From a virus (Duplodnaviria; Heunggongvirae; Uroviricota; Caudoviricetes), in IMG/VR virus record IMGVR_UViG_3300036982_001423: 64,000 bases of DNA; one strand, written 5' to 3'. The translations under genes and the position numbers were made by a program. Shown here in pieces: positions 1-64,000 of this stretch (positions within the stretch are counted from its first letter, which is position 1; each line of letters opens with the position of its first letter). The notes beneath the pieces were generated by a model that was not told the origin of the DNA, searched no databases, and saw only the letters and a list, made by a program, of their open reading frames with translations.

Positions 1-534
1 ATGGCTGAAATTCATAAACACAAACCAAAACAAAAAAGATATGGGAATGGTGTAGATGCAGAGACGGGTGCTTGGGTTCATGATCAAGATCCTCCACAAT
101 CCTGTGGATGTGACGCAGAAGATAAACATGCTGCATATTTAAAAGCCCAAAAAGAATACCGTGACTCATTAAGGGAAGAAGCATATCAACAAATAAAAAA
201 ACGCACATTAAAAGAGGATATAATATCAGGTGCGAAATCTGTATGTTGGGAAGGAGCTCGTGCAGCATCAGGGTTCATCCATGCAGGTGCAAAGGTAGGA
301 GATGCTTTTGAACGTGATCTTAATCGAAACAGCCAATCAAGTATTGCAAACAGAGCCGTATTAAGAGCAATGTTCGAGAAACACAAAGCCGCAGAGAAGA
401 AACAAACTAATATGCGTGTAGAGAAAGTTTACAAAGTTGTTTTAAACGGAAAAACCACTGAAATGACGGATAAACAATATAAACAATTCCTAGCAGCAGC
501 TCGTAGTAGTCCGGCACCACGTAAAAGGAGGTAA
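1..534 (+). CDS. hypothetical protein (ORF starts at window edge; may be 5'-truncated)
   Basis: Open frame from base 1; ends 3 nt before SD+ATG of next gene; no recognisable motif. Confidence 0.5.
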   Translation: MAEIHKHKPKQKRYGNGVDAETGAWVHDQDPPQSCGCDAEDKHAAYLKAQKEYRDSLREEAYQQIKKRTLKEDIISGAKSVCWEGARAASGFIHAGAKVGDAFERDLNRNSQSSIANRAVLRAMFEKHKAAEKKQTNMRVEKVYKVVLNGKTTEMTDKQYKQFLAAARSSPAPRKRR

Positions 535-536
535 TT

Positions 537-2552
537 ATGGTAACTAAACACACTCCGATAAAAAAGAAAACCGCAGCATTTGAATATCTCGGTCTTACTG
601 ATTATCCAGTTACACCCAAAAAGGTGATACAAAAACACGGTAAAAAACCAGTCGCAAAGAAACAACCCCCTATGGATTATCTGGGACTTACAGTACCTGT
701 AGTTAAACGGAGTTTAAAACGCACGGTCAAGAAACAAGCAGCGTATCATATACCCGGACTTTCAGGAACTTCGGTTGGTAAAGGCACATCGCCCGGTCTA
801 GCAGGATTAGGCGGGTTCTCTACCACCAAACCCCTGCGGAAAAGCAAACGGAACTCACAAAATATTGGTGATTATTGGGGAGAGGGTTTTGTAAATTCAG
901 TTAAACAAAGAGTATCTACAGCGTATAGTGAAGCAGTTAAAAAACATAAAGAGAAAGAAGAAGAAGAACGTATCCTAGCTGAAAAATTACGCAAAAAACG
1001 CATATTTAATGAAAAGTCAAGGTATTCTTCTAACCAAGAGATGCCCCTCCCGAAACCGCAAAGGAAATATGCAGATGCACAAGAACGAAAGCAGGCAGAA
1101 GCAGAAGAACAAGCGGCTTGGGATAATACACCGGAGTATGGTAAAACAACATATCCTAATAAAAGTCCAACCGAAAAAGCGAAAGATGATTTAAAAGGAT
1201 ATGCTAAACCCAGACCAACACCCCCGGAAGAAAACCCCCTTAAAACTGTAGCAAATAAAGTAAAAAACGCATACGATAAATCTGCATTTGGGGCAGAAGC
1301 AACTGCAAAACGCGAAGCAGAGCGCAAAGAAGCCGAAGAAAAACGTGATGCAGAACGTAAAGCCGCAGATGAAAAACGCAGGGCGGATTGGGTCGCGGAT
1401 GAACCGAACCGTAAAAAAGCAGAAGATGACCGTATAGAAGCCCTAAGACTTGCAAAAGAAGCCGAAGAAAAACGTAGAACTACCGTTGCATTATGGAATG
1501 AACAGGCAGCAATTAAACGAAAATTTGATAGTTTAAATCCTACTGAGAAATCGGTATTCTTACAAAGTTACGATCCATCAAGATTTCCTACAGCATGGTC
1601 TCCATTAAATGATTTACCCCCAGCCCCTCCGACTACTGTTGGTGACTCATATCGGAACGCAGCAGCATCAACGCAACAGTGGGCAACACGGCAAGTAACT
1701 CCGCAAGGGATATGGAATAATACTAAAACTGTAGCGGGATTAACGGCTCGTGGAGTAAAAGGCGCAGCATCTTTAGCTTCACAAGGGATGGAAGCTGCAA
1801 TAGAAATCCGCAACAAAAAATTAGCCGATGACGAAAGAATACGCAAAGAGCGAAACGATGAGTGGTTAGCATTACCCCGGAAAGAACGGCAAGAGATATT
1901 AGAAGAACGAGCATTTAATCGTGAACAAACCGTTAAACTACGGCAAATGAAACAACAGTTCTTAGATTATCAGATGGATAAAGATGACGCTGCATTAACA
2001 GGTCAGAAGTTCCATCCATCCGCATTTAAAGTAGAAAATGCGTATGGCGAAGATAAATGGATAGATCAATATGGTCGGGAACTACCGGGCGAACCGTCAT
2101 ATATGATCAGCAGACCCATAACAGAGGGATCTACTACAACCACTAAAAGACGAACTACTAGTGAACAGATTGATGCAGTGCTGGGTATAAAACAAGGCGG
2201 GTATAAATCGACACCACGCGAACAATCCGTTATAACTCCGGAACCGAGACAATCAATGAACAGTGAAATTAGTGACTTGTTAGGTATAAAACAACGCCAG
2301 TTCCGCCCGGCAAGTCAACCTACATTCACATCAGAACCCGCAGACGAACCCTCTGCATTAGAACTCATGGGCGCATCGCCACGCAAACGCGTACACCGGG
2401 GAGAACAACCGCAACAGCAAGTCCAAGTCCCGTCATCATACGTATCACAACCTACACGCAGAAAGAAATCGTTCCATGAACATGAATCCAAAGAACTTGA
2501 TCAATTCAAGAACAATGAAGCTGCCGTAATGAAACAGTTAATGGGTTTCTGA
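537..2552 (+). CDS. large K/E/R-rich low-complexity protein, coiled-coil-like; possible virion/structural protein
   Basis: 671-aa ORF with strong SD (AAAGGAGGTAATT-ATG); internal repeats FEYLGLT/MDYLGLT and LGIKQ x2; no enzymatic motif. Confidence 0.65.
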   Translation: MVTKHTPIKKKTAAFEYLGLTDYPVTPKKVIQKHGKKPVAKKQPPMDYLGLTVPVVKRSLKRTVKKQAAYHIPGLSGTSVGKGTSPGLAGLGGFSTTKPLRKSKRNSQNIGDYWGEGFVNSVKQRVSTAYSEAVKKHKEKEEEERILAEKLRKKRIFNEKSRYSSNQEMPLPKPQRKYADAQERKQAEAEEQAAWDNTPEYGKTTYPNKSPTEKAKDDLKGYAKPRPTPPEENPLKTVANKVKNAYDKSAFGAEATAKREAERKEAEEKRDAERKAADEKRRADWVADEPNRKKAEDDRIEALRLAKEAEEKRRTTVALWNEQAAIKRKFDSLNPTEKSVFLQSYDPSRFPTAWSPLNDLPPAPPTTVGDSYRNAAASTQQWATRQVTPQGIWNNTKTVAGLTARGVKGAASLASQGMEAAIEIRNKKLADDERIRKERNDEWLALPRKERQEILEERAFNREQTVKLRQMKQQFLDYQMDKDDAALTGQKFHPSAFKVENAYGEDKWIDQYGRELPGEPSYMISRPITEGSTTTTKRRTTSEQIDAVLGIKQGGYKSTPREQSVITPEPRQSMNSEISDLLGIKQRQFRPASQPTFTSEPADEPSALELMGASPRKRVHRGEQPQQQVQVPSSYVSQPTRRKKSFHEHESKELDQFKNNEAAVMKQLMGF

Positions 2553-2558
2553 TCAATC

Positions 2559-2567
2559 TTTTTTTTT
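2559..2567 (+). terminator. oligo-T tract (archaeal-style terminator candidate)
   Basis: T9 run 7 nt after stop codon, no preceding hairpin. Confidence 0.4.
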
Positions 2568-2603
2568 CAAAATGTATATATATCCATAAGTATTCAGTAA
2601 TGT

Positions 2604-2858
2604 ATGGATGAAAAGATCAGTATTTCAGGAATTGTAACAGGTTTGATTGCAATCGCAATATTCTTCGTAGTAACTGGTAGCATAAACACATGGGGATTTA
2701 CGGAAGCAGAAACCGTACAAACCGTATTAATTGTAGGGTTCATGGCACTGTGGGGTGTAAATCAAGCTGCGAAAAGCATTGAGAATGCACTAGTCCAAGT
2801 GGGAATGTATATTCTGACAAAATATTCAGTAATCCCAGAAACTCCAAAACTCAACTAA
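2604..2858 (+). CDS. small membrane protein
   Basis: 84-aa ORF with two hydrophobic helices (IVTGLIAIAIFFVV; VLIVGFMALWGV); followed by T9 run. Confidence 0.5.
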   Translation: MDEKISISGIVTGLIAIAIFFVVTGSINTWGFTEAETVQTVLIVGFMALWGVNQAAKSIENALVQVGMYILTKYSVIPETPKLN

Positions 2859-2859
2859 C

Positions 2860-2868
2860 TTTTTTTTT
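2860..2868 (+). terminator. oligo-T tract
   Basis: T9 run directly after stop of 2604..2858. Confidence 0.4.
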
Positions 2869-3292
2869 ACAGTAATGCATATACATTTATCAAATCACCC
2901 ATGTAAATCTGCTATTTCTACGCATCCCGAAGCATTGTGATCTTTAAGAAGGAATTGTAAACCAACCTTTATATATGTATATTTAATAATCAGACGCAAA
3001 CCGTGACGGCATGTAACCCAGTGATGTTAGACATGAAACACCCTACAGTAGTTATCCACATGTTTTTCGGAAAACCGCACTTCCAAACAAGGAACCCATC
3101 ATACCCGTTTACACCGGCAACCCCTAGATTAAAATATAAATCAACTTGCGAAAACGATTAAAAATGTTACTGGTTATAACCAAATAACAATAGGGATGAT
3201 ACCGACATATCCCAACCCATACTTATTAAATACCCCTCACAAAACCCGAATAATTCGTAAGCCGATATTACACGAGTTATCGGTTCGATTGA

Positions 3293-3514
3293 TTGAACAC
3301 AACAATGCTCTTATATCAAGCAAACATACAGTTATCCATGCAAGCAAACACGCAAGCAAAACCAAAATGCCCGCGATGTGGTGGAGACACTTACTCGCGT
3401 GGGTATGAGATATATGCGCAAGTCCCGCACAAGCGCAAGAAGTATAGTTGTAAAGAATGTGGACATCCATTTTCAGAGAAGAATGTAGAGTTACACCCGG
3501 AGATTAAGGAATGA
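3293..3514 (+). CDS. Zn-ribbon protein
   Basis: CPRCGG...CKECGHPF double CxxC; stop overlaps next start. Confidence 0.5.
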   Translation: MNTTMLLYQANIQLSMQANTQAKPKCPRCGGDTYSRGYEIYAQVPHKRKKYSCKECGHPFSEKNVELHPEIKE

Positions 3515-3885
3515 CGCAAGATATTACAGTTACGAATGGCAACCCTGTAAGTAAAAAGATCAGTGGGTTCTGGACAGGGTTATCCAGTCAGGAAGGGTTT
3601 CTGGTAATGTATACGGACACGCCAGTATTTGACGTAGACGAGAATGGAGAGCAGACGGTCAGAGAAATTAATCGGGAATATGTATTCGACGCACAGATGA
3701 CAAACGAGGTATACGTTTCGATAGCGAGGACAATGCTGGCGTATATCCAGAATGTAGATGAGTTAAGGAAGGCAGAATACATAGCGTTATTAGAGCGTAG
3801 GGAACGTGCAAAAGCAGAGGCAGAAGCAGAAGATGCACCTAAAAAAGAACCAGAACCTCAAGATAACCCGGAGACGCCTGCATGA
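3511..3885 (+). CDS. hypothetical protein (acidic C-terminus)
   Basis: ATGA overlap with upstream gene; 124 aa. Confidence 0.55.
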   Translation: MTQDITVTNGNPVSKKISGFWTGLSSQEGFLVMYTDTPVFDVDENGEQTVREINREYVFDAQMTNEVYVSIARTMLAYIQNVDELRKAEYIALLERRERAKAEAEAEDAPKKEPEPQDNPETPA

Positions 3886-4076
3886 TCGCAGATATCCTAG
3901 GAGGAACCGTCAGAGAAATGTGTGAGTATCTGGACGAGACTGTTCCACAAAACAAAATAGAACTAATCCATCAGGGCATGACGAACGTATTCTTTTTCTG
4001 TATACTAGTAGGATTAATTGCGGGTATACCGACGGGAATTACGATATTCTTGATTGTTAAGAGATTTGTAATGTGA
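3882..4076 (+). CDS. small membrane protein
   Basis: ATGA-coupled; hydrophobic C-terminal helix. Confidence 0.5.
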   Translation: MIADILGGTVREMCEYLDETVPQNKIELIHQGMTNVFFFCILVGLIAGIPTGITIFLIVKRFVM

Positions 4077-4106
4077 GAAAAAAGAAATCAACCATAGGAG
4101 ATTAAA

Positions 4107-4346
4107 ATGAACAAATTACCATCAGAACAAATAGCAGATATAAAAAGAAGATATGCCCCAAGCCCAGAAGAATTAGACTCGAAAAACAGTATAAAAATAG
4201 TATTGATATTCGAAGGTTTCGCGCCCAATGCAAATCAAGCAGGGATAGAAATGATACAGATTGCTGAAGGGTATGGGATGATCATATGCGATATCATAAC
4301 ACAACCCTACAAATGCGATGTAATGAAACCACTCATTAAATCGTAA
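4107..4346 (+). CDS. hypothetical protein
   Basis: SD GGAGATTAAA-ATG; 79 aa. Confidence 0.5.
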   Translation: MNKLPSEQIADIKRRYAPSPEELDSKNSIKIVLIFEGFAPNANQAGIEMIQIAEGYGMIICDIITQPYKCDVMKPLIKS

Positions 4347-4428
4347 TCTTTATTAATCTCATTAGCATATAGGTAATATGAAGTTGGCAGGCTTCACGTA
4401 AATCTGCCCCAATATCTAGCGCAACGTT

Positions 4429-4448
4429 CCTAGGGAGGCATCCCTAGG
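4429..4448. other. perfect hairpin CCTAGGGA-ggca-TCCCTAGG in intergenic region
   Basis: 8-bp perfect inverted repeat with 4-nt loop between genes 4107..4346 and 4472..5671. Confidence 0.5.
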
Positions 4449-4471
4449 AGCCATTCTGGAAACGTTAGAAA

Positions 4472-5671
4472 TTGCGAATTAAAATAAAGCGCAAGATACT
4501 GGTGATCACACTGAAGCATGTTTTATCCAAATCGCAATCGTCTCTAGAAGCATTCCAAGAGAAAGCGAGAGCAGAACACATCATAAAATTTGTCAAATCT
4601 CTTACTGAAAACAAACTTAAAATAATACAGTTGTTAGATTCAGGCTTATACCAAGCCGCAATCGCCCGCAGATTAAAACTTTCAAAATCATATATAAACC
4701 GATTCGTAAAAGAGTTATTACATAAAGGATGTATCTCAAAGGATTTCGTTAATCCTATAACTCATGTAGCTACATCGTACCTCATATCCCCTCAGTTAAA
4801 AGTTTATATTAAAAAACTAGAAACGTCAAAACCCAATTTTAATACGACATTAGCGATCCCCCATAACGTAAGATATAAATTCCCTATGATGGGAAAAAAA
4901 GTAAAAATATCGCTCAATACAAAACGTTTCGCCGCAGCGAAACTCAAAATGGAACGCGACTGGTGCATGCGTGGAGGAACGTGGTATAATTTCACTATGC
5001 GGCACGAACATATAGGGAATGTGGGTATCACAGTAACCCCCAGTTCATTATTAGTATATCAGAAAGACCGTTCTCCAATAATAGCCAAATCATGTGAAGA
5101 TGCAACGAATATCATAAGTATGAGTTTACACGAGGTTGCCAACAGGTTCGTGCAGGAACAGGCGTGGGAAAACGTGCATATAGAACTTGGACAACCAGAA
5201 CTTGTCGGAAGTCCCCATTTCGCTTTTAACAGTAAAATATCTCAAAAAATAGTTGCAGCGGGCAACGCACTCATGCAGGTAGGTAATGGATTAGAAATAG
5301 ATGACTCATTAAAGGGAAAATTCGATCAAGCAGAGATAGAAACTACAGATGCTACGCAAGCAGATTTAGTAGATAAGGGATTAAGAGTAGCAGCGGATAT
5401 TGAGAATATCGTTCCAGCAATGATCCAAAAGGAATTAAGATCAGTATCAGAGCAGGTATTAGGGATCAATGCACAAGCAGAGAAGATAGATTTAATCGTA
5501 AATTCAGTTCAAGCTCTTTGCCAGTCGGGACTTCCACGAGATCCAAGATTGGAACAACTTTTCAACGTCGTTGCAACTCAAGGAAAAACAATCAATCTCA
5601 TGCAAGAAAGCATGCTCGGAATCATCAAAAATATGGAATTAATGTTACACAATCAACAAAAAGGTGTTTGA
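4472..5671 (+). CDS. winged-HTH domain protein (putative transcription regulator) with large C-terminal domain
   Basis: N-terminal KLKIIQLLDSGLYQAAIARRLKLSKSYINRFVKELLHKGCI resembles an MarR/ArsR-like wHTH; 399 aa. Confidence 0.55.
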   Translation: MRIKIKRKILVITLKHVLSKSQSSLEAFQEKARAEHIIKFVKSLTENKLKIIQLLDSGLYQAAIARRLKLSKSYINRFVKELLHKGCISKDFVNPITHVATSYLISPQLKVYIKKLETSKPNFNTTLAIPHNVRYKFPMMGKKVKISLNTKRFAAAKLKMERDWCMRGGTWYNFTMRHEHIGNVGITVTPSSLLVYQKDRSPIIAKSCEDATNIISMSLHEVANRFVQEQAWENVHIELGQPELVGSPHFAFNSKISQKIVAAGNALMQVGNGLEIDDSLKGKFDQAEIETTDATQADLVDKGLRVAADIENIVPAMIQKELRSVSEQVLGINAQAEKIDLIVNSVQALCQSGLPRDPRLEQLFNVVATQGKTINLMQESMLGIIKNMELMLHNQQKGV

Positions 5672-6398
5672 AACGAGTCATCCAAACAAAACCTACACAA
5701 ATTTTTGCAAATTTTGTAAAAAAAAGTTTAAAACAAAAAATAAAATAAAATTATTCTGTTCAACAAACTGCTATGGAAAATGGCAATCAAAATACAGAAT
5801 AGGAAACAAGCATCATGGAACGGGAACAAAACAATCTCTTGAAACTAGAAAAAGAATATCAGAATCGATGAGTGGAAAAAACCACCCCAATTTTGGTATA
5901 AAATATTCAAAAGAAAGATGTTCCAAGATGAGTGAACGTAGTAAAGGAAAAAATAGTTATTGGTATAACAAAAAATTATCCCCCTCTCACGTAACTAATA
6001 TAATATCGGGAAATAAAAATAGCATCAAACGAAAATTAAACCCCCAAAAAAAAGGGATAGAATCTACGGCATGGTTAGGTGGAAAAACAAAAGAAAAATA
6101 CCCATCATTTTTAAGAGAGAAAACCGTTAATCGTATAATTTATGCAACTTATAGCAACAAATGTGTTATCTGCGGGGCATCTCCAGAGCAATCAAAAAAA
6201 GAAAGTAACTATGGATTAGCAAAACACCATTGGGATTATAACAAAAACTCAATTAATATTGTAACATTATGTAAAAAACATCACGATATGACTTCAATAA
6301 ACAAAGACCGCCCTTATTGGGAACAATACTTCCACGAACTAACAGCACTCACCTATGGGGGTACACCTATTATATTCAAAACGTTTCTAAAACCATGA
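5664..6398 (+). CDS. HNH homing endonuclease with NUMOD3 DNA-binding repeats
   Basis: Repeated E(T/E)RK(R/K)ISES..GK.HP..G motifs (NUMOD3); C-terminal CVICG...KHHWDYN...LCKKHHD HNH signature. Confidence 0.75.
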   Translation: MFETSHPNKTYTNFCKFCKKKFKTKNKIKLFCSTNCYGKWQSKYRIGNKHHGTGTKQSLETRKRISESMSGKNHPNFGIKYSKERCSKMSERSKGKNSYWYNKKLSPSHVTNIISGNKNSIKRKLNPQKKGIESTAWLGGKTKEKYPSFLREKTVNRIIYATYSNKCVICGASPEQSKKESNYGLAKHHWDYNKNSINIVTLCKKHHDMTSINKDRPYWEQYFHELTALTYGGTPIIFKTFLKP

Positions 6399-6687
6399 CC
6401 AACCCCTCTCTCTTGATCCTGCAAACAGAACTGGGCTTCCAACTACTATATGCAACATTGTTGCTCCTATTTGCAGCATCACTTTTCGTATGTGTATATA
6501 CATTCAGAGAACTGATAAGGGAAACCAGATTACCGGGAAAACGATTATTTGGGTTCAATTGCGATGGTTGTATGGGTAAATTCAGAGATAATGGCAAACC
6601 CTATATCAGATGTTTGATAAAGAAACCGATAGTCTCGTGGTTGTTGAGAACCAAACTGTTAAAACCACTGACTGCAAATAACTAGAT

Positions 6688-6876
6688 ATGTCAAAATACC
6701 TATTCCCGGCAAAAGAATTAACCGAAAGGGAAGGTGCATGTCCGAGATGTGGGTATATCCCATTAAAAATACTCATCAAGCACACATCACTAGCATACAG
6801 GGGTTTCAAGATGGAACCGTATACTCGTATAATGTATGCGTGTGAAGGGTGTAACAGCAGACTCTCTACACATTAG
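6688..6876 (+). CDS. small Zn-ribbon protein
   Basis: CPRCG...CEGCN pair of CxxC. Confidence 0.4.
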   Translation: MSKYLFPAKELTEREGACPRCGYIPLKILIKHTSLAYRGFKMEPYTRIMYACEGCNSRLSTH

Positions 6877-6880
6877 ATAA

Positions 6881-6915
6881 TATATATATAGCACAAGCGC
6901 CTTATTACTATTACT
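6881..6915 (+). promoter_or_regulatory. conserved promoter element TATATATATA-N7-CGCCTTATTACTATTA (copy 1 of 3)
   Basis: Same composite motif at 8265..8295 and 56405..56439, each ending about 20 nt before an ATG. Confidence 0.55.
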
Positions 6916-6932
6916 CAACAAGAGGTAATGGT

Positions 6933-7736
6933 ATGGTTAAATACACACGGAGACACTTCCAAGAAATTTCGGCACTAATTTCCAAAGTTCCGAAAGCACA
7001 GCGCAGAGAAGAAGCCGAACGATATGCTAACATGTTCAGAGCAGACAACCCAAGGTTTGACAAGGGTAAGTTCATGGCAGCCTGCAAACTGGACGCAGAG
7101 AATGTAGGTAAATATTTACCTCCAAACTTCAAAGCAAAATTTATGTCGGGAGTGACCATAAATCGCGCAGAAGGATCAGCAACATTGAATAAAGCGAACA
7201 CAGACTTTATCAATAAATCTATTTCGAACCCCAGTAAAGCAAAACAATTTAATATGGTATTAGATAAAAAAGGATTATCGTATCTTTCAACGGGGAGTGG
7301 AACATCAACAATCTATAAATCGGCACAACTCCTTCCAGCAACCGGAGGGAATGATAAAACAAAATCTTTAGGAAACTGCGGATGCAAAGGGAAAGGCAAA
7401 GCCAAAAAGAAACCGAAAAAGATAGGCAATCTGAACTCGTTCAGAGCAACCCAGTGGGAAAAAGTCAAGTCTTCGGGAATGCTCAACGATTATACGAATG
7501 CAGAGAAACGGTTTTCAACGGCTACGGATAAACAGTTAGCCAATTTACGTGGATTTGCAAAGACGCTAACCCCAGAAGATCGGCAATACCACAAAAGTTA
7601 TGCTAGTTACTCGACATGGCAATTAGCAAACACCAAAAAACAACCCACAGCACTTACTGAAGAAGCGTGGAGAGCCGAAGTTAAAAAGAACATGACGGGC
7701 GGATTAAAAGCCTACGCAAAGAAACAGAATATGTAA
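6933..7736 (+). CDS. hypothetical protein
   Basis: 267-aa ORF downstream of conserved promoter element; contains GNCGCKGKGKAKKK stretch. Confidence 0.6.
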   Translation: MVKYTRRHFQEISALISKVPKAQRREEAERYANMFRADNPRFDKGKFMAACKLDAENVGKYLPPNFKAKFMSGVTINRAEGSATLNKANTDFINKSISNPSKAKQFNMVLDKKGLSYLSTGSGTSTIYKSAQLLPATGGNDKTKSLGNCGCKGKGKAKKKPKKIGNLNSFRATQWEKVKSSGMLNDYTNAEKRFSTATDKQLANLRGFAKTLTPEDRQYHKSYASYSTWQLANTKKQPTALTEEAWRAEVKKNMTGGLKAYAKKQNM

Positions 7737-7757
7737 TTTATAATATGCGGAGATTAC

Positions 7758-8224
7758 ATGGCAACCAAACGCACGGGATGTAAGAAACCGAGGCTCGTGG
7801 GGAGGCTAAACTCGTTTCCACCTATAGTTGGATGTGGAGCTGGCAATTGCACTATGCCAACACTCCTATCCAAAAAACCAATTACAAAAGCCGAAGTGAA
7901 GTTCATGAAAGGGGTAAAAATAGACCGTTACGAATGTTCACAGGTTTATCCCGGAGGGAATTGTAATGGGGGAAGTGTAATGGGGGAAGTGTAACCATCA
8001 ACAAAACCTCCAGCACTCCGGTAATCCGGGCATTAAGCAGGTCTCCGGATAATGCAACGGTAAAATCTATTCAGGCTGGGATGACAAGGAACGCAGACGG
8101 TTCTACTACCCTGTCAATGGATGCGTGGAACAAGTTCCAGAAAGCGGTAAATGCGAAACGTCCGGATATCTTCGCACCTGTTAAATGGACTAGGTTCGTG
8201 CGGAAAGAAACCGAAACGAACTAA
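7758..8224 (+). pseudogene. gene interrupted by frameshift from a 14-bp tandem duplication (7758..7994 plus 7991..8224 in the +2 frame)
   Basis: Removing one copy of GTAATGGGGGAAGT restores a continuous ORF of about 150 aa whose C-terminus carries the GMTRNADGSTTL...DAW repeat also found twice in 13443..13688. Confidence 0.55.
7963..7990. repeat. perfect 2 x 14-bp tandem duplication GTAATGGGGGAAGT
   Basis: Read directly from sequence; followed by partial third unit GTAA. Confidence 0.85.
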
Positions 8225-8264
8225 AAAATAATTCATTTTTTCTTCTCTCGTATTTTCCCAAATC

Positions 8265-8295
8265 TATATATATACGGGACGCCTTATTACTATTA
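8265..8295 (+). promoter_or_regulatory. conserved promoter element TATATATATA-N5-CGCCTTATTACTATTA (copy 2)
   Basis: See 6881..6915. Confidence 0.55.
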
Positions 8296-8314
8296 TCCGA
8301 ATGGAGAATGTATT

Positions 8315-8440
8315 ATGGCAAACAAAATACCTAAAACTAATAATCAGTTTGGAGGTTCATTAGAACGCATAAACGATAATTTAAAGAAACAGCGACCCAA
8401 ACGATTATTTGGAGAATTACCTATTAAGAAAAACTGGTAA
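8315..8440 (+). CDS. small hypothetical protein (41 aa)
   Basis: First ATG 20 nt downstream of conserved promoter element. Confidence 0.35.
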   Translation: MANKIPKTNNQFGGSLERINDNLKKQRPKRLFGELPIKKNW

Positions 8441-8513
8441 TACGGTTTTTATAATGTGTATATACAGTCCACACCTGTAAATAGGTATCCCCTCATGGGA
8501 AGAGTACTCAATC

Positions 8514-8657
8514 ATGACAGCACAACGAAGAAAACGACAAGGTGGCGACTTTATGGATATTGTCGCCAGTGAAAAGAAAAAACCCGTAAACCCAATGTTT
8601 CCGGGAACATGGGAAGGAGCTATGGGTGCAGCTCGAAAAGCACCAAGGCGCAGGTAA
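8514..8657 (+). CDS. small basic protein (47 aa)
   Basis: ORF below track cutoff; R/K-rich. Confidence 0.3.
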   Translation: MTAQRRKRQGGDFMDIVASEKKKPVNPMFPGTWEGAMGAARKAPRRR

Positions 8658-8902
8658 GGGCATACCCCATGCCCACCTCACCTTCTGGCGAACAGTTTGC
8701 AGATAAGAACCGTAACGGCTACCCGGACAACTTCGAAGCCGAAGAAACTGCGATAAAAGCCCAGTTCGCCCAGCGTCGTGCCCAATATGGCAAGAACAGA
8801 GAATGGGACAACCCGTTGATTGACGATGATACGGGTGATGTCATGGAAATGAAGAACAGCGTTTTTGAAGAACTATTTGGCTTAAAGAAAAAGGTGAAAT
8901 AA
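8609..8902 (+). CDS. hypothetical protein, paralog of 8905..9207 (true start may be ATG at 8669)
   Basis: Shares NxNGYPD(N/E)(F/Y)EA(E/Q)ET ... D(D/K)D(T/S)GD(V/P)ME(M/E)K with the next gene. Confidence 0.55.
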   Translation: MGRSYGCSSKSTKAQVRAYPMPTSPSGEQFADKNRNGYPDNFEAEETAIKAQFAQRRAQYGKNREWDNPLIDDDTGDVMEMKNSVFEELFGLKKKVK

Positions 8903-8904
8903 AC

Positions 8905-9207
8905 ATGGCATGGAAACAATATCCAAAGAAACGACAGCACAGGTATCCCCCCAAACAACAGCAACCTACAGAACCGGCAGCCCCGGTAGAAGCAACGCCA
9001 TTAACTGACCTGAACAGTAACGGGTATCCGGACGAATATGAAGCGCAAGAGACGATGTTATTCGACCAGATCAGATCTCGCAGAAAATCGTATGGATATA
9101 CAAAAGAGATTGAAGCATATTCTGGTGTAGGTCAGAGTGCAGATAAAGATAGTGGTGATCCGATGGAAGAAAAGAAATCCGCGTTCCGGGAAATACTGGG
9201 GATGTGA
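8905..9207 (+). CDS. hypothetical protein, tandem paralog of 8609..8902
   Basis: See above. Confidence 0.6.
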   Translation: MAWKQYPKKRQHRYPPKQQQPTEPAAPVEATPLTDLNSNGYPDEYEAQETMLFDQIRSRRKSYGYTKEIEAYSGVGQSADKDSGDPMEEKKSAFREILGM

Positions 9208-9213
9208 TTTAGC

Positions 9214-9456
9214 ATGCCTCCCCGCACAAGATACGGTAGACCCGTAAGAGTTCCGTTTATCGACCCAGAAATGCGGAAACGCATTGAACAGAACGTTAAA
9301 GATAATAAACAGTTAGGCGGCATGGCACTGACAAAGGCGGATGCAGAGCGTCAAAAGAAAAAGTTTGAGTTAAAAGGATATATTTCATGGATTATCAGGA
9401 TCAACTCCGATAATTACCATATTATGATCAGCAAACTTAGTGGGGGATTTAAATGA
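9214..9456 (+). CDS. hypothetical protein
   Basis: 80-aa ORF in coupled array. Confidence 0.5.
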   Translation: MPPRTRYGRPVRVPFIDPEMRKRIEQNVKDNKQLGGMALTKADAERQKKKFELKGYISWIIRINSDNYHIMISKLSGGFK

Positions 9457-9857
9457 CAATACGAAAACAAAACCGCAAATTAAAATGGATTGAACCGGGA
9501 CATTATCCGAAAAGTGAACGTATCCACTTACCGGAAACTGAAACACCCGCAGACCCGAAAGTAAGACCTGTAAAGGGTAGAAAACAGAAAAATCCGTATC
9601 ATGAAGAACCCCGCCAGAAATATCCGGCACGAGTTCCTAACAAACGAGTTGAAAAAGAAATCCCGAAACGGTATATCAAACTAAAGAACTGGGTTGTTAT
9701 CGATGGACGCCGATGGGAATTAGTTACAATCGCAGAACCCACAGATGCAAAACGTATCGTAGCGTTCGCAAAACGTGCGGGTAAAGAGTATAAAGTAATC
9801 AAAGTAGGAAACGTATTTGAAATCTACGAAGAAGTTCAGTATGGAAGTGATGATTAA
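9453..9857 (+). CDS. hypothetical basic protein
   Basis: ATGA overlap; 134 aa. Confidence 0.55.
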   Translation: MTIRKQNRKLKWIEPGHYPKSERIHLPETETPADPKVRPVKGRKQKNPYHEEPRQKYPARVPNKRVEKEIPKRYIKLKNWVVIDGRRWELVTIAEPTDAKRIVAFAKRAGKEYKVIKVGNVFEIYEEVQYGSDD

Positions 9858-9859
9858 TC

Positions 9860-10327
9860 ATGGTAACTAAACGCGAACCGTTATTTGAATGTATGGAATG
9901 CGGAAAGAAATTCTATACTGTAGGGGCAGCAGAACGAGCATCATTTGGCAGTTCCGGGTGTCCGGGCTGCGGAGGTTCAGATATTGAACCGTATTACGGG
10001 ATAGGTAAAACAGTAGGTAAGTTCGGGAAAGAAATCAAACACCATCATCACAAGACGGCAATTAAGAAGGCACACACGCACATTATTGGAACGAAACCTC
10101 ACAAACAGAAAGTTGTGAGTGCAGGAATAGTTCCAAGGAATATCGAGATTTATGGAAAGAAACTCACATTAAATGATGAAGATAGGGAACAGTGGGTAAG
10201 TAACGACGAAGGTCTTTACAGTTGTTGGAGACAATCCAGACAATCAAAACGCCAGTTCGTAAAAGAGAACCGTGCAGAACTTACTAGAATAATAATGGCA
10301 TATCTAAACAGAGAACCGAAGAGGTAA
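9860..10327 (+). CDS. Zn-ribbon protein with His-rich segment
   Basis: CMECGKKF...CPGCGG; HHHHKTAIKKAHTH. Confidence 0.6.
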   Translation: MVTKREPLFECMECGKKFYTVGAAERASFGSSGCPGCGGSDIEPYYGIGKTVGKFGKEIKHHHHKTAIKKAHTHIIGTKPHKQKVVSAGIVPRNIEIYGKKLTLNDEDREQWVSNDEGLYSCWRQSRQSKRQFVKENRAELTRIIMAYLNREPKR

Positions 10328-10333
10328 TTGGAA

Positions 10334-10648
10334 ATGACACGCACACAACCGCCTAATCCAGCAACCCCCCCAAAACCAAAACGCAGTAAAGTTAAACGCA
10401 CAGCAGTCCCGCACGACCCGAACGTAGGTTACATCACGAGAAACGGTCAAGGTGCTACAATCGAAGCGTTTGATTATTTAGTGGGTAATACAACCGAATA
10501 TATCGACAAAGAACGATACGCATTAAGACCGGGTAAACGTATATCAAGAAAATACAGAGATCCAAAAACAGGTAAGTGGAAAGGCGGAAACGTCTACTAC
10601 GAACTGAGAGCGAACCGTGCGGATTTGGATGCAGATAAGAGGTTATGA
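10334..10648 (+). CDS. hypothetical protein
   Basis: ATG at 10334 (track ORF begins with TTG at 10328). Confidence 0.55.
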   Translation: MTRTQPPNPATPPKPKRSKVKRTAVPHDPNVGYITRNGQGATIEAFDYLVGNTTEYIDKERYALRPGKRISRKYRDPKTGKWKGGNVYYELRANRADLDADKRL

Positions 10649-10896
10649 GTATGACCGATTATGTAGCTACAGTCTATAGATTACCGGGAAGTATAATCGT
10701 CAGAATTAATGGCACGAATTACATGTTCTCACGAAACATGAGTGGATTAACCGTAACTACTCCCAATTTCAAAGTAGACAAATCGTGGACGCCGATATAC
10801 AGTCAAGTAGTAAAAACAAACCTGATAAAAACAGCTCGCAGCGTAATGGAACACGCAGCAAATAAGTTAGGTAAAGGCTGGATGACGGGTACATAA
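10645..10896 (+). CDS. hypothetical protein
   Basis: ATGA overlap. Confidence 0.55.
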   Translation: MSMTDYVATVYRLPGSIIVRINGTNYMFSRNMSGLTVTTPNFKVDKSWTPIYSQVVKTNLIKTARSVMEHAANKLGKGWMTGT

Positions 10897-10908
10897 ACTG
10901 AGGGTATC

Positions 10909-11160
10909 ATGAGTTACTTAATCGCAGTTCCGGGCTTTAAACAAATAATCAACAAAAAGCAATATCGAATAGTCCGTATGTTTTCCAAGAAACAAGAAGC
11001 GATAACATTCATTGATAATTATAAGCGAGTATATGCATTACCAAAAGACGCAATTATACTATACGAACGTAAAAAACAAGGTAAATTATTCGGAAGACAC
11101 CCGTATTGTATTGCAGTTAAAGAAACAAGAATGTTTGATTTCAGTGGAGACTTAAAATGA
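10909..11160 (+). CDS. hypothetical protein
   Basis: SD GAGGGTATC-ATG. Confidence 0.55.
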   Translation: MSYLIAVPGFKQIINKKQYRIVRMFSKKQEAITFIDNYKRVYALPKDAIILYERKKQGKLFGRHPYCIAVKETRMFDFSGDLK

Positions 11161-11253
11161 TTGACGTATCAAAATCCCCAATCCCGCTATTCGTTGATCG
11201 CTCGTTGCTATCATATGACGAACTCAACGATCCAGATTATGCCTTAAAACAAC

Positions 11254-11535
11254 TTGAACAACTTAACGGTGGATATTACTCTATCACATGTAGTAAATGC
11301 CATCATTGCAGGTGATAAAATGAAAACAATATTACTACAGATAAAACGAGGTAATTATACTTACAAACTATCCGGATGGGATTTCACAGCATCTGGTGCA
11401 GAACGAGCATCACGCATAATGAAAAACAATAACCGTTCTGTAATATTAGTGGAATACCCAAAAGGTTCAGCCTATAAAGGGAGTAATTACACTAAATATA
11501 CAGATGCCCCAATATGGGCGATCTATTATAGGTGA
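11254..11535 (+). CDS. hypothetical protein (alternative start 11320 with SD GGTGATAAA)
   Basis: 93-aa ORF. Confidence 0.45.
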   Translation: MNNLTVDITLSHVVNAIIAGDKMKTILLQIKRGNYTYKLSGWDFTASGAERASRIMKNNNRSVILVEYPKGSAYKGSNYTKYTDAPIWAIYYR

Positions 11536-11558
11536 AATTATCTATTTGACGTGCAACC

Positions 11559-11927
11559 ATGACAGACCTTATGAACGAACTACTATACGGCGGAAAAAAG
11601 AGATCTAGCTGTAAAAAGAAATTACGGAAATGCTGTAAGAAAACCCAATTAGAACTTACAGGTAAAAAGAAAGTAAAAAAATGTTGTTGTTTACCCGGCG
11701 GAGGTAACAACAGTAAAGGTTCGAAATCAACCAGTAGGGGCAGTAGGGGAACAGAGACCGGAAGACGCACCACGTCTCCAGAACCCACACGAGATACGGG
11801 AAGTGATAGACGCAGCACTACAGAACTCGATACACGAGATATAAGTTCTGCATTGATGAGCGGGATCGGAGCAAGTATGAGTGGAACCGTGACTGGTGGC
11901 GCAACTGGTGGAATAACCAGAGGATAA
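11559..11927 (+). CDS. Cys-rich N-terminus / Ser-Thr-Gly-rich C-terminus protein
   Basis: CKKKLRKCCKK...KKCCC followed by low-complexity STG-rich tail. Confidence 0.5.
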   Translation: MTDLMNELLYGGKKRSSCKKKLRKCCKKTQLELTGKKKVKKCCCLPGGGNNSKGSKSTSRGSRGTETGRRTTSPEPTRDTGSDRRSTTELDTRDISSALMSGIGASMSGTVTGGATGGITRG

Positions 11928-11930
11928 CCC

Positions 11931-12161
11931 GTGTATATCCGCAAGAAAGACACTATGAAAAACGCTGATAAACTAGCAGAAAATATCCAGAGAGATTTAA
12001 ACATAATCAAACTTCAAACAGCGAACAGTAAAGCGTTTAAACGTAACAGTGTCCATTTCGCAGGGTTAAACAAAAAAGCCGAACGCATCTACAAACTCAA
12101 ACCGGATAACGTGTATATCACCGTAAGACACGGGAAAGTGTGTATTACAATGGGGGTATAA
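11931..12161 (+). CDS. hypothetical protein (probable ATG start at 11955)
   Basis: ORF; GTG at 11931, first ATG 11955. Confidence 0.45.
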   Translation: MYIRKKDTMKNADKLAENIQRDLNIIKLQTANSKAFKRNSVHFAGLNKKAERIYKLKPDNVYITVRHGKVCITMGV

Positions 12162-12162
12162 C

Positions 12163-12363
12163 ATGAAACTTGAATACTGGGCAGTTACAAAAGACAGGAA
12201 AAGAATAACGTTCCGCACTCGTAAAGAAGCAGCGGAATGGCAGAAGATGATGAAAGTCAAAGAACCGAAAGGTAACTATCACATCTTCGACAACAACCCG
12301 GACGGCTATATCAGTAAAAACCGTGGAAAATCATGGCGCACTGATCGGAGGCATACGATCTAA
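12163..12363 (+). CDS. hypothetical protein
   Basis: coupled ORF. Confidence 0.5.
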   Translation: MKLEYWAVTKDRKRITFRTRKEAAEWQKMMKVKEPKGNYHIFDNNPDGYISKNRGKSWRTDRRHTI

Positions 12364-12581
12364 TGGTAGTCTACAGGGACGAAGAGATCCTATCAAAACT
12401 CCCGGTCAAGAAACTGTGGGAGAAACAAGCAGCAATCCATAAACAGCAATCGCACAATTACGAATTGTATACACACGCATTAAAAGCCCATAATCACGAA
12501 AAGGCAAAAGAACTGGAAGAGATGTCGAAACAATTAGAAGCCGAAGATAAAGCCATAACTCATATACTGCGGAGTAGATAG
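12363..12581 (+). CDS. hypothetical protein
   Basis: TAATG overlap. Confidence 0.5.
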   Translation: MVVYRDEEILSKLPVKKLWEKQAAIHKQQSHNYELYTHALKAHNHEKAKELEEMSKQLEAEDKAITHILRSR

Positions 12582-12779
12582 ATGATAAAAAAACGCACTA
12601 AACTCACAATAAAAAAACTCAAAGCCGGAGACGATCCGCGTATAGAAGCACGAAAAGAAGTACGTTTATTAGTTAAGGAAGGAGTACCGTTATCAGATGC
12701 TTTGATAATAGTATCTAACAATCATCTACCAGCGTTCATGAGAAAGAACGATCCGTTAAAAGAATGGACGCATAGATAA
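12582..12779 (+). CDS. hypothetical protein
   Basis: coupled ORF. Confidence 0.5.
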   Translation: MIKKRTKLTIKKLKAGDDPRIEARKEVRLLVKEGVPLSDALIIVSNNHLPAFMRKNDPLKEWTHR

Positions 12780-12835
12780 CTAGAACGCCCCGGAATTAGA
12801 CAGTGATGGGGTACATGTGATCACAGGTGAAATAA

Positions 12836-13030
12836 ATGGTTAGAGTAAGTAAAACCGCAATACAGAGACAGCCGGGCTACCTTTATTATCTCGGTAAAGA
12901 TGGATATGTCTGGGCATCGCCCATGAAAAGCAATAAGACTGGTACGAAACACCGTGTTGGCACAGAACACATGACCCGTCCAAAAGGCATGTGCTGGGTT
13001 GGCAAAACGGGCTACGTAGAAACTAAGTGA
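12836..13030 (+). CDS. hypothetical protein
   Basis: SD GGTGAAATAA-ATG. Confidence 0.45.
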   Translation: MVRVSKTAIQRQPGYLYYLGKDGYVWASPMKSNKTGTKHRVGTEHMTRPKGMCWVGKTGYVETK

Positions 13031-13064
13031 AGGTATCCCCCTTCACCAACTTTAAGGAGAAAAA

Positions 13065-13436
13065 ATGCCGACCTACAAAGACTGGGATGACTATTTCGCT
13101 AAAATACCGGCACAGAAATTATTGCAATATCGTAATGCAATTGAAGTGCTGATGAAAGACACAATGATCCATAAGAACTGGGGGGAACTTAGTACACTTG
13201 CAGTTCTCATGGAAAACGAAATCCACCGTAGAACCCGTGTAGAACAGAAAGGTCAGCGTCCGATCATCACAGGCTCATATAGCAAACCCAAGAAAGGTAC
13301 ATGTTCTAAATGCGGAACTAAACTCACCCCCAAAAAGTTTCAAGGCACTTTAATGGAATATTGTCAAAAATGTGATTCATATTTGGATCGTAATGCATTA
13401 ATTGAAGTATTTAGCGTCCCAAAAAGAAAGCGGTGA
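13065..13436 (+). CDS. Zn-ribbon protein
   Basis: SD AAGGAGAAAAA-ATG; CSKCG...CQKCD. Confidence 0.6.
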   Translation: MPTYKDWDDYFAKIPAQKLLQYRNAIEVLMKDTMIHKNWGELSTLAVLMENEIHRRTRVEQKGQRPIITGSYSKPKKGTCSKCGTKLTPKKFQGTLMEYCQKCDSYLDRNALIEVFSVPKRKR

Positions 13437-13442
13437 ACATAT

Positions 13443-13688
13443 TTGACGAAATTCGAAGAATTCAAAAAAGGCGTAACTCGTAACGCAGACGGTTCAACGA
13501 AACTGAACACAGCATCCTCAAAAATGTATGACGAGTGGAAAACCAAGATTGGAGACCCGACAAATCGCCCGAAAGTCCAAGAGTTCTTAAAAGGTATAAC
13601 TCGTCACGCAGATGGCACTATTACTATCAGTGCAGCATCTACGATAATGCTGAAACAGTTTATGCAGAACCGTAGGGCAAACAAATGA
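13443..13688 (+). CDS. protein with internal duplicated GxTRxADG(S)T motif (TTG start or internal ATG)
   Basis: FKKGVTRNADGSTKL... / FLKGITRHADGTITI...; same motif in C-terminal part of frameshifted gene 7758..8224. Confidence 0.45.
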   Translation: MTKFEEFKKGVTRNADGSTKLNTASSKMYDEWKTKIGDPTNRPKVQEFLKGITRHADGTITISAASTIMLKQFMQNRRANK

Positions 13689-13889
13689 CCTAAAATCCTT
13701 TCTTGGTGGAGTGATAAGTAATGGTTTGTAAGAAACGCAAAGGCGGTAAGAAAGGCAAAGCACATAAGAGCAAGAAGAGGTAGTTGTCTCATGGCAGGCA
13801 AAAAACCGAAATCATGGATACAATCCCGGAAACGCAAAGAGAAACGTGCAGTTAAGAAATCATGGGTAGTTCCCGTAAAGGCTTAAATC

Positions 13890-14084
13890 ATGCTAAACCG
13901 CACAAAACGCACCGATAGACGACTAAAGAAATTAAACAGTCGTGTTGAACGGGAAGTTCTCATCTTCCCGGAAAAACACGATAAATCTTTACAGAGGCTG
14001 ATAAAGAAAACTAAACCTAGACGCAAAACATTCAAAGAACAAGTAGCAGAATGGGAAGAATTTAACCGGAGAACCCTAGAATGA
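13890..14084 (+). CDS. basic hypothetical protein
   Basis: K/R-rich 64 aa. Confidence 0.5.
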   Translation: MLNRTKRTDRRLKKLNSRVEREVLIFPEKHDKSLQRLIKKTKPRRKTFKEQVAEWEEFNRRTLE

Positions 14085-14236
14085 TAACCCTACGCAAAAT
14101 CAACCATAAACGAGAAGGCGGGTTAATTATCGGAAAAGGCGACCCGAACTATCACAGGACAACCATTAGCCAGAAAGAATGGAAAGAAGCGACAGAGAAA
14201 CAAAACGCCAAGAGACGTAAGAAGGTATTCAGATGA
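14081..14236 (+). CDS. small protein, paralog of 46939..47112 (IIGKGDP motif)
   Basis: 51-aa ORF with ATGA coupling both sides; 24-nt nearly identical core TAATTATCGGRAAAGGCGACCCGA shared with the gene just downstream of tnpB. Confidence 0.5.
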   Translation: MITLRKINHKREGGLIIGKGDPNYHRTTISQKEWKEATEKQNAKRRKKVFR

Positions 14237-14529
14237 CCAAACCGGGACGTTGCTACGAAGAAACGTTTGCTATCATGCAGAACGATGACACAATCGCCAA
14301 ACACGGGAAAATTGTTCACGGCACAGTCAAAGACCCGAAAACCAAGAAAGTCATTGAACATGCATGGATCGAAATAGGAACGATGGTTATAGACCCGACA
14401 ATCTCCGATGGCATGATACGGAAAGAACAATATTATAAAGTAACGACAGCGAAACCGCAGAAATACTATACTGACTTACAAGCGATAAACCAAGTACTCA
14501 AACAAAAGAAAGGTTTCTGTAAGTGGTGA
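14233..14529 (+). CDS. hypothetical protein
   Basis: ATGA overlap. Confidence 0.55.
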   Translation: MTKPGRCYEETFAIMQNDDTIAKHGKIVHGTVKDPKTKKVIEHAWIEIGTMVIDPTISDGMIRKEQYYKVTTAKPQKYYTDLQAINQVLKQKKGFCKW

Positions 14530-15621
14530 TTATTTATTTAGTTGAGCATATTCTTCTTTAGTATAGAAACATTTACCCCAATAGTCCTCATCAATAATCT
14601 TCTCAAATTTTTTGATCCATGTTAGTTTATCTTTTGCAACTTCCCCATGTTCTTTTGCAGTTAATAAAACAAATTTATTCGGATCTTCGCCCACATAATG
14701 CCGATACATATTAGGTTTTTTTGCAGTTCCAATATTAATCATCGCATAGTAACCGTGATCATCTTCAGACCATTCACAGCAAGCCCTCTCTTGCCAGTAT
14801 ACATGATGACGAGTTAATGCACGACCCCCATTATCTATTTTTGTTTTCTTAGAGAGGATACTACGATTATTTTGAAATGTATCGATTCTAACCCATAGAT
14901 CTTTATTCCACAATTCACAATATTTTTTCTTTCCATTATAACGAACATTCCCATACCAAAAACCGCCTACTTTTGCCTCCACAACTTTCATAGTGTGCAT
15001 TTCAGATTTAGGTCGTCCAATTTGTGCAAGACTCATCCGTTTACATGTTTCAGAAGTAAATGTTTGCCCTATATGTGCAATCCGCAGTTTTTCGCGGGTT
15101 ATTAAAGAAGCGGGCTTTCGTTTCGCTCTTACTTTCGGAATTTTCGGGATATCAACAAGTATTTTTACTGTCGCAACTTTATATTTAGATTCCCGTTGAG
15201 GTTTAATTTTAATTGGTCGGATTCGTTTTTTCTGGGATACGCTCATTCTTTTACGTGTTTCTTCTGACACGGGATTTAATACAGAACGTATCTTTAGGGC
15301 GTTTCGGATTTTATCTCTTGTGAGGGGGTTTTCCATCCGCTTTTTAGCCGCAACTCGCATACGTTCAAACGATTCAGCAGGAATTTCAAAATTAGTACGG
15401 TCATGTTTTTTAGTTATTATTTTTGCCGTATGTTCTTTTGATTGAATTTTTCCCTTATTTGCAATAGATAATTTTTTACGAGCCTCTGGAGAACGCATTC
15501 TCATTATAGCTGCATCAGATATTTTTTTACAATGTTCGGGAGTAAACCGTTTACCCCTATTTGCAACAGATAACTTTTGTCTCCAGTTCTTATATTTTAT
15601 AGGATCTTTTGGTGCAGGCAT
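14530..15621 (-). CDS. homing endonuclease, NUMOD3 repeats + HNH-like nuclease domain
   Basis: Only clear minus-strand gene; repeated RKKLSIANKGK / TRKRMSVSQKK / CKRMSLAQIGR NUMOD3-like motifs; C-terminal HH...N...H His-Me finger-like region. Confidence 0.7.
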   Translation of the reverse strand: MPAPKDPIKYKNWRQKLSVANRGKRFTPEHCKKISDAAIMRMRSPEARKKLSIANKGKIQSKEHTAKIITKKHDRTNFEIPAESFERMRVAAKKRMENPLTRDKIRNALKIRSVLNPVSEETRKRMSVSQKKRIRPIKIKPQRESKYKVATVKILVDIPKIPKVRAKRKPASLITREKLRIAHIGQTFTSETCKRMSLAQIGRPKSEMHTMKVVEAKVGGFWYGNVRYNGKKKYCELWNKDLWVRIDTFQNNRSILSKKTKIDNGGRALTRHHVYWQERACCEWSEDDHGYYAMINIGTAKKPNMYRHYVGEDPNKFVLLTAKEHGEVAKDKLTWIKKFEKIIDEDYWGKCFYTKEEYAQLNK

Positions 15622-15864
15622 ACACTCTATAAGAGTTAATATTATTTAATAATGCCTAATACCTAGTTTTATCCTATTGAATTAGTTACCCCAAACAAAT
15701 GCCCAATGCCGCAATCCCCAATTAGCACAAATCCCAAAATCTGGAATTATCTATTTTTTGACGCCTAATGCCGTGACACCTCCGAATCCTCGAATACCAA
15801 CGTAACGCCTAATGCCTAACCCCCCGGACTACTGCTCGGCATTGGAAGGCGCACCTCCGATCCC

Positions 15865-15951
15865 CCGACACCCCCCGCACAGACCCCTGCTAAAATTACA
15901 CGGATGTATATACAGGGAGAACACAGTTTTTTTAAAGCACTTCGATCCAAT
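15865..15951. repeat. direct repeat unit 1 (CCGACACCCCCCG ... AAATTACACGGATGTATATACAGG ... AAAGCACTT)
   Basis: Second copy at 16085..16157, about 220 bp away. Confidence 0.6.
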
Positions 15952-16084
15952 GCCGAGTATCCCGAAGGCGAGGCATTCGCACTCTCCGAGGACACGGCAT
16001 TGGTATTTTCCACCAGATTTTCTCCAACGGTTCACCCGCCGAGAACCCCGCCGGATCCCCCCGTATGACTAAAGCTCCTCCACG

Positions 16085-16157
16085 CCGACACCCCCCGAAC
16101 CCCCCGATAAATTACACGGATGTATATGCAGGAAAGAAGCCCAAATTATAAAGCACT
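16085..16157. repeat. direct repeat unit 2
   Basis: See 15865..15951. Confidence 0.6.
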
Positions 16158-17396
16158 TTAATTTATGAATAATTAATTATCCCCCTTCTTTCTTTCGTAC
16201 TATCTATTATTCCTCTGATAATCTCTATTCCAAAAGAGAGTACCCCCCTACCCCCCTAAGAGAAAGGGTTTTTCCCTTATTATCCCCATAGTGAATAAAG
16301 GTGATAAAGGGAATAGACCCCTCATAATAGGAGCAGGGTAATATCCCGCAGGGTTAAAGCTCTTTTATGGACTGCATATACAGAACGAAAATTACCGAGC
16401 CGAGCCAAGCCCCCAAGCCCAGACCCGACCCGACCCGACCAGACCAGACAAACCCCGGCACCGAGGGAAAGGACGACCCCCGCCCCCCGGACAACCCAGA
16501 ACGCAGGAACGATGGTACACGAGATTGCCGCACCCCCCGCACTTCTAAAGAAAATACGCCTGTACCAGACGAACTGCCGCACCAAGCCCTCCGAGGTAAA
16601 ACACCCCCCGCACACCTCTGACACCGAGGTTAAATTTAGAACCCCCCGCCTGTACACGCCTGTAAAAGCAGGTTCAAAAAAAGAGGCAAAAAAGAGTAAA
16701 AAAAGCCAAATCTCCGACGTAAAAATCACTTTCACCCCCCCGCCCAAAGGTATATATCCTACCCAGTCAATCTATCAATCATGCAATGGATGGAACAAAC
16801 GGGAGGGAAAAAGTGAACCAGTGAACCGGGACACTCCTTATCATAGGAGAAAACCCGGAAAAGGATCGGTGATAATCCAGAGGGTAAGCCCCCCTGATAA
16901 CAACCAAAATTTCCCGCCTGATAGGGAGATAAAAAGTTGTAAGTCAGGAGGAAACCTCAAATTATCCCCGACCAGACAATTTTAAACGAGCGACCCAAAT
17001 GTTAAATCGCCGTCATAAAGAGAGCAGATTTTATTTTTCACCCGATCAGTTATGACCTGACAAGACGGAGAGATTAGCCGGTAAACCGGGATAAGAGATT
17101 ATCGCAATGGGAAACTCAGCGTATCCGAGAGGATATACTAAACACAAACACCGAGGTAAAAACGAGTAATATCGTAAGTAACCCCACGAACAACCACACC
17201 CGTAAACCGTTAAACGGCACACGGAGAACAGCCGAAATTTACCAGTTATGGAAATTTAGGGATTTTTGTTTTTTCAATCGCCAACAACAGCCCGGCACAG
17301 GCAACCGGACGGGATTTATGTAAACCAGTTATGGAGTACACAGCAGGATCACGCCCTGCCAAATCCGTTAAAAAAACCAGTACCGCAAAACGACCA

Positions 17397-17435
17397 CAGA
17401 TCACGCCGAAACAGGCACGATCACGGAGGGAAAAT
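17397..17435 (+). promoter_or_regulatory. conserved 33-nt leader GATCACGCCGA-N-GGCACGATCACGGAGG immediately upstream of ATG (copy 1)
   Basis: Near-identical element at 22016..22057 ahead of another ATG; contains direct repeat CACGATCACG. Confidence 0.55.
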
Positions 17436-19067
17436 ATGACAACCGTAAAAAGCGAACTACTAACACACATTAAAGCGAAATATTCAATTATCGCCCTTCA
17501 GACTTCAGAAGAAGCCAGAGCGATCCGCATAATTGGAGAAATCGCAGCCGACCCGCAGACCGTAAAAAGACAAGTCTATATCGGCAGCATCACAAAGGGA
17601 TTATACCCCGCAGACGACGAAAAATCTTCTGGTTATTGTGCAGCCATCGACCTACTCAATATGATTGAGGAACAGCAAAACCAGACCAAACCCGCGCCGA
17701 CAATTTACATATTGCTCGACCAACACGAAGCGATCACAAACGACCTTACATATCGCCGGAAACTGCGAGATCTTCAGACCTTGTTAAAAGCGAAAAACTC
17801 AACAATTATTTTGATAAGCCCCACCGTAGAAGTGCACCCGGACTTATCAAAGACCATTACGGTTTTTGACCTGCCACTACCTGATAAGGTAGAACTTGAA
17901 GAAATCTTATGTACGCGGGTAAAATACCTACAAAAACAGGTAAAAACACTCAGGGATGAGATCACCAGTAAACCCGAACAAACCGCCAGTATCCAAAAGA
18001 AACTGGACACACTCGTACCGATCACCGAAGCACTCATACGACAAGCTACAGAGCAAAAGGATGCAATTGTTTCAGCCTTACAGGGAACAACCGGAGGAGA
18101 AGCAGATCAGACAATCGCCAAATGTATAGTTCTTAAAGATCTCAATATCTCAACAATTTTACAGGAGAAGAAGCAGATCGTTAAGAAATCCGGAGCACTC
18201 ACCTATCAGGAAACCGACGAAACAATCGCCGGAATAGGAGGGTTGAAAAACCTCATAAATTGGGGAAAATCAGCCCGGAACCGCTTTACTGAGACCGCAC
18301 GAAAGTACGGATTAACCCCGCCGAAAGGAGTTATTTTCGTAGGAGCACCGGGAACGGGTAAAACGTTAAGCGCAAAAGCACTTTCCAATCTATTCAATAT
18401 CCCCCTACTGACCTTAACAATGGCGGAAATGACTTCCAAGTACTACGGACAGACCGGCAATAACATGATAGCAGCGATCAAGCTGGCACAAGCTATGTCA
18501 CCCTGTATTGTGTTTGTCGATGAAATCGACAAAATGTTCGGTACTTCAGGAGGGAACGAACACGAAGAAAGCGCACGTACACGAGGAGCACTCTTAACCG
18601 CAATGGAAGAAAGCACAGGGATTTTCTGGTTAGCAACATGTAACCAACCCACTGCATTAGCGCCGGAACTGTTAGCCCGATTTCCTACTGTATTCCATGT
18701 AGATTTACCAAGCCCGACAGAGCGCAGGGAAATTTTTAGTATTCACCTAAAAAAGATCAACCGCGACCCAGTAAAATTTGACCTTGACCGCTTAACCGCC
18801 GTCAGTGACGGGTATGTTGGAAGGGAGATCCGGAACGCTTTACAGGAAGCGTTAGGACAATCTTTTGACGAGGGTATAGAGATCACAACCGATCATATCA
18901 TAAAAGCGATCCGCACGATCACCCCAACCAGCGTACAACGTAAGGACGATATCGGCAGGATCAGGAAATGGTGTGAATTAAACGCACGACCCGCCAACGA
19001 GCAACCGGAGAAACCGGAAAGCCCGACAATGAGCGAAGCAGATCTCAACAAAGAACTTGAGATCTAA
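17436..19067 (+). CDS. AAA-family ATPase (classical AAA clade) with about 290-aa N-terminal domain
   Basis: Walker A GAPGTGKT, Walker B IVFVDEID, second region of homology ALLTAMEE...ATCNQPTALAPELLARF; start placed at 17436 after conserved leader+SD (track ORF extends to 17331). Confidence 0.85.
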   Translation: MTTVKSELLTHIKAKYSIIALQTSEEARAIRIIGEIAADPQTVKRQVYIGSITKGLYPADDEKSSGYCAAIDLLNMIEEQQNQTKPAPTIYILLDQHEAITNDLTYRRKLRDLQTLLKAKNSTIILISPTVEVHPDLSKTITVFDLPLPDKVELEEILCTRVKYLQKQVKTLRDEITSKPEQTASIQKKLDTLVPITEALIRQATEQKDAIVSALQGTTGGEADQTIAKCIVLKDLNISTILQEKKQIVKKSGALTYQETDETIAGIGGLKNLINWGKSARNRFTETARKYGLTPPKGVIFVGAPGTGKTLSAKALSNLFNIPLLTLTMAEMTSKYYGQTGNNMIAAIKLAQAMSPCIVFVDEIDKMFGTSGGNEHEESARTRGALLTAMEESTGIFWLATCNQPTALAPELLARFPTVFHVDLPSPTERREIFSIHLKKINRDPVKFDLDRLTAVSDGYVGREIRNALQEALGQSFDEGIEITTDHIIKAIRTITPTSVQRKDDIGRIRKWCELNARPANEQPEKPESPTMSEADLNKELEI

Positions 19068-19226
19068 ACTTTTTTGTTGCTTTGTGTATATACATACACA
19101 AAACGAACACACCGATCACCCCGGTAAAAAAGCATTCAACAGAACAGCCATGAGAACACAGCGCACGACCAGAACGGGAACCCCCGCAAAACGGTCACAG
19201 CGCACGTTTATAGGAGGATCAACAGC

Positions 19227-19604
19227 ATGAGCCACATAACAACCGTAAGCACTAAAATAGTGCTTAAAAACGAGCAGATGATTAAGAACGCACTCACCGT
19301 AATGAGTAAGCAATTTGAGGGCATGACCTTTCAAAAAATGGATGAAAGCACCATTATGGTGAGATACGCAAAAATTGAGAACTACCAGACACACGGAAAC
19401 CTCAGGTTCATTAAGAACCCCGCCGGTATTTGGGAGATGCAGCTAGATACGTGGATGTGCGACGCGGAGATCGCTAAAGTCAGAGAAGCGTTTTTCGTGC
19501 AGTATCAGACCGCCGCAGTATCTTCATATCTGGCACAGAAAGGATATTCGACTACCAAGAAGAACGACGGCAAAAACGTAATCCTTTCCGCAGTGAGGTA
19601 CTAA
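19227..19604 (+). CDS. hypothetical protein
   Basis: SD AGGAGGATCAACAGC-ATG. Confidence 0.6.
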   Translation: MSHITTVSTKIVLKNEQMIKNALTVMSKQFEGMTFQKMDESTIMVRYAKIENYQTHGNLRFIKNPAGIWEMQLDTWMCDAEIAKVREAFFVQYQTAAVSSYLAQKGYSTTKKNDGKNVILSAVRY

Positions 19605-19605
19605 A

Positions 19606-19812
19606 ATGTCAGAACAACTCACAATAACGATCACCCCCGACGGAATAAAAATCGATGCAGCCGGATACACCGGGAATAAATGTATAGTGGAGCAAGATGC
19701 ATTAGAGAAGTTTTTACTTCAGACCGCCGGAGTTAGCACACGGAACAAAAACCAGAAAAGGAAACTTGAAACCAGCTATCAGAAAGCCCCCGGTAATCAG
19801 GTGAGGTATTAA
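19606..19812 (+). CDS. hypothetical protein
   Basis: coupled ORF; ends VRY like preceding gene. Confidence 0.5.
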   Translation: MSEQLTITITPDGIKIDAAGYTGNKCIVEQDALEKFLLQTAGVSTRNKNQKRKLETSYQKAPGNQVRY

Positions 19813-19814
19813 TT

Positions 19815-20579
19815 ATGGCAGTACCAACGGAAACATTAGACAGATCAATTTTTGTTGTCGGTATAAAAATGGGAAGCCCGAACCAGAGTAAAGGTGAAGA
19901 TCTGGACGAGTATGTTAGACAACTCACATACAAGAAACCGAAAGCTGAACGGTTACAGATCGGGAAAGTCCGGCAATCGATCAACGTAGTGGTTGACGGA
20001 ACATGCATGAAATTTTTCAACGTGAAGATCACCAACCAAGCCGGAAAAGAAACCCTTGAACGGGAATGCGCCCGAGCTGACGCAGAGATGAAGAAGATCG
20101 ACAGCACTATGCATGTAACCCCGGTCTTTTTCGAGGTAAAAGTATCATCCATGAACGCCGGTAACATGTTTGATCAAATGAAAGAACAGCTAAGCGTCCA
20201 AGTCCATCAAAAGGTACTGGATAGAGTAGAGAGCGCAATTGAGAACAGCCGGAACCCCGACGGCACGTATAAACCGATGACCGGCAAAACCCGCACAGCC
20301 TTGATCGCTATGTTAGACAAGATCAAGGAGATCAACGTATTAGGTGACGACGAAGTAGGAAACCGCATTGAAACCATGAAAGGACAGATCACCGAGGGCA
20401 GTTTAATCCCTATGCGAGATGAAATTTTAGCCTTGTTGGAGGATGTACAGGGCAGCGAGAACCTTGAAATCAGCCCCGACCAGACCGAGAGCGAGCACGA
20501 CCCGGACGAAAAGGAATACGAAGCAAAACCCTTCAAACCGAGCGCACAGGACGAGATCGCATTAGAGGATCTCATCTAA
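19815..20579 (+). CDS. hypothetical protein with acidic C-terminus
   Basis: 254-aa ORF. Confidence 0.6.
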   Translation: MAVPTETLDRSIFVVGIKMGSPNQSKGEDLDEYVRQLTYKKPKAERLQIGKVRQSINVVVDGTCMKFFNVKITNQAGKETLERECARADAEMKKIDSTMHVTPVFFEVKVSSMNAGNMFDQMKEQLSVQVHQKVLDRVESAIENSRNPDGTYKPMTGKTRTALIAMLDKIKEINVLGDDEVGNRIETMKGQITEGSLIPMRDEILALLEDVQGSENLEISPDQTESEHDPDEKEYEAKPFKPSAQDEIALEDLI

Positions 20580-20601
20580 TTTTTCGGAGAGATAAAGCAC
20601 C

Positions 20602-20787
20602 ATGATAGGAATATGCAAAAGCCGGAAGTCAGGACACACGGACACCGAGATCGACACCCTAAAAGAATGGAGATGTTGGAAATGTGTAGATATCGCATTC
20701 ATTAATCCGGAGGATAGAATTAAAGCTCAGCAAAAAGACTATTTTGCTGTTTGTGAGATGTGCCGGGATTTTACCCCGAAACCCTGA
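20602..20787 (+). CDS. small Cys-rich protein
   Basis: SD GGAGAGATAAAGCACC-ATG; C...C...CWKC...CEMC. Confidence 0.5.
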   Translation: MIGICKSRKSGHTDTEIDTLKEWRCWKCVDIAFINPEDRIKAQQKDYFAVCEMCRDFTPKP

Positions 20788-21072
20788 TATCCCCTCTATC
20801 ACCCGGCGTACCCTTAAGGGTACGCCTACCCTCTTTCCCCCCAAACAATGCATATACACAAAGGACTTTTTAAAGCACCTTTAGGGTTTAATCCCGTTGT
20901 GTATATCCCCGTATTATCGAAGTTAGTACGGAACGTTTTACACGCTGTTAAGCGTTATATTGTCCTTATGACGGTTCACTGCCGTATAAGGATTTTCAAA
21001 AGTATAGCTATTCGACCAACCCCGCACCCGACCCGTATAAAGGTCACAGTGCCCGTTTATTTGAGGATAATC

Positions 21073-21507
21073 ATGAGATCAAGCAAAGAGTTTAAATTAG
21101 AACCAACCAAGACCGGAACCCCCGCCTTGCCTGCCGGAGGAGGAGCTTATACGAATAAGTACTCAGCCCACACCGTACTATCAGCCGACCTTACTCATAA
21201 AACAGCCTTGTTTATCAAGACTGCCGGTAATCTGGCATGTATGAACGACCAAGCGATTATACCGATCCAGCAGGGGGATATCATAGTAATCTTACAGGGT
21301 CTTAAACCCGCGAGCGACCAGAACCCCGCAGCTAATATCGATGCATGGAAGATCACCGAGATCACCCCGACCACTGCAATAGGCGAGAGTATTGAGATCA
21401 CACACAACCAGATCCCTTATTCCGTGATAGAAGGATCACAAATCTACCACAACCGGGACGGCAGTTATTTCTGTTTATCCCCAGTAACAGGAGATAAAAA
21501 TGTCTGA
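21073..21507 (+). CDS. hypothetical protein (start chosen at ATG 21073 with SD GAGGAT; track ORF extends to 20848)
   Basis: Upstream extension has no SD and overlaps conserved motif region. Confidence 0.5.
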   Translation: MRSSKEFKLEPTKTGTPALPAGGGAYTNKYSAHTVLSADLTHKTALFIKTAGNLACMNDQAIIPIQQGDIIVILQGLKPASDQNPAANIDAWKITEITPTTAIGESIEITHNQIPYSVIEGSQIYHNRDGSYFCLSPVTGDKNV

Positions 21508-21916
21508 TATTTCAATGGGTATTAACCCTGAAATGGTTGAAATGCTCTTTAAAGAGTTGCAGATCAAGCCGGATCGCTATGACGCGATTTACGAGGTTTT
21601 AACCGAAGCAATCGCAATGTCAGGAGAAGAACCCCCAAACCCTTTCGATATGTTACAAAGGTTTATCGCCAAGACCTCAAAGGCTAATGAGCTAGCCTTC
21701 TTATGCTTCATGGCAGGCACGATCACCGGAACAATTGGCACACTCATCCAGAGCCACCAGAACACCCCGGAAATGTTGAAAAAAGCGATGATCTTTGGAG
21801 CTACACACTCCGAAGACGTACAAAAATTAGCCGCTGAAAATGGGTATAATCTCCCAACAGCAACCGCAGCAGAAGCCAAAAAGGTAAAACACCCCGACGA
21901 TATAATGTACGGATAA
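21500..21916 (+). CDS. hypothetical protein
   Basis: ATGTCTGA overlap; 138 aa. Confidence 0.55.
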   Translation: MSDISMGINPEMVEMLFKELQIKPDRYDAIYEVLTEAIAMSGEEPPNPFDMLQRFIAKTSKANELAFLCFMAGTITGTIGTLIQSHQNTPEMLKKAMIFGATHSEDVQKLAAENGYNLPTATAAEAKKVKHPDDIMYG

Positions 21917-22015
21917 TGTACGGATAATCATAATATTTTTGCACACCCCTAAAAACCATATACTTTTTGGGTCAGACCGAGAAGGATATTTTCAATATGT
22001 ATATGCAGGAGAATA

Positions 22016-22057
22016 CACGATCACGCCGACAAGAGGCACGATCACGGAGGAATAATT
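22016..22057 (+). promoter_or_regulatory. conserved leader CACGATCACGCCGACAAGAGGCACGATCACGGAGG (copy 2)
   Basis: See 17397..17435. Confidence 0.55.
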
Positions 22058-22219
22058 ATGAGCATAACAGATGAAAAAATTACACAATACATGATAGGAG
22101 GATTTTTCCTCATCATATTATTTGTTGGTCTTTGGAATGTAGCAGGAACAAATGGTATTTCAATCGCATGTTTCACCCTACTGATCCGCCAATGTTTAGA
22201 CCTAATGACAAAACCATAA
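22058..22219 (+). CDS. small membrane protein (53 aa)
   Basis: Strong SD GGAGGAATAATT-ATG; hydrophobic helices; below track cutoff. Confidence 0.55.
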   Translation: MSITDEKITQYMIGGFFLIILFVGLWNVAGTNGISIACFTLLIRQCLDLMTKP

Positions 22220-22299
22220 AAAATACGATCACAGGAGGATAACCAGATGATAACCCACCCATTTTTCACCACGCACAACGACGGAGAAAATTTTTACCG

Positions 22300-22566
22300 C
22301 ACCCACGAATGCCGAGCAACCGAGCCACAGATCCAATGCCAAGTTCCGATCCGCAGACGAATGCCGAGTAGTTTTGGGGAACACGGCATTGGCTCCACAG
22401 GTAAGGCATTAGGCTTCCATCCTGTATATGCAACACGAACTCCACTGGCGAGTCAAGGTATTTCGTGTGGAACACGGCATTAGGCTTCGACGGAATGGTA
22501 AAGAACACGCCCAGAATACCCCAGACAATGGGTATGTATATGCACAAGACATTAGGCATTACGACG
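22300..22566. repeat. cluster of GGCATTAGG / AATGCCGAG motifs in non-coding region
   Basis: At least 8 copies of the GGCATT/AATGCC core; same motif in opposite orientation at 15649..15816. Confidence 0.55.
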
Positions 22567-22576
22567 GAGGTTCAAA

Positions 22577-22780
22577 ATGTCAGACATAAGTAAAGGACTA
22601 AAATTAGTGCAAGAAACGGACGCACAGATTTATCAAAAAGTAAAGGAACTCAAAGACCTTATGTATGAGCGCAGAACTCTAATGGAAATGATCAAAGAGA
22701 AAGCGCCGGACGACTGGTTAGATCAATTTCTCACTACGGGTAATCAGATCTCAATAGAGGATATTGAGATATTCATTTAA
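22577..22780 (+). CDS. hypothetical protein
   Basis: SD CGGAGGTTCAAA-ATG. Confidence 0.55.
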   Translation: MSDISKGLKLVQETDAQIYQKVKELKDLMYERRTLMEMIKEKAPDDWLDQFLTTGNQISIEDIEIFI

Positions 22781-22986
22781 CTATTTCGGTTCATAGTTCC
22801 GAGGTTAAATATAACCGGGATAATACCCCGGCAGTATAGCAGGAGAACATCATTTTCCCTCAAAATATCAATATATTTTTCATACCTGTATATACATCGG
22901 TTCAATCCGAGGGCAGGTTTTCAGAGTATCGTAGGAGAACACAGCGCACAACTCAAAGAAAGTTAAGCGCACGTTAAAGGAGATTG

Positions 22987-23628
22987 ATGTATATGCACAG
23001 ACAAGAACCTATCGAAACTATTGTGGAACCCGCCCATTTCCGGGCAGGAGTTTACCACCAAACACAAACATTGAAAATCTATCAGGACGACGATCCGCAA
23101 AACCCCCGGACGGAATGGGATAACTTCGGGAAAATGGTATGCTTCCACAAAAGATACCAGTTAGGGGATGTAGGACACGGCATTAGTGAGGACGATTTTT
23201 CTGCATGGTCGGAACTGGAACAGTATTTGATTGAGGAGAAGGGTGCGGCTGTAATTCTGCCAATTTATATGTATGATCATTCCGGGCTATCAGTGAATAC
23301 GACAGGATTTTCGTGTTCATGGGATAGCGGTCAGATTGGATATACATATATAACCTGCAAAGAAATACTGGAGAATTGGGGGGAGAACCAGATCACAAAG
23401 GAACTCCGTCAGAAAGCCCATGATCTTTTAGTTGGAGAAGTCCAGAACTACAACGATTATCTCACCGGAAATGTATATGGATATATTCTGGAAGATGAGA
23501 ACGGTAACGAACTCTGGTCATGTTGGGGATATTCCGGGGATGGCGCAGTCGAGCAGATCAAATCCGAACAACTGTATATACACAACTCACAGAAATCCAC
23601 AGGAACTCAAGTTAATGCAGAGGCGTAA
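22987..23628 (+). CDS. hypothetical protein (MYM start)
   Basis: SD AAAGGAGATTG-ATGTATATG. Confidence 0.6.
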   Translation: MYMHRQEPIETIVEPAHFRAGVYHQTQTLKIYQDDDPQNPRTEWDNFGKMVCFHKRYQLGDVGHGISEDDFSAWSELEQYLIEEKGAAVILPIYMYDHSGLSVNTTGFSCSWDSGQIGYTYITCKEILENWGENQITKELRQKAHDLLVGEVQNYNDYLTGNVYGYILEDENGNELWSCWGYSGDGAVEQIKSEQLYIHNSQKSTGTQVNAEA

Positions 23629-23632
23629 AACT

Positions 23633-23848
23633 ATGGTTCAAAATTCTGAATGTGAAACACAAACACTCTATTTTCTCATTGAACAGGGTAAGGGTAAAAT
23701 CCTCAAAGCAGACCCCCTTCTAAAAAATATCGCAAAGAAATGGAATAACTCAAAACCGGGATCAAACTTTGTATTAAAAGGGCATGTAACCTTTGAAAAC
23801 AATAAACTGAAACCGTCAGAGCTAGCATTAGCAATAGATGGAGTGTAA
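23633..23848 (+). CDS. hypothetical protein
   Basis: first ATG after upstream stop. Confidence 0.5.
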   Translation: MVQNSECETQTLYFLIEQGKGKILKADPLLKNIAKKWNNSKPGSNFVLKGHVTFENNKLKPSELALAIDGV

Positions 23849-23851
23849 ATT

Positions 23852-24136
23852 ATGGCGACAGATGCTTATGATGTTTGGGATACCCTGTATGAAATCATGT
23901 GCGTACCCTGCAATCATCACGATTATTGCCACGGTACAGAAGATGAGGCAAATGATCAACAGATGATCGTATGTATGGGAAAAGGGCAGATCACCCGTAG
24001 TATCAAACAGCAGGTTGAAAAAGACGACATCGACAACCCGAAAGGAGTATGCCCAGAATGTGGTACAGAACTAAGAGAAGTCGTTGATCTTGCCAGTGGT
24101 AAACAGGTTTATGAATGTCCTGAATGTGGCGAATAA
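23852..24136 (+). CDS. Zn-ribbon protein
   Basis: CPECGTEL...CPECGE. Confidence 0.6.
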   Translation: MATDAYDVWDTLYEIMCVPCNHHDYCHGTEDEANDQQMIVCMGKGQITRSIKQQVEKDDIDNPKGVCPECGTELREVVDLASGKQVYECPECGE

Positions 24137-24274
24137 CTCCGGTATATATATACATTTTTCAGATACGCGGAAACAGCCGACCCCCCACAACACCCCGTTG
24201 TTCCGCCCGGTTATGGCGATGTATATACATTTTACAAATATTCAACGCATTTGGATTCGGAGAGATGATAACAC

Positions 24275-24565
24275 ATGAAAACAGCAGTTGTAAGTTCCAA
24301 AGACCTATTCGACAGAAAGAAAAACCCCACCCTATGCTTATCGGCATTGAGGGGTACAGGACAATGCCACAGATGCGACAAGATCTCAAAAGTGATCACA
24401 CATACCCCATTGAACGAATTACTATTATTATTAAAATGCAAACCCCATATATCACCTGAAAATATGGCGTTTATGAAAGAGTATGATGAACACTTACAAA
24501 AAAGAACCGTATTGGAGAATGAGATCGATCTACTCCGCAAACGGTTATCGCTGAAAGGAGAGTAA
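24275..24565 (+). CDS. hypothetical protein
   Basis: 96-aa ORF. Confidence 0.5.
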   Translation: MKTAVVSSKDLFDRKKNPTLCLSALRGTGQCHRCDKISKVITHTPLNELLLLLKCKPHISPENMAFMKEYDEHLQKRTVLENEIDLLRKRLSLKGE

Positions 24566-24569
24566 GAAC

Positions 24570-24824
24570 ATGGTAACATGCTACTCAAAACAATATCTGG
24601 ATGAAAATGAGATCATCGACAAGACATTCTATTCATCCAAGAACCCGGACGCAAAGAGGGAACGGGATACACTGGCACGACAGTTAAGAAAAGAGGGATG
24701 GAAAGTAACGACGAAACTCTACCATTTCTATGATTTTGGCGGGAGTGCTACATATACATTATTCGCAGAGCGGAAGAAAACCCCGACTGTAACTGGTGTG
24801 CAGCAAGAAATAGCAGTTGTGTGA
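24570..24824 (+). CDS. hypothetical protein
   Basis: 84-aa ORF. Confidence 0.55.
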   Translation: MVTCYSKQYLDENEIIDKTFYSSKNPDAKRERDTLARQLRKEGWKVTTKLYHFYDFGGSATYTLFAERKKTPTVTGVQQEIAVV

Positions 24825-25129
24825 TGTATATGCAGTTATCAAACTATTTCGAGAGGGCAGTCCCAAAAGAAGAAGATCCGACGTTAAGCAGTCCGATCAT
24901 ATATCGTGCTATCCAATTTGAAACAAAACTATCACCAGAGAGTATCAAAGAGATCGCCAGAGATGTTTATCCGGGCATAGAAAATCTAATAACAATTATC
25001 GGAGTAACCCCCAAAAGGATAACCCGTTTCAGGGTATCAGTGACGGATGCAAGCACATTCGCATTCGCTAATCTCATATACCAGTGGATGAATTGGGAAA
25101 ACAACGACAGCAAACAGAATAAATGGTGA
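24824..25129 (+). CDS. hypothetical protein (MYM start)
   Basis: GTGATGTATATG context. Confidence 0.55.
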   Translation: MYMQLSNYFERAVPKEEDPTLSSPIIYRAIQFETKLSPESIKEIARDVYPGIENLITIIGVTPKRITRFRVSVTDASTFAFANLIYQWMNWENNDSKQNKW

Positions 25130-25135
25130 GTAAAA

Positions 25136-25372
25136 ATGAACGTAAAAACTTTAATCGAACTCTTATCCCACGAAAATCCAGACCAAGAGGTATATTTTTC
25201 GTTTGACAGTCATGATCGTTGGGGAACCACGTTAGCCGCAAAAGTAACCGAGATCGGAGAAACAGAAATTCAATATACCGCATACCACGAATGTTTCTGC
25301 GTACCGAAATCAGACGAATCTAATGATAGTGAGAATGACGACAAACAAAAAACCGTAATCCTCCTATCCTAA
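25136..25372 (+). CDS. hypothetical acidic protein
   Basis: 78-aa ORF. Confidence 0.55.
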   Translation: MNVKTLIELLSHENPDQEVYFSFDSHDRWGTTLAAKVTEIGETEIQYTAYHECFCVPKSDESNDSENDDKQKTVILLS

Positions 25373-25382
25373 CAAGGAGTGA

Positions 25383-25964
25383 ATGTATATGTATCCCGTA
25401 CACACAAAAGGCGCGAGCCGAGTATATTCAATCGACGGCAAAGAAATTATCAGCGTTGCATTTTTCGATGAACACGGCATTGTCGCACAAACGACATTCG
25501 GATGGCTTGAAACCGGAGATCCGGATTCAACGTATCGGAAAGATGTTGAGGCATTGGAGTTAGAGAAAACCCCCAAGCGCAAACTGAAACCAGAGTTTTC
25601 AGAGATGTATATACAGCAACAGCCATTCATCGCCAGAGGTGAAGTTGCGATTGGGGGAACCGTAAAAAATACCGGATATATCTTGTATCTACCCTACCTG
25701 AAAGACGATTGGATGGTGGGTAAACAAACCGAAATTAGCGGTATTTATCAATCAGAGTATATCATTTACCACAACCCCAAGAACGGATATATTATTACTA
25801 CTTACAATGGAGGAAAACAGATTAAAGAGAATGTGGATTTTGTGGAACGGATCGCCATCCTATTAAAACCGATGGGGATACGTGAGAACACATTGAACTC
25901 TATATACATCATCGAGAACCGTCAAGAGATCGAGAAGTTGATCAGGGATTTCCATCATGCCTGA
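25383..25964 (+). CDS. hypothetical protein (MYM start)
   Basis: SD AAGGAGTGA-ATGTATATG. Confidence 0.6.
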   Translation: MYMYPVHTKGASRVYSIDGKEIISVAFFDEHGIVAQTTFGWLETGDPDSTYRKDVEALELEKTPKRKLKPEFSEMYIQQQPFIARGEVAIGGTVKNTGYILYLPYLKDDWMVGKQTEISGIYQSEYIIYHNPKNGYIITTYNGGKQIKENVDFVERIAILLKPMGIRENTLNSIYIIENRQEIEKLIRDFHHA

Positions 25965-26109
25965 CACATACATGATCGTGAGATGGTACGATGCAGACCG
26001 ACCAAACGAGATCAAACAACGCGGTCTAACATTAGAACAGGCAAAACGACATTGTATTGTGAAAGGTACAGGCGCAGGATGGAAAGAAGGATTTACAAAG
26101 GAGAATTAA
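25957..26109 (+). CDS. small hypothetical protein (50 aa)
   Basis: fills gap; overlaps upstream stop. Confidence 0.4.
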   Translation: MPDTYMIVRWYDADRPNEIKQRGLTLEQAKRHCIVKGTGAGWKEGFTKEN

Positions 26110-26110
26110 A

Positions 26111-26617
26111 ATGAGTACCAGATGCAACATTATTATTAAGGATGAGAGTAAAGACAAGTTGATTTTTTACCGTCATTCAGACGGATACCCGGAGGGTACA
26201 TTACCGACCCTAAAAAAGTTTATGAGCTGGGTAGAAAATAGCAAGATCAGGAACAACGTACCGCAAGCCGCCGGTTGGCTGATCATGATTGGTGCAACAG
26301 AGTACGGGCGTGTATATGTAGGTGGCGGGAAATACGAGCAGAAACCCTCACTCACCGAACCACAGACCGATCTTGATCACATCACTGGATGGCAAGTAGG
26401 GGCATACGAACCGACGACGGATATCCACAGTGATATAGAATATCTATATACACTGGACTTAATCACACTCACAATCACAATCCAAAAGGTGACCGGAAAA
26501 AACAAATACAAAACGATTGATACGATCAAAGATTTCAGCGAACCGAAACCAGAACCCACACAGGCAGAAGTATTAGCCTCCTACAACCAAGATCCGGAAG
26601 CATTGGAGATCATATAA
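26111..26617 (+). CDS. hypothetical protein
   Basis: SD AAGGAGAATTAAA-ATG. Confidence 0.6.
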   Translation: MSTRCNIIIKDESKDKLIFYRHSDGYPEGTLPTLKKFMSWVENSKIRNNVPQAAGWLIMIGATEYGRVYVGGGKYEQKPSLTEPQTDLDHITGWQVGAYEPTTDIHSDIEYLYTLDLITLTITIQKVTGKNKYKTIDTIKDFSEPKPEPTQAEVLASYNQDPEALEII

Positions 26618-26877
26618 TGTCGAAATATCAATTTTGTAAGGGCTGCGAGCATATCAGCACGATAAAATTACGTGGTATCCATTCATACCACGTAGATCAT
26701 ATAGACTGCCCGGCACGTTTCAACCCGTATGAACCGATTATTGATAATCAGGACAAATCACAGCGAAACCCCCATGCCTGCCCGAAACATGAGCGTTTCA
26801 TGTTGATGGAACAGATGAAAAAGACGGGATACAAACCACCGGAACTGGTTAGTCTATCACCACCCGACGAAACCTAA
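26617..26877 (+). CDS. Cys/His-rich protein
   Basis: CKGCEH...H..HVDHIDC...HACPKH. Confidence 0.55.
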   Translation: MSKYQFCKGCEHISTIKLRGIHSYHVDHIDCPARFNPYEPIIDNQDKSQRNPHACPKHERFMLMEQMKKTGYKPPELVSLSPPDET

Positions 26878-26977
26878 AATTTTTCTATGTGTATATACAG
26901 TAGAATCCCACCAGCGTTGTGTAGTCCCCGAACCAGCAGAACGACGGAGAGGCAACACTGAAAGGGTTAGGAGATGA

Positions 26978-27196
26978 ATGTATATGGAGTTTCCAAAAGA
27001 TGCAACGACGGAAGATAAGCAATTCTTAAAACAATGTTATCTTGACAATCTATTATTAGCGAGATCGCAATCCTATGAACGGATTAAGAAATTAAGGGCT
27101 AAAATTAAAGAAATATTAATCTTTATTTCAGAGGACAAACAAGAGATCGAACAACTCTCAAAAGAGATCGCAGAGGTTGAAGGTACGGAGATTTAG
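26978..27196 (+). CDS. hypothetical protein (MYM start)
   Basis: SD TTAGGAGATGA-ATGTATATG. Confidence 0.55.
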   Translation: MYMEFPKDATTEDKQFLKQCYLDNLLLARSQSYERIKKLRAKIKEILIFISEDKQEIEQLSKEIAEVEGTEI

Positions 27197-27199
27197 GCA

Positions 27200-27502
27200 T
27201 TGGTGATAAAAATGAAAGACGGTGAACGGATATTTCTCACATGCAAGTCAAAAGATTGCACCAGATCAGTTACAAACAAACGATGCACCTTATCACTGGT
27301 ATTATTCAATAACGCCGACGGCAAATTACTTGCATTAGACCTCAACAACCGCAAGTTTTGCACATTAGAATGTGATACCCCTCTTTGGAAGGTCAGCCCA
27401 AATAAACCCGGCAGAAAGAAATTATTGGCAGAGAATAAGAAAGCGAATATCGATCTTGACCTGTTAGACTTAATCGGTGAAACGGGATTGGAGATCACAT
27501 GA
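27200..27502 (+). CDS. Cys-containing protein with C-terminal LDLIGETGLEIT tag (family of 3)
   Basis: C-terminus matches those of 42550..43179 and 53166..53720. Confidence 0.6.
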   Translation: MVIKMKDGERIFLTCKSKDCTRSVTNKRCTLSLVLFNNADGKLLALDLNNRKFCTLECDTPLWKVSPNKPGRKKLLAENKKANIDLDLLDLIGETGLEIT

Positions 27503-27693
27503 TACAAGGAGGACGATGCCACAACTTAAAGTGTAAAGAATGGGTGTGGTATGATACAAACACAAAGGAAATAACGATCCCATGTCAGAATTGCGGTAAT
27601 CCATTCCCAGTAGCTGAGATATTAGAAAGAATACGGATCGATGATGAAAAATACGACCAGAAACACAAGAAGTCGAAACGGGATTGGAAATAA
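27499..27693 (+). CDS. Zn-ribbon protein
   Basis: CHNLKC...CQNCG. Confidence 0.55.
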   Translation: MIQGGRCHNLKCKEWVWYDTNTKEITIPCQNCGNPFPVAEILERIRIDDEKYDQKHKKSKRDWK

Positions 27694-27694
27694 C

Positions 27695-27859
27695 ATGATG
27701 CTTTTTGGAATTACAGACGACGAAATTGAGATTATCATATCCGCATTACATACAACAGACCCGGATAAAAGTTTAAATGCAGTAAAAACACTTGAAAATA
27801 TCCTATTTACCCGACAGATCACAAAAGATACAATCATGGAGGTAATAAATCATGACTGA
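27695..27859 (+). CDS. hypothetical protein
   Basis: ATGATG after upstream stop. Confidence 0.5.
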   Translation: MMLFGITDDEIEIIISALHTTDPDKSLNAVKTLENILFTRQITKDTIMEVINHD

Positions 27860-28055
27860 AATACCCGAAAAAGAATACCAAGAAATTATAACGTTAAGTG
27901 AACGCATTAAGCGGAGAGGGTGGGAACAAGACGACGATTTGAAAAACTTAACTAATCTACTCCACGCTTTACATGGGGAAGGGATCAGAGGGCGGGAATA
28001 TACCCCCTCCGGCAAACCATCGGTGTTTGTAAATGGTATATGGGTGGAGAGATAA
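27852..28055 (+). CDS. hypothetical protein
   Basis: coupled ORF. Confidence 0.5.
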   Translation: MTEIPEKEYQEIITLSERIKRRGWEQDDDLKNLTNLLHALHGEGIRGREYTPSGKPSVFVNGIWVER

Positions 28056-28056
28056 C

Positions 28057-28281
28057 ATGACAGATAAACAACCCCTGACAGACAGAATGAAATTAAGGAT
28101 ACAAGCCCTATCCGCATTAAAAAACGCACTATTACCGGGTTTTTGTGAAGGTATGGTATGTGATCAAACCTGCCCGTTATATATCCACAAATATCTTCAC
28201 AAACGAAATGAACCCTGCGAGTGGATGAAAACGTATGAAGCGATAGACCGCATGGAACTCATCAAACATGAAGGTGACTGA
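28057..28281 (+). CDS. hypothetical protein
   Basis: ATG 2 nt after upstream stop. Confidence 0.5.
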   Translation: MTDKQPLTDRMKLRIQALSALKNALLPGFCEGMVCDQTCPLYIHKYLHKRNEPCEWMKTYEAIDRMELIKHEGD

Positions 28282-28517
28282 TGTATATGGATATAGAAAA
28301 AGACTATGTAGATTTTGGCGAAGTGTGCCGTAACCAATTAAATATGCAATGTCAGTCAGGATATTACCGGCTAAAAGGACTACAAGGATATCCAGTTATG
28401 GGTGACGGATTGAGGGTAATAGGAAATGATTTTAATTATCATTCTCTTAAAATTCATAAAGACGATATCCAGAAATTCAAGGACAGGATCGACGCATACA
28501 ACAAGAGATACGAGTGA
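28281..28517 (+). CDS. hypothetical protein (MYM start)
   Basis: TGATGTATATG. Confidence 0.55.
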   Translation: MYMDIEKDYVDFGEVCRNQLNMQCQSGYYRLKGLQGYPVMGDGLRVIGNDFNYHSLKIHKDDIQKFKDRIDAYNKRYE

Positions 28518-28807
28518 TGTATATGTATCGCGAAGCCCAAGTCCCGATTAGTCCCACAGATTTCCATGAACCGGAAAAAGTAAGGGCAAAGATCAACCCT
28601 ACTCAATACATACTCGTCAACCCGCAGAACGGACACATCCACGCACAGGGTAGTTTACCGACAGTTGCGGCGGTATGGGGTATTGAACGCGAATTAGGCA
28701 ACGACTTGAAATTAGAAGTCAGGGAATTGTACCTGAAAGATCTTCGTACTGTAACCGAAGAAGAATTAAACTACGAAGTTGAACTGAAACGGCGCAGGGA
28801 GAGATGA
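28517..28807 (+). CDS. hypothetical protein (MYM start)
   Basis: GTGATGTATATG. Confidence 0.55.
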   Translation: MYMYREAQVPISPTDFHEPEKVRAKINPTQYILVNPQNGHIHAQGSLPTVAAVWGIERELGNDLKLEVRELYLKDLRTVTEEELNYEVELKRRRER

Positions 28808-29218
28808 ATGTATATGCAGAACTCAAATGGCAACACTGGGCAGGAACGAAGTCTGGAAAATCCAATACCCGATCCGCTTGATACTACTATCTCGGCATTG
28901 AAACACGAAAGCGACCTGAAACGATGGAAATATATTGAGCGATTAGCGGCATTTGAACACGACCAGTGGATCGGATATTCCATGTCGATCTTACCCGCAT
29001 TTGACGAGTATATTACGGTATTCAACGGTTTAATTGATCATTACAATTTAACCCCAAAAGACCCGTTATACAAAACGGTAAAACGGTTAGATGAAGAATA
29101 CCGGGAACGTAACCGCAAATGGGCTGAATGTCGGTATAGTTTCAGCAAATTACCGTTTGAACAGAAAGAAAAGTTCCGGTATATGGGAAGGCAAGCTTAC
29201 GAGAGGATGATCAAATGA
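28808..29218 (+). CDS. hypothetical protein (MYM start)
   Basis: GAGATGAATGTATATG. Confidence 0.6.
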   Translation: MYMQNSNGNTGQERSLENPIPDPLDTTISALKHESDLKRWKYIERLAAFEHDQWIGYSMSILPAFDEYITVFNGLIDHYNLTPKDPLYKTVKRLDEEYRERNRKWAECRYSFSKLPFEQKEKFRYMGRQAYERMIK

Positions 29219-29361
29219 GTGGTATTCAAGAACCCCCGGATAATTATTACTTGCCGGACGAAGATTTCCGGTTGATGGAGAGCCTGTATATACAGACGCG
29301 AAAACAAGAACGGGCAGAAGCAGAGTATCTGCTCAATCACGCATATCAACAGAGAAACTAA
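29215..29361 (+). CDS. small hypothetical protein (48 aa)
   Basis: ATGA overlap. Confidence 0.45.
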   Translation: MSGIQEPPDNYYLPDEDFRLMESLYIQTRKQERAEAEYLLNHAYQQRN

Positions 29362-29841
29362 ACTATATATACACTCATAAAACGAGTCGTTCTTCTATGA
29401 AGTTTGGACTCAAATGGCTCCAAATTTTGATGTATATACACAAACTTTGGCAAACGAGTTCGAGGGTCGTTGGGGGAACACAAGATATTTCTTTTTTGAG
29501 GGTGCATATAAATTAACACTCCCGTAAGGTAGCAGCCAAGCCTATCTCACTTTGGATGAGAAAACCCCGGCGCGAATCCGGGCGGGAGAATGGGATCATG
29601 CAGGAGCGTTACGCTCTCAATGCATTCCCGTTTAAAACATGATTCACGGCAATTGGTAAGACCCTGATGATCTAAAAAGATGTATGTGAGATGGTATAAA
29701 TTATATGAGAGATTGTTGATGAACGCTAACCCGATAGGAGTACTACTATCAGGGTGTGTTTGTTTCATCCGGCTTGTGGTTCGCTACCACATCCCGGATT
29801 TTACCCGTTAATGGGTTTTCTTTTTAAAAGGAGATATTATT

Positions 29842-30201
29842 ATGAGGACATGCATCCACTGTAACGTAGAAAAAGATACCACCGAATTTTATAGGATGAA
29901 AAAGGACAGTAAAGGTAAACAATTGTGGTGTAAGGACTGTCAGAATGAGTATGCGAATACAAGGTATCAGTGGAATTTAGCCAATGTTCCAAACTATCTA
30001 AAAATACGGAATGAATACCAGAAAGAATATTCCCGCAAACGGCGCAGAGCCGCAGGATTACCGGAGCGGGGAGTTCGTGGTGTATATACAGGAGTTGTCT
30101 GTACTATGATCAAGACCCATCACGAAGAATTAAAAAATGATCCGGAACATCTTACGACAGAGTTCATACAGAAAATATTGGGTAGAAAATGTAACCAATA
30201 A
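29842..30201 (+). CDS. Zn-ribbon protein
   Basis: SD AAAAGGAGATATTATT-ATG; CIHCN...CKDCQ; followed by T7 run. Confidence 0.6.
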   Translation: MRTCIHCNVEKDTTEFYRMKKDSKGKQLWCKDCQNEYANTRYQWNLANVPNYLKIRNEYQKEYSRKRRRAAGLPERGVRGVYTGVVCTMIKTHHEELKNDPEHLTTEFIQKILGRKCNQ

Positions 30202-30278
30202 TTTTTTTCTTCCTCCGTATAAACCCCTATTAGTCAGAGTGATATGGTCTATGGGGGGTACAGGAGTTTGATAAGCAA

Positions 30279-31202
30279 ATGAACGATGAAGATTTAATCC
30301 CTTTTATTAAAAAGGCATTCGTACTAGGTATTGTAATTGTAATTATTATGTTCATTCTCTCATTGATCGGAGGGATAATCATTACAGTTCCCGCCGGTAG
30401 TGTGGGTGTGCAGAACACTTTTGGAGTTGTAGACACAAATCTGTTACAGCCGGGATTGCATATAAAAAACCCATTCACAGAAGTCATAAATTATAACACA
30501 CGCACCATGAAATATATGGATTACGGTAAATCAGACGTAGCGACAATCACAGCCTTATCAAACGACGGGCTTGAAACAACAATGGGTATCGCAGTCAATT
30601 ACCGGATTAACCCGGAGAAAGCGGCAGAACTATTCAAACGAGTAGGTACAGATTATTCCGGTGTGATTATGGTAAATCCAATTCATTCAGTACCCAGAGA
30701 TATGATCTCAAAATACGACACTAAAACGTTATATTCAGCATCACAAGAGGGCAGTTCAGACCGGACGAAACTGGAACGCGAACTATATGCGTCAGTAGCA
30801 GACCGCATTAACGAAATGGGTGTTAAAGATTCGATTATTATTGAACAGGTATCAATCCGTAACATAGATTTCGTACAGACGTATAAAGATTCAATTGCAT
30901 CGAAAATGAAAATGGATACCGAAATTCAACAGAAAAAACTTGAAGTTGATAAACAGGTAATGGAAGCGAAACGGGTATCCGCAGAAGCAGAGGGTACAGC
31001 GAACAAAGCCCGTATTGAAGCGCAAGGCAAAGCTGATGCTGCAAGGATCGAAGCGCAAGGTATGGCAGATGCAAGTGCGAAATTAAGTCTTGTATCGGAT
31101 AACTACATTAATTTGTACTACTTGCAGACCATGAAAGATAATCCGAAAGCGATATACATCCCCGTAGGTCAGAACGGATTACCGCTATTCAGATCAGTAT
31201 AG
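30279..31202 (+). CDS. SPFH/band-7 (stomatin/prohibitin/HflK-like) membrane protein
   Basis: N-terminal TM helix, band-7 core (GSVGVQNTFGVV...LQPGLHIKNPF), C-terminal coiled AEAEGTANKARIEAQGKADAARIEAQG repeats. Confidence 0.8.
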   Translation: MNDEDLIPFIKKAFVLGIVIVIIMFILSLIGGIIITVPAGSVGVQNTFGVVDTNLLQPGLHIKNPFTEVINYNTRTMKYMDYGKSDVATITALSNDGLETTMGIAVNYRINPEKAAELFKRVGTDYSGVIMVNPIHSVPRDMISKYDTKTLYSASQEGSSDRTKLERELYASVADRINEMGVKDSIIIEQVSIRNIDFVQTYKDSIASKMKMDTEIQQKKLEVDKQVMEAKRVSAEAEGTANKARIEAQGKADAARIEAQGMADASAKLSLVSDNYINLYYLQTMKDNPKAIYIPVGQNGLPLFRSV

Positions 31203-31283
31203 TAATATGAATACATATACATTTTTTGAATGATGACGGTTCAACCCGTATTATTTAATTAAACATATTAGGGAGTGTAAGAA

Positions 31284-31421
31284 ATGATGACAGAACCAGA
31301 AATTCGAGATATGCGGAACGAATATTGGACGATACTCGATAAAACGAAAAACAAAGTTGAACGTGAACGAATTGCATCGATCATACTGATATTCGACGTA
31401 GTATTAGGAGAACACGATTAA
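31284..31421 (+). CDS. small hypothetical protein (45 aa)
   Basis: SD AGGGAGTGTAAGAA-ATG. Confidence 0.45.
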   Translation: MMTEPEIRDMRNEYWTILDKTKNKVERERIASIILIFDVVLGEHD

Positions 31422-31422
31422 T

Positions 31423-31716
31423 ATGCCAGAAACCTGTGAGAACCGATGTGAGAATTGTGTATATGTAGATCGTGGATACGATGATTGCAGCCACATGATC
31501 CATTTCATATCGGATAGGTGTCCGATCTATGGAAATGCCGGGATATACATCCAAGTAAATCAAAGGCATCTGCCCATTGAAATGATCACTTGTTGGATCG
31601 GGTGCAACCATTTCAGGCTTGACGAAGAATACAAACAAAAATGTGAAGAAACCGAAAAGTTCATTGAAGGAATGAACAAACAATGGGATGAAACGAGGGC
31701 GAAGAATGACCAGTGA
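31423..31716 (+). CDS. Cys-rich protein
   Basis: CENRCENC...C..CP..C pattern. Confidence 0.55.
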   Translation: MPETCENRCENCVYVDRGYDDCSHMIHFISDRCPIYGNAGIYIQVNQRHLPIEMITCWIGCNHFRLDEEYKQKCEETEKFIEGMNKQWDETRAKNDQ

Positions 31717-32092
31717 TAAAGAACGATACATCAAATTCGCTGATAGTATGTTCAAATTACCGCAGGATATCAATCCCCCCGTTACCAAAGAGGAACTTGA
31801 TCGTATTGCAAGTGGATGTAACCCCTGCATACATGACAATTTGGTATGTGAGGCATGTCCGGAAAGCACCCCAAAATTAATTCAAGCCATTCTCTCCCGT
31901 CCAGACCCGCTTACAATACTGGAAGCGTGGACAGACCACGAGTACGATAAATTACAAAATTGTGATGGATATGAGGAAATCATAGACTTCCTAAAAAATC
32001 TGGTGTATTATCAGAAAAAGGTCATCAAACAACTCCGCACCAATCCAGAAGCGGTGCGACAACAGGGGATTAAAGAGGGATGGATACAATGA
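31706..32092 (+). CDS. Cys-containing hypothetical protein
   Basis: CNPCIHDNLVCEACPE. Confidence 0.5.
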   Translation: MTSDKERYIKFADSMFKLPQDINPPVTKEELDRIASGCNPCIHDNLVCEACPESTPKLIQAILSRPDPLTILEAWTDHEYDKLQNCDGYEEIIDFLKNLVYYQKKVIKQLRTNPEAVRQQGIKEGWIQ

Positions 32093-32508
32093 CAGCCACA
32101 GTAACAATTGAATTAACCGAAAAACAGGCGGGTGTAATAATGCAAGCATTAGAACTATACTCTCGTCTGAAAATGGGACAATTTGAAACTATCACAGATA
32201 GTTTTTTCATGGATACTTTCGACAAAGAATTAAAACGCCCGGTATTCGATCAGGATATGGCAAGGGCGTATTTGATGCAATCTCGTGCAGTGATATTCAC
32301 GGACTTACAACACGGTGCATATATAGGCATATCGCATACCGGAGAAAGTTCTAAAATATCATGGGATATTTACCAACAGTTGCGGCACGACCTATGTGTA
32401 TATACAAACCCGAAACCGTCAATTGATCAGAGAGGCAGATCGTATGACAAACCCCATGCGTTATCGAAACAACCATTACCGAGGGTAGTAATAACCGACG
32501 AGGAATAG
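32089..32508 (+). CDS. hypothetical protein
   Basis: ATGA overlap. Confidence 0.5.
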   Translation: MTATVTIELTEKQAGVIMQALELYSRLKMGQFETITDSFFMDTFDKELKRPVFDQDMARAYLMQSRAVIFTDLQHGAYIGISHTGESSKISWDIYQQLRHDLCVYTNPKPSIDQRGRSYDKPHALSKQPLPRVVITDEE

Positions 32509-32509
32509 A

Positions 32510-32854
32510 ATGTCGCACAGATACTTAAAAATTCGTAGCTGTAACGAATGCCCGAAAATAAAAAACAATTCGTATTCATTACCGTTTTGTAACCAACCGG
32601 GCATATCCGCAGTATTAATCCTAAAAGATTTAAGCAGTATTCCGGCAGACTGCCCGTTAGAAACTGAGTATGATATCTGCACACAGATCAAGACGAAGTT
32701 TGCCGACCAGATACTTGAATATCTAATACCGAAACGGGAACGAATATCACGCATATCGCCGTCCTCTTTAGGCGTTCTTGACAGTATTATTGTAATGATC
32801 CAGAAGATGAAAGAGAGTGAAAAAAATGGAACAGATAAAGATAATTTGGCTTGA
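32510..32854 (+). CDS. Cys-containing hypothetical protein
   Basis: CNECPK...C...C. Confidence 0.5.
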   Translation: MSHRYLKIRSCNECPKIKNNSYSLPFCNQPGISAVLILKDLSSIPADCPLETEYDICTQIKTKFADQILEYLIPKRERISRISPSSLGVLDSIIVMIQKMKESEKNGTDKDNLA

Positions 32855-32959
32855 CTTGATCAATAAGATCACAATCAATCCGCATGGACGGCACATCAAC
32901 CCCTCAGTAAACACCGTACAGCAGTATGTATATGTATCTACAAAAAAGGAGAGATAACC

Positions 32960-33304
32960 ATGACAGACAAAATAGAACAAATTGGTTGTTGGGTCGGGTT
33001 AATGTTAATTTTTGCATTCGGTATAGGTAGTGCTCTGTGGTTACATCAACCAAATAACGAACTTATTACTAATATCACCGTTATAGAAAAATATTCAATC
33101 GGTGCAATTCCGGGGGGTAAATCAGTACAGTATGTACCCTCAAAAATCATTGATGAAAAAGGGAATTTATATATTATCTCACAAGAGCCATTATGGGCGA
33201 AATTAAAAATCAATCAAACCTACGAAGTAAGGATTATCACGACAAATGCGGGTAGTCAAAAAGTAATCAATGCAGTACGAATTGACGGGATGTGGTGGCA
33301 ATAA
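32960..33304 (+). CDS. membrane-anchored protein
   Basis: SD AAAAGGAGAGATAACC-ATG; N-terminal TM helix. Confidence 0.55.
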   Translation: MTDKIEQIGCWVGLMLIFAFGIGSALWLHQPNNELITNITVIEKYSIGAIPGGKSVQYVPSKIIDEKGNLYIISQEPLWAKLKINQTYEVRIITTNAGSQKVINAVRIDGMWWQ

Positions 33305-33447
33305 TGTCAGAAGTTATTTTTGAACAACGGATGATTGATCTATTAGAACAAGCCGGTGAACATGCATTTGAAGTGATGATTGAACAATACCGGATTAACC
33401 CGGAGGCTATGCAAGCGTTATATGGAGATCCGAATGACTACCACTGA
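33304..33447 (+). CDS. small hypothetical protein (47 aa)
   Basis: TAATG overlap. Confidence 0.4.
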   Translation: MSEVIFEQRMIDLLEQAGEHAFEVMIEQYRINPEAMQALYGDPNDYH

Positions 33448-33790
33448 TAGAGAATTAGACGAGTTCCATCCGTTGGTGCAGCAGAAGAAAGCAAAGGATA
33501 TGATGGTGGAACGCAAACACGCAAAAATCCAGTTCGTCTTATCTTGGCGACAAGGAGTTATACCGTGTGAATGGATAGATCCGTTCATGGGTGTATTCCA
33601 TAAGATCGGTGAAACCGGGATGATCACTATAAACGGTTTACCGAAAGATTCATTGATCATCGGTCAGCATTTCGTGGAACTGGATACAGGTGAAAGTCCG
33701 TGTAAATTTTGTAACTCAATGGGTGTCCGATGTCCGGACGACTCGTTGTGTGATGTATATACAGCGTTCAAAGAGACGGCGAGAAAATGA
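33434..33790 (+). CDS. Cys-containing hypothetical protein
   Basis: C-terminal CKFCNSMGVRCPDDSLC. Confidence 0.5.
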   Translation: MTTTDRELDEFHPLVQQKKAKDMMVERKHAKIQFVLSWRQGVIPCEWIDPFMGVFHKIGETGMITINGLPKDSLIIGQHFVELDTGESPCKFCNSMGVRCPDDSLCDVYTAFKETARK

Positions 33791-33996
33791 CACAAGAGAA
33801 AAAGATTATTTTAAAATATACGGTTGAAATTTTGGTTGAAGGGTATGGGGACAAACCCTATTTCAAAGAAATTGCAGAGCGTTCTATTAAGGACTTATTT
33901 TTAGATATCACATCGGCGCATGTAACCAAAGGTTCGGCTACCGTAAAGATCAAGAAAACAACCATTCTGCAATGCGAAGATATGGGGGAACCATGA
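33787..33996 (+). CDS. hypothetical protein
   Basis: ATGA overlap. Confidence 0.5.
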   Translation: MTQEKKIILKYTVEILVEGYGDKPYFKEIAERSIKDLFLDITSAHVTKGSATVKIKKTTILQCEDMGEP

Positions 33997-34220
33997 AACC
34001 CCCCTTCTTACCTTACCAAAATAAATGTGCAGTATGCGGGTGTGAAAAAGGCGGGTTAGGGTATTGGTATACAACTAAATACGAGCCGGGCGTCTTAAAA
34101 CCGTGTAATCAGTTCGCTCATACAGTAAACACATTCACTTGTAACGCTTGCGGCGCAACGACCTTTTACGAGCAGATCCCGGTAATCACAAGCGTCCAGT
34201 TTGTAGGGGAATTACAATGA
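33993..34220 (+). CDS. Zn-ribbon protein
   Basis: CAVCGC...CNACG. Confidence 0.55.
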   Translation: MKPPFLPYQNKCAVCGCEKGGLGYWYTTKYEPGVLKPCNQFAHTVNTFTCNACGATTFYEQIPVITSVQFVGELQ

Positions 34221-34393
34221 CATTATATGTAGTAACAATTTATCTCAAAGAAACCGGGTTTGAAAAATCATCTTCATCTACATATGGCGAAGTACGCGAT
34301 GCAGTTGAGGCGTATAATAATGCAGTTATTGATCCCCGCACTCTATATGCATATTTATCCGAAACATGGGCGACATTCATGAATATGGGATGA
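34217..34393 (+). CDS. hypothetical protein
   Basis: ATGA overlap. Confidence 0.5.
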   Translation: MTLYVVTIYLKETGFEKSSSSTYGEVRDAVEAYNNAVIDPRTLYAYLSETWATFMNMG

Positions 34394-34563
34394 TAAAAAT
34401 GGCGATTCAAGCCATAGCGCAGTGTGAATGTGAAAAATGTAAAAGTGATCTTTTCCATGTCAGGAACGAATATTTAGGCAATTTTCCTACCCCGCCCTAT
34501 ACGAAAGTAACCGTGATCTATTGCAGTCAATGTAAAACGATTTTAGGGAAGGTGTATCCATGA
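34390..34563 (+). CDS. Zn-ribbon protein
   Basis: CECEKC...CSQC. Confidence 0.5.
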   Translation: MIKMAIQAIAQCECEKCKSDLFHVRNEYLGNFPTPPYTKVTVIYCSQCKTILGKVYP

Positions 34564-34823
34564 CAGAACCCAAATTCATCCCGTTCTTTAGCATATTAAA
34601 TTTAATCTTTGCCGGAATAGCGGGATATATTAGTTATTTCATGGGTTTAGCATATAATGTATCCACAGGTAATAACTTCAACCCGTTAATAATGGTATTT
34701 TTGATTTCAGGAATATTCCTAATATTTGCATTAGTCATAGGAGTTATGGAATACACGCTGTATATACAGAACGTAGACGAATACAAACAATTAGACGAAA
34801 TGTTCGAGAGGTATCCACTATGA
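34560..34823 (+). CDS. membrane protein
   Basis: two TM helices. Confidence 0.55.
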   Translation: MTEPKFIPFFSILNLIFAGIAGYISYFMGLAYNVSTGNNFNPLIMVFLISGIFLIFALVIGVMEYTLYIQNVDEYKQLDEMFERYPL

Positions 34824-34984
34824 AGAAAATTGATTATACAGTTCCGTATTCTGAATGGGAAGTATTCTGTTCAAAATGCGGGCATAAGGGGCGAGTAGCA
34901 GACTTCCCGGAGAAGCGATGTACAGTGTGCCAGAATGATATGTTCTATCACGGTAACGGCTTTGTAAAGAGGTTGAAAGAATGA
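34820..34984 (+). CDS. small Zn-ribbon protein (54 aa)
   Basis: CSKCG...CTVCQ; ATGA overlaps both ends. Confidence 0.5.
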   Translation: MKKIDYTVPYSEWEVFCSKCGHKGRVADFPEKRCTVCQNDMFYHGNGFVKRLKE

Positions 34985-35205
34985 CGGATCACGATGTTTG
35001 TTATGAGTGTCTGTGTCTTGCAAAATACAAAATATTTCCGGGCAGCATAACTCCAGATGAAGCACGACACCTACCAAGAGAACTTCAATATTGTATGGTA
35101 TCTGGACGACTATTAACTACCGAAATTAAAACACAAATTGCAGATATTGGGTGCATGTCAAGATTACCCCATCTAAAACCTCTCTGTGGAGATGATAACG
35201 AATGA
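34981..35205 (+). CDS. Cys-rich hypothetical protein
   Basis: CYECLC. Confidence 0.5.
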   Translation: MTDHDVCYECLCLAKYKIFPGSITPDEARHLPRELQYCMVSGRLLTTEIKTQIADIGCMSRLPHLKPLCGDDNE

Positions 35206-35357
35206 CCGACACGGAACTTTATGTATGTACAGGATGTGACTTAAACTGTAAATTACGGCAGAACAGTGAAATGGAAAAGCAATTCCCTACAATTTGTCCT
35301 CACGAAGTATTACCCTATTATGAAACAACGCCGTGGAAACTCAAGGTGAAACCATGA
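35202..35357 (+). CDS. small Zn-ribbon protein (51 aa)
   Basis: CTGCDLNC...CPH. Confidence 0.45.
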   Translation: MTDTELYVCTGCDLNCKLRQNSEMEKQFPTICPHEVLPYYETTPWKLKVKP

Positions 35358-35566
35358 AATATTTAGTAAAATATTCAGAACATCAATGCAGATGTATTAC
35401 CGTCGAAGCAGATACCGCAGAGGAAGCTGAGCGAATGGTGATGGACGGCGATGTAGATTATGAAGATTCAGTTGAAGAAAAACAACGTCGTGCAAACGCA
35501 TTAAAATGGGAAGAAAAACGCAAAGCCGATGAACTTGCCCGTCTTGAACAACAGGCAACTCCATAA
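35354..35566 (+). CDS. hypothetical protein
   Basis: ATGA overlap. Confidence 0.5.
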   Translation: MKYLVKYSEHQCRCITVEADTAEEAERMVMDGDVDYEDSVEEKQRRANALKWEEKRKADELARLEQQATP

Positions 35567-35583
35567 CCTTTTTTGGTGGTATT

Positions 35584-35781
35584 ATGATCGAATTAACGGA
35601 ACAGGATTTAACTGATATCACCGTCGTATTGGTCAGAATAATAATGCTGATTGATGTAGAACACCAAAATCGGTCACGGTATGGCGAATTACATGATAAA
35701 ATACAAATTATCAGACGTAAAAATGGAACATTTGTGAGTGTAGATTCAAATGAAAAAAACCGCAGAGAAACCACAGAGTAA
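35584..35781 (+). CDS. hypothetical protein
   Basis: 65-aa ORF. Confidence 0.45.
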   Translation: MIELTEQDLTDITVVLVRIIMLIDVEHQNRSRYGELHDKIQIIRRKNGTFVSVDSNEKNRRETTE

Positions 35782-36478
35782 TAATAATGTATATGCAAAA
35801 ACATGCCTGTTAGATTCCATGCATATTGGGGAGTTCGAGGAGCTGGGTATTCCAGTAAACCAGAGAGTAAAATCCGATGGGGTTGAATTTCTGAAAACCT
35901 TACCGGATCATAGTATTCCGTGTTGTTTCTTCGATCCGCAATACAGAGGCGTATTAGATAAAATGAATTACGGGAATGAAGGTGCAAGGCAGAAAGGCAG
36001 GGCGACTTTAACTCAAATGGACGTAGTTAAAATTGGCGAGTTCTTATACGAGATTGACAGGGTATTAGTGCCGTCAGGACATTTGTTCCTTTATTGTGAC
36101 AAATTCCATTTAGTTGAAGGAATAACCAGTTGGTTTGAGTGTACTGATTTGAACGTAGTTGATCTTATCACATGGAATAAAGAGAGGTTCGGGATGGGTT
36201 ACAGGACACGCAGAATGGCAGAATATTTAGCCGTATTACAGAAAAGCCCGAAACGAGCTAAGGGGATATGGTCTATCCATAATATTCCGGATGTATGGTC
36301 AGAAAAACAGATGAAAGATCATCCGCACTCAAAACCGATAAAGTTACAGTCAGCGTTGATTGAAGCGGTTACAAGAAAAGGTGATGTAGTGCTTGATCCC
36401 GCAGCAGGTTCGTTCAGTGTAATGAAATCTGCATATACAGTTGGCAGACATTTCGTGGGCTGCGACTTGGAGGGTTGA
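35750..36478 (+). CDS. DNA N4-cytosine/N6-adenine methyltransferase (beta-class amino-MTase; start uncertain, alternative ATG 35819)
   Basis: Catalytic motif IV FFDPQY (DPPY-like) before AdoMet motif I VLDPAAGSFSV; permuted order typical of beta-class. Confidence 0.75.
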   Translation: MKKTAEKPQSNNNVYAKTCLLDSMHIGEFEELGIPVNQRVKSDGVEFLKTLPDHSIPCCFFDPQYRGVLDKMNYGNEGARQKGRATLTQMDVVKIGEFLYEIDRVLVPSGHLFLYCDKFHLVEGITSWFECTDLNVVDLITWNKERFGMGYRTRRMAEYLAVLQKSPKRAKGIWSIHNIPDVWSEKQMKDHPHSKPIKLQSALIEAVTRKGDVVLDPAAGSFSVMKSAYTVGRHFVGCDLEG

Positions 36479-37119
36479 TTAGCATGGTGTATATACAGGA
36501 AAGTTTTCCGGGGCGAGAAGATGGCAGTTACACCCTATTATTTGGCGATGAACAGATCGGGTCGTTAATTAGTGCCGTCCACGCAACGGCGATCAGGATG
36601 GGTACTGAGTTAGAACATCTGGTTACAGAACTGGCACAGACGATAGATAATAGTAATCTGGATGCGTTCTTCAACAAGACGTTAAAACCGGGTGTATATG
36701 TAATCCCGAAAAAGACCATGAAAGATAAACGGTTACGGTTCGACCAACAGCCGGATGTAATTGTTGTAAACGTAACGCAGAACAGTTGTAAGGTTATCGA
36801 GATCAAACTGGGAGATCAATTTGATACGAAAAAATCCGCAGGAGAAGTTGAAAACTTAAAACTATATGCGGATAAACTCAATCGAGCGACTAATTACAGG
36901 GTATCGTATGCGATTTGCATGTGGTATGCGAAAGATAAAGCAGCCGTAATTACAGGGTTTAAAGGCACAATTTCACCCGCAGAAGCATTGACCGGAGCAG
37001 AGTTCTGTCAGATGGTAGGTATCAGTTACAAAGATATTAATGCCCGTATTGCACAGAACCAGAAAGCGAACAGGGATTTTCTGTTCAGTAAAGTGCATGA
37101 ACTACAAGGGAGGTATTAA
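36475..37119 (+). CDS. candidate PD-(D/E)xK nuclease (possible restriction endonuclease partner of the MTase)
   Basis: ATGA-coupled to MTase; QPDVIVVN ... KVIEIKLG fits PD-x(n)-ExK spacing. Confidence 0.5.
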   Translation: MISMVYIQESFPGREDGSYTLLFGDEQIGSLISAVHATAIRMGTELEHLVTELAQTIDNSNLDAFFNKTLKPGVYVIPKKTMKDKRLRFDQQPDVIVVNVTQNSCKVIEIKLGDQFDTKKSAGEVENLKLYADKLNRATNYRVSYAICMWYAKDKAAVITGFKGTISPAEALTGAEFCQMVGISYKDINARIAQNQKANRDFLFSKVHELQGRY

Positions 37120-37120
37120 A

Positions 37121-37516
37121 ATGGATAATACAAAACTTACAGATATTCATGTCAGATATCACCGTAACGGGATTGGCGGAGAAGGGTTCTTTGCGATCCA
37201 TTTCATATCTAAAGGTGACGGCAGCGACAAGATGTATGACGGTAAACTGATATGTGTAATCGTACCGGGTGCAGAGGAAAGCGACGACCAATATGGATTT
37301 ACGGGTCAGTGTTACGTGGTAAAACCGAGCAGACCTGATTTGTGTTTCAGGGGAGATAATTTTGAACCTTATATGCGTGACATTCTACATGCGTATGAGT
37401 TATCATGGGATAGCGAATACCAGAAACACTCAAAAGCCGGTACAATCATGGAAGGCATGACGTTCAAGAATATAGATGAAGTAACGGCGATTATTAAAGG
37501 CGGGAATGGTAAATGA
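37121..37516 (+). CDS. hypothetical protein
   Basis: SD GGGAGGTATTAAA-ATG. Confidence 0.55.
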   Translation: MDNTKLTDIHVRYHRNGIGGEGFFAIHFISKGDGSDKMYDGKLICVIVPGAEESDDQYGFTGQCYVVKPSRPDLCFRGDNFEPYMRDILHAYELSWDSEYQKHSKAGTIMEGMTFKNIDEVTAIIKGGNGK

Positions 37517-37545
37517 CAATCCTATCATGCATGGGGTAGAATTAT

Positions 37546-37845
37546 ATGAATGAATTGAAGGTGATAACCACAGGCGGAAATGTAATGCGTGTATATACAG
37601 TTCAGGAGATAGACGACCTCAAAATTCTACGACACAAAGAAACTATATCCACAGGGAATAGGCAATATGTGATTGGGAATACAACGGGTTACGGGATTGC
37701 TGAAGGGTTATTCATGTGCTGTATATGCACACCGAAATGGAAATGGACGGAGGATATTTCAAAAGCATTACGTTTCAATTACGAAACGGCAATAAGGATT
37801 ATCCATAAAAAAAATTGTGTAAAGTTAATTGAGGTTCGAGAATGA
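37546..37845 (+). CDS. hypothetical protein
   Basis: 99-aa ORF. Confidence 0.55.
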   Translation: MNELKVITTGGNVMRVYTVQEIDDLKILRHKETISTGNRQYVIGNTTGYGIAEGLFMCCICTPKWKWTEDISKALRFNYETAIRIIHKKNCVKLIEVRE

Positions 37846-37988
37846 CTGTAGCCAAATGCCATTCATGCGGCAGAGAATTAATCGCACCGTATGACGGACA
37901 CCCGTATTGGTGTGTCGAATGTTCGTATGAAGATGAACTGAAAGAACGAGCGAAAGAAAATAAGGTGAGGAATAATGAAACCAGATAA
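37842..37988 (+). CDS. small Zn-ribbon protein (48 aa)
   Basis: CHSCG...CVEC. Confidence 0.45.
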   Translation: MTVAKCHSCGRELIAPYDGHPYWCVECSYEDELKERAKENKVRNNETR

Positions 37989-38574
37989 ACTAATATTATA
38001 TTGTCCGATCTGTGACATGAAAACCATGCATAAAAAAAAGGACGATTCGTTTTATACCGAAACACACACATTATCTTATTATAAATGTACCGTATGTGAT
38101 AAAATTGTATTATCTGACGGAAAACACGACAGAATAGTGTCAGGATTAATCGGTAATCTTCTATTCAAACTATTTTATGGTAACAGACGGAAAAAATTAG
38201 ATATGGCTCGGCATTTATATCACCTTACCCACGATCAGAACAAAATGTATGAAGATAACTTATCACGGCGTATAAATAAAGACGAAAATGATAAAGACGT
38301 ATTTTATGAAACGGGTTTAACGTTAGAAGAAATCATTAAACGTGAAGGACAAATATATGCAGATCAGCTCATTGATTGGTGTGTAGATAACGATTTAGGT
38401 AATGGTTCATACTGTCCGAGAACCGGGGGAAGTTATCGTCCGATACAAACATCCCCATTAAGATTTGAATATGTGAGTGGACGTAGGTATCATCGTGCAT
38501 TAGCACAGCAATTAGGTGCGACGGTAATCGTAGATAATATGGAGAAAGATGAAGTTAAACAAGGTGAGAAATAA
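37975..38574 (+). CDS. Zn-ribbon-containing protein
   Basis: CPICD...CTVCD at N-terminus; 199 aa. Confidence 0.6.
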   Translation: MKPDKLILYCPICDMKTMHKKKDDSFYTETHTLSYYKCTVCDKIVLSDGKHDRIVSGLIGNLLFKLFYGNRRKKLDMARHLYHLTHDQNKMYEDNLSRRINKDENDKDVFYETGLTLEEIIKREGQIYADQLIDWCVDNDLGNGSYCPRTGGSYRPIQTSPLRFEYVSGRRYHRALAQQLGATVIVDNMEKDEVKQGEK

Positions 38575-38786
38575 TGGTAACATGGGGCAACAAGAAAAAC
38601 ACGGTTAAATGTACTGGTAGTAAAAGACCGGGTATATTTTGTGAAGCATGTTTCCACGCAGAACCCCACGAAGAAAGTTTAGACTGCATATACAGAGAAG
38701 AAGCAATCAAACCAGAACGGCGACGTATTTGTAATTGTTTAAATTATCTTATTCGTTGCGAGGAAGTGAATAAAAATGACCTCTGA
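38574..38786 (+). CDS. Cys-rich hypothetical protein
   Basis: ATG overlaps stop; C...C...C..C. Confidence 0.5.
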   Translation: MVTWGNKKNTVKCTGSKRPGIFCEACFHAEPHEESLDCIYREEAIKPERRRICNCLNYLIRCEEVNKNDL

Positions 38787-39054
38787 AATCGACCTGCTAT
38801 TAGCCGAATTAAATACAGAAGAAACATTACTTTTAAATGATTGCCAAAGCAGATTTGAAACAATCGGGAGGATTGTAACCGTTGAGGGTTTTTGTCTGGA
38901 ACTGGTAATACGAATATCAGACCAGATAACTCGTGAACATGAAAGGATACTTGACAATATAGACTGCATAGAGCAAATTAAAAAAGAAAGGGCAGCAGCC
39001 AATACAACTAAAAATGCAATGATAAGGATGGGTAATAAAAATGTCAGATCATAA
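38776..39054 (+). CDS. hypothetical protein
   Basis: 92-aa ORF. Confidence 0.5.
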   Translation: MTSEIDLLLAELNTEETLLLNDCQSRFETIGRIVTVEGFCLELVIRISDQITREHERILDNIDCIEQIKKERAAANTTKNAMIRMGNKNVRS

Positions 39055-39343
39055 AAAAGGCGACCTGAAAGTATGGTGGATACCGCAAGTGCCGATGCAA
39101 GCATTTACCGTCAATGTAAAGAGCATACGGGAAGCGAAACTCTTGTTAAATACGTTAGGAAAATATGATATGTTTCAGTATCAGCACCGGATTAAACCGG
39201 ATTACTCTAACGCCGGGGGTTTGAACGTATATTCACCTGAAGATGCAGATGAAAACGGCGAATGTTGGGTAACGTGGTATAATGACGACGGTTCGGATAT
39301 TGATGAAGTAGATGAGGAAGGGAATACCGTATATGACGACTAA
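39041..39343 (+). CDS. hypothetical acidic protein
   Basis: 100-aa ORF. Confidence 0.5.
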   Translation: MSDHKKGDLKVWWIPQVPMQAFTVNVKSIREAKLLLNTLGKYDMFQYQHRIKPDYSNAGGLNVYSPEDADENGECWVTWYNDDGSDIDEVDEEGNTVYDD

Positions 39344-39971
39344 TAAGAAACTTGAAGGGTTCGTAGATGAACTTAACCCGACTACTATCATGGTATGCGG
39401 AAAAACGATCTATTTACCGCAGGATAAGCGGGGATATGTAAGTGAACAGAACTTATCGGTAGCTGATGCAGTTAGGATCACGTATACTCCAAAAGGCGAT
39501 ATAGTTACCATAGACCGGCTCTCAAAAGAGGATAAAGCCAAGTTAGGCAAACTACCGACTGTAGCGAAGATCATAGATGCAGAAGCCGAACAGAAAAAGA
39601 ATATGCATATAAACAATCCGACAACAGTTGCGCCACCAGCAACGGGCGTGTATATACAGCCGGAAGAGTCGAAAAAGGAGTCAACACCAACAGGAATGGA
39701 CTCGAATAAGGCTGTGCATATACAGAAACCAGAGGTTACGTGGATTACTGAACGGGAAAAGAACAACACGATTATATTAGAGTCGTTACTGGCAAGGTCA
39801 GTAGAGATCGTCAATGCAAATTACGTGGCATTCGATAATATTGGCAAAAGCCCGTCAGAGTTCATGGAAGTGTTGGATGCAAGATGCGTGTTGGTCGAGA
39901 GGATTACGGACAGGTTATTTGAATATGTGAAAAAGAAGGTGAAAGATGAACAAATCCATGACAACCTTTAA
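39333..39971 (+). CDS. hypothetical protein
   Basis: ATG overlapping upstream stop. Confidence 0.55.
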   Translation: MTTNKKLEGFVDELNPTTIMVCGKTIYLPQDKRGYVSEQNLSVADAVRITYTPKGDIVTIDRLSKEDKAKLGKLPTVAKIIDAEAEQKKNMHINNPTTVAPPATGVYIQPEESKKESTPTGMDSNKAVHIQKPEVTWITEREKNNTIILESLLARSVEIVNANYVAFDNIGKSPSEFMEVLDARCVLVERITDRLFEYVKKKVKDEQIHDNL

Positions 39972-40116
39972 CCCCGATGGAAACCACTGTCCGAAGTCGT
40001 GTTTATGTCCCATGTGCAAAAATGACAATGATTGCGATGCGGCTTGTGAAATATACTTATCTATGGTTAATGACTGCACCGAATGTGAAATCTGTAAGGC
40101 GCGAGGTAATCTATGA
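39958..40116 (+). CDS. small Cys-rich protein (52 aa)
   Basis: CPKSCLCPMC...CDAAC...CTECEIC. Confidence 0.45.
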   Translation: MTTFNPDGNHCPKSCLCPMCKNDNDCDAACEIYLSMVNDCTECEICKARGNL

Positions 40117-40322
40117 AAGGATATAGGAAAATAGACACATCCGATATAATTTTTGGTAGTGAAATGAATTTGTCTGATGATGATTTGTACAACCAAGAGG
40201 AACGCATGAGAAGTATCCTCGGTACAATAGCAACGTATGCAGAAGAAAAGAACTACCGTGATTTCGTGGTGGTTGTATATGCAAAAAGAGGCGAACCACG
40301 ACCGACCACGATGCGGAGATAG
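40113..40322 (+). CDS. hypothetical protein
   Basis: ATGA overlap. Confidence 0.5.
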   Translation: MKGYRKIDTSDIIFGSEMNLSDDDLYNQEERMRSILGTIATYAEEKNYRDFVVVVYAKRGEPRPTTMRR

Positions 40323-40327
40323 CAAAG

Positions 40328-40483
40328 ATGGAGAGGAAGGGGATTTTGAAAGTATTACGAGATCAACATGAAGTTTTCAAATCCGAATTAGATGATAAAG
40401 ACAACCCCTTCTCAATACAATACCGGGAAGGAAAAGAAAACGGGTTGCGTATAGCCATAATGGAAGTAGAAGCAAGGAGGTAA
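40328..40483 (+). CDS. small hypothetical protein (51 aa)
   Basis: fills gap before SD-led 40491 ORF. Confidence 0.4.
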   Translation: MERKGILKVLRDQHEVFKSELDDKDNPFSIQYREGKENGLRIAIMEVEARR

Positions 40484-40691
40484 TTAGACAATGACGGATT
40501 TTGAGAGTGGAATAGTAATAGGTGCAATAGTTGCAAATATAATATGGGTTATAGCATTAGCGATATTCATGCGTAACAACACTATCAAAGCGAGGGTATA
40601 AAATGATACCTTCGTATGAAAACATGTCCCTATTGGGAATATTAGATATGATAGGTCTTTTATTTTTCATGGCAACAATGGGGGGAGACGT

Positions 40692-40934
40692 GTGAACGAT
40701 TTAGATAAAGGAACTGTTGTATATGTGATATGGCTATTTTGCATGTTCTGTATTGTTTTCGGGATGGTATTTATAATGGAAACAAACAATATGCCTCAAA
40801 CAAATACCCCAAATATAGAAAAATACTATGAACGAGTAAACTTTTGTAACTCAAATCCCTGTATCTGTAGATGTGAATCGGCAGGTAATGGGGGATTAGA
40901 AGAATGTACACATCTATGTAGGGGGGGATATTGA
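40692..40934 (+). CDS. membrane protein with Cys-rich C-terminus
   Basis: TM helix then NPCICRCES...C..C. Confidence 0.5.
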   Translation: MNDLDKGTVVYVIWLFCMFCIVFGMVFIMETNNMPQTNTPNIEKYYERVNFCNSNPCICRCESAGNGGLEECTHLCRGGY

Positions 40935-41329
40935 TGACAAAAAGTAAAGTCAGAAATTACAGCGAAAAGAAAGCGAAACGGGCTTATAATCACCAACAGA
41001 CGTTAATCCGTAAACTCAACAGGTCGTTGAATAACCGCACGGATAGCGAGAAAGCGTGGAACACTGAAATATCAAAGATACAAAATGCATATGTATCTGT
41101 GGTATGTGATGAGTGTAAAAAACCGCACCAGATAGAGTTCAAGGATTGGCAGGCAGGGAAATATAACCGCACTTGCTATATATGTAGAACGAAACTGGAA
41201 AACGCAGAGAAACGGAAGATCGTAGCCCTAATCAAACCGCTATTACCGAAAGATTGCGAAGTGTTCGCAGATAATGACGGTTGGAAATATGGTGGGATTA
41301 AGATCGTAAAAACGAGTAAACCTATATGA
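40931..41329 (+). CDS. Zn-ribbon protein
   Basis: CDECKK...CYICRT. Confidence 0.55.
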   Translation: MMTKSKVRNYSEKKAKRAYNHQQTLIRKLNRSLNNRTDSEKAWNTEISKIQNAYVSVVCDECKKPHQIEFKDWQAGKYNRTCYICRTKLENAEKRKIVALIKPLLPKDCEVFADNDGWKYGGIKIVKTSKPI

Positions 41330-41541
41330 CCGACCACATAATCAGTGAGGATCAGTTATCCTCACTTAAAATAGGAGCACAAAAACAATTTGCACCCTCT
41401 CTTACAGACCCTCTTACGGATATCGAGATTGAAACATTACGAGAAATGATCAAACGTCATAGGCAAGAGATGAGAATATTGGCACACATAGAGCAATTTG
41501 AGAAAGAGGTTATGCCAGATGATTACTTCACTAAGTATTGA
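41326..41541 (+). CDS. hypothetical protein
   Basis: ATGA overlap. Confidence 0.5.
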   Translation: MTDHIISEDQLSSLKIGAQKQFAPSLTDPLTDIEIETLREMIKRHRQEMRILAHIEQFEKEVMPDDYFTKY

Positions 41542-41698
41542 CGAATTGAAAGCAGCAGGGATCATCAGCGACACGATCCTGAAGGGATTAAACAAACTGG
41601 AAATCCAGTATAACCGACACCCTGATAAAGAACCGTATAAACGAGAGTTTGTGTTGGGGTTATTGGTTGCATATGGAGAGGATGTGAAAACAAGATGA
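41519..41698 (+). CDS. hypothetical protein
   Basis: first ATG in frame of track ORF 41498. Confidence 0.45.
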   Translation: MITSLSIDELKAAGIISDTILKGLNKLEIQYNRHPDKEPYKREFVLGLLVAYGEDVKTR

Positions 41699-41934
41699 GC
41701 GATTATTGGACGAAAGAAAGATTTATAGATATCGGTATCGCAGGAATCAGCATTTTCATCATGATATTCATATTTATGGTATTTCTTGCGTGGATTAATA
41801 ACGACCTATCATGGAACACGGTAACCATGAGCGCACAATTCGCAATCGGATTAGATGCACTCGCAATGTGTGTCGGGGCATTAGGGGCAATATGTCGTAA
41901 TGATAAAAACCGGGATGTGAAAGATGTATCCTGA
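41695..41934 (+). CDS. membrane protein
   Basis: two TM helices. Confidence 0.55.
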   Translation: MSDYWTKERFIDIGIAGISIFIMIFIFMVFLAWINNDLSWNTVTMSAQFAIGLDALAMCVGALGAICRNDKNRDVKDVS

Positions 41935-42109
41935 TCACTCCTTTGAAATTACGCTGATATTCACGAAAGATGAACTTGCAGAAGTGATGGATGCATATAC
42001 ATATGGAAAGCACGACCACGAACAGATCGCAGATTATTTGCGGAGGTCTTTCGTAGAAGCCGCAAAGTTAAGCAAAACATTAAGAGGCAGTACAGTGAAG
42101 TGTTTTTGA
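41924..42109 (+). CDS. hypothetical protein
   Basis: 61-aa ORF. Confidence 0.45.
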   Translation: MYPDHSFEITLIFTKDELAEVMDAYTYGKHDHEQIADYLRRSFVEAAKLSKTLRGSTVKCF

Positions 42110-42543
42110 TGGGTCGCGATGTATGTTTCTTCGATGATGAAGATGGACAAACTGCGCTTTGCTTGAACGAAGGTAAAGGCGTATACTGTAAGGATTGTAA
42201 TATGAACCCCTTCCCTAATAGGATTGTACCGGACGACCGGGTATTGAGGAGAGTAAATATGTCACCATGCGAATATGAACTAATGAGCGACAGCGAATAC
42301 AATGAGATGATAAAAGGCAGGGCAGATCATTATCCGCACCGCACCAGAGGCAGGCATCAGGCAATGAAAGCCGTGCATAAAACCAGTGCATATGCAGTTG
42401 AATACGAACTGATCTCCGCAGAAGATTATGCAAATATGACCGTAGGTGAACACCGTTTCCCACGGTCACGTTCAAACGGTTTAAAGAGAGGCAGAGGATT
42501 TACCCGGTTGAGGTTTAGTCTGAGAAACCCGCGTCGGAGATGA
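42109..42543 (+). CDS. Cys-containing hypothetical protein
   Basis: ATG at 42109 (track ORF starts GTG 42100). Confidence 0.5.
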   Translation: MGRDVCFFDDEDGQTALCLNEGKGVYCKDCNMNPFPNRIVPDDRVLRRVNMSPCEYELMSDSEYNEMIKGRADHYPHRTRGRHQAMKAVHKTSAYAVEYELISAEDYANMTVGEHRFPRSRSNGLKRGRGFTRLRFSLRNPRRR

Positions 42544-42549
42544 ACAGGT

Positions 42550-43179
42550 ATGGCATTGGGTCAGAAAAAACCCGCAGACCATATTTCCCGGTACAAGACA
42601 TTAGCCATCCGTGATGAACAGACCGGAACTATCATAGGGTATAGAAACAATCCGGAATATGTATCCACCATGCCTTTCGACCCTATGGACAATCTAAAGT
42701 TCGCATGCACGAAATACCCGGAACGGGTATACGACGATGTATTCTGTGAATACAAAGGCGATAAGGGTATGGGTGCATGTGAAGATTGTCAATATCTGGT
42801 AACAATTAACAATGCACACGGGAATTGTGAACACGAACAGATAATTTACGGTGAAGATTCGATCTGCGTATTATCCAATCGCAGGGTATGTTTTGAAGAA
42901 TGTTTGGATTGTCCCTCATTTGAACAGTATACGGGGAAAAAGATATTACGAGCAAAACCCACAACCGAAAAAACCATCTGTGTACAAACCGTAAATAGAA
43001 CGATTGATAATTCCCGCATAAATAAACCATGTCCGTATAAAGTAAATGGCGAATGTGGTAACTGTGGGGGTTTAGTGCATATAAACAGTAAAGAACCAGT
43101 AGTAAAAAAACCCGTAGAACCGTTAACTGATCTGGAACTACTGGATATTATCGGGGAAACCGGATTGGAGATATCATGA
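42550..43179 (+). CDS. Cys-rich protein with C-terminal LDIIGETGLEIS tag (family of 3)
   Basis: Many Cys; C-terminal tag as in 27200..27502 and 53166..53720. Confidence 0.6.
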   Translation: MALGQKKPADHISRYKTLAIRDEQTGTIIGYRNNPEYVSTMPFDPMDNLKFACTKYPERVYDDVFCEYKGDKGMGACEDCQYLVTINNAHGNCEHEQIIYGEDSICVLSNRRVCFEECLDCPSFEQYTGKKILRAKPTTEKTICVQTVNRTIDNSRINKPCPYKVNGECGNCGGLVHINSKEPVVKKPVEPLTDLELLDIIGETGLEIS

Positions 43180-43316
43180 AAGACGACAAAAAGAAATGTC
43201 CGAAATGTAATGCGCAGATGAACATCGTTAAACGCAAGTCGGTGATGTTGGGGAATATGATGAGTATCCTCCAATGCCCGTCATGTTATTACGAAACATT
43301 TTACGACTGTAAATAA
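43176..43316 (+). CDS. small Zn-ribbon protein (46 aa)
   Basis: CPKCN...CPSC; ATGA overlap. Confidence 0.5.
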   Translation: MKDDKKKCPKCNAQMNIVKRKSVMLGNMMSILQCPSCYYETFYDCK

Positions 43317-43333
43317 AAAGGAGTGTATAAATT

Positions 43334-43780
43334 ATGTCAGGAAAGGAAGAACTTAACGAAACGAATGAGATACTGTATGGAAAGAAGAACGCAAAGCCGG
43401 TAACTGATATTGTTACTAACGGTAAACCAGAGAAGGTCAAGACTGGCGGCGACGAACTGATGGATGAGATTTTGTATGGAAAGAAGAAATCTAAAGTTGC
43501 CAGTGGAGAGCCGAAAGCAAAGACTGATGGCGATGAGCTGATGGACGAAATCTTGTATGGCAAGAAGAAACCCAAGAAATCAGGCGACCCGACAGAAACC
43601 AAAGAACCGAAAGCAAAGACTGATGGCGAAGACCTGATGGATGAAATCTTGTATGGCAAGAAGAAACCCAAGAAATCTTCGGATAAGAACTATGTCGAAG
43701 CCATGACAGATGAGTTAGTTAAAGATGCGCCGAAACCAAAAGGCAAGAAGTTTGACAGGGATGAATATTTCGGGCTGTGA
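43334..43780 (+). CDS. tandem-repeat protein (4 x EILYGKKK / DELMDEILYGKKK units)
   Basis: SD AAAAGGAGTGTATAAATT-ATG; four repeats visible in translation and DNA. Confidence 0.6.
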   Translation: MSGKEELNETNEILYGKKNAKPVTDIVTNGKPEKVKTGGDELMDEILYGKKKSKVASGEPKAKTDGDELMDEILYGKKKPKKSGDPTETKEPKAKTDGEDLMDEILYGKKKPKKSSDKNYVEAMTDELVKDAPKPKGKKFDRDEYFGL

Positions 43781-44238
43781 ACCTGATGAGTGATGAGGTT
43801 GTAATCAAATACATCGAAGATGAAACGATTTTGTTAGAAGATACATATACATCTATTTTTACAATGAAAAGCGGGATTAAAGCGGGGATTGCGTTTCTGT
43901 GTTTTACAGTATTATTTTATGGAATAGGTTTATTTGCCTATACTCTTACAGCAAACCCCACCCCAATACCTATCATAAACTTTGTTATTATGGGTTTAAT
44001 AGTGACTGTATTATTAGCCGTTATGGGCGGTTCATTTAATGAAGAAATCCCTGCGTATGTAGTTAGATTACAAGGTCGATACAACACTCGCAGAGAAATC
44101 AAAAAAACTACGCCGGGTAATGATCAAATAGCGATATGTAGGGCGGCGAAGCAACTGGAAGCCGAAGCATGGGTGATTGTTAAGAAAGATCGTGAACTTG
44201 AACTAATCGCACAGAATTGTAACAAGGAGGTAAAATAA
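43777..44238 (+). CDS. membrane protein
   Basis: several TM helices. Confidence 0.55.
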   Translation: MNLMSDEVVIKYIEDETILLEDTYTSIFTMKSGIKAGIAFLCFTVLFYGIGLFAYTLTANPTPIPIINFVIMGLIVTVLLAVMGGSFNEEIPAYVVRLQGRYNTRREIKKTTPGNDQIAICRAAKQLEAEAWVIVKKDRELELIAQNCNKEVK

Positions 44239-44240
44239 CT

Positions 44241-45047
44241 ATGGAATTAAGTTTATCATTTTTAGCACAGTTTCGGAACTATTACGGCAAACCGTTTGAG
44301 ATCGTATCCGGGCGTAATGCATATACATTTGACAAAGACCGACATGCGAAGATGTTAGAGAAAGACGGTATTTATCTACTGTTAGAGAACCCGCCGCAAG
44401 ACAATCTGAAATACAAGTATGACAAAGCGTTGTTCATCGCTGCAAGGACGGCAGATAAATTCTTCCCGACAAATGATCCGGCGAAAGTCAAAGCCAGTTT
44501 CCATTTAGGCGCAGATAAGATGCGGTTTGAATTTCATCAGCAGATGCACAAACTGTATCAGACGCAAGCGTGTGTCTTAAAAGTAGTTAATTTCGATAAC
44601 ACCCGTAGGGATTACAGGATTGACCGGAAAGATTACGATTATCTGGTTAAGAACGACGGCGTGTTTGTATTCATCTATGTAGTAGGCGACAAACCGAACC
44701 TGATTATGGAAGTCGCCACACTGGCAGCGAAAAGCATAGTTGGGTTTAAGGATACTACGAAAAGTTCCCTGACGTTGCATTTCGAGTTGAGTGTATATAC
44801 ACTAAAGATGTTAGACGACCTCAAGATTAGATCGTTATTGACGAAAGAACCGAAAGTTCCCGCAGCCGTTGTAGAAACACAACCTGATGTATACCCAATG
44901 CCAGCAGAACAGATTGGGCAGACTACCTTCAAGGATGTAGATAATTATTTGGCGAAAGGATTACCAATAACTATTATCTTACCGGAAGGCAAGACAGAGT
45001 TAATCTTAACATGTACGATAATCAAACAAGAACGGAGAGCCGTATAA
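44241..45047 (+). CDS. hypothetical protein
   Basis: SD AACAAGGAGGTAAAATAACT-ATG; 268 aa. Confidence 0.6.
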   Translation: MELSLSFLAQFRNYYGKPFEIVSGRNAYTFDKDRHAKMLEKDGIYLLLENPPQDNLKYKYDKALFIAARTADKFFPTNDPAKVKASFHLGADKMRFEFHQQMHKLYQTQACVLKVVNFDNTRRDYRIDRKDYDYLVKNDGVFVFIYVVGDKPNLIMEVATLAAKSIVGFKDTTKSSLTLHFELSVYTLKMLDDLKIRSLLTKEPKVPAAVVETQPDVYPMPAEQIGQTTFKDVDNYLAKGLPITIILPEGKTELILTCTIIKQERRAV

Positions 45048-45250
45048 TGTTTGGAAACGTCCAACCGAATTTTGATATCACAACTACCCCACTTTTTGAG
45101 AAAGCCGTAGCGTGGTGGGAAGGGTATCGTCCGTGTGCATATACATTAGAGAAACACATGGCACGTCCGGGTATCAATATCCCTGATACCGCAGGTCAAG
45201 AGTTAGCTATTGAAATTGCGAGTATATTGAAAAACATGGAGAAACATTAA
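45047..45250 (+). CDS. hypothetical protein
   Basis: TAATG overlap. Confidence 0.5.
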   Translation: MFGNVQPNFDITTTPLFEKAVAWWEGYRPCAYTLEKHMARPGINIPDTAGQELAIEIASILKNMEKH

Positions 45251-45616
45251 ATGACAGACCGAGATAAAAGCGGGAGGTTCGTTAAGAAACAAGAACCGCC
45301 AGTATCGCAACCGAAGTATCCACATACAGAAGGGATATATTCAGCCATTCAGTATAAGGATAAACAGAAACAGAAATCATCAAATCTATTCTTAACTGGC
45401 ACAGTAATAGTAGCGTTATTTCTGGCTTTAGCATTAGGTTTGTTTCTCGGTATGGAATCCACAAAGAACCCGAATATCAGTAACAACGCAACGATGAAAC
45501 AGTATAATCAAGCACTGATACTTAACACCCAAAAAGAACTGATTGGTCAGATCATCGATTATGAAATAATGTATGGTTCAGGGTCAGTTAGGTGGAATGT
45601 GGGCGTAGACTTTTAA
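45251..45616 (+). CDS. membrane protein
   Basis: TM helix LFLTGTVIVALFLALALGLFLG. Confidence 0.55.
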   Translation: MTDRDKSGRFVKKQEPPVSQPKYPHTEGIYSAIQYKDKQKQKSSNLFLTGTVIVALFLALALGLFLGMESTKNPNISNNATMKQYNQALILNTQKELIGQIIDYEIMYGSGSVRWNVGVDF

Positions 45617-45719
45617 CTAAACAGGCGGGAAGCCCCCCGCGCAAGATGGGGGATGAAAACCATCACCCTATCAACAGAATCTATTAAATACTAATAAGTG
45701 TTATAACTGGTATCAAATT

Positions 45720-45860
45720 ATGAAAAACTATACAAAAGTAACTAAAAAGATCGACTGTAACCACAGGATACGGTTTGACAACACAGCATTGAGAGCTGCG
45801 GAAGCAGATAGTGGTGATACATTAGAGATATTATTCAAAGTGATCAAGAAAAAGGATTGA
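45720..45860 (+). CDS. small SpoVT/AbrB-like (swapped-hairpin) DNA-binding protein
   Basis: KVTKKIDCNHRIRFDNTALRAAEADSGDTLEI resembles the AbrB/MazE fold signature; stop overlaps tnpB start. Confidence 0.45.
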   Translation: MKNYTKVTKKIDCNHRIRFDNTALRAAEADSGDTLEILFKVIKKKD

Positions 45861-45861
45861 G

Positions 45862-46920
45862 ATGATCTTAACCTTCAAACTCAAGCATGAACAGAACTAT
45901 GATAGTCTGTTAAAGAAAGCGTTTGAAGTAGCGGAGTTTACGGTTGCTAATAAGATCCGATCCCCGAACACTACGTTTGTTAAAGATATACGGGGAGATT
46001 TACCGTCAATGATAGCATGTCAGGTGATGAAAAAGTATGGTCATCAGAAAACGATCAAAGCAGTTCACAATGCCAACTTAATTATACCGGGACAGGGTGT
46101 AAAGTATATTGAAGAAACGAACTCTATTTGGATACCGTGTCTGAAACTACATTTAGAGAATACTATTAATCGGACTTTCAGTAAGATCAACCAAGTAGAA
46201 GTTGACCGAGAGTTTGCGTATATTTCATGCACTGTAGCAGAACTACCGGAGATGATACCCTATGAAAATATCATAGGAGTTGACAGGAACACAACCGGAC
46301 ACATAGCCGTATCAGCGAACTTAACTACAGGTCAGGTAAGGATGATGGGTAAGAAAGCCCAACACCTCCATACAAAATACCGACAGTTAAGAACGGCTAT
46401 GCAAAAGGACGGACAGTATCGCAAGGTTGAACGGATCAAGAGCCGTGAAAGCCGGATCGTGAAGGACTTAAACCATAAGATCAGTCGTAAACTGGTTGAT
46501 ATGGCGAAAGTCCAACATGCAGCATTAGTATTCGAAAAACTGACGGGTATTCGAAATACTAAAAAACAATCCCGTTCATTCAAGCCATCCCTGCACAGTT
46601 GGTCATTCTATCAACTACAAACGTTCATAGAATACAAAGCCAAGCTGCTCGGAGTGCCTGTTATATACGTTGATCCCGCATACACTAGTCAAGACTGTTC
46701 TAAATGCGGTACAAGAGGACAACGATATAAAAAGGTGTTTAAGTGTCCTGCTTGTGGACACGCAGATCATGCAGACGTTAATGCAGCGTTCAATATTGCA
46801 AAACGTCAACAAACCATGATCGCTCGTATACAGACAAAGATGTGTACGATGGGAGCACTGATCTCCCACGACGACGCTCTGTTCGAACGCGAACACCGTT
46901 TAGAACCCCACGGTCTTTAG
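45862..46920 (+). CDS. tnpB: TnpB (IS200/IS605 OrfB) RuvC-like RNA-guided nuclease
   Basis: RuvC-I GVDRNT, RuvC-II E in LVFEKL, Zn finger CSKCG...CPACGH, RuvC-III HADVNAAFNIAKR. Confidence 0.85.
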   Translation: MILTFKLKHEQNYDSLLKKAFEVAEFTVANKIRSPNTTFVKDIRGDLPSMIACQVMKKYGHQKTIKAVHNANLIIPGQGVKYIEETNSIWIPCLKLHLENTINRTFSKINQVEVDREFAYISCTVAELPEMIPYENIIGVDRNTTGHIAVSANLTTGQVRMMGKKAQHLHTKYRQLRTAMQKDGQYRKVERIKSRESRIVKDLNHKISRKLVDMAKVQHAALVFEKLTGIRNTKKQSRSFKPSLHSWSFYQLQTFIEYKAKLLGVPVIYVDPAYTSQDCSKCGTRGQRYKKVFKCPACGHADHADVNAAFNIAKRQQTMIARIQTKMCTMGALISHDDALFEREHRLEPHGL

Positions 46921-46938
46921 ACGTGGGAGTAGGTCAGT
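46850..46938 (+). ncRNA. candidate omega-RNA (TnpB guide RNA scaffold) / IS right end; extent uncertain
   Basis: CTCCCACG (46863..46870) pairs with CGTGGGAG (46922..46929); inner hairpin CCCACG-gtctttaga-CGTGGG spans the tnpB stop codon. Confidence 0.3.
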
Positions 46939-47112
46939 ATGACTATAACATTAAAGCGTAGTACCTTTAACAAACCGGGTAACGTAATTATCGGGAAAGG
47001 CGACCCGATGTTTACCCCAACCCCGGAGAAACTCCGACAGTGGCGTGAACTTACGCACGAACCGGAGTGGAAAGTAGCGCAACGTAAAAAAGACAGAGCA
47101 TTTGATTGGTGA
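46939..47112 (+). CDS. small protein, paralog of 14081..14236
   Basis: MTITLKRSTFNKPGNVIIGKGDP vs MITLRKINHKREGGLIIGKGDP. Confidence 0.5.
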   Translation: MTITLKRSTFNKPGNVIIGKGDPMFTPTPEKLRQWRELTHEPEWKVAQRKKDRAFDW

Positions 47113-47117
47113 ACTTT

Positions 47118-47384
47118 ATGGCAGTCTTAACAGCAAAAAGAGTAAAAGAACTAAATGTGATTTTGAAACAGCACCGTCCAGACAAATATGCAGAAGGATG
47201 GCGAGCAACAGCAGAAGGGTGGCAACCAACCGCAGCAATCATCGCTGCATATAAACCGAGGAAAACTCCGTGCCGATACTGTGGGAATAAAACCTTTAAT
47301 TTTGCCGGATTGGGTACGGAAGTAACTCCAATGTGGGAATGTAAGAAATGTGATGCGTTACATAACGCCAGTCGAAAAAAATAA
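47118..47384 (+). CDS. Zn-ribbon protein
   Basis: CRYCGN...CKKCD. Confidence 0.55.
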   Translation: MAVLTAKRVKELNVILKQHRPDKYAEGWRATAEGWQPTAAIIAAYKPRKTPCRYCGNKTFNFAGLGTEVTPMWECKKCDALHNASRKK

Positions 47385-47412
47385 TTATATATACATTTTT
47401 AAGGTGAATTTC

Positions 47413-47613
47413 ATGGGAGATTATTGTCAACATGCGACGGTAGAGTATGTCATATTGAGTGGCAGTACTGAAACAGATGCAGAGATTGATGGCTTGTTAT
47501 TACTAATCCGGAACTCGTTACGAGAACAGTTCCCGTGTTGTATGGTAACAGTTGCTATTGAAGAAAAGTTAATCGAACAAACCCGCCCGATTGATGGGGC
47601 GAGTTACAGTTGA
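47413..47613 (+). CDS. hypothetical protein
   Basis: SD AAGGTGAATTTC-ATG. Confidence 0.45.
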   Translation: MGDYCQHATVEYVILSGSTETDAEIDGLLLLIRNSLREQFPCCMVTVAIEEKLIEQTRPIDGASYS

Positions 47614-47879
47614 TTGAATTACTATCAACCCTCATAAACGCTAGTGGTACGCTTTTATCCATAGCAGGTGCGGTCTACAATGCAAAAGGACACCACAAGT
47701 TCGCATTAGTGTTGTGGGCGGTCAGTAATTGCATCCTAATAGTGTTCTTTACGGGCGTAGCGTTAGGTTGGTTTGTATTGAACGGGGGTGCATGGTTACA
47801 GGTCGGACTTTACATAGTATTTTGTATAACGAGCTGTTACGGATACTGGAGAATCAACAAGAAGGAGAACCTAAAATGA
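47610..47879 (+). CDS. membrane protein (TTG start implied)
   Basis: 3 TM helices; no in-frame ATG near 5' end. Confidence 0.4.
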   Translation: MIELLSTLINASGTLLSIAGAVYNAKGHHKFALVLWAVSNCILIVFFTGVALGWFVLNGGAWLQVGLYIVFCITSCYGYWRINKKENLK

Positions 47880-48067
47880 CAGACCAGAAACAATTAGCCG
47901 AGAAACACAAGGAACTAGTAAAAGCCGAGAAATTACTGACCGATTACGGTCTGATGGTAATCTCGAAATACAACAAAATGATGATATCTGCGGTTATTGT
48001 AGCCGTAATAATCATCGGGATAGTCACGGGATTTTTTATCGGAGTAATAGTAGGAAGAATGGGGTGA
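47876..48067 (+). CDS. small membrane protein
   Basis: ATGA overlap; C-terminal TM helix. Confidence 0.5.
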   Translation: MTDQKQLAEKHKELVKAEKLLTDYGLMVISKYNKMMISAVIVAVIIIGIVTGFFIGVIVGRMG

Positions 48068-48273
48068 ACGGCATGGACGAAGATGAACTCACTGAGACGG
48101 AACTGGAACAGCGTGTCCGTGCATATACATGTAAACAATACCTGAAACGGAAAGGCTATATCTGCATGGATAAAACCGAATGGAATTGGTATGTCCAACG
48201 CAAACTTACATTCTTCGCAGCCATAGTAATATTCGCACTGGCAATTGGCATTATCATAGGTCAGGCGATGTAA
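48064..48273 (+). CDS. small membrane protein
   Basis: ATGA overlap; C-terminal TM helix. Confidence 0.5.
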   Translation: MNGMDEDELTETELEQRVRAYTCKQYLKRKGYICMDKTEWNWYVQRKLTFFAAIVIFALAIGIIIGQAM

Positions 48274-48722
48274 TGTTAGCGATCTTAAAATGTCCGAATT
48301 GCGGTAAAGTATATCCGGATTATAATGCAGGAAAGACGAGGGCATGTTGTCCGAATATTCAAGTATGTCAGGAAAAGTTCTGGATTGATAGTACGACAAT
48401 GATGAACGTAAAGTTCAGCACAGAATTCACTCCAGAACGAGATACTGCCTACATATACATCAATGTGTTCAACTCCAACTGTTATTTAGCCGTCAGAGCG
48501 TATTCTGAAGATGCAGGGAATTTCCTAGTAATCCCGTTAAGTGAACGCAAGATTGGCGAACTCACAAGAAAGAATACTTTATCAGCAATCCCGACAGATT
48601 TCAAGCACCAGTCTGCATGGGACGGGTTAGTTATCAAATCAGGTTGTTACCCGGTCAGTGCAGAGATGGAAAGAGAGATCCGGAAAAATCTATATGTTTC
48701 AGTACCAGAGGTTACAGCATGA
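48273..48722 (+). CDS. Zn-ribbon-containing protein
   Basis: CPNCGK...CCPNIQVC. Confidence 0.55.
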   Translation: MLAILKCPNCGKVYPDYNAGKTRACCPNIQVCQEKFWIDSTTMMNVKFSTEFTPERDTAYIYINVFNSNCYLAVRAYSEDAGNFLVIPLSERKIGELTRKNTLSAIPTDFKHQSAWDGLVIKSGCYPVSAEMEREIRKNLYVSVPEVTA

Positions 48723-49099
48723 AAACTACATATACACAAATTAACGTACCGTTTTACAACGAAATGATCAGGGCGATGTTCGACTGCGGAAAAGACAGGA
48801 CTTCAAGGTTTAAGAAGATCGGAAATGTAGGCGACCAGTTCGCATTAACGCACCCGGAAACTATGGAACAGCGATGGTGGATGATTGACGCGATCCAGAA
48901 ACATACGTTAGGTGAAGTAGCGATGCACATGTATAAGAAAGAAGGGTTTATATCAGAAGAAGATTTCATGCGGTTTTGGGTAAAGATGCATCCGACCAGA
49001 GTTACACCGACGCATCAAGTATTTGTACATATTCTAAAACCAGTGGAGAATGAACATGCAACACCCTCAAAAACCGGACAACAGACTTTGCAAGAATAA
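48719..49099 (+). CDS. hypothetical protein
   Basis: ATGA overlap. Confidence 0.55.
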   Translation: MKTTYTQINVPFYNEMIRAMFDCGKDRTSRFKKIGNVGDQFALTHPETMEQRWWMIDAIQKHTLGEVAMHMYKKEGFISEEDFMRFWVKMHPTRVTPTHQVFVHILKPVENEHATPSKTGQQTLQE

Positions 49100-49307
49100 C
49101 GAATTAGAGGCACAGATACTCGAAGCGTTATCCGAAAAACCGTGGTTATCTTCACAGCAGATTTACGATAAAATCAATTGTAAATATAAAATAAGGACTG
49201 TAAGGTATCATCTAAAGAAGATGATGATAGAGAACCGTATAAAAACGGGACATAAATTATCGAATATGTTAATAACAATGTATGCAATTAAGGAGGAGAA
49301 AACTTAA
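49050..49307 (+). CDS. possible wHTH DNA-binding protein
   Basis: LSSQQIYDKINCKYKIRTVRYHLKKMMIENRIK. Confidence 0.45.
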   Translation: MNMQHPQKPDNRLCKNNELEAQILEALSEKPWLSSQQIYDKINCKYKIRTVRYHLKKMMIENRIKTGHKLSNMLITMYAIKEEKT

Positions 49308-49309
49308 TC

Positions 49310-50014
49310 ATGTCTTTAGCAAAAAAATTAGCAGCGTGTTTTATTATATTAGCAGTCTTTATTATTTTAACGACACCCCTATCAGAAAGTTCAGCGTTAT
49401 TGGGGGGTAGTATTCCGGGCGTATTAACGTGTTTAGGTGTAGTTATAATTATAGAATGGATATGGAAAAAATTACCCGATATATGGGCAGAAAAAAAATC
49501 ACAAGATGAAATTTATGGAGATAACAGTATGGCAGTAGCAAAGAAAACCGTAATGAAAAAGAAACCGAAAGCCGAACCGGGATTGTTCCAGAAGTTCAGT
49601 GCATATGTAGCCAAGAACCGTGCTGCGAATGCGAAATCTGGCGAACCTTCATTGACAGACGAATTCTCGAAAATGGGTGCAGATTGGGGTAAGAATTTAA
49701 CGAAAGGCATGGCAGAAGTCGGCAGGTCAGAGGAGGAGAAACTATCAGGTAAAACCAAAAAACCTGTAACGGGTACGTTCCAAGACGACGATGATTACGC
49801 CCAAGATACCTTATTTGGAGGTAAGAAAACAAAACCCGTTTCTCAACCTACACAAACAATCCGTAACGATCCATTAATAGACGACGGCGAGATCAAGATT
49901 ACGTTTTTAGAGTCGGGTAAATTGATAATCCAACGGTCTTCTGGTTCGGGTGTTGCGTTAGACAAATCCGAACAAATGCGTGTATATACATTACTGAAAA
50001 AACTAATCGGGTGA
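49310..50014 (+). CDS. membrane-anchored protein
   Basis: SD AAGGAGGAGAAAACTTAATC-ATG; two N-terminal TM helices. Confidence 0.6.
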   Translation: MSLAKKLAACFIILAVFIILTTPLSESSALLGGSIPGVLTCLGVVIIIEWIWKKLPDIWAEKKSQDEIYGDNSMAVAKKTVMKKKPKAEPGLFQKFSAYVAKNRAANAKSGEPSLTDEFSKMGADWGKNLTKGMAEVGRSEEEKLSGKTKKPVTGTFQDDDDYAQDTLFGGKKTKPVSQPTQTIRNDPLIDDGEIKITFLESGKLIIQRSSGSGVALDKSEQMRVYTLLKKLIG

Positions 50015-50244
50015 TGGGTATGGATTTCACAATCCCGATAGAAGATGTAAAAAAACTCTGTGTGATGCTGCGTATGCGTGAAACGGATCGTTGGGAAGAA
50101 GTCGGCAGACCGAAAAACGACGGATATATTAACGGTTCGCATTCAGGATACGGTCACGCATTGAGGGATGTCGAGCAATGGTTAGGATACATTGAAACAG
50201 CATTGAAGGCGAAACAAAATGACAAATCAAACAATTCAGATTGA
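50014..50244 (+). CDS. hypothetical protein
   Basis: TGATG overlap. Confidence 0.5.
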   Translation: MGMDFTIPIEDVKKLCVMLRMRETDRWEEVGRPKNDGYINGSHSGYGHALRDVEQWLGYIETALKAKQNDKSNNSD

Positions 50245-50368
50245 ACCCACACCTTTAGAAGTTATTACTCTTACAACTGCGTTAAGTCTGGTTATCATTC
50301 TAGTAACAATCGGGATATTAGTCATAATATCTACAATCCCGCAACTTCCAAAAGGAGGTTCATTATGA
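50219..50368 (+). CDS. small membrane protein (49 aa)
   Basis: TM helix; followed by GGAGG of next gene. Confidence 0.4.
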   Translation: MTNQTIQIEPTPLEVITLTTALSLVIILVTIGILVIISTIPQLPKGGSL

Positions 50369-50580
50369 TCGATGATGTATATGCATTACTAACATGGCTT
50401 GAAGACCAGTCGTTAGAGTGTCATAATAAAAAAGGTAAAAAGGGTTTAACATTGATAGACGACCACGGATATTTCATGCAGGAACAGGCGTATAATCGTG
50501 TAATCTATTATATCAAAACAATGGGGAAACCAACACCCCCCTACAAACACGAGAACCAAGCGGGTGAGAATAGGTGGTAA
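50365..50580 (+). CDS. hypothetical protein
   Basis: SD AAAGGAGGTTCATT-ATG. Confidence 0.55.
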   Translation: MIDDVYALLTWLEDQSLECHNKKGKKGLTLIDDHGYFMQEQAYNRVIYYIKTMGKPTPPYKHENQAGENRW

Positions 50581-50813
50581 TATTAGTGAACCCAACCCCC
50601 TTCGAAGTATATTGTGCAGGACAATGTTTAATCCTATCCTCAGGAATATATTTAACAATCTCTGTAATCTACTTGTGCGTATCAAATTCAAACTTAACTC
50701 AAGCAGGAGTGATATTCCAATCTATAATTACAGTAGGTCTTCTAATAGGTGGTTGTACTGCGGCGTTTGTAGGGATATATCATGACGAAAACGAGGTAAA
50801 AATATGGAAATGA
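50574..50813 (+). CDS. membrane protein (GTG start implied)
   Basis: TM helices; start uncertain. Confidence 0.4.
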   Translation: MVILVNPTPFEVYCAGQCLILSSGIYLTISVIYLCVSNSNLTQAGVIFQSIITVGLLIGGCTAAFVGIYHDENEVKIWK

Positions 50814-51067
50814 TAAAGAAAATTTTAGATTATGCCAAAGCCAATCGTGATGCAAACATTGTAAACGAAATCACCGATTATGGAAACGGCATCCTATATT
50901 TTCAAGCCGAAAACGGATACAATCCCTTTGGGAAAACATTATCAAAATACTTAAAAGAAAATTCATCTCTCAAAGTAATTTCAATCGCTTCTTATATTGA
51001 CCAGCGGGGAGGATTTGCGGGAACTACAGTAGGATATTTTGTCATTATGGGTGTGAGGGTATCATGA
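50804..51067 (+). CDS. hypothetical protein
   Basis: 87-aa ORF. Confidence 0.5.
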   Translation: MEMIKKILDYAKANRDANIVNEITDYGNGILYFQAENGYNPFGKTLSKYLKENSSLKVISIASYIDQRGGFAGTTVGYFVIMGVRVS

Positions 51068-51504
51068 ACTTCAGAGTTGAGTTATTAATATACCTCATTA
51101 TGGTCGTTTTAGTCTTGATAATAAGCTCAATGTTAATACTTTTTATCAGCAACCAAGTACCCGTAACCATCCCGTCATCACAAGACCCGCATATCAACAC
51201 AATAGGTTACGCACAACATTATGTAAAATTCACGATTTTCCCGAACCAAGAAGGATTAACTGTAACGGTAAAAGGAGAACCCGCTACTTGTAATGTCCCG
51301 GCACCGATGGTATATTGCGATCCGGAAGTCTTGAATAAAACTCAAATTACGATGATCGGTATGACTGATAGCAATTCCACCGTTACGTTTCCTATGGATA
51401 AAACCATTAAATATTACGTAACTCTCCCGGAACGGCATATCAGTGTAGAAATATATCCGAGAGACTCGGAATATAAATTGTATGGGAGGATATATGACGA
51501 CTGA
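51064..51504 (+). CDS. membrane-anchored protein
   Basis: N-terminal TM helix. Confidence 0.55.
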   Translation: MNFRVELLIYLIMVVLVLIISSMLILFISNQVPVTIPSSQDPHINTIGYAQHYVKFTIFPNQEGLTVTVKGEPATCNVPAPMVYCDPEVLNKTQITMIGMTDSNSTVTFPMDKTIKYYVTLPERHISVEIYPRDSEYKLYGRIYDD

Positions 51505-51745
51505 AGAATATCCGGAAGGAGGTCTGAACCATTTAGCGTCTGGTGTATATACAGTTACGAAAACGTTCTGCACCCAGATGGATTGTATCAACCGCACAAG
51601 TTGTCACGATAAAGAAGGTGTGAATGCCGAGATTGGTTTATTAGACAAAGACGCTGGTTGCTATATGATCTGCCACGAATATCAGGTCGTATTATCGGAT
51701 AAAGAACAGGATAAAAAAGTATATTGGGCGAGGAAACAGATATGA
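51494..51745 (+). CDS. Cys-rich protein
   Basis: SD GGGAGGATAT-ATG; C..C...C...C..C. Confidence 0.55.
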   Translation: MTTEEYPEGGLNHLASGVYTVTKTFCTQMDCINRTSCHDKEGVNAEIGLLDKDAGCYMICHEYQVVLSDKEQDKKVYWARKQI

Positions 51746-51927
51746 AAGGCACAAATCACGCCCTTATACGTGCAAAAACCAGAGAAATATCTAATCTCAT
51801 CAACAACTTAAAAATGTATATAGATTTCAAATCATTAGTGTTCGTAAAAGAAGGCGATAAATATTCGGGGATCATCATAATGTTCGATGAACCGATTGAT
51901 ATCAACAACGAGGAAAAACATGATTAA
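51742..51927 (+). CDS. hypothetical protein
   Basis: ATGA overlap. Confidence 0.5.
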   Translation: MKGTNHALIRAKTREISNLINNLKMYIDFKSLVFVKEGDKYSGIIIMFDEPIDINNEEKHD

Positions 51928-52348
51928 ACGAGTAGCACTTATATTTTTACTAATCATTCTAATGACCGTCCCCGTCCAAGCGGGATATATGGTATTACAG
52001 AATGGTACAGACCGGAATGTTATTGGCGGTTCGTATACATGGACAGCAGATGGCAGAACATATAGCCCGGATGGAAAGATTACGTGGTATGAAACAGGTA
52101 ATGAAAATCACGTTAAAGGCGGATTTAATGCAGTTGCACACGGAACTATTACGTTAGATACGGGCAGGTCAATTCAATGGGAATTAGGTCGCACAAAAAC
52201 CCCGTATTACTGGAAAACACTATCTTGTAAAGGGACATGCACGTTTAAAATGACAGGCAATTTCTATGCGAATGGGAAATACATTGGCGTCTATGACGTT
52301 ATAGGTGAGGGTACATGGGCAGGATTTACTGCCCCGATGAAGGTGTAA
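51920..52348 (+). CDS. secreted/exported protein with signal peptide
   Basis: MIKRVALIFLLIILMTVPVQA signal-like N-terminus. Confidence 0.55.
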   Translation: MIKRVALIFLLIILMTVPVQAGYMVLQNGTDRNVIGGSYTWTADGRTYSPDGKITWYETGNENHVKGGFNAVAHGTITLDTGRSIQWELGRTKTPYYWKTLSCKGTCTFKMTGNFYANGKYIGVYDVIGEGTWAGFTAPMKV

Positions 52349-52351
52349 CGT

Positions 52352-52522
52352 ATGAGTAAAACTACAATTGGGAATTGTGTCCATTGTGGAAAACCTTTTG
52401 ATGATAGCACGACAATATGGTACATGAAGAGCAACCCGTATCATCCAGCCTGTATACGTAGGAATCGGGAACTGTTAGACGAGTGGCGAGCAACCGCATG
52501 GACACAGAAAGAGATTATGTGA
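52352..52522 (+). CDS. small Zn-ribbon protein, paralog of 54410..54562
   Basis: CVHCGKPF...YHPACIRRNRELLDEW vs CPECGMEI...YHPVCVMDNKNLLAQW. Confidence 0.5.
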   Translation: MSKTTIGNCVHCGKPFDDSTTIWYMKSNPYHPACIRRNRELLDEWRATAWTQKEIM

Positions 52523-52528
52523 TTACAG

Positions 52529-52882
52529 ATGGCAAATTCAGCTAAGGTCGAGAAAGAAGAACGGATTTGGGATGACCCAATGCCGGTAGATCAGAAAATC
52601 CCGGTAGCGTTATCCAGTAAACATTTAATCGAGCAGCAAACGGTATTCTTACAGGACAATCCGGAATACATATACAGATACTTACAGGATATGCGGTGGA
52701 ACAACCAACGGGCGACAGGATATACATTTGGATTACTTTTTATCTGTATTGGTGTTATGATACATTTCATGCCGTTACTGTTACCCGAAATGACAAACGA
52801 TGATTTAATCGTGTCGTTTCTATTAGGTGGAGTCGGTATGTTCATAATCGCAACGGTGATGGCGAAGGTGCAACAAGTATGA
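52529..52882 (+). CDS. membrane protein
   Basis: two TM helices. Confidence 0.55.
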   Translation: MANSAKVEKEERIWDDPMPVDQKIPVALSSKHLIEQQTVFLQDNPEYIYRYLQDMRWNNQRATGYTFGLLFICIGVMIHFMPLLLPEMTNDDLIVSFLLGGVGMFIIATVMAKVQQV

Positions 52883-53160
52883 GCGTAGTATCGACAATGA
52901 TCCATCGTGGTGATTACGCAGAGCGTATCCAGAAAATATATGCCTATGTGAAAAAGAAAAACGATAAATCATTTACTTATCAAGAACTGGTAAAGAAAAT
53001 CCCGGAGTTCCATCAGGCATACTTGAAAAGCATGCGGGAATCTAATGTCATTAAGTTACTGAACGGAAAACGTAAAGTAACCTCTACGAACAAGAAACAT
53101 CCGACAGTATGGGTATTTACTACAGAAGCTCTTTTTCTATTGGAACAGACAAGCCGGTGA
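52879..53160 (+). CDS. hypothetical protein
   Basis: ATGA overlap. Confidence 0.5.
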   Translation: MSVVSTMIHRGDYAERIQKIYAYVKKKNDKSFTYQELVKKIPEFHQAYLKSMRESNVIKLLNGKRKVTSTNKKHPTVWVFTTEALFLLEQTSR

Positions 53161-53165
53161 GTAGG

Positions 53166-53720
53166 ATGCCAATTACTAGTAAGAAAAGCAAACGCAATTA
53201 CCCGCACCACATTGTTTTAGATAAAGACGACACCGATACCCTAGTGGAGAACTTGTTTACTCATAAAACTACAGGGAACAGTAGCGAATGGATACCGAAC
53301 TATATCCCGCAGGATGTATATGCACCGTATCAATGGGGTAATAGCACATATCCGAGTAATATCCCATCAATCTCTAATCCGTCAGTTCCCCCGGCTAAAC
53401 AACAGTTCAATCCGGAAGACCATCAGGGTAAATACTGTGCGCACGTTCACCTTACATATCACGGTGTAGAGCATACGGGTATACTGTTTGTAAAAAAATG
53501 CGGGCATTGGAAATTACTAGAGTATAATGGCGCTAAAATAGCGGGCGGTAATTCCGGTTCATTCGAAGCGGAATGCAAGAAAGGTATATTAAAAATCGAA
53601 GTTATCCATGTCTTATACGACGCAGATAAACCGATAGTGCAACCTGCAAAAGAACTGGAAGGGTATGGCGAGTTAGACATTTTAGATATTATTGGCGAGA
53701 ATGGGTTGGAGATATCATGA
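53166..53720 (+). CDS. protein with C-terminal LDILDIIGENGLEIS tag (family of 3)
   Basis: C-terminal tag shared with 27200..27502 and 42550..43179. Confidence 0.55.
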   Translation: MPITSKKSKRNYPHHIVLDKDDTDTLVENLFTHKTTGNSSEWIPNYIPQDVYAPYQWGNSTYPSNIPSISNPSVPPAKQQFNPEDHQGKYCAHVHLTYHGVEHTGILFVKKCGHWKLLEYNGAKIAGGNSGSFEAECKKGILKIEVIHVLYDADKPIVQPAKELEGYGELDILDIIGENGLEIS

Positions 53721-53878
53721 GTGCAAACAAAAGCAAATATATGGTGGTCACACAAGTTTTCCTAAAAAAAGATTACCCGGAGAAGAATGTGTTGTTATCA
53801 GAAACAACATTATTTTTCAGTAGGAAAAAAGATGCAAACTGTCAAGCACAACCTATATTTCAAAAGGAGATACCATGA
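53717..53878 (+). CDS. small hypothetical protein (53 aa)
   Basis: ATGA overlaps at both ends. Confidence 0.4.
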   Translation: MSANKSKYMVVTQVFLKKDYPEKNVLLSETTLFFSRKKDANCQAQPIFQKEIP

Positions 53879-54147
53879 ACCCCAAACCAAACTGTGACAC
53901 ATGCCCGAAAAATCATACGAAAGATTGCCCGATTGACTATGAAAAGTCAAATGGCAATTCAGATATTTTTGATGGGATGAGCCGTGTAAGAAATAATTGC
54001 ATAATGGCATGTCACCCCTTCGCCCGTCAATGGTTGGTGGAAGATATTGTGAAGGAGTTGGAAATGCTGAAAGAAAACAAACAACTGAACATGGATTTTG
54101 TAACGTATAGTAAGATAATCTTAATTATACGGGGTGTTAAAAAATGA
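53875..54147 (+). CDS. Cys/His-containing protein
   Basis: SD AAGGAGATACC-ATG; CDTC...H..C. Confidence 0.55.
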   Translation: MNPKPNCDTCPKNHTKDCPIDYEKSNGNSDIFDGMSRVRNNCIMACHPFARQWLVEDIVKELEMLKENKQLNMDFVTYSKIILIIRGVKK

Positions 54148-54413
54148 ATTACATTATATCAGAGGAACAACTATCAGACCTCGAAGATTATCGGGACAGT
54201 GCATATACAGAACAGATATTAGTTATCGGTTCGTTAGTTCGGGACATGCCATTAGAACAGGAGTTAAGATCTTTTGGAGAGAAAATATTAGACGACCTGT
54301 GTAACCTGTTTCGGTGGACGAACAAAGAGGCGAATTTCAGACCGTGGAATATCGGGCATATTGAAGATGTACTACGGGCATATCGTGAAAAATACAGGGT
54401 GAAACCAGAATGA
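54144..54413 (+). CDS. hypothetical protein
   Basis: ATGA overlap. Confidence 0.55.
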   Translation: MNYIISEEQLSDLEDYRDSAYTEQILVIGSLVRDMPLEQELRSFGEKILDDLCNLFRWTNKEANFRPWNIGHIEDVLRAYREKYRVKPE

Positions 54414-54562
54414 CACTGTTATGTCCCGAATGCGGGATGGAGATACGGATGGGTAAGAAAGTATATTTCTTACGAGGCAAATCCTATCATCCGGTATGCG
54501 TGATGGATAATAAAAATCTATTAGCACAATGGAAAGTAAAGAGAGAAGGTGATGATCGGTAA
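54410..54562 (+). CDS. small Zn-ribbon protein, paralog of 52352..52522
   Basis: see 52352..52522. Confidence 0.5.
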   Translation: MTLLCPECGMEIRMGKKVYFLRGKSYHPVCVMDNKNLLAQWKVKREGDDR

Positions 54563-54621
54563 TCTCAATTATTTACTGATCAGATTACGAAATAGAGCGA
54601 TTAAAAGGAGTTTAAAAAAAT

Positions 54622-54828
54622 ATGATATTAGAAATTATAATTGGATTTGTTATAGGAAGCACATTCACTATAACCTGTTATGAATGGTCGAACCTTAGAG
54701 ATACATACCGTAAAAAGAAAGAAGATAAAATGTTCAACAAACTAAAAAAAGAGATCACATCAGACCTTCTTGAACGCATACAAAATATAGAGAAACAAAT
54801 GAAAGAGTTAAAGGAGTTAAAATCATGA
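54622..54828 (+). CDS. membrane-anchored coiled-coil protein
   Basis: SD AAAAGGAGTTTAAAAAAAT-ATG; TM helix. Confidence 0.5.
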   Translation: MILEIIIGFVIGSTFTITCYEWSNLRDTYRKKKEDKMFNKLKKEITSDLLERIQNIEKQMKELKELKS

Positions 54829-55181
54829 CGACACAACTAATTAAATGCACATGTAAATCAGAATTTCAGGACGCAATGTATGGACAGGGGATCAGAGTAG
54901 GGAATACTACCTCAAGTAGCCAGTATAGGTGTACTGTATGCAGCACCGTTAGCGGCACAAAAACTGCATCTACAGTAAAAGCACCCGTAATTGCAGCAGC
55001 TACGGCAGCCATTGAGAAAGAGAAGGGGAAAGAGAAAGCCGTATCAGAAGCAGCGTCAAAGAAATCAAGTAAAGGCGGTAGCAGTAAATCGAAATCCAAG
55101 AAAGCCGTAAAAGCAGGCGGCAGCAAGGATATCAAGAAAGAGCCAAAGAAACAAAAGAGCGTGAAGGGGACTAAGAGATGA
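54825..55181 (+). CDS. Zn-ribbon protein with lysine/alanine-rich histone-H1-like tail; candidate DNA-binding/packaging protein
   Basis: CTCKS...CTVCS then KGKEKAVSEAASKKSSKGGSSKSKSKKAVKAGGSKDIKKEPKKQKSVKGTKR. Confidence 0.6.
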   Translation: MTTQLIKCTCKSEFQDAMYGQGIRVGNTTSSSQYRCTVCSTVSGTKTASTVKAPVIAAATAAIEKEKGKEKAVSEAASKKSSKGGSSKSKSKKAVKAGGSKDIKKEPKKQKSVKGTKR

Positions 55182-55333
55182 TCCTCCCCCGATTAAGCGA
55201 TAGAGAGATTGCCGAGCAATACAGCAAAATCTCTGGATTATCTAACCCTTCAGAACGATTACAACTAATCCAGATCGAGCTACAATTTCGCATAATTGAG
55301 GAATTAAGGATATTATATGGCGCAACTCACTAA
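55178..55333 (+). CDS. small hypothetical protein
   Basis: ATGA overlap. Confidence 0.4.
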   Translation: MILPRLSDREIAEQYSKISGLSNPSERLQLIQIELQFRIIEELRILYGATH

Positions 55334-55496
55334 CGTAATAGTAACCCCCAGTATGATCATTGAATATCTGGAAATGAAAAGCAAAGAGCAAGACCTAAAC
55401 AACCAATCAAAAGAACCGAAAAACACACTCGTACAATTCCTAAAAAACCAATCAAAAGAACCGGAAAGCACAATTATACAATTCCAAGAACCGTGA
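55317..55496 (+). CDS. small repeat-containing protein (59 aa)
   Basis: contains 2 x about 42-bp tandem DNA repeat encoding NQSKEPxxT..QF. Confidence 0.4.
   Translation: MAQLTNVIVTPSMIIEYLEMKSKEQDLNNQSKEPKNTLVQFLKNQSKEPESTIIQFQEP
55393..55480. repeat. two tandem units of about 44 bp (AACCAATCAAAAGAACCGRAAARCACA...TACAATTCC)
   Basis: read from sequence. Confidence 0.7.
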
Positions 55497-55502
55497 TCTC
55501 GT

Positions 55503-55811
55503 ATGTGTGCGGATGATACTGAAGGAATAGTTGATATGTTTTGGGGGGGTTTGTATAATATATATAAATCCCTCAAACGCTGGTATACGGGTATTACTCG
55601 CAACTGCGATTGTAAGTATTGGAGAAAAAAAGATCATTGTCATTATTATTACGCTATTTATCCATCTGTCCACGAAATGCCACGATGTAAAGGATGGAAA
55701 GTATGTCCACAGTGTATTGAAACACATAATTTCTGCGATTACGAGAATATCCCCGCCACCACTAGATTCAAAAAGAAATTAAATAACCAAATTGGAGGCA
55801 ATCATGTGTGA
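55503..55811 (+). CDS. Cys-rich protein, paralog A (LKRWYTGITxNCDC family)
   Basis: tandem paralog of 55804..56190. Confidence 0.55.
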   Translation: MCADDTEGIVDMFWGGLYNIYKSLKRWYTGITRNCDCKYWRKKDHCHYYYAIYPSVHEMPRCKGWKVCPQCIETHNFCDYENIPATTRFKKKLNNQIGGNHV

Positions 55812-56190
55812 AGATGCAGGAGGAATAAACGCTATTATATCTACTTTTAAGAGAGATTATCACAACCTTAAACGTTGGTATACAGGTATCACTCATAACT
55901 GTGATTGTAATTCATGGCATAAAAAACACTGTCTATTTTATGGAATAGACCCCCTACCCCTTTGTATTGGGTGGAAAACATGTCCACAGTTCAAGGAGAA
56001 ATCAAATGGTAGTTCTCAACCAATTTACGACGGTATTCCCGCCACCGCACGGTTCAAAAAGAAATTCCTAGCGTATGCGAATACTGATAGGGGTGCGTGG
56101 GTAGTAGCTGCCGGGTGTTTAGCCGGGATTATGCTGCTCGATGGATTTCTGATGGGGGTAATCACTGGCACGTTCCAGTTCGTTTTGTGA
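55804..56190 (+). CDS. Cys-rich protein, paralog B with C-terminal TM helix
   Basis: LKRWYTGITHNCDCNSWHKK...IPATARFKKK; 3' end duplicated again at 56355..56400. Confidence 0.55.
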   Translation: MCEDAGGINAIISTFKRDYHNLKRWYTGITHNCDCNSWHKKHCLFYGIDPLPLCIGWKTCPQFKEKSNGSSQPIYDGIPATARFKKKFLAYANTDRGAWVVAAGCLAGIMLLDGFLMGVITGTFQFVL

Positions 56191-56404
56191 AGATCAGGAT
56201 CGGTGAAATAAATGATTTGTCCGGGATGTATTTTAGCAGGGATTGCGATTTGGTATGCGTTATTTTGGGATAAAACAAAAGCATGGGTTTCAAAAAAGTA
56301 TAAATTACTCAAAGGTGAAGAACAAATTTGATTGAATGTATATGCAGGTAATAACTTTCTGATGCGGATAATTACTGGCACGTTCAAGTTCGTTTTGTAA
56401 AGAA

Positions 56405-56439
56405 TATATATATATACCCCAAGCACCTTATTACTATTA
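56405..56439 (+). promoter_or_regulatory. conserved promoter element TATATATATATA-N9-CCTTATTACTATTA (copy 3)
   Basis: see 6881..6915. Confidence 0.55.
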
Positions 56440-56459
56440 TTCAATAAGGATGTGAATCT

Positions 56460-56765
56460 ATGGTAGTAAAGAACTTTTATGATATAGCCGTACGTATCCA
56501 AAACGCTAGCAACCCAATAGCAGTAGTTGGAGAATTACGAGAAGCAATGATCGCTGCACACGGAACCAACCAAATCCGTAAAGATCCGGCAGTCCTAGCA
56601 ATCTTCTATAAGGTGTATGATATGCTCGGTGCACCGACAGAGAAAGAGATGCATTTTGCATATAAACAATGTGAAGCGTTCAGCCAAACCCCCGATCTAC
56701 CGGGTAAAGCCATTGGTAGTTATGGTAAAAAAGGTTGCGGCTGTGCAGTAAAGAAGCGACGGTGA
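56460..56765 (+). CDS. hypothetical protein (KKGCGCAVKK C-terminus)
   Basis: 21 nt downstream of conserved promoter element. Confidence 0.55.
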   Translation: MVVKNFYDIAVRIQNASNPIAVVGELREAMIAAHGTNQIRKDPAVLAIFYKVYDMLGAPTEKEMHFAYKQCEAFSQTPDLPGKAIGSYGKKGCGCAVKKRR

Positions 56766-56770
56766 ACCTC

Positions 56771-57403
56771 ATGACAACGACACGCAAATTAGAAATATAC
56801 CCGATTTCCCGGTGGAAACCCGCAAGCAAACAGCAAGCAATAGCAGTACAAGAATTAGGTGCTACACACATTATGTTCCGTCCAGATGAACGGTCATTAC
56901 CTTTATGGGTACAGAAAGAACTTACTGAAAAAGGATTAACCGCAATTAAAATTGGATATACCACATATGTAAGTAATACCTATGCATGTGTCCCTAAAGC
57001 ATCCATAGTCGGTAATTTCGGTAAGAAGAAGCATCCAAAATTACCCATAGTAGACATATCAACAGAACAACTATTCAATAGTTGGATTAAAAAAGAACGT
57101 TTAAGCCACGCTAAACGGCTTGCCAAAAGTATCCCCCACGAACCGATATGGTACGATGAAATTTCACATTCATGGGAAGCAGAGGAACCTGTAACTCAAG
57201 GTAAGTTCGGTGCGAAGAAGTCCGGTTGCGGCTGCACTGAAACCGTAGGGGGATTAGCACGTTTAAAGGAATATACGGAACTAATAAAAGAGATGCAAAA
57301 GGAGAAAGAGCGTAAGAAAAAAGGGACAATCATATATGGAATAACGGGTAGTGGCAAACACCTATCGGCAAAAGCAATAGCAAACTTAAAAAGAAACCCG
57401 TAA
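56771..57403 (+). CDS. hypothetical protein (contains KKSGCGCTETVGG and P-loop-like GITGSGKH)
   Basis: 210 aa; the GxxGSGKH match is weak. Confidence 0.5.
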   Translation: MTTTRKLEIYPISRWKPASKQQAIAVQELGATHIMFRPDERSLPLWVQKELTEKGLTAIKIGYTTYVSNTYACVPKASIVGNFGKKKHPKLPIVDISTEQLFNSWIKKERLSHAKRLAKSIPHEPIWYDEISHSWEAEEPVTQGKFGAKKSGCGCTETVGGLARLKEYTELIKEMQKEKERKKKGTIIYGITGSGKHLSAKAIANLKRNP

Positions 57404-57533
57404 AAACTATCGGTAACTTCAGAGGTTCGCTATACCCAGAATTCCATAAAACAACAATTCAAGCATTGAAAGAAGAATATGACCGACGGAAAAAAGCAGG
57501 AACGTGGATAGGCAAATTTGGAGGTATTTGATT

Positions 57534-57878
57534 ATGGTAAGACTTACAATTTATTGCGAACAATATGGTTATTATTGGGGGTTCACTCCGAAACAGTTTA
57601 TTGAATATTGTAATAAAACTATTGCAGAACGGGTAGCAGAATTACCTAGAAGTAACCAATTAAAAGGAAGACCTGCCACAATATACCCATCAGAAAGATA
57701 TTCAAGAAATCAATCTGAAAGAAATTCATTTTCAGGAAGCCCGTATGTTATCTTATATCATCCTTTAGATTGGGAGATGGAAGATTTCAGAATCTCAAAA
57801 CAAGAAGTAATCCAAAGATTATCTGAATTAAGAGGGACTCATACCACTTTGAATCTAGGTAACTTCCGAGGTATTTGA
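57534..57878 (+). CDS. hypothetical protein
   Basis: SD GGAGGTATTTGATT-ATG (repeated start context). Confidence 0.55.
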   Translation: MVRLTIYCEQYGYYWGFTPKQFIEYCNKTIAERVAELPRSNQLKGRPATIYPSERYSRNQSERNSFSGSPYVILYHPLDWEMEDFRISKQEVIQRLSELRGTHTTLNLGNFRGI

Positions 57879-57880
57879 AT

Positions 57881-58174
57881 ATGGCGTGGCATTTAATGTT
57901 ACAAACTGATGACCCTCAAGAAACCCACGCATTAACAGCATTTTTAAAGAAGAACGGGATTGCAGACCGATATATCAAGCACGTATCCACTTACAGTGAT
58001 CATATAGCCAATATGACCAAAGAAGGCTACTGCGAAAAAGAAATAGCAAGACGGCTGGAGAATATCTGGGGATTTGAGATATATGTATCTTCACACATAC
58101 AATCACGGAAACGTAGTAGGTTATCAAATGACTGGTGGGACTTATACCAACGCAAAAAATATATCAAACCCTAA
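57881..58174 (+). CDS. hypothetical protein
   Basis: GAGGTATTTGAAT-ATG (repeated start context). Confidence 0.55.
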   Translation: MAWHLMLQTDDPQETHALTAFLKKNGIADRYIKHVSTYSDHIANMTKEGYCEKEIARRLENIWGFEIYVSSHIQSRKRSRLSNDWWDLYQRKKYIKP

Positions 58175-58229
58175 AATCTGATAACAAAAACCACACGCTT
58201 AACTTAGGTAACTTCAGAGGTATTTGATT

Positions 58230-58370
58230 ATGACAACAACACGCAAAACCAAATGTAAATGTATATGTAATAAGAAACCCGTTCGGCACACAGGAATATT
58301 TAGTGTAACAAAACCTAAAAGGCAAGGGAATTTTGAAGGTTCACCCCCCTCAAATTATTGTGGGAGGTAA
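58230..58370 (+). CDS. small Cys-rich protein (46 aa)
   Basis: GAGGTATTTGATT-ATG (third copy of start context); MTTTRK N-terminus like 56771 gene. Confidence 0.4.
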   Translation: MTTTRKTKCKCICNKKPVRHTGIFSVTKPKRQGNFEGSPPSNYCGR

Positions 58371-58407
58371 AACATGGTCGGGAAAACTTATTGTGGGTAG
58401 TATCGAA

Positions 58408-58989
58408 ATGATTATCAAACGCAAACCCGTAGTAAAGAAACCCGCCCGTAAAACCATAGTTGGCACGTTCGGCAACCCTAAAATGGCGAAGTTCTATGGC
58501 GGTAAGAAACTCTATCAGAACCCGCCTGCACAGATTGAGTGTTCGTGTAACGAATGTAAAGAGATGTGTTTACGTCACCCGTGTTGGGGAACCCCAAAAG
58601 AGATGTTGAAGTTAATTGAGTTAGGGTATGGCAGACGGTTAATGATGGATTATTATTTCGATACTTCAGGTAAATTCGGTAGAAAAGAAACGCAAATCAA
58701 TATCATCACCCCGGCGTTAGTAGGTTACGAAGGTTCAGTAGCCCCGTTCGGGAAAAACAACCGATGCACCTTCTTAAACTCACAGAACCTATGCGAGATC
58801 CATAATATTAAACCGATTGAAGGTAAAATAGCGAGCCATGCGTGTGAACGCCCGAAAGATGGCAGGCACAGTTCCATGTCGAAGTTACATCTATCTATTG
58901 TCAACATGTGGGCTACACACGAAGGCGAACAAGCAGTCAAAGCATGGAATTACGACATTAAGGGTTCATGGGGGAAAATAAGGCAATGA
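58408..58989 (+). CDS. Cys-rich protein (start uncertain; track ORF from 58333)
   Basis: ECSCNECKEMCLRHPCW; 194 aa from first ATG. Confidence 0.5.
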   Translation: MIIKRKPVVKKPARKTIVGTFGNPKMAKFYGGKKLYQNPPAQIECSCNECKEMCLRHPCWGTPKEMLKLIELGYGRRLMMDYYFDTSGKFGRKETQINIITPALVGYEGSVAPFGKNNRCTFLNSQNLCEIHNIKPIEGKIASHACERPKDGRHSSMSKLHLSIVNMWATHEGEQAVKAWNYDIKGSWGKIRQ

Positions 58990-59018
58990 AAAGCAGATGC
59001 CGGTTCGGGTGATGAACT

Positions 59019-59318
59019 ATGGGAGATGGCGAGGTACATTTAAAAAACGGTAAATTATATGATATGCTTTGGGAACCCCTAAAGAAAAGAACTACGAAAC
59101 CCCAAATGTTAGAGAATATACCGATCCCAAAAGGTTCTTACGAATGTTATGGTGTCATGGGGGGTGATGATGGATACGTGATTACTCTTACAAGTAAACA
59201 AAAGGCGATTGCCGAACTTAAATACAATACTAAAATGTATGGTAAAAATAATACTCACCTATTAATTATGTATTTCACACCACAAGGCGAGTTAATTAAT
59301 TTTATGGCAATTGGGTGA
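59019..59318 (+). CDS. hypothetical protein
   Basis: 99-aa ORF. Confidence 0.5.
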   Translation: MGDGEVHLKNGKLYDMLWEPLKKRTTKPQMLENIPIPKGSYECYGVMGGDDGYVITLTSKQKAIAELKYNTKMYGKNNTHLLIMYFTPQGELINFMAIG

Positions 59319-59322
59319 ACTT

Positions 59323-59589
59323 ATGAAAAGCAGATACAGGTTCAGATGCGTAGAGTCCAGTGCAGCAGTAATCAACTATATCACGGATCATTCAACCAGA
59401 ATATCGTATGAAACGTTCTTGAAGTACGTAGACCGAGACAATTTCTACGAATTCGAGAAATCATTAGGATATGACAAACACCTACGTATGAAAGACGATT
59501 ACGTAGTTGGCTTCTACAAATCCAAACTGCCTAATGGCAAACTATGTCAGTATGTAGACTGGTCAGCCATCGAGCATGTCTTCTACTAA
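59323..59589 (+). CDS. hypothetical protein
   Basis: ATG at 59323. Confidence 0.5.
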   Translation: MKSRYRFRCVESSAAVINYITDHSTRISYETFLKYVDRDNFYEFEKSLGYDKHLRMKDDYVVGFYKSKLPNGKLCQYVDWSAIEHVFY

Positions 59590-59891
59590 CTAACTCTCTT
59601 TTGTAACATTTATGCCTCTTATGCCCCAATGGTAACACGGTGCTTCGACGTAGTGCTGGCAACTTGTTACCATTATGTTACCATTACTTTTGTGTATATA
59701 CATTAAGGAAAAGCAATAGCGGGGTTTAAAGCCCAAAAAGCATTGGCAAGTATCAAAGTGCGATCAGAAACCCGGATTGGATTTGGTGAAATATGTGTCG
59801 TTAAAAAATTTGCTAATTGGTTTATATGATCGGGTAATTATATTATAGCACAACTAACTATAACAAAGTATAAATACTTTTACGACGTAGA

Positions 59892-60044
59892 ATGTGTATG
59901 GTAAACCTAAATGCAAGAACCACAACCATCGCCATAACTACAGAAACATACCTACGATTGGAAAAATTAAAGATAATCCCTCAAGAACCATTTGATAATG
60001 TAATTCAAAAATTGCTTGACGAACACAATAAATCCAAGGTTTGA
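59892..60044 (+). CDS. archaeal-type putative antitoxin (VapB-like small protein)
   Basis: ITTETYLRLEKLKIIPQEPFDNVIQKLL matches the E(T/V)YxxLxxLK ... (S)FxDVIxxLL signature of the archaeal putative-antitoxin family. Confidence 0.5.
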   Translation: MCMVNLNARTTTIAITTETYLRLEKLKIIPQEPFDNVIQKLLDEHNKSKV

Positions 60045-60048
60045 TCAC

Positions 60049-60258
60049 ATGCTTTTCAATCAACCAAAAAGCAAGAATTTTGGAAATCCTATAGATAATT
60101 ATGGGGAAAAAGTCCAACTATCTATAAGTAGGGATCTCAAAGAACTTTTAGAATTAGAAAAAATTATCCCTCAAGAGCCTATGGAAATTTGTATACGTCG
60201 AATTATATCAGAACGTAAAGCGTTCCTATCAGAACTCAAACCCTTAAAAAGAGAGTGA
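60049..60258 (+). CDS. second antitoxin-like domain protein
   Basis: LKELLELEKIIPQEPMEICIRRII repeats the same motif. Confidence 0.5.
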   Translation: MLFNQPKSKNFGNPIDNYGEKVQLSISRDLKELLELEKIIPQEPMEICIRRIISERKAFLSELKPLKRE

Positions 60259-60764
60259 TTATGGAATCATCTATTCGTATGAGTTATAATGATTTCAGAC
60301 AAAATGTGCTAAAGAAACCCCCCATATTCCAATACGAAGGTAAAGGCGAACCCATATCATGCGTATATTTCATAAAATTTGATTACTATTGTCCAAACAT
60401 GGGTGAAATGAAATTAGTTAAAATCGGTCAAAGCATAGATCTAAAATGTCGATTAAAAGCCCACACCAAGTTTCCAAATGGAAAACTCATAGGTATCATA
60501 CGGAGTGAAACCCCACATTTATTGGAAACAAAGATTCACCAGATATTTAAAAATAAAAGATATGGGGGTTGTGAATACTTCCTAGAAACTGATGAAATAA
60601 AAGAATTTATCTTTGATTATATGTCTGATGACGATTATATGGAAGTAAAATATTTCAATCAATGCCACCACTTTCATATAATAGAAAAATCAGAATATCG
60701 TCAGATGTTTGAAAAATGGAGGGACTTATGGACATATCAGAAATCGGCAATTCAATCCAAATAA
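60255..60764 (+). CDS. T5orf172 / GIY-YIG-superfamily domain protein
   Basis: CVYFIKF...LVKIGQSIDLKCRLKAH...LETKIHQIF...GCEYF matches GIY ... YIG ... R ... E ... (E)wF layout. Confidence 0.55.
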   Translation: MIMESSIRMSYNDFRQNVLKKPPIFQYEGKGEPISCVYFIKFDYYCPNMGEMKLVKIGQSIDLKCRLKAHTKFPNGKLIGIIRSETPHLLETKIHQIFKNKRYGGCEYFLETDEIKEFIFDYMSDDDYMEVKYFNQCHHFHIIEKSEYRQMFEKWRDLWTYQKSAIQSK

Positions 60765-60982
60765 GGATCACATATGAAGATGCAGAAAGATTGCAGACGA
60801 TGAAAACTCGCCCCCAACAACCGTGGCACAAGGCGTTAAACAATCTCTTAAAAGAATACGACGAATTGAAAAAAGAAAACGCCGTATTAAAACGACAGTT
60901 ACGATCACGATATGAAGTCAAAAGCCCGGCACTTCCGGGTAATGTCCAAGCAATTGAACTGAAAGCAGAGCAATTAGAATAG
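60728..60982 (+). CDS. ribbon-helix-helix (CopG/Arc-like) candidate + coiled-coil
   Basis: N-terminal beta-strand/helix pattern IQIRITYEDAERLQTM; leucine heptads at C-terminus. Confidence 0.45.
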   Translation: MDISEIGNSIQIRITYEDAERLQTMKTRPQQPWHKALNNLLKEYDELKKENAVLKRQLRSRYEVKSPALPGNVQAIELKAEQLE

Positions 60983-61229
60983 TGTATATACACAAACTTA
61001 AAACAACCATTTCTTTCATTTTTCATGTATCTTTGTGCAACAAAACAGAGATCGTTGAAATTAGAGGCACATTAATTCTACCGACCGTTCAGTTATACAA
61101 TCATGCATCTACTTCCTAAATAGGATGTAGTCATTTCGAGGTTAAACACGCTCTAAAATGACACTTTAGTAGATAATAATATACCTAAAATCAGAAAGGT
61201 AGATATAGTTTTACACCAAATCAAATTGT

Positions 61230-61814
61230 ATGGCTGAACGTGTTATTGAAAGACAAGGTTCACGAATTTTAACACCTTCTCAATATTTGAGATTGCGTGA
61301 ACAGTTAGATCCTAACATTGGTTATCAATTAATTACTGATGCTCTTTTGAATACTGGTTTAAGAACCGTTGAATTCTGGCATCTTGTTGACAACCCCCAT
61401 TGGTATCACTCATCAAGTAGAGTAATAGATTTACCTGCGGTGGGTGCGGCAAAAAAACAAAAAAGTTCCAAAAAAGATAGGACAATCCGTTTAACGGAAA
61501 ATGGTTGTAAATCATTGGATACTTTATTTGCAGTGAAAATAAAATTTAAGGATAGAGATCAGATGGGAAAGGCATTAAAAAGAGCTGCTATAAAAGCAGG
61601 TTTTGGTGCAAGATATATCAATCCTAAGATGTTCAGAAAAATGTTAGTGAGTTATTTGTGTGATTGTAGAAAAGAATTGGGTATAGATGCATTAGATATC
61701 ACTGCAAATATGGGTCACGACGAAAAAACATTACGCGATCACTATCTGGGGATAGGGTTTAATGAAAAAGATCATTTAGAAATACTTGAATTTTTACAGG
61801 GGTGGAAATTATAA
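61230..61814 (+). CDS. tyrosine recombinase / integrase (catalytic domain only, 194 aa)
   Basis: Box I LRTVEF (Arg), box II MGHDEKTLRDHYLGI (His ... Arg ... Tyr nucleophile). Confidence 0.65.
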   Translation: MAERVIERQGSRILTPSQYLRLREQLDPNIGYQLITDALLNTGLRTVEFWHLVDNPHWYHSSSRVIDLPAVGAAKKQKSSKKDRTIRLTENGCKSLDTLFAVKIKFKDRDQMGKALKRAAIKAGFGARYINPKMFRKMLVSYLCDCRKELGIDALDITANMGHDEKTLRDHYLGIGFNEKDHLEILEFLQGWKL

Positions 61815-61834
61815 CAACAATCACAGACATAGCA

Positions 61835-62062
61835 ATGTGTGCCTTAGGATTAATCCTCGGCACCGCAGGCACATATTTCTTCTTAAAGGCGAGGGACAAG
61901 AAACTTGTGAGAGGGATAGAAAGGGCGTTAAAGAAATGCAGTTTAAGGATGAATGATCCAAAGATCAGCAGTTTGGACAAGATGTTTAAATTGGGTGAAT
62001 CTACGGCGTATAACAAGATCCTTAATTTAATGAATGGCAAGAAAAAGGAGATTGAGGAATGA
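61835..62062 (+). CDS. membrane-anchored hypothetical protein
   Basis: TM helix; first ATG in frame. Confidence 0.45.
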   Translation: MCALGLILGTAGTYFFLKARDKKLVRGIERALKKCSLRMNDPKISSLDKMFKLGESTAYNKILNLMNGKKKEIEE

Positions 62063-62135
62063 ATATCTGGACGGGGGTATTGGTTACGGGTTCATCATTA
62101 TTTAACAAACCTACGACGCAAAAGGAGGTGAACTA

Positions 62136-62300
62136 ATGCCGGAATGGACGATCACCCACAGGATTACATGGCATATCTGTGCAGACGGTAAAGAATTAGC
62201 CTCGTGCGAAACCGAGAAACAAGCGGAAATCTTATTAGACTCAATACGTAACGTTGAAACGTCAAAACAGATATCAGAACAGAAAGGAAGGTTATTATGA
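62136..62300 (+). CDS. small hypothetical protein (54 aa)
   Basis: strong SD AAAGGAGGTGAACTA-ATG. Confidence 0.55.
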   Translation: MPEWTITHRITWHICADGKELASCETEKQAEILLDSIRNVETSKQISEQKGRLL

Positions 62301-62584
62301 AAATCCCCGTCGAAGAAATCATAAATCGCTGTGAAACGGTGTATAAATTATCATTAAAAACTGATGATAAATACGCCCAATTAGCATATAGAGGATGCAT
62401 ATTAGGTTTTTTGGACATATGTTTAATCTTTGAGGATATTCCACACATTACTTTTAATGAAATAAATTGCCACTACAAAGATAAATTTGATGGAATAGAA
62501 CAAGATACTTATTTACTAGGATATGATTTAAGTAAAATCAAAGTAAAAATAATTAACGACAACAATATAAATAACGAGATGTAA
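62297..62584 (+). CDS. hypothetical protein
   Basis: ATGA overlap. Confidence 0.55.
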   Translation: MKIPVEEIINRCETVYKLSLKTDDKYAQLAYRGCILGFLDICLIFEDIPHITFNEINCHYKDKFDGIEQDTYLLGYDLSKIKVKIINDNNINNEM

Positions 62585-62589
62585 TTACC

Positions 62590-62787
62590 ATGAAACTTTT
62601 TGAAAATCAGCAAGAAACAAAACCGAAAATCGAGTTTTTGGGAGGGGTGTTCTGTGCCTTTGGAACTTGTGCGTGGATTGGGTTTTTACTCAATGCGAAG
62701 ACACCAGTGATCCCATATCTTGCATTAATCCCGTTAGGTTTATTTTGTGCATATACATACGGTACATTGAAAGGTGATCCAGCATGA
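62590..62787 (+). CDS. small membrane protein
   Basis: two TM helices. Confidence 0.5.
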   Translation: MKLFENQQETKPKIEFLGGVFCAFGTCAWIGFLLNAKTPVIPYLALIPLGLFCAYTYGTLKGDPA

Positions 62788-63029
62788 CAGACGAAGGCGT
62801 AAAATGGATGATGGAGAATATCCTGAAAGCATCCGCAGAGTTGATTGTAGCACAAATCATCAATAAGGTATTGACAGATGGCGGTATTGAACAATGTATC
62901 AAAGTAGATGCACTGCAACATAAAATGGATATCCGCAGGAAACGTGCAACCCCAAAGAGATATCAAATGTTAAAAGTCAAACGTAGTTGTAAAGATTACG
63001 CAGAGTATGGAGATGCGAAATGCCGGTAG
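62784..63029 (+). CDS. hypothetical protein
   Basis: ATGA overlap. Confidence 0.5.
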   Translation: MTDEGVKWMMENILKASAELIVAQIINKVLTDGGIEQCIKVDALQHKMDIRRKRATPKRYQMLKVKRSCKDYAEYGDAKCR

Positions 63030-63190
63030 CGTTAAGTGTGTATGTCAAATGTCCAAGAAAAGGCACGTATATGCCATTATCGTATTGCAAAGAGTGTGTG
63101 CATTACAATGGCACGATGTCATTGACGGGCGAACATGGAGAAGTAACTGAGACGATAGTAGTTTCGTGTGGTGTGGTAGAAGATGACTAA
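63020..63190 (+). CDS. small Cys-containing protein (56 aa)
   Basis: C..C...CKEC. Confidence 0.45.
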   Translation: MPVALSVYVKCPRKGTYMPLSYCKECVHYNGTMSLTGEHGEVTETIVVSCGVVEDD

Positions 63191-63503
63191 ATATTATTTA
63201 GTAACTGAGAAAGAACTTGATATGATCAAAAACGATTGCGCCCATACGGAAACTAATACTTGTGATGGTTGTGAGTATGAAGGAAAAAGTGGTCACAATC
63301 CCATTACATCATTTAATCCATGCACGTTCAAAGGCGCTAATATTTTAATGGATGAAGTTCTCACCCGCAAACTCCCAAGTAAGGTGTTAAAAGAGCTTGA
63401 ACGATTACACAAAGCCTGTGGGAAATATGATTATTATGAGGAAGGACGACGGGATGCGTTCGATGTTGCCATCCAGATAGTTAAGAAAGGAGGAAAATTA
63501 TGA
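63183..63503 (+). CDS. Cys-rich hypothetical protein
   Basis: C...CDGC...C. Confidence 0.55.
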   Translation: MTKYYLVTEKELDMIKNDCAHTETNTCDGCEYEGKSGHNPITSFNPCTFKGANILMDEVLTRKLPSKVLKELERLHKACGKYDYYEEGRRDAFDVAIQIVKKGGKL

Positions 63504-63712
63504 ATTGCGCTTGTAATAGATACGTAACGTGTACTGAATGCAGAACTGACTATAAACAAATGATGAAATACAAAAAACAGATAACGGATACCATATCCTA
63601 TCTTGAACAGTATCTAATCGATGAAAATAATTATGCATATACAGGTTGTGATCGTGCGTTCAGCAACTTATCACAAGAGATAATCGCACGTCTTAAAATG
63701 GAGGCTATATGA
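63500..63712 (+). CDS. Cys-rich hypothetical protein
   Basis: CACNRYVTCTEC; ATGA overlap. Confidence 0.5.
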   Translation: MNCACNRYVTCTECRTDYKQMMKYKKQITDTISYLEQYLIDENNYAYTGCDRAFSNLSQEIIARLKMEAI

Positions 63713-64000
63713 AAGAATACGTCATAACAGAGGAACAGATACAACGCCTCGCAAAAAATGGTGTGTCTGCAATATCAGAAAAGATTGCGTATTCGGTGTT
63801 ATCTCGCCCACTCTCTGAACACGATGCAGTTAAGAGAGAAGTTCCATCATCGAAAGAACTGATCCTATTAGCAACAACAGACTTCAAGAACCGTGAAGAA
63901 AGAAAAGGATTGCACGATCAAGCCTCATGGACTTCTGGATGGATAACTGGTTTCTTATCAGAACGGAAACCATACTGGTCAAAAATCCATGATGCTGAAA
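63709..64000 (+). CDS. hypothetical protein (3'-truncated by window edge)
   Basis: ATGA overlap; ORF runs off window. Confidence 0.5.
   Translation, partial: MKEYVITEEQIQRLAKNGVSAISEKIAYSVLSRPLSEHDAVKREVPSSKELILLATTDFKNREERKGLHDQASWTSGWITGFLSERKPYWSKIHDAE

Follow-up and report, generated by a model that had tools for sequence, protein, structure and literature searches.

The closest precedents for the element described here are the 17-bp palindromes of Cluster O mycobacteriophages, the Cluster A stoperators and cyanobacterial HIP1. The Cluster O palindromes are predicted to bind dimers, and the authors who described these repeats thought it unlikely that they act in transcription initiation (PMC4351075). 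HIPs are accompanied by methyltransferases that recognise them (PMC4390886). HIP1 itself surfaced in our own control loci. Throughout a 64,000-nt viral stretch, the whole of which we call the window, and throughout its relatives, we find a 10-base palindrome, TGYATATRCA, about 50 times above chance.

The exact word TGTATATACA occurs 23 times in the window against 0.08 expected from dinucleotide shuffles, and each of the ten positions at which the original prediction placed a perfect copy is an exact match. Allowing up to one mismatch from this word yields 61 sites. The mismatched sites are almost all TGCATATACA (n = 13) or its reverse complement TGTATATGCA (n = 13), and the true core is therefore TGYATATRCA. 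Its four words together occur 50 times, with 0.9 expected under a Markov-3 model and 5.5 under Markov-5, and the 35 copies within ORFs compare with 7.3 ± 1.9 after synonymous-codon shuffling and 0.6 after codon permutation. The massive over-representation is real, and neither the Markov nor the codon-shuffled nulls reach it. The full consensus TRYATATRYA has 78 matches in the window against 4.2 expected (Markov-3), five of them TATATATATA words that belong to a separate element. Both the choice of codons and the amino-acid sequence give way to the motif. There are 27 tripeptides of the form [VA]Y[TA] where 10.3 are expected, and the copies occupy all three reading phases (2/7/21), as had been reported, in the shares that codon usage alone predicts (0.12/0.20/0.69; chi-square P = 0.65), which supports a constraint on DNA rather than on protein. 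The frequent G extension first described is accounted for on both sides by codon position; the only two robust flank rules are "not T" preceding the motif and "not A" following it.

Six related metagenomic genomes, with AAA-ATPase identities of 41–74%, carry 3.6–9 copies per 10 kb (L001 7.4, L004 6.5, L003 3.6, L174 9.0; the window itself has 7.8), and overlapping matches to the broad consensus number 10 in L337 and 9 in L338. The density is 0.03 per 10 kb in 160 unrelated loci (1.88 Mb) and about 0.1 in other virus contigs sharing genes or samples. A Methanolinea chromosome fragment contains no copy, and host or general composition thus fails as the source of the motif. A compositional or codon-usage by-product, or functionless mobile-repeat debris, would draw on an A-rich strand in which TA-rich words are common, on the rise of the expectation under Markov-5, and on intergenic copies that are in some cases duplicates of paralogous cassettes. 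We regard this explanation as effectively refuted: all of the nulls fall far short, in-frame 10-bp copies within ORFs cannot come from insertion, and the word is conserved across genomes of 39–50% GC whose proteins are 41–74% identical. Compositionally similar virus contigs (L166, L167, L172 and L173, of which L172 comes from the same sample as L004) hold one core copy in 75 kb, despite a shared TnpB or SPFH (68–74% identity).

The motif is a marker of one lineage of large uncultivated viruses. Binning and gene sharing indicate that its hosts are probably Methanomicrobiales archaea: L174 is binned with Methanoregula, archaeal pilin, DUF3821 and SPP domains occur on gene-sharing contigs, a winged-helix protein of the window (described below) matches an Lrs14-like regulator, and DUF7xxx families give weak matches of archaeal context. 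Sigma-70 promoters show no excess. Against an archaeal host, bacteria and phages more commonly carry the AAA/DUF1257/DUF2997 module and NUMOD3/HNH genes.

The motif was first described as lying mostly inside genes. By number this stands (30 of 50 core copies in ORFs, 16 intergenic, 4 on start codons), but not by density: non-coding DNA makes up 15% of the window and holds 20 of the 50, about four times more per kb, and the excess between genes over within them ranges from 4 to 13 times. Intergenic copies account for 13 of 16 in L001 and 10 of 10 in L337; 9 of 12 lie inside ORFs in L174. The first 15 kb, said to be nearly free of the motif, is depleted (3 of 50 core copies before 16 kb, listed at 2876, 6493 and 8457; P = 5e-4) but not empty. 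The copies outside the region 15622..22007, which is itemised further below, are as follows, with a strand where one was assigned:

2876..2885: TGCATATACA core copy, intergenic, ORF end 18 nt before, T9 run upstream
6493..6502: TGTATATACA core copy, intergenic
8457..8466: TGTATATACA core copy, intergenic, TTTTTATAA upstream
22423..22432: core copy, intergenic, within a GGCATT/AATGCC repeat cluster
22535..22544, + strand: core copy, intergenic; ATG 22577 lies 42 nt downstream (GGAGG Shine-Dalgarno sequence)
22887..22896, + strand: core copy, intergenic, ATATATTTTT upstream
22988..22997, + strand: TGTATATGCA core copy overlapping a start codon; the motif's own ATG is the called start 22993
23573..23582: core copy, ORF, phase 1
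24220..24229, + strand: core copy, intergenic; next ATG 45-55 nt downstream
24825..24834, + strand: core copy on a start codon (A followed by TGTATATGCA; start 24824)
25606..25615: core copy, ORF, phase 1
26890..26899, + strand: core copy, intergenic, ORF end 13 nt before, TAAAATTTTT upstream
28809..28818, + strand: core copy on start codon 28808; the L001 orthologue (20721) likewise has a copy on its start
29285..29294: core copy, ORF, phase 1
29431..29440: core copy, short ORF, phase 2
30081..30090: core copy, ORF, phase 2
32397..32406: core copy, ORF, phase 2
33754..33763: core copy, ORF, phase 2; next ATG 33 nt downstream
34759..34768: core copy, ORF, phase 1
35788..35797: core copy, MTase ORF, phase 2
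36430..36439: core copy, MTase ORF near its 3' end, phase 2; 58 bp from 36488
36488..36497: core copy just past the first in-frame ATG (36484) of the putative nuclease ORF downstream of the MTase
37590..37599: core copy, ORF, phase 2
37720..37729: core copy, ORF, phase 0
38685..38694: core copy, ORF, phase 0
39649..39658: core copy, ORF, phase 1; 66 bp from 39715
39715..39724: core copy, ORF, phase 1
40274..40283: core copy, ORF, phase 2
41992..42001: core copy, ORF, phase 2
42387..42396: TGCATATGCA core copy, the only C/G-C/G variant, ORF, phase 2
44318..44327: core copy, ORF, phase 2
44792..44801: core copy, ORF, phase 2
45136..45145: core copy, ORF, phase 2
48120..48129: core copy, ORF, phase 2
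49981..49990: core copy, ORF, phase 2; next ATG 33 nt downstream
50376..50385: core copy, ORF, phase 2, 11 nt in
51544..51553: core copy, ORF, phase 2
53315..53324: core copy, ORF, phase 2
54200..54209: core copy, ORF, phase 2
56337..56346, + strand: core copy, intergenic, ORF end 6 nt before; TATATATATATA promoter-like element about 60 nt downstream
59693..59702: core copy, intergenic
60983..60992: core copy, intergenic, abutting the preceding stop codon; integrase-like gene 247 nt downstream
62748..62757: core copy, ORF, phase 2; next ATG 36 nt downstream
63634..63643: core copy, ORF, phase 2
2573..58269 (span): weaker copies, TRYATATRYA but non-core, n = 23, 10 bp each, starting at 2573, 2970, 23343, 24145, 24749, 25384, 26311, 28518, 29364, 31212, 31458, 32316, 32927, 36693, 41086, 41177, 43842, 47386, 48450, 48727, 49600, 52667 and 58260

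Around gene starts, 11 of 87 copies lie -2 to +12 nt from the start codon against 2.9 expected, often filling the gap from the Shine-Dalgarno sequence to the ATG; in one case, orthologues of 33% identity share this placement. About 98% of genes lie on one strand, so every copy is transcribed. Such placement would suit an RNA-level signal on sense transcripts, a site for a translational repressor or endoribonuclease at ribosome-binding regions in the manner of T4 RegA/RegB. However, the majority of copies lie well away from starts, nothing in an RNA site calls for a perfect palindrome with mirror-symmetric variants, and the 10-mer forms no stable hairpin, with weak flank complementarity except in a few paralogous cassettes. 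Rfam gave no matches, and the minus-strand block of L004 has three copies, with asymmetric variants in either orientation. We consider an RNA signal very improbable.

The motif has six invariant positions and varies at positions 2-3 and 8-9. Mirror variants are about equally frequent (G>A at position 2, n = 9; C>T at position 9, n = 11), and the half-sites vary independently among core copies (23 TT, 26 mixed, 1 CC). Together, the mirror-symmetric variants and six invariant positions fit base-specific reading by a symmetric dimer, consistent with a site read on double-stranded DNA whose two halves are equivalent. A strand-oriented signal resembling Chi or KOPS, one of the roles first suggested, is unsupported, since mirror symmetry holds for the site as well as for the spectrum of its variants.

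Between genes, the copies occupy conserved promoter/leader cassettes. In four genomes alike, a copy heads the same operons, preceding the DUF1257-like one by 76-190 nt and the 144-aa one by 82-326 nt. The cassettes show homology from a T-rich stretch through to the "GCGCACGTTTA-AGGAGG" end of the leader, and run in the order A/T-rich TATA-like stretch, palindrome, conserved A, with TTTTAAAG boxes 11-20 nt upstream of the motif in several. The flanks are directional, with A at +16 in 38 of 45 (weaker in L337 and L338, about 5 of 19), G at +10 and +14, and T at -8/-9. Counting the conserved A as +1, the palindrome occupies -16 to -7, and the A/T-rich element has its centre about 26 nt upstream of this A. 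The elements of the region 15622..22007 are:

15622..17330, + strand: large non-coding region upstream of the AAA-ATPase gene, holding an array of 216-220-nt units of C-rich tract, AAATTACACGGA, motif and TTT(T)AAAGCAC box; includes copies 15905, 16121 and 16373; similar array in L001, L003, L337 and L338
15905..15914, + strand: TGTATATACA core copy in an array unit, TAAAATTA upstream, A at +16, TTTTTTTAAAGCAC 12 nt downstream
16121..16130, + strand: TGTATATGCA core copy in an array unit, paralogue of 15905, 216 nt apart
16373..16382, + strand: TGCATATACA core copy in the array, TTAAAGCTC box upstream
19040..19075, + strand: terminator-like hairpin and T-run at the end of the AAA-ATPase gene; copy 19085 follows after 10 nt
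19085..19094, + strand: TGTATATACA core copy heading the DUF1257-like/DUF2997-like/254-aa operon, ATG 142 nt downstream; place conserved in L001, L003, L004 and L337
19095..19226, + strand: C/A-rich cassette leader, AGCGCACGTTTATAGGAGG at its end, then ATG
20849..20858, + strand: TGCATATACA core copy heading the 144-aa/138-aa operon, real start 21073, 224 nt downstream; place conserved in L001, L003, L004 and L337
21963..21994, + strand: terminator-like hairpin and T-run, 4 nt before copy 21998
21998..22007, + strand: TGTATATGCA core copy in a cassette; ORF 22058 lies 60 nt downstream

This arrangement could mean that the palindrome is itself a core promoter element, either a TBP-bound TATA variant or a promoter-proximal or initially melted element, marking promoters genome-wide, intragenic ones included. 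A (YR)5, TA-rich decamer kinks and opens easily, and strict pyrimidine-purine alternation is kept in every allowed variant. The core is TATATA-like, hybrids (TATATATACA and TACATATACA) exist beside TATATATATA elements, and the latter resemble strong promoters at 6881, 8265 and 56405. Intergenic copies also head conserved operons and come after terminators, with directional flanks and a conserved purine 6 nt downstream. However, the TG/CA ends and the T/A at six positions are invariant while generic (YR)5 words show no enrichment, which argues for base-specific readout rather than TBP-like shape readout. A perfect palindrome would fire both ways, at odds with the strand bias of the genes, and a promoter at any of the 11 start-proximal copies, which overlap start codons or Shine-Dalgarno spacers, would leave the gene truncated. 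Copies within ORFs lack promoter context and an upstream A/T stretch and show no placement relative to downstream genes, and the interval 13-29 nt upstream of starts is free of copies. The pervasive intragenic TATA-like promoters of the original prediction thus find backing in the cassettes but not in the in-ORF copies, and we think a promoter element unlikely.

In archaea, a protein bound between the TATA-like element and the start blocks RNA polymerase recruitment or promoter opening. The palindrome lies between the TATA-like element and the conserved A, the usual position of an archaeal repressor operator, and so is most likely an operator, with a transcription start placed by geometry only. 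Our best reading, held tentatively, is an operator-type regulon site with dispersed extra copies. TGYATATRCA would be the recognition site of a lineage-specific, sequence-specific DNA-binding protein of two-fold (dimeric) symmetry, and this one regulator may govern many transcription units in the genome's non-structural, ORFan-rich part, either for temporal shut-off or to keep them silent while the virus is in a carrier or lysogenic state; the window does contain an integrase-like gene. The copies that overlap start codons or lie scattered within ORFs would be extra binding sites, serving as elongation roadblocks or local regulator concentrators, as proposed for mycobacteriophage stoperators, and placed where the coding cost is lowest. 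Against this reading, 60% of the window's core copies lie in ORFs, for which a pure operator model has no need, and the roadblock role has been carried over from a different system.

Two loci in the window bear on the protein that might read the site:

4472..5671, + strand: 399-aa protein with an N-terminal winged-helix domain (Pfam HTH_24/MarR)
35750..37119, + strand: N6/N4 DNA methyltransferase (35750-36478) and overlapping 214-aa ORF

The winged-helix protein, whose best PDB match is an Lrs14-like regulator (E = 0.004), is the sole recognisable sequence-specific DNA-binding candidate in the window; its assignment as the motif binder is speculative. A further 112 ORFs yielded no HTH or RHH family; the many zinc-ribbon proteins are, like the winged-helix protein, no more than candidates. 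Pfam does not support the 54825-55181 product, first put forward as a histone-like binder: it is a zinc-ribbon protein whose tail is rich in Lys, Ser and Ala, and no histone or HU family matches it even at E <= 5.

Another possibility is a HIP-like element: a palindrome hyper-abundant across the genome and kept for or by a non-transcriptional DNA process, with the promoter-cassette copies as one subset. The process could be methylation by a cognate, possibly virus-encoded, methyltransferase with biased repair, self-marking of viral DNA, chromosome or nucleoprotein architecture, packaging or replication. By eye, the PD...EIK motif of the 214-aa ORF suggests a PD-(D/E)xK nuclease, which would make an R-M-like pair with the methyltransferase. 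Copies 36430 and 36488 flank the junction of the two genes, and L004 encodes two methyltransferases. In-ORF copies are uniformly scattered (quartiles 9/7/9/10), and orthologues do not share their positions (23573 compared with L003 is an example). A 10-bp site is long for a methyltransferase target. The higher non-coding density, the absence of copies from 3.9 kb of lineage-conserved ORFs, the conserved operon-head copies with their directional flanks and the strong regional bias within 64 kb also stand against such an element, which we think unlikely. Because of the HIP1 precedent, the originally suggested methyltransferase or restriction-modification site stays a live minority rival to the operator reading.

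The motif matches the hallmarks of HIP1, being an over-represented palindrome found in ORFs in all frames that bends codon and amino-acid choice (PMC5861425). The two differ in their deviants: one-base deviants of HIP1 concentrate at the outermost bases, whereas the virus motif keeps its outermost bases constant and varies at positions 2-3 and 8-9. The 17-bp palindromes of Cluster O phages show the same three-way placement as the virus motif (PMC4351075).

Across the 64-kb window there are 23 copies of the palindrome TGTATATACA, where dinucleotide shuffles give an expectation of 0.08, and the ten coordinates singled out in the original prediction are all exact copies of it. Sixty-one sites lie within one mismatch of this word, 26 of them being TGCATATACA or TGTATATGCA. 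These two words are mutual reverse complements, and the core is therefore a degenerate palindrome, TGYATATRCA, with 50 copies in the window. They are also equally frequent (13 versus 13), with no orientation bias; a strand-oriented signal of the Chi or KOPS kind, raised in the original prediction, is not supported, since such words are asymmetric and strand-biased with respect to replication or transcription and the palindrome is the same on both strands, with its asymmetric variants balanced in the window. In a survey of single substitutions, T1, A4, T5, A6, T7 and A10 were essentially invariant, including the outermost T and A, and changes were tolerated only at the mirror pairs 2/9 and 3/8, where mirror variants are equal in frequency (G to A at position 2, n = 9; C to T at position 9, n = 11). 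The broad consensus TRYATATRYA has 78 matches against 4.2 expected under a third-order Markov model, five of which are TATATATATA words of a separate element. The half-sites vary independently (23 TT, 26 mixed, 1 CC), and alternating pyrimidine-purine decamers show no general enrichment. Mirror-symmetric degeneracy, half-site independence, six invariant positions and the lack of general pyrimidine-purine enrichment together fit a symmetric dimer reading double-stranded DNA. The same degeneracy does not fit an RNA-level translational operator or cleavage site, which we consider very unlikely. A literature search on the motif words returned only eukaryotic POU 'MORE' sites and primers, with no relevant match.

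The four core words together are expected 0.9 times under a third-order and 5.5 times under a fifth-order Markov model, so that the 50 observed represent an excess of about 55-fold over the former; composition or debris can practically be dismissed as the source. Inside ORFs, 35 copies were observed, compared to 7.3 ± 1.9 when synonymous codons were shuffled within each ORF, keeping every protein and each gene's codon usage, and 0.6 when codons were permuted. The number of [VA]Y[TA] tripeptides is 27, where 10.3 would be expected. The codon phases of the in-ORF copies (2/7/21) equal the prediction from codon frequencies (shares 0.12/0.20/0.69; chi-square P = 0.65), and the excess is thus uniform over frames, at ~50-fold in each. 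Codon choice and amino-acid sequence are both bent to accommodate the motif, and the V/A-Y-T/A preference is only apparent, being the cheapest encoding of the motif. Codon nulls, tripeptide excess and phase split all support the earlier claim that the constraint acts on nucleic acid.

About 153 of the 156 ORFs in the window lie on the plus strand, the GC content is 0.41 and the coding strand is strongly purine-rich. Nearly all of the proteins are ORFans, with many zinc ribbons among them. An independent assembly (L170) holds an identical 11.7-kb stretch, and its database gene calls confirm the start assignments. The recognisable genes include the following.

4472-5671, winged-helix protein of 399 aa
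5664-6398 (+), NUMOD3/HNH homing endonuclease
14530-15621 (-), NUMOD3/HNH homing endonuclease
17331-19067, Ycf46-like AAA ATPase
30279-31202, SPFH protein; an identical protein is on record on a 115-kb contig
35750-36478, N6/N4 DNA methyltransferase
45862-46920, TnpB with a Cas12f1-like TNB domain
61230-61814, integrase-like protein (Pfam E = 2e-4, below the curated cut-off)

The block at 17331-21916 is conserved in four relatives (L001, L003, L004 and L337) and encodes the AAA ATPase, a DUF1257-like protein (125 aa, starting MSHITT), a DUF2997-like protein (68 aa; Pfam E = 0.027, below the cut-off) and proteins of 254, 144 and 138 aa, the first of these three acidic-tailed. The AAA/DUF1257-like/DUF2997-like triad presumably recalls the cyanobacterial ycf46/ycf35 neighbourhood. 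The C termini of the AAA ATPase (NKELEI) and of the 254-aa protein (LEDLI) are short acidic-hydrophobic tails, and the Cys-rich proteins at 42550-43179 and 53109-53720, otherwise unrelated, end nearly alike (LELLDIIGETGLEIS and LDILDIIGENGLEIS); such C-terminal tails may be a shared docking motif. A 222-aa ORF at 56735-57403 may be a truncated paralogue or fragment of the AAA ATPase: its C terminus (GITGSGKHLSAKAIANL) is similar to the Walker A region of that protein, with 40% identity to the L003 AAA protein. Tandem paralogues are found at 8609-8902 and 8905-9207 (39% identity) and at 55503-55811 and 55792-56190 (46%). The minus-strand homing endonuclease gene, the only long gene on that strand, sits at the edge of a large non-coding array. 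TnpB has hundreds of homologues of 60-88% identity on metagenomic contigs, several adjoining a Y1 transposase, and no TnpA adjoins the copy in the window; these homologues provide evidence that an IS200/IS605 element circulates among archaeal-type virus contigs. The product of 54825-55181, which had been proposed as a histone-like binder of the motif, instead carries an N-terminal CxxC...CxxC zinc ribbon and has zero matches to histone or HU families even at E <= 5; its Lys/Ser/Ala-rich tail is reminiscent of H1-type tails.

Relatives were located via AAA-ATPase and SPFH homologues, and their motif densities are compared with that of the window below.

Motif density in the window and its relatives (core copies unless stated; identities refer to the AAA ATPase)
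Window: 7.8 per 10 kb
L001, 180-kb contig, 56% identity: 7.4 per 10 kb
L003, 74% identity: 3.6 per 10 kb
L004, 41% identity: 6.5 per 10 kb
L174: 9.0 per 10 kb (11 core copies)
L337, 66% identity: 10 broad-consensus matches in 9 kb
L338, 58% identity: 9 broad-consensus matches, some overlapping, in 8 kb

These relatives have a higher GC content than the window and favour the TGCAT half-site, while the consensus is identical. Unrelated DNA holds 6 copies in 160 loci totalling 1.88 Mb (0.03 per 10 kb), and a Methanolinea chromosome fragment holds none. Four further virus-like contigs, connected to the window through TnpB or SPFH (68-74% identity), contain a single core copy in their 75 kb; one of these four comes from the same sample as L004. 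High density in relatives and near absence elsewhere make the motif a heritable trait of one viral lineage. It is neither a habitat trait nor a host compositional trait, the latter having been named at the outset as an explanation that would undo the case, since the motif is near-absent from unrelated DNA, the Methanolinea fragment and the gene-sharing contigs. L004 and L005 are 100% identical, which leaves a comparison of site conservation between them uninformative. Scanning IMG/VR with the single AAA protein gave no matches, with an AAA profile only relatives of <=39% identity, all lacking the motif, and with motif pairs 120 scattered chance matches and zero lineage members. Profile scans of metagenomes and genomes returned mostly cellular Ycf46-like genes at 30-40% identity, which served as negative controls. 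The idea that the AAA/DUF1257/DUF2997 module is accompanied by a palindrome of its own in every carrier virus was not supported, as only 4 of 33 AAA-carrying IMG/VR loci have a strong palindrome.

The host is likely to be archaeal, and is probably a member of the Methanomicrobiales. Among the top 120 SPFH homologues, the sole organism-named one comes from a Methanoregula MAG. L174 (JGI 3300037067 Ga0378408_0015641), which bears the motif and consists entirely of small ORFans plus one SPFH gene, is a contig of that Methanoregula sp. MAG in NCBI, and is almost certainly viral DNA of the motif lineage binned with its probable host. The nearest TnpB and SPFH homologues sit on other large small-ORF contigs that also encode type IV pilin N-terminal, DUF3821, signal-peptide peptidase and A24 peptidase domains, all of which we take to be archaeal. 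Weak Pfam matches in the window comprise DUF7129, DUF7357, DUF7560, DUF7836, DUF7838, DUF5795 and TFIIB-type zinc ribbons, and the best PDB match of the winged-helix protein is an Lrs14-like regulator. Sigma-70-like sites show no excess (50 found versus 50.7 in shuffles), and a bacterial sigma-70 or extended -10 identity for the motif, which fits the -10 consensus poorly, was rejected. Against an archaeal host, it is bacteria and phages that more commonly carry the AAA/DUF1257-like/DUF2997-like module and homing endonucleases. A megablast comparison of 20 kb with known phages gave zero nucleotide matches, no database entry exactly matching the AAA ATPase turned up, and searches for tRNAs and Rfam families in the window were negative.

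Once gene calls had been corrected, the core copies divided into 16 intergenic ones, 4 overlapping a start codon and 30 inside ORFs. Only 15% of the window is non-coding, and the core density is consequently ~4-fold higher between genes. Non-coding enrichment is 4-13-fold, yet 60% of the copies in the window are in ORFs. Intergenic or gene-edge positions account for 13 of the 16 copies in L001, and intergenic positions for all 10 in L337. Placement is also regional, with 3 of the 50 core copies in the first 15.9 kb (P = 5e-4) and none in 3.9 kb of lineage-conserved ORFs. Relative to the next start codon, the sole enriched class lies at -2 to +12 nt (11 of 87 copies observed, 2.9 expected), and the interval 13-29 nt upstream of the next start holds zero copies. 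Start-near copies often occupy the spacer between the Shine-Dalgarno sequence and ATG or provide the ATG itself, in variable register (-1, +5 and +9 to +11). One placement on a start codon is shared by orthologues of 33% identity (28808 in the window, 20721 in L001), with the register shifted by 6 nt. Copies inside ORFs are distributed uniformly along them (9/7/9/10 by quartile); that uniformity and a distance histogram not enriched at 30-100 nt led us to reject in-ORF copies as promoters of the next gene.

Aligning eight intergenic copies from four genomes revealed homologous cassettes. Each runs from a T-rich stretch through the palindrome to a C/A-rich leader with CACGA, and ends in GCGCACGTTTA-AGGAGG ahead of the ATG; the T-rich stretch is sometimes the tail of a terminator-like hairpin, for example at 19040-19075 and 21963-21994. 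A copy lies 76-190 nt upstream of the DUF1257-like/DUF2997-like/254-aa operon in four of four genomes, and 82-326 nt upstream of the 144-aa/138-aa operon in four of four; the interiors of both operons contain zero copies in these genomes. In the mechanical ORF 20848-21507, the first 75 codons (20848-21072) are non-coding and form a motif-cassette leader; in the database annotation of contig L170, which is identical, and of the orthologues, that gene begins at 21073. A hairpin or cruciform was rejected as a general feature, since flank complementarity is near background (z <=3 at two positions), long complementary arms being confined to five paralogous cassette copies.

Upstream of the AAA gene, the large non-coding region contains an array whose units, 216-220 nt in length, combine a C-rich tract with the motif and a TTT(T)AAAGCAC box, and the array is also present in L001, L003, L337 and L338. 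GGCATT/AATGCC clusters occur in two non-coding regions (9 copies in 350 bp at 15651-15996; 7 in 250 bp at 22308-22555), where ACACGGCATT is found in 5 copies. Relatives have their own versions (CTAGGCAT / CGAATGCCTAG in L001, CAATGCCGAG in L003, and others in L337 and L338), and such clusters may mark a replication origin or serve a second DNA-binding protein as iteron-like sites. A different element, TATATATATA followed after 6-9 nt by (G)CCTTATTACTATTA, has three copies (6881-6913, 8265-8295 and 56405-56439), 20-50 nt upstream of the gene starts at 6933, 8315 and 56460. Two of the three fall within the motif-poor first 16 kb, and the element looks like a distinct, stronger TATA-type promoter class.

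The flanks of 45 intergenic or edge copies are directional. Counting the first T of the motif as 0, A stands at +16 in 38 of 45, G at +10 and at +14 in 23 each, and T at -9 and -8 in 25 and 26, within a stretch of 70-80% A/T at -10 to -7. The same features are present weakly at in-ORF copies, and the A at +16 is weaker in L337 and L338 (about 5 of 19). Several cassettes carry a TTTTAAAG box 11-20 nt upstream of the motif; no purine-rich BRE was found upstream. The archaeal TATA box is an A/T-rich 8-mer that tolerates sequence variation and takes its direction from a BRE, and the distance from its centre to the start is usually about 26 nt. With this spacing, the predicted start would fall at +10 to +19, at the conserved purines, and the palindrome would lie at about -16 to -7 relative to it.

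Another possibility is that the palindrome itself acts as the core promoter, whether as a variant TATA box or as a proximal element that melts easily; intragenic TATA-like promoters had been suggested in the original prediction. Such a role is favoured by its TATATA core, by the cassette context and by hybrid words, TATATATACA among them. The TG/CA ends, however, are invariant; a palindrome implies bidirectionality, yet the genome is transcribed from one strand; copies lie on start codons; those in ORFs lack promoter context; and the mirror-symmetric, base-specific variant pattern does not fit shape readout by TBP. We therefore regard a core promoter as rather unlikely.

We tentatively favour the motif as an operator common to many non-structural transcription units, its start-codon and in-ORF copies being additional binding sites. 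A two-fold symmetric dimer would recognise it base-specifically on double-stranded DNA. Archaeal repressors (MDR1, Phr, TrmB, NrpR) typically act between TATA and start, and a dimer bound between the TATA-like element and the predicted start would occupy this typical position. One operator would thus be shared by many units in the non-structural part of the genome, while copies on start codons and in ORFs might serve as roadblocks or concentrators, accumulated where the cost is lowest; for the in-ORF majority this role is proposed by analogy. A Pfam scan of 112 further ORFs yielded no HTH or RHH candidate, and PHROG and Pfam scans of the lineage-conserved proteins assigned no function. If the archaeal promoter geometry holds, this would be among the largest single-operator regulons described for an archaeal virus. 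With about one-third of copies in orthologously conserved cassettes and the rest scattered in ORFs, one can ask whether a single protein both regulates promoters and marks gene bodies.

Among known systems, the closest precedent is provided by the repeats of Cluster O mycobacteriophages, as a resemblance of class and not homology. These are 17-bp dyad-symmetric repeats (5'-TGTTCGGNNNCCGAACA) of unknown function, predicted to bind a dimer; their density peaks among small genes transcribed leftward, and neither the host nor other phages have them (PMC4351075). Corndog has 34 per 70 kb, of which 14 are intergenic, 10 at ORF 5' ends and 10 inside ORFs, and the authors place most sites away from promoters (PMC4351075). 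Both are lineage-specific multi-copy palindromes with comparable copy numbers (the window has 50-78 per 64 kb), three-way placement, a density peak among small non-structural genes and a predicted dimeric binder, and Cluster O phages provide the best known-phage matches for the AAA ATPase of the window (about 30% identity). In contrast, the sequences are unrelated, the motif described here is a contiguous 10-mer without spacer, many intergenic copies lie in promoter/leader cassettes heading conserved operons, the host is probably archaeal and the in-ORF share is larger (60%).

Cluster A stoperators (L5 gp71 sites) are 13 bp long, asymmetric and aligned with the direction of transcription; the immunity repressor of these temperate phages binds them as a monomer, and through them this one regulator represses an early promoter and blocks elongation (PMC6550527, PMC9283540). 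Their mode of action is the one proposed here for dispersed copies of the motif. Both systems have dozens of copies of one short site genome-wide; stoperators are enriched in short intergenic spaces and gene junctions, and the motif is enriched in non-coding DNA with 60% of the copies of the window inside ORFs. Cluster A phages carry an integrase, as the window carries an integrase-like gene. The motif of the window, however, is symmetric and unoriented (13 versus 13), with directional flanks only at intergenic copies; stoperators being asymmetric and oriented, it is not a stoperator.

HIP1 of cyanobacteria (GCGATCGC) is a GC-rich chromosomal 8-bp word whose function is still unknown; it is 15-300-fold over-represented, at ~1 per gene, and occurs in ORFs in all frames under selection on DNA and not peptide (PMC5861425, PMC4390886). 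It has been proposed to be connected with DNA methyltransferases, its deviants cluster at the outer bases, and an intergenic or promoter preference is not reported (PMC5861425, PMC4390886). We independently reproduced this known element in the cyanobacterial chromosome loci with AAA homologues (L122-L165), which contain 13-46 copies of GCGATCGC per 21 kb. The motif might also be a HIP-like element, with ties to methylation, repair or genome architecture. HIP1 and the motif share in-ORF abundance in all frames, over-representation between ORFs as well as within them on the part of the motif, and selection at the DNA level; HIP1 is linked to cognate methyltransferases (PMC5861425, PMC4390886), and the window encodes a methyltransferase, whose junction with a nuclease-like ORF has a motif copy on either side, at a spacing of 58 bp. 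The nuclease-like ORF, 214 aa long with a PD...EIK motif, overlaps the methyltransferase gene by 4 nt (pair 35750-37119) and has no PDB or Pfam support as a nuclease; the two look like a virus-carried Type II R-M pair, the nuclease being putative and read by eye. Unlike HIP1, the viral motif is an AT-rich word of 10 bp, with strong enrichment between genes and at operon heads and with regional depletion; its outer bases are invariant, its deviants falling at positions 2-3 and 8-9. On balance, a HIP-like role seems rather unlikely. As an R-M recognition site, another proposal of the original prediction, the motif would be atypical, such sites being 4-8 bp and normally avoided where a genome meets the enzyme, and the motif being 10 bp and ~55-fold enriched; its protection by the encoded methyltransferase is conceivable.

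A speculative and unlikely extension is that the motif marks DNA as 'self' throughout the genomes of a new family of large methanogen viruses, with a virus-encoded dimeric protein or modification enzyme recognising 50-100 sites per genome, both at operon heads and within genes. Were this true, the virus could silence, compartmentalise or chromatinise its own DNA, or distinguish it from the host chromosome, as an archaeal-virus counterpart of stoperator and HIP1 networks acting via the TBP/TFB/histone machinery and not bacterial sigma factors.

To return to the operator we favour, the sites of MDR1, Phr, TrmB and NrpR are palindromes for dimeric wHTH-type proteins just downstream of TATA, where binding blocks RNA polymerase recruitment, and they occur at a handful of promoters. 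The predicted geometry of the intergenic cassettes is the same; the number of sites in the window is instead 50-80, some of them in ORF interiors. In Cluster K phages, start-associated sequences (SAS) are asymmetric and always linked to a start codon, standing at a fixed distance of a few nt before it (PMC3203893). Of the copies in the window, 11 of 87 lie on or just before start codons in a similar manner, and most are not start-linked. In T4-type phages, PeSL cassettes combine a sigma-70 early promoter with a stem-loop, and they too recall the terminator hairpin and promoter-like cassette repeated between ORFan genes, an arrangement that most copies here do not have. What is new is probably the word itself, in a new and probably archaeal virus lineage, and an anchoring in promoter cassettes that is clearer than in these precedents. 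The motif is also a cheap diagnostic for recruiting members of the lineage from metagenomes, and flagged L174. HIP1 and the Cluster O repeats have been known for decades with their function still unknown; a sharply defined word with a dimer-like variant spectrum, conserved across a lineage of uncultivated, probably methanogen-infecting viruses, offers an independent and possibly easier example.

What the first reader, a model, noticed from the sequence alone, without database searches (positions are those of the whole stretch)
22984..28820. Recurrent ATG-TAT-ATG (MYM) translation starts embedded in the same GATGTATATGCA-type motif
At least seven genes (22987, 24824, 25383, 26978, 28281, 28517, 28808) begin with Met-Tyr-Met, encoded by (G)ATGTATATG(C/G). 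The same sequence also occurs in non-coding positions (15908, 16121, 22000, 56338). This ties the over-represented palindrome family to start sites. It suggests either a shared promoter or initiation context reused by duplication, or selection for the palindrome even at start codons, giving tandem in-frame ATGs.
Basis: seen in the sequence. Interest (0 to 1): 0.55.

Follow-up and report, generated by a model that had tools for sequence, protein, structure and literature searches.

The report
Start codons built into a repeated palindrome
Seven genes of this uncultured phage-like genome do open with ATG-TAT-ATG, because their start codon sits inside a copy of a 10-base palindrome (TGYATATRCA) that is about 130 times more common than chance across the genome. 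The "Met-Tyr-Met" reading is mostly a by-product of that DNA motif, not a conserved protein feature.

Summary
ATGTATATG occurs 27 times against 1.1 expected. Seven of the 17 plus-strand copies open ORFs of 72-213 codons, all between 22,987 and 28,808.

They belong to a dispersed palindrome family, TGYATATRCA: 50 copies against 0.39 expected, with no strand bias and weakly symmetric T-run/A-run flanks. The family also marks four related metagenomic contigs (L004, L007, L112, L113).

Across these five loci, 19 of 150 copies have their own ATG as a called start codon, against 0.75 expected.

Orthologous genes keep the palindrome at the start, but the first ATG is often missing (TACATATGCA in L004 and L113). 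Shine-Dalgarno spacing favours the second ATG in six of seven genes. So MYM is mostly incidental. The first ATG forms when TG follows the A of a preceding TGA. That TGA is a real stop codon in four of the seven genes.

Duplication of a shared 5' region is not supported.

The palindrome itself looks DNA-selected. It is kept at syntenic intergenic sites. At one in-gene site the amino acids vary only as the motif's degeneracy allows.

My best guess (inferred, not shown) is an operator-like binding site for a dimeric protein, placed where it costs least: intergenic DNA and the SD-to-ATG spacer. Promoter, RNA-level and HIP1-like readings remain open.

The parts
22988..22997 (+). Palindrome copy TGTATATGCA at the start of the 22987/22993-23628 gene. 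ATG1 is 22987-22989, ATG2 is 22993-22995, SD GGAG is 22979-22982.
   Evidence: Orthologues: L007 ATGTATATGCAC; L004 and L113 TACATATGCA(T/C), which have the second ATG only. The gene caller on the identical contig starts at ATG2. SD aligned spacing is -2 for ATG1 and 3 for ATG2; the genome mode is 2-3.
24825..24834 (+). Palindrome copy TGTATATGCA at the start of the 24824-25129 gene. The upstream gene's stop overlaps it (TGATG).
   Evidence: Orthologues in L004 (9485) and L113 (2007) have TACATATGCA with only the second ATG.
25384..25393 (+). Loose family copy TGTATATGTA at the start of the 25383/25389-25964 gene. SD is GGAGTGA.
   Evidence: aligned spacing -1 for ATG1, 4 for ATG2. The gene caller on L003 starts at ATG2.
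26979..26988 (+). One-mismatch copy TGTATATGGA at the start of the 26978/26984-27196 gene.
   Evidence: The L007 orthologue starts GGAGGATATATATGAAT, and its Met aligns with ATG2. Aligned spacing is -1 for ATG1 and 4 for ATG2.
28282..28291 (+). One-mismatch copy TGTATATGGA at the start of the 28281-28517 gene. The upstream stop overlaps it (TGATG).
   Evidence: This is the one case where ATG1 (spacing 1) fits the SD better than ATG2 (spacing 7).
28518..28527 (+). Loose family copy TGTATATGTA at the start of the 28517-28807 gene. The upstream stop overlaps it (TGATG).
28809..28818 (+). Palindrome copy TGTATATGCA at the start of the 28808-29218 gene. The upstream stop TGA abuts it.
   Evidence: The L007 orthologue has GTGTATATACAG, so only the first position can be a start there (GTG; the second is ATA).
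23573..23582 (.). In-gene copy TGTATATACA (frame L-Y-I-H), 33-52 nt upstream of the next gene's start.
   Evidence: It is kept at the orthologous position in L112, L113, L007 and L004 as xTG-YAT-ATR-SAx, while the amino acids vary L/V/M - Y/H - I/M - H/D/E. The pattern [LM][YH][IM][HQEN] appears in 17 homologues whose tails are otherwise variable.
19085..19094 (.). Intergenic copy TGTATATACA after the AAA-ATPase gene, 9 nt downstream of a hairpin plus T-run.
   Evidence: A copy sits at the syntenic position in L004 (3920) and L007 (2985), although the surrounding intergenic sequence differs. The terminator-like hairpin is at 19040-19065.
20849..20858 (.). Intergenic copy TGCATATACA upstream of the 21073-21507 gene.
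   Evidence: Syntenic copies lie in L004 (5501) and L007 (4776).
22887..22896 (.). Intergenic copy TGTATATACA at the head of the 22987 gene's leader.
   Evidence: As RNA it is predicted to pair with the start-codon copy in a 16-bp helix (MFE -34 kcal/mol, z = -4.0).
2876..63643 (.). The whole dispersed family: 50 strict copies of TGYATATRCA and 76 loose copies of TRYATATRYA.
   Evidence: - Counts: 50 observed against 0.39 expected under a first-order Markov model.
- Location: 21 of 50 lie in non-coding or boundary DNA, which is about 10-15% of the sequence. Of the 29 in genes, 20 are in the frame encoding (V/A)-Y-(T/A).
- Strand: no bias in the asymmetric variants, 13 vs 13 and 7 vs 6.
- Spacing: Poisson-like, CV 1.0. 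Sparse in 1-15.9 kb, about 1 per kb from 16 kb onward.
- Gaps: 20 of 37 intergenic gaps of 40 nt or more contain a copy.

Best explanation
SHOWN. The seven 'MYM' starts are copies of a lineage-specific 10-bp palindrome (TGYATATRCA, more loosely TRYATATRYA) lying in one fixed register over the translation start. The left half-site TGTAT fills the spacer after the Shine-Dalgarno sequence (GGAG/GGTG...TGA). The central AT plus the G of the right half-site form the start codon. CA constrains only the second codon. The upstream ATG appears whenever TG follows an A, here the A of the preceding TGA. That TGA is the upstream gene's stop in four of the seven genes and may also extend SD pairing. In most of these genes the second ATG is the conserved and better-spaced start, so Met-Tyr-Met is largely an ORF-calling by-product. 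One or two genes (28281, 28808) may really start at the first.

INFERRED. The palindrome is a DNA-level element, most likely the binding site of a dimeric DNA-binding protein: an operator-like site of a global regulator, virus- or host-encoded. Copies accumulate where they cost least, namely intergenic DNA just after T-runs and ahead of gene leaders, the SD-to-ATG spacer where the ATG comes free, and tolerant codon frames inside genes. Binding at these sites would control transcription entering the downstream gene, by repression or roadblock. At start-embedded copies it would do so right at the gene's 5' end.
For: Over-representation: 27 vs 1.1 and 50 vs 0.39.

Symmetry:
- Perfect palindrome plus equal numbers of the two asymmetric variants on the coding strand (13/13 and 7/6 in the window; 23/18, 13/12 and 11/10 pooled).
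- Symmetric flanks: T avoided at -1 and A avoided at +10, with a T-run at -7 to -9 and an A-run at +16 to +18.
- The palindrome is extended to 20-28 bp at some sites in relatives.

Functional constraint at the DNA level:
- Syntenic intergenic copies in the window, L004 and L007 despite diverged flanks.
- An in-gene copy kept as xTG-YAT-ATR-SAx while the amino acids change only in ways the motif's degeneracy allows.

Placement:
- Four-fold enrichment in non-coding DNA, and a frame bias towards the least costly frame.
- 20 of 37 intergenic gaps carry a copy.
- 19 of 150 copies lie in the exact start register against 0.75 expected.

Start-codon choice.

TGTATATACA fits TGTA-N2-TACA, the operator consensus of the winged-helix regulator HutC (PMC12977541). 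Unrelated viral contigs carry clustered arrays of TTGTATATACAA that look like operator or iteron arrays.
Against: - No binding protein was identified. No GntR-type or other matching regulator was found among about 180 ORFs scanned; only a 399-aa wHTH protein (4472-5671) and one HTH_12 hit turned up.
- 58% of strict copies are inside genes with Poisson-like spacing, which suits a genome-wide signal as well as an operator network.
- Apart from the start register, position relative to gene starts is only mildly non-random: 33 observed vs 22.5 expected at 30-90 nt upstream.
- Variants such as TGCATATGCA and TACATATACA depart from TGTA-N2-TACA.
- In L113 most start-embedded copies lose the right-hand CA, which weakens a strictly palindromic requirement at starts.
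- There are no transcription, translation or binding data.
Confidence: 0.42

Rival explanations
1. The palindrome is the core of a promoter or initiator used by a viral or host RNA polymerase. Each copy launches transcription of the next gene, and start-embedded copies would give very short or leaderless mRNAs.
For: - Intergenic copies sit just after T-runs or terminator-like hairpins and 55-225 nt ahead of the next start, often before a conserved leader.
- More than half of the larger intergenic gaps carry one.
- A 6-kb gap-free gene array (8.5-14.5 kb) has a single copy at its head and none inside.
- There is a mild excess 30-90 nt upstream of starts.
Against: - The motif and its flanks are symmetric, and the asymmetric variants show no orientation bias even though almost all genes are on one strand.
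- There is no fixed distance to starts.
- It does not fit sigma-70 geometry, and sigma-70-like sites are not enriched: 45 found vs 41 expected.
- A start-embedded copy would place the SD outside its own transcript.
- No RNA polymerase gene is seen in the window.
Confidence: 0.2
2. The start-linked copies are an RNA-level translation signal. This could be an A/U-rich, unstructured SD-to-AUG spacer. Alternatively, the self-complementary copies on one polycistronic mRNA could pair with each other and mask or unmask start codons, or serve as a target for a translational regulator or RNase.
For: - In L113 about 9 of 22 genes, and in L112 6-7 of 28, start inside TRYATATG, often without the palindromic CA.
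- The 22887 copy is predicted to pair with the 22988 start copy over 16 bp (z = -4.0).
- From memory, not tested here: the efficient T7 gene 10 leader reads GGAGATATACATATG.
Against: - Copies are equally frequent in both orientations, and most are far from any start.
- The predicted leader pairing is not seen for the 26978 gene (z = -0.2). The leader architecture is not conserved in L004 or L007.
- A 10-nt A/U-rich duplex is weak.
Confidence: 0.15
3. It is a highly iterated palindrome in the manner of cyanobacterial HIP1. It would be kept at high density over the whole genome by a methylation- or repair-linked bias, or for a DNA transaction unrelated to gene expression (replication, packaging, recombination at module boundaries, self-recognition). 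Its presence at starts would then only reflect where a copy is cheapest.
For: - About 130-fold over-representation, about 1 per kb, Poisson-like spacing, and presence in coding and non-coding DNA with the codon-compatible frame preferred. This matches descriptions of HIP1 (15- to 300-fold; PMC5861425, PMC4390886).
- An N6/N4 DNA methyltransferase gene (35750-36478) has copies at 35788, 36430 and 36488.
- Neighbouring genes differ between relatives while the junction motif stays.
Against: - Density is uneven: 4 strict copies in the first 16 kb, none in 8.5-15.9 kb, and about 1 per kb afterwards.
- More than half of the larger intergenic gaps carry a copy, and copies are kept at syntenic intergenic positions ahead of the same genes. 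Both point to a gene-linked role.
- The methyltransferase's specificity is unknown.
- The GC-rich part of L004 (10.6-20.6 kb), which looks like host or cargo DNA, has no copies.
Confidence: 0.15
4. The seven starts descend from duplication of one 5' gene segment, or MYM is a conserved N-terminal peptide.
For: A shared stretch of about 17 nt, GAGAT-TGA-ATGTATATG.
Against: - There is no similarity beyond that stretch, and the proteins are unrelated.
- Orthologues lack the first Met-Tyr.
Confidence: 0.02

Closest known systems
Stoperators of cluster A mycobacteriophages (L5 repressor sites)
   Same: One short motif is present in more than 20 copies across a phage genome. Copies lie at promoters and in short spaces between genes, and are used to silence transcription genome-wide (PMC9283540).
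   Different: Stoperators are asymmetric 13-mers bound by a monomer, lie almost only in intergenic DNA, and are oriented with transcription. Here the motif is a palindrome without orientation bias, 58% of strict copies are inside genes, many copies overlap the start codon itself, and no repressor is identified.
HIP1 (GCGATCGC), the highly iterated palindrome of cyanobacteria
   Same: A short palindrome, 15- to 300-fold over-represented, at about one per gene or kb, in coding and non-coding DNA, conserved, with unsettled function (PMC5861425, PMC4390886).
   Different: The sequence is different (A/T-rich). It is a property of a viral or extrachromosomal lineage rather than a demonstrated host-chromosome property. 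Its density is uneven, it is enriched at gene boundaries, and no link to a methyltransferase has been shown.
GntR/HutC-type operators (TGTA-N2-TACA)
   Same: The commonest form, TGTATATACA, matches the HutC consensus exactly. That consensus is a symmetric site for a winged-helix dimer with a large footprint (PMC12977541).
   Different: No GntR-family gene was found in the window. Variants TGCA.../TACA... are common. There are dozens of dispersed copies instead of one or a few at a promoter.
Poxvirus late promoter TAAATG (recalled from memory, analogy only)
   Same: A transcription signal whose sequence contains the ATG used as the start codon of many genes.
   Different: It belongs to a eukaryotic virus and is directional and non-palindromic. 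Here the genes have Shine-Dalgarno sequences, and a promoter role for the motif is not supported.
Conserved boundary or linker sequences and promoter-stem-loop cassettes at module junctions of mosaic phages (recalled from memory)
   Same: A short repeated sequence sits at the junctions of many small accessory genes, and the neighbouring genes differ between relatives.
   Different: No recombination breakpoints at the motif have been shown. Most copies are not at junctions.

Membership tests
L5-type stoperators | Many (>20) copies of one short motif dispersed over the phage genome | tested here: met
   50 strict and 76 loose copies in 64 kb.
L5-type stoperators | Asymmetric site whose orientation follows the direction of transcription | tested here: not met
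   The motif is palindromic. Asymmetric variants are equally frequent in both orientations.
L5-type stoperators | Located in promoters and short intergenic spaces | tested here: inconclusive
   21 of 50 copies are in non-coding or boundary DNA (4-fold enriched), but 29 of 50 are inside genes.
L5-type stoperators | Cognate phage-encoded repressor | not testable with these tools
   Only generic wHTH hits were found (4472-5671 and one HTH_12). There are no binding data.
HIP1-type highly iterated palindromes | Short palindrome over-represented by one to two orders of magnitude in coding and non-coding DNA | tested here: met
   50 vs 0.39 expected, in both compartments.
HIP1-type highly iterated palindromes | Contains the target of cognate orphan DNA methyltransferases | not testable with these tools
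   An N6/N4 methyltransferase gene is present, but its specificity is unknown and there are no methylome data.
HIP1-type highly iterated palindromes | Property of the host chromosome as a whole | tested here: inconclusive
   The host is unknown. The GC-rich, host-like half of L004 has no copies. Density in the window is uneven.
GntR/HutC operators | Inverted repeat TGTA-N2-TACA | tested here: met
   23 of 50 strict copies are TGTATATACA. The others differ at positions 3 or 8. The consensus is from PMC12977541.
GntR/HutC operators | GntR-family regulator encoded with the sites | tested here: not met
   No GntR domain was found in about 180 window ORFs scanned with Pfam. A host-encoded factor or one encoded outside the window is not excluded.
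Sigma-70-type promoter | -35 and -10 hexamers 16-18 nt apart, with A at position 2 and T at position 6 of the -10 | tested here: not met
   45 sites found against 41.3 in shuffles. No T/A preference appears at the required positions around the motif.
Conserved N-terminal peptide / tandem start codons | Met-Tyr-Met kept in orthologues | tested here: not met
   Orthologues in L004 and L113 have TACATATG (no first ATG). 12 of 26 start-embedded copies lack any start codon at the first position.

The most novel reading that the evidence does not exclude
An uncultured phage clade may use one palindromic DNA site as a genome-wide control point that has been merged with the translation initiation regions. 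A single dimeric protein would then sit on the start codons and 5' boundaries of dozens of genes, up to about 40% of genes in relative L113. It would gate the whole early or accessory gene set at once, a symmetric, start-codon-embedded counterpart of stoperators. Alternatively, the copies may also act as a self-recognition or recombination signal that lets gene cassettes be swapped while keeping a ready-made ribosome-binding site.
Probability: 0.2. Interest if true: 0.7.

Novelty: new variant of a known kind. Interest (0 to 1): 0.45.

Why it matters
For annotation: in this clade the first ATG of ATGTATATG should not be taken as the start by default, and MYM N-termini in databases are probably two residues too long.

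For biology: a 10-bp palindrome at about 1 per kb, kept across relatives from 39 to 53% GC and supplying the start codon of many genes, is an unusually clear case of a DNA-level signal shaping coding sequence and initiation regions. If its binding partner were found, it would give a handle on gene control in a phage group that is otherwise almost entirely ORFans.

Tried and rejected
- Megablast of 24 kb against 50,697 phage records: no match.
- Relatives sought in IMG/VR by protein: none for the AAA ATPase. For the 22987 protein only distant ones without the motif.
- A conserved-leader DNA pattern in IMG/VR gave 22 chance hits without the motif.
- A two-copy motif pattern in IMG/VR returned unrelated contigs with clustered TTGTATATACAA arrays. 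This is useful as an analogy but they are not relatives.
- Rfam: no family in the window.
- tRNA scan: none.
- Tandem repeats: nothing relevant.
- Sigma-70 promoter scan: no enrichment.
- Regular spacing or pairing of copies: spacing is Poisson-like and close pairs are no more frequent than expected.
- Host identification is inconclusive:
  - A 2.6-kb contig binned with a Patescibacteria MAG shares three genes but is 64% GC and lacks the motif.
  - The permease gene next to the L004 element gives only 23% identity hits, mostly to haloarchaeal megaplasmids.
  - Pfam hints are mixed, with some families I recall as mainly archaeal (VapB-like, several DUFs) alongside phage GP17, NUMOD3-HNH and endonuclease VII.
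  - I considered an archaeal TATA-box reading. I set it aside because flanks and variants are symmetric, no BRE-like element is present, and a TATA box on a start codon would start transcription inside the gene.
- Literature full-text search for TGTATATACA and GTATATAC found no description of this motif in a virus.
- Duplication or paralogy of the seven 5' ends is rejected by alignment.

Full report
WHAT THE WINDOW IS. The 64-kb window is about 40% G+C and A-rich on the + strand. It is packed with about 170 mostly small ORFs, nearly all on the + strand, each preceded by a Shine-Dalgarno sequence of the GGAGG/GGTGA type. Few products match anything. Those that do are an AAA ATPase (17331/17436-19067), a TnpB-like protein, an N6/N4 DNA methyltransferase, a Band-7 protein, HNH/NUMOD3 and endonuclease VII-like nucleases, a superinfection-exclusion protein and several zinc ribbons. 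It looks like an early or accessory region of an uncultured phage or similar element. It has no near match among 50,697 phage records. A Logan contig from run SRR11848694 is identical over 18,986 nt covering the finding, so the sequence is not an assembly quirk.

THE OBSERVATION. ATGTATATG occurs 27 times (17 on +, 10 on -) against 1.12 expected from shuffles. Each opens an ORF of 72-213 codons at its 5' end. The ten other + strand copies open ORFs of 51 codons or fewer, except 23471, whose 125-codon ORF lies out of frame inside the 22987 gene. All seven lie within 5.8 kb (22,987-28,808) and none of the other roughly 145 genes starts this way. All seven are preceded by TGA, as TGATG or TGAATG. 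In four cases that TGA is the stop codon of the upstream gene. The cited non-coding copies exist at 16120, 21997 and 56336. The one near 15908 is ATGTATATACA.

THE FAMILY BEHIND IT. The 9-mer is one face of a 10-bp palindrome, TGYATATRCA.
- Counts: 50 copies against 0.39 expected under a first-order Markov model (TGTATATACA 23, TGTATATGCA 13, TGCATATACA 13, TGCATATGCA 1). A looser halo, TRYATATRYA, has 76 non-overlapping sites.
- Conservation within the motif: the outer T and A and the central ATAT are essentially invariant. Positions 2 and 9 tolerate change.
- Strand: the two asymmetric variants are equally frequent on the coding strand. In the window the counts are 13 vs 13 and 7 vs 6. Pooled with relatives they are 23 vs 18, 13 vs 12 and 11 vs 10.
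- Flanks: also symmetric. T is avoided at -1 and A at +10, with a T-run at -7 to -9 and an A-run at +16 to +18. In relatives some copies sit inside perfect 20-bp or longer palindromes.
- Location: 21 of the 50 lie in non-coding or boundary DNA, which is roughly 10-15% of the sequence. Of the 29 inside genes, 20 use the frame that encodes (V/A)-Y-(T/A), the least costly reading.
- Spacing: Poisson-like (CV 1.0), but density is uneven. There are four copies in the first 16 kb, none between 8457 and 15905, and about one per kb afterwards.
- Gaps: 20 of 37 intergenic gaps of 40 nt or more hold a copy, often 5-9 nt after a T-run.
If the seven start copies are removed, ATGTATATG is 10 on + and 10 on -. 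The start-linked copies are therefore an excess on top of a symmetric background.

RELATIVES. The product of the 22987 gene has about 900 homologues. Only the closest ones (55-80% identity) come from contigs that share the motif. Four such loci were read:
- L007 (JGI Ga0315287_10000921)
- L004 (ENA ERZ25039462, 53% G+C overall)
- L112 (JGI 3300048647)
- L113 (ENA ERZ27297473)
They carry 0.6-2.2 loose copies per kb, while more distant relatives carry none. The motif is thus a trait of one clade and is kept across a wide G+C range.

IS THE LINK TO STARTS MORE THAN MOTIF DENSITY? Yes. Pooled over the five loci, 19 of 150 copies have their own ATG as a called start (register -1 or +5), against 0.75 expected (Poisson p about 2e-20). 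The 12-nt bin around starts holds 20 against 4.5. Elsewhere the relation to starts is weak: a dip at 10-30 nt and a mild excess at 30-90 nt upstream (33 vs 22.5). In L113 roughly 9 of 22 genes, and in L112 6-7 of 28, start inside TRYATATG. No copies on the opposite strand do so in those two loci. ORF-calling inflates this somewhat, because an in-frame upstream ATG is taken as the start. It cannot explain loci where the motif's ATG is the only candidate.

WHICH ATG? Three lines point to the second ATG in most genes.
1. Orthologues.
   - The 22987 gene starts ATGTATATGCAC in L007 but TACATATGCA(T/C) in L004 and L113.
   - The 24824 gene's orthologues in L004 and L113 also read TACATATGCA.
   - The L007 orthologue of the 26978 gene starts GGAGGATATATATG, with its Met aligned to ATG2.
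   - Over the clade, 12 of 26 start-embedded copies have no start codon at the first position.
2. Homologous proteins begin either MYM(H/Q)... or directly M(H/Q)....
3. SD geometry. For 119 other window genes the aligned spacing peaks at 2-3 (range -1 to 5). ATG2 gives 3, 3, 4, 4, 7, 3, 4, whereas ATG1 gives -2, -1, -1, -1, 1, 3, -1.
The exceptions are 28281, where ATG1 fits better, and 28808, whose L007 orthologue reads GTGTATATACAG and can only start at the first position. What is conserved at these starts is therefore the palindrome, not Met-Tyr-Met. The first ATG arises because the motif's TG follows the A of TGA. That TGA is the upstream stop codon in four genes, and in the duplex predictions it also extends SD pairing with the 16S rRNA tail.

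IS THE PALINDROME SELECTED AS DNA? Two observations say so.
- Intergenic copies are kept at syntenic positions in the window, L004 and L007, after the AAA-ATPase gene and before the 21073 gene's orthologue. The surrounding non-coding sequence differs.
- The in-gene copy at 23573 is kept at the same place in five loci as xTG-YAT-ATR-SAx. The encoded residues vary L/V/M, Y/H, I/M, H/D/E, exactly the changes the motif's degeneracy allows. The rest of the C-terminal tail is not conserved, and the downstream gene differs between loci.

WHAT IT PROBABLY DOES. This part is inference. Symmetry of core, flanks and variant counts argues for recognition of double-stranded DNA by a dimer, rather than a directional promoter or an RNA signal. 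Enrichment in intergenic gaps, after T-runs and ahead of leaders, and the syntenic conservation ahead of particular genes argue for a role tied to gene expression. I therefore favour an operator-like site of a global regulator. The start register is explained by economy: five bases fall in the SD-ATG spacer, three are the ATG that is needed anyway, and only CA constrains codon 2. TGTATATACA equals the HutC/GntR operator consensus TGTA-N2-TACA (PMC12977541). Unrelated viral contigs show tight arrays of TTGTATATACAA, so this sequence is a plausible protein site. However, no GntR-type gene was found here. Confidence is about 0.4.

The rivals are as follows.
- A promoter core. This fits the position after T-runs and the single copy at the head of the 8.5-14.5 kb array. 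It is contradicted by the symmetry, the lack of sigma-70 geometry and the variable distances.
- An RNA-level initiation or masking element. The 22887 and 22988 copies are predicted to pair over 16 bp (z = -4.0), but this is not general.
- A HIP1-like iterated palindrome linked to methylation or to another DNA transaction (PMC5861425, PMC4390886). This fits the density and in-gene copies, but fits the uneven distribution and gene-linked conservation less well.
- Duplication of a common 5' segment. This is excluded.

COMPARISON WITH KNOWN SYSTEMS. The nearest functional analogue is the stoperator network of cluster A mycobacteriophages (PMC9283540). Those sites are asymmetric, oriented and intergenic, so this is not a member of that family. 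It resembles HIP1 in statistics but not in sequence, host range or demonstrated methylation link. I found no paper describing this motif in a virus.

VERDICT. The underlying palindrome system is a new variant of known multi-copy site systems, with its function still open. Interest is moderate.

Noticed in passing
window 19150-19226 and 22933-22986 (degenerate copy before 21073); L004 about 3985-4030; L007 about 3010-3070 and 4800-4860: A conserved 5' leader, GAGAACACAGCGCAC - N15-45 - (A/T)AGCGCACGTT(T)A - AGGAGG - ATG, precedes several different genes and is kept in relatives. It has no Rfam match. It may be a protein-binding direct repeat or an RNA element.
   Followed up: partly
window 15622-17330 and 22300-22560; also L004 (CAATGCCGAG six times) and L112: A 1.7-kb non-coding, C-rich region carries many GGCATT/AATGCC repeats and a local shift in GC and AT skew, next to the only clear minus-strand gene (14530-15621). 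It looks like an origin or control region. The same repeat recurs at 22.3-22.56 kb.
   Followed up: no
window 22875-23010: The leader of the 22987 gene is predicted to fold so that the upstream palindrome copy plus flank pairs over 16 bp with the spacer and both ATGs (MFE -34 kcal/mol, z = -4.0). Any two copies on one transcript are mutually complementary.
   Followed up: partly
window 1-15900: Palindrome density is much lower here: 4 strict copies, and none between 8457 and 15905. The gap-free gene array 8514-14529 has a single copy just upstream at 8457.
   Followed up: partly
L156 2738-2918, L230 793-962, L210 3090-3190, L203 1096-2782, L143 452-1137 (IMG/VR contigs): Unrelated viral contigs of 39-60% G+C carry tight arrays of (T)TGTATATACA(A). 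In L156 they recur every 21-22 bp. They look like iteron or operator arrays for an unidentified, apparently widespread DNA-binding protein.
   Followed up: no
window 35787-35813 and 56336-56362: Two copies open mini-ORFs that also begin MYMQ (MYMQKHAC*, MYMQVITF*). Copies at 35788, 36430 and 36488 bracket the DNA methyltransferase gene.
   Followed up: no
window 57855-57883 and 58204-58232: There are near-identical 20-nt upstream segments (c/ttaggtaacttc-c/a-gaggtatTTGA-A/T-TATG) before two neighbouring small ORFs, suggesting a local duplication.
   Followed up: no
L004 10640-20639: Directly after the 22987 orthologue the contig switches to 57-66% G+C. That part carries ABC-transporter, FtsX-like, glycosyltransferase and methyltransferase genes and no palindrome copies. 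It could be a host junction, captured cargo or a chimeric assembly. The permease's best plasmid hits are weak (23% identity) and mostly haloarchaeal.
   Followed up: partly
window 17331-19812; L087 (Patescibacteria MAG contig JBAZKI010000086.1): The three-gene block of the AAA ATPase, a 125-aa protein and a 68-aa protein (weak DUF2997 hit) is syntenic in L004, L007 and a 64% G+C contig binned with a Patescibacteria MAG. That contig lacks the palindrome.
   Followed up: no
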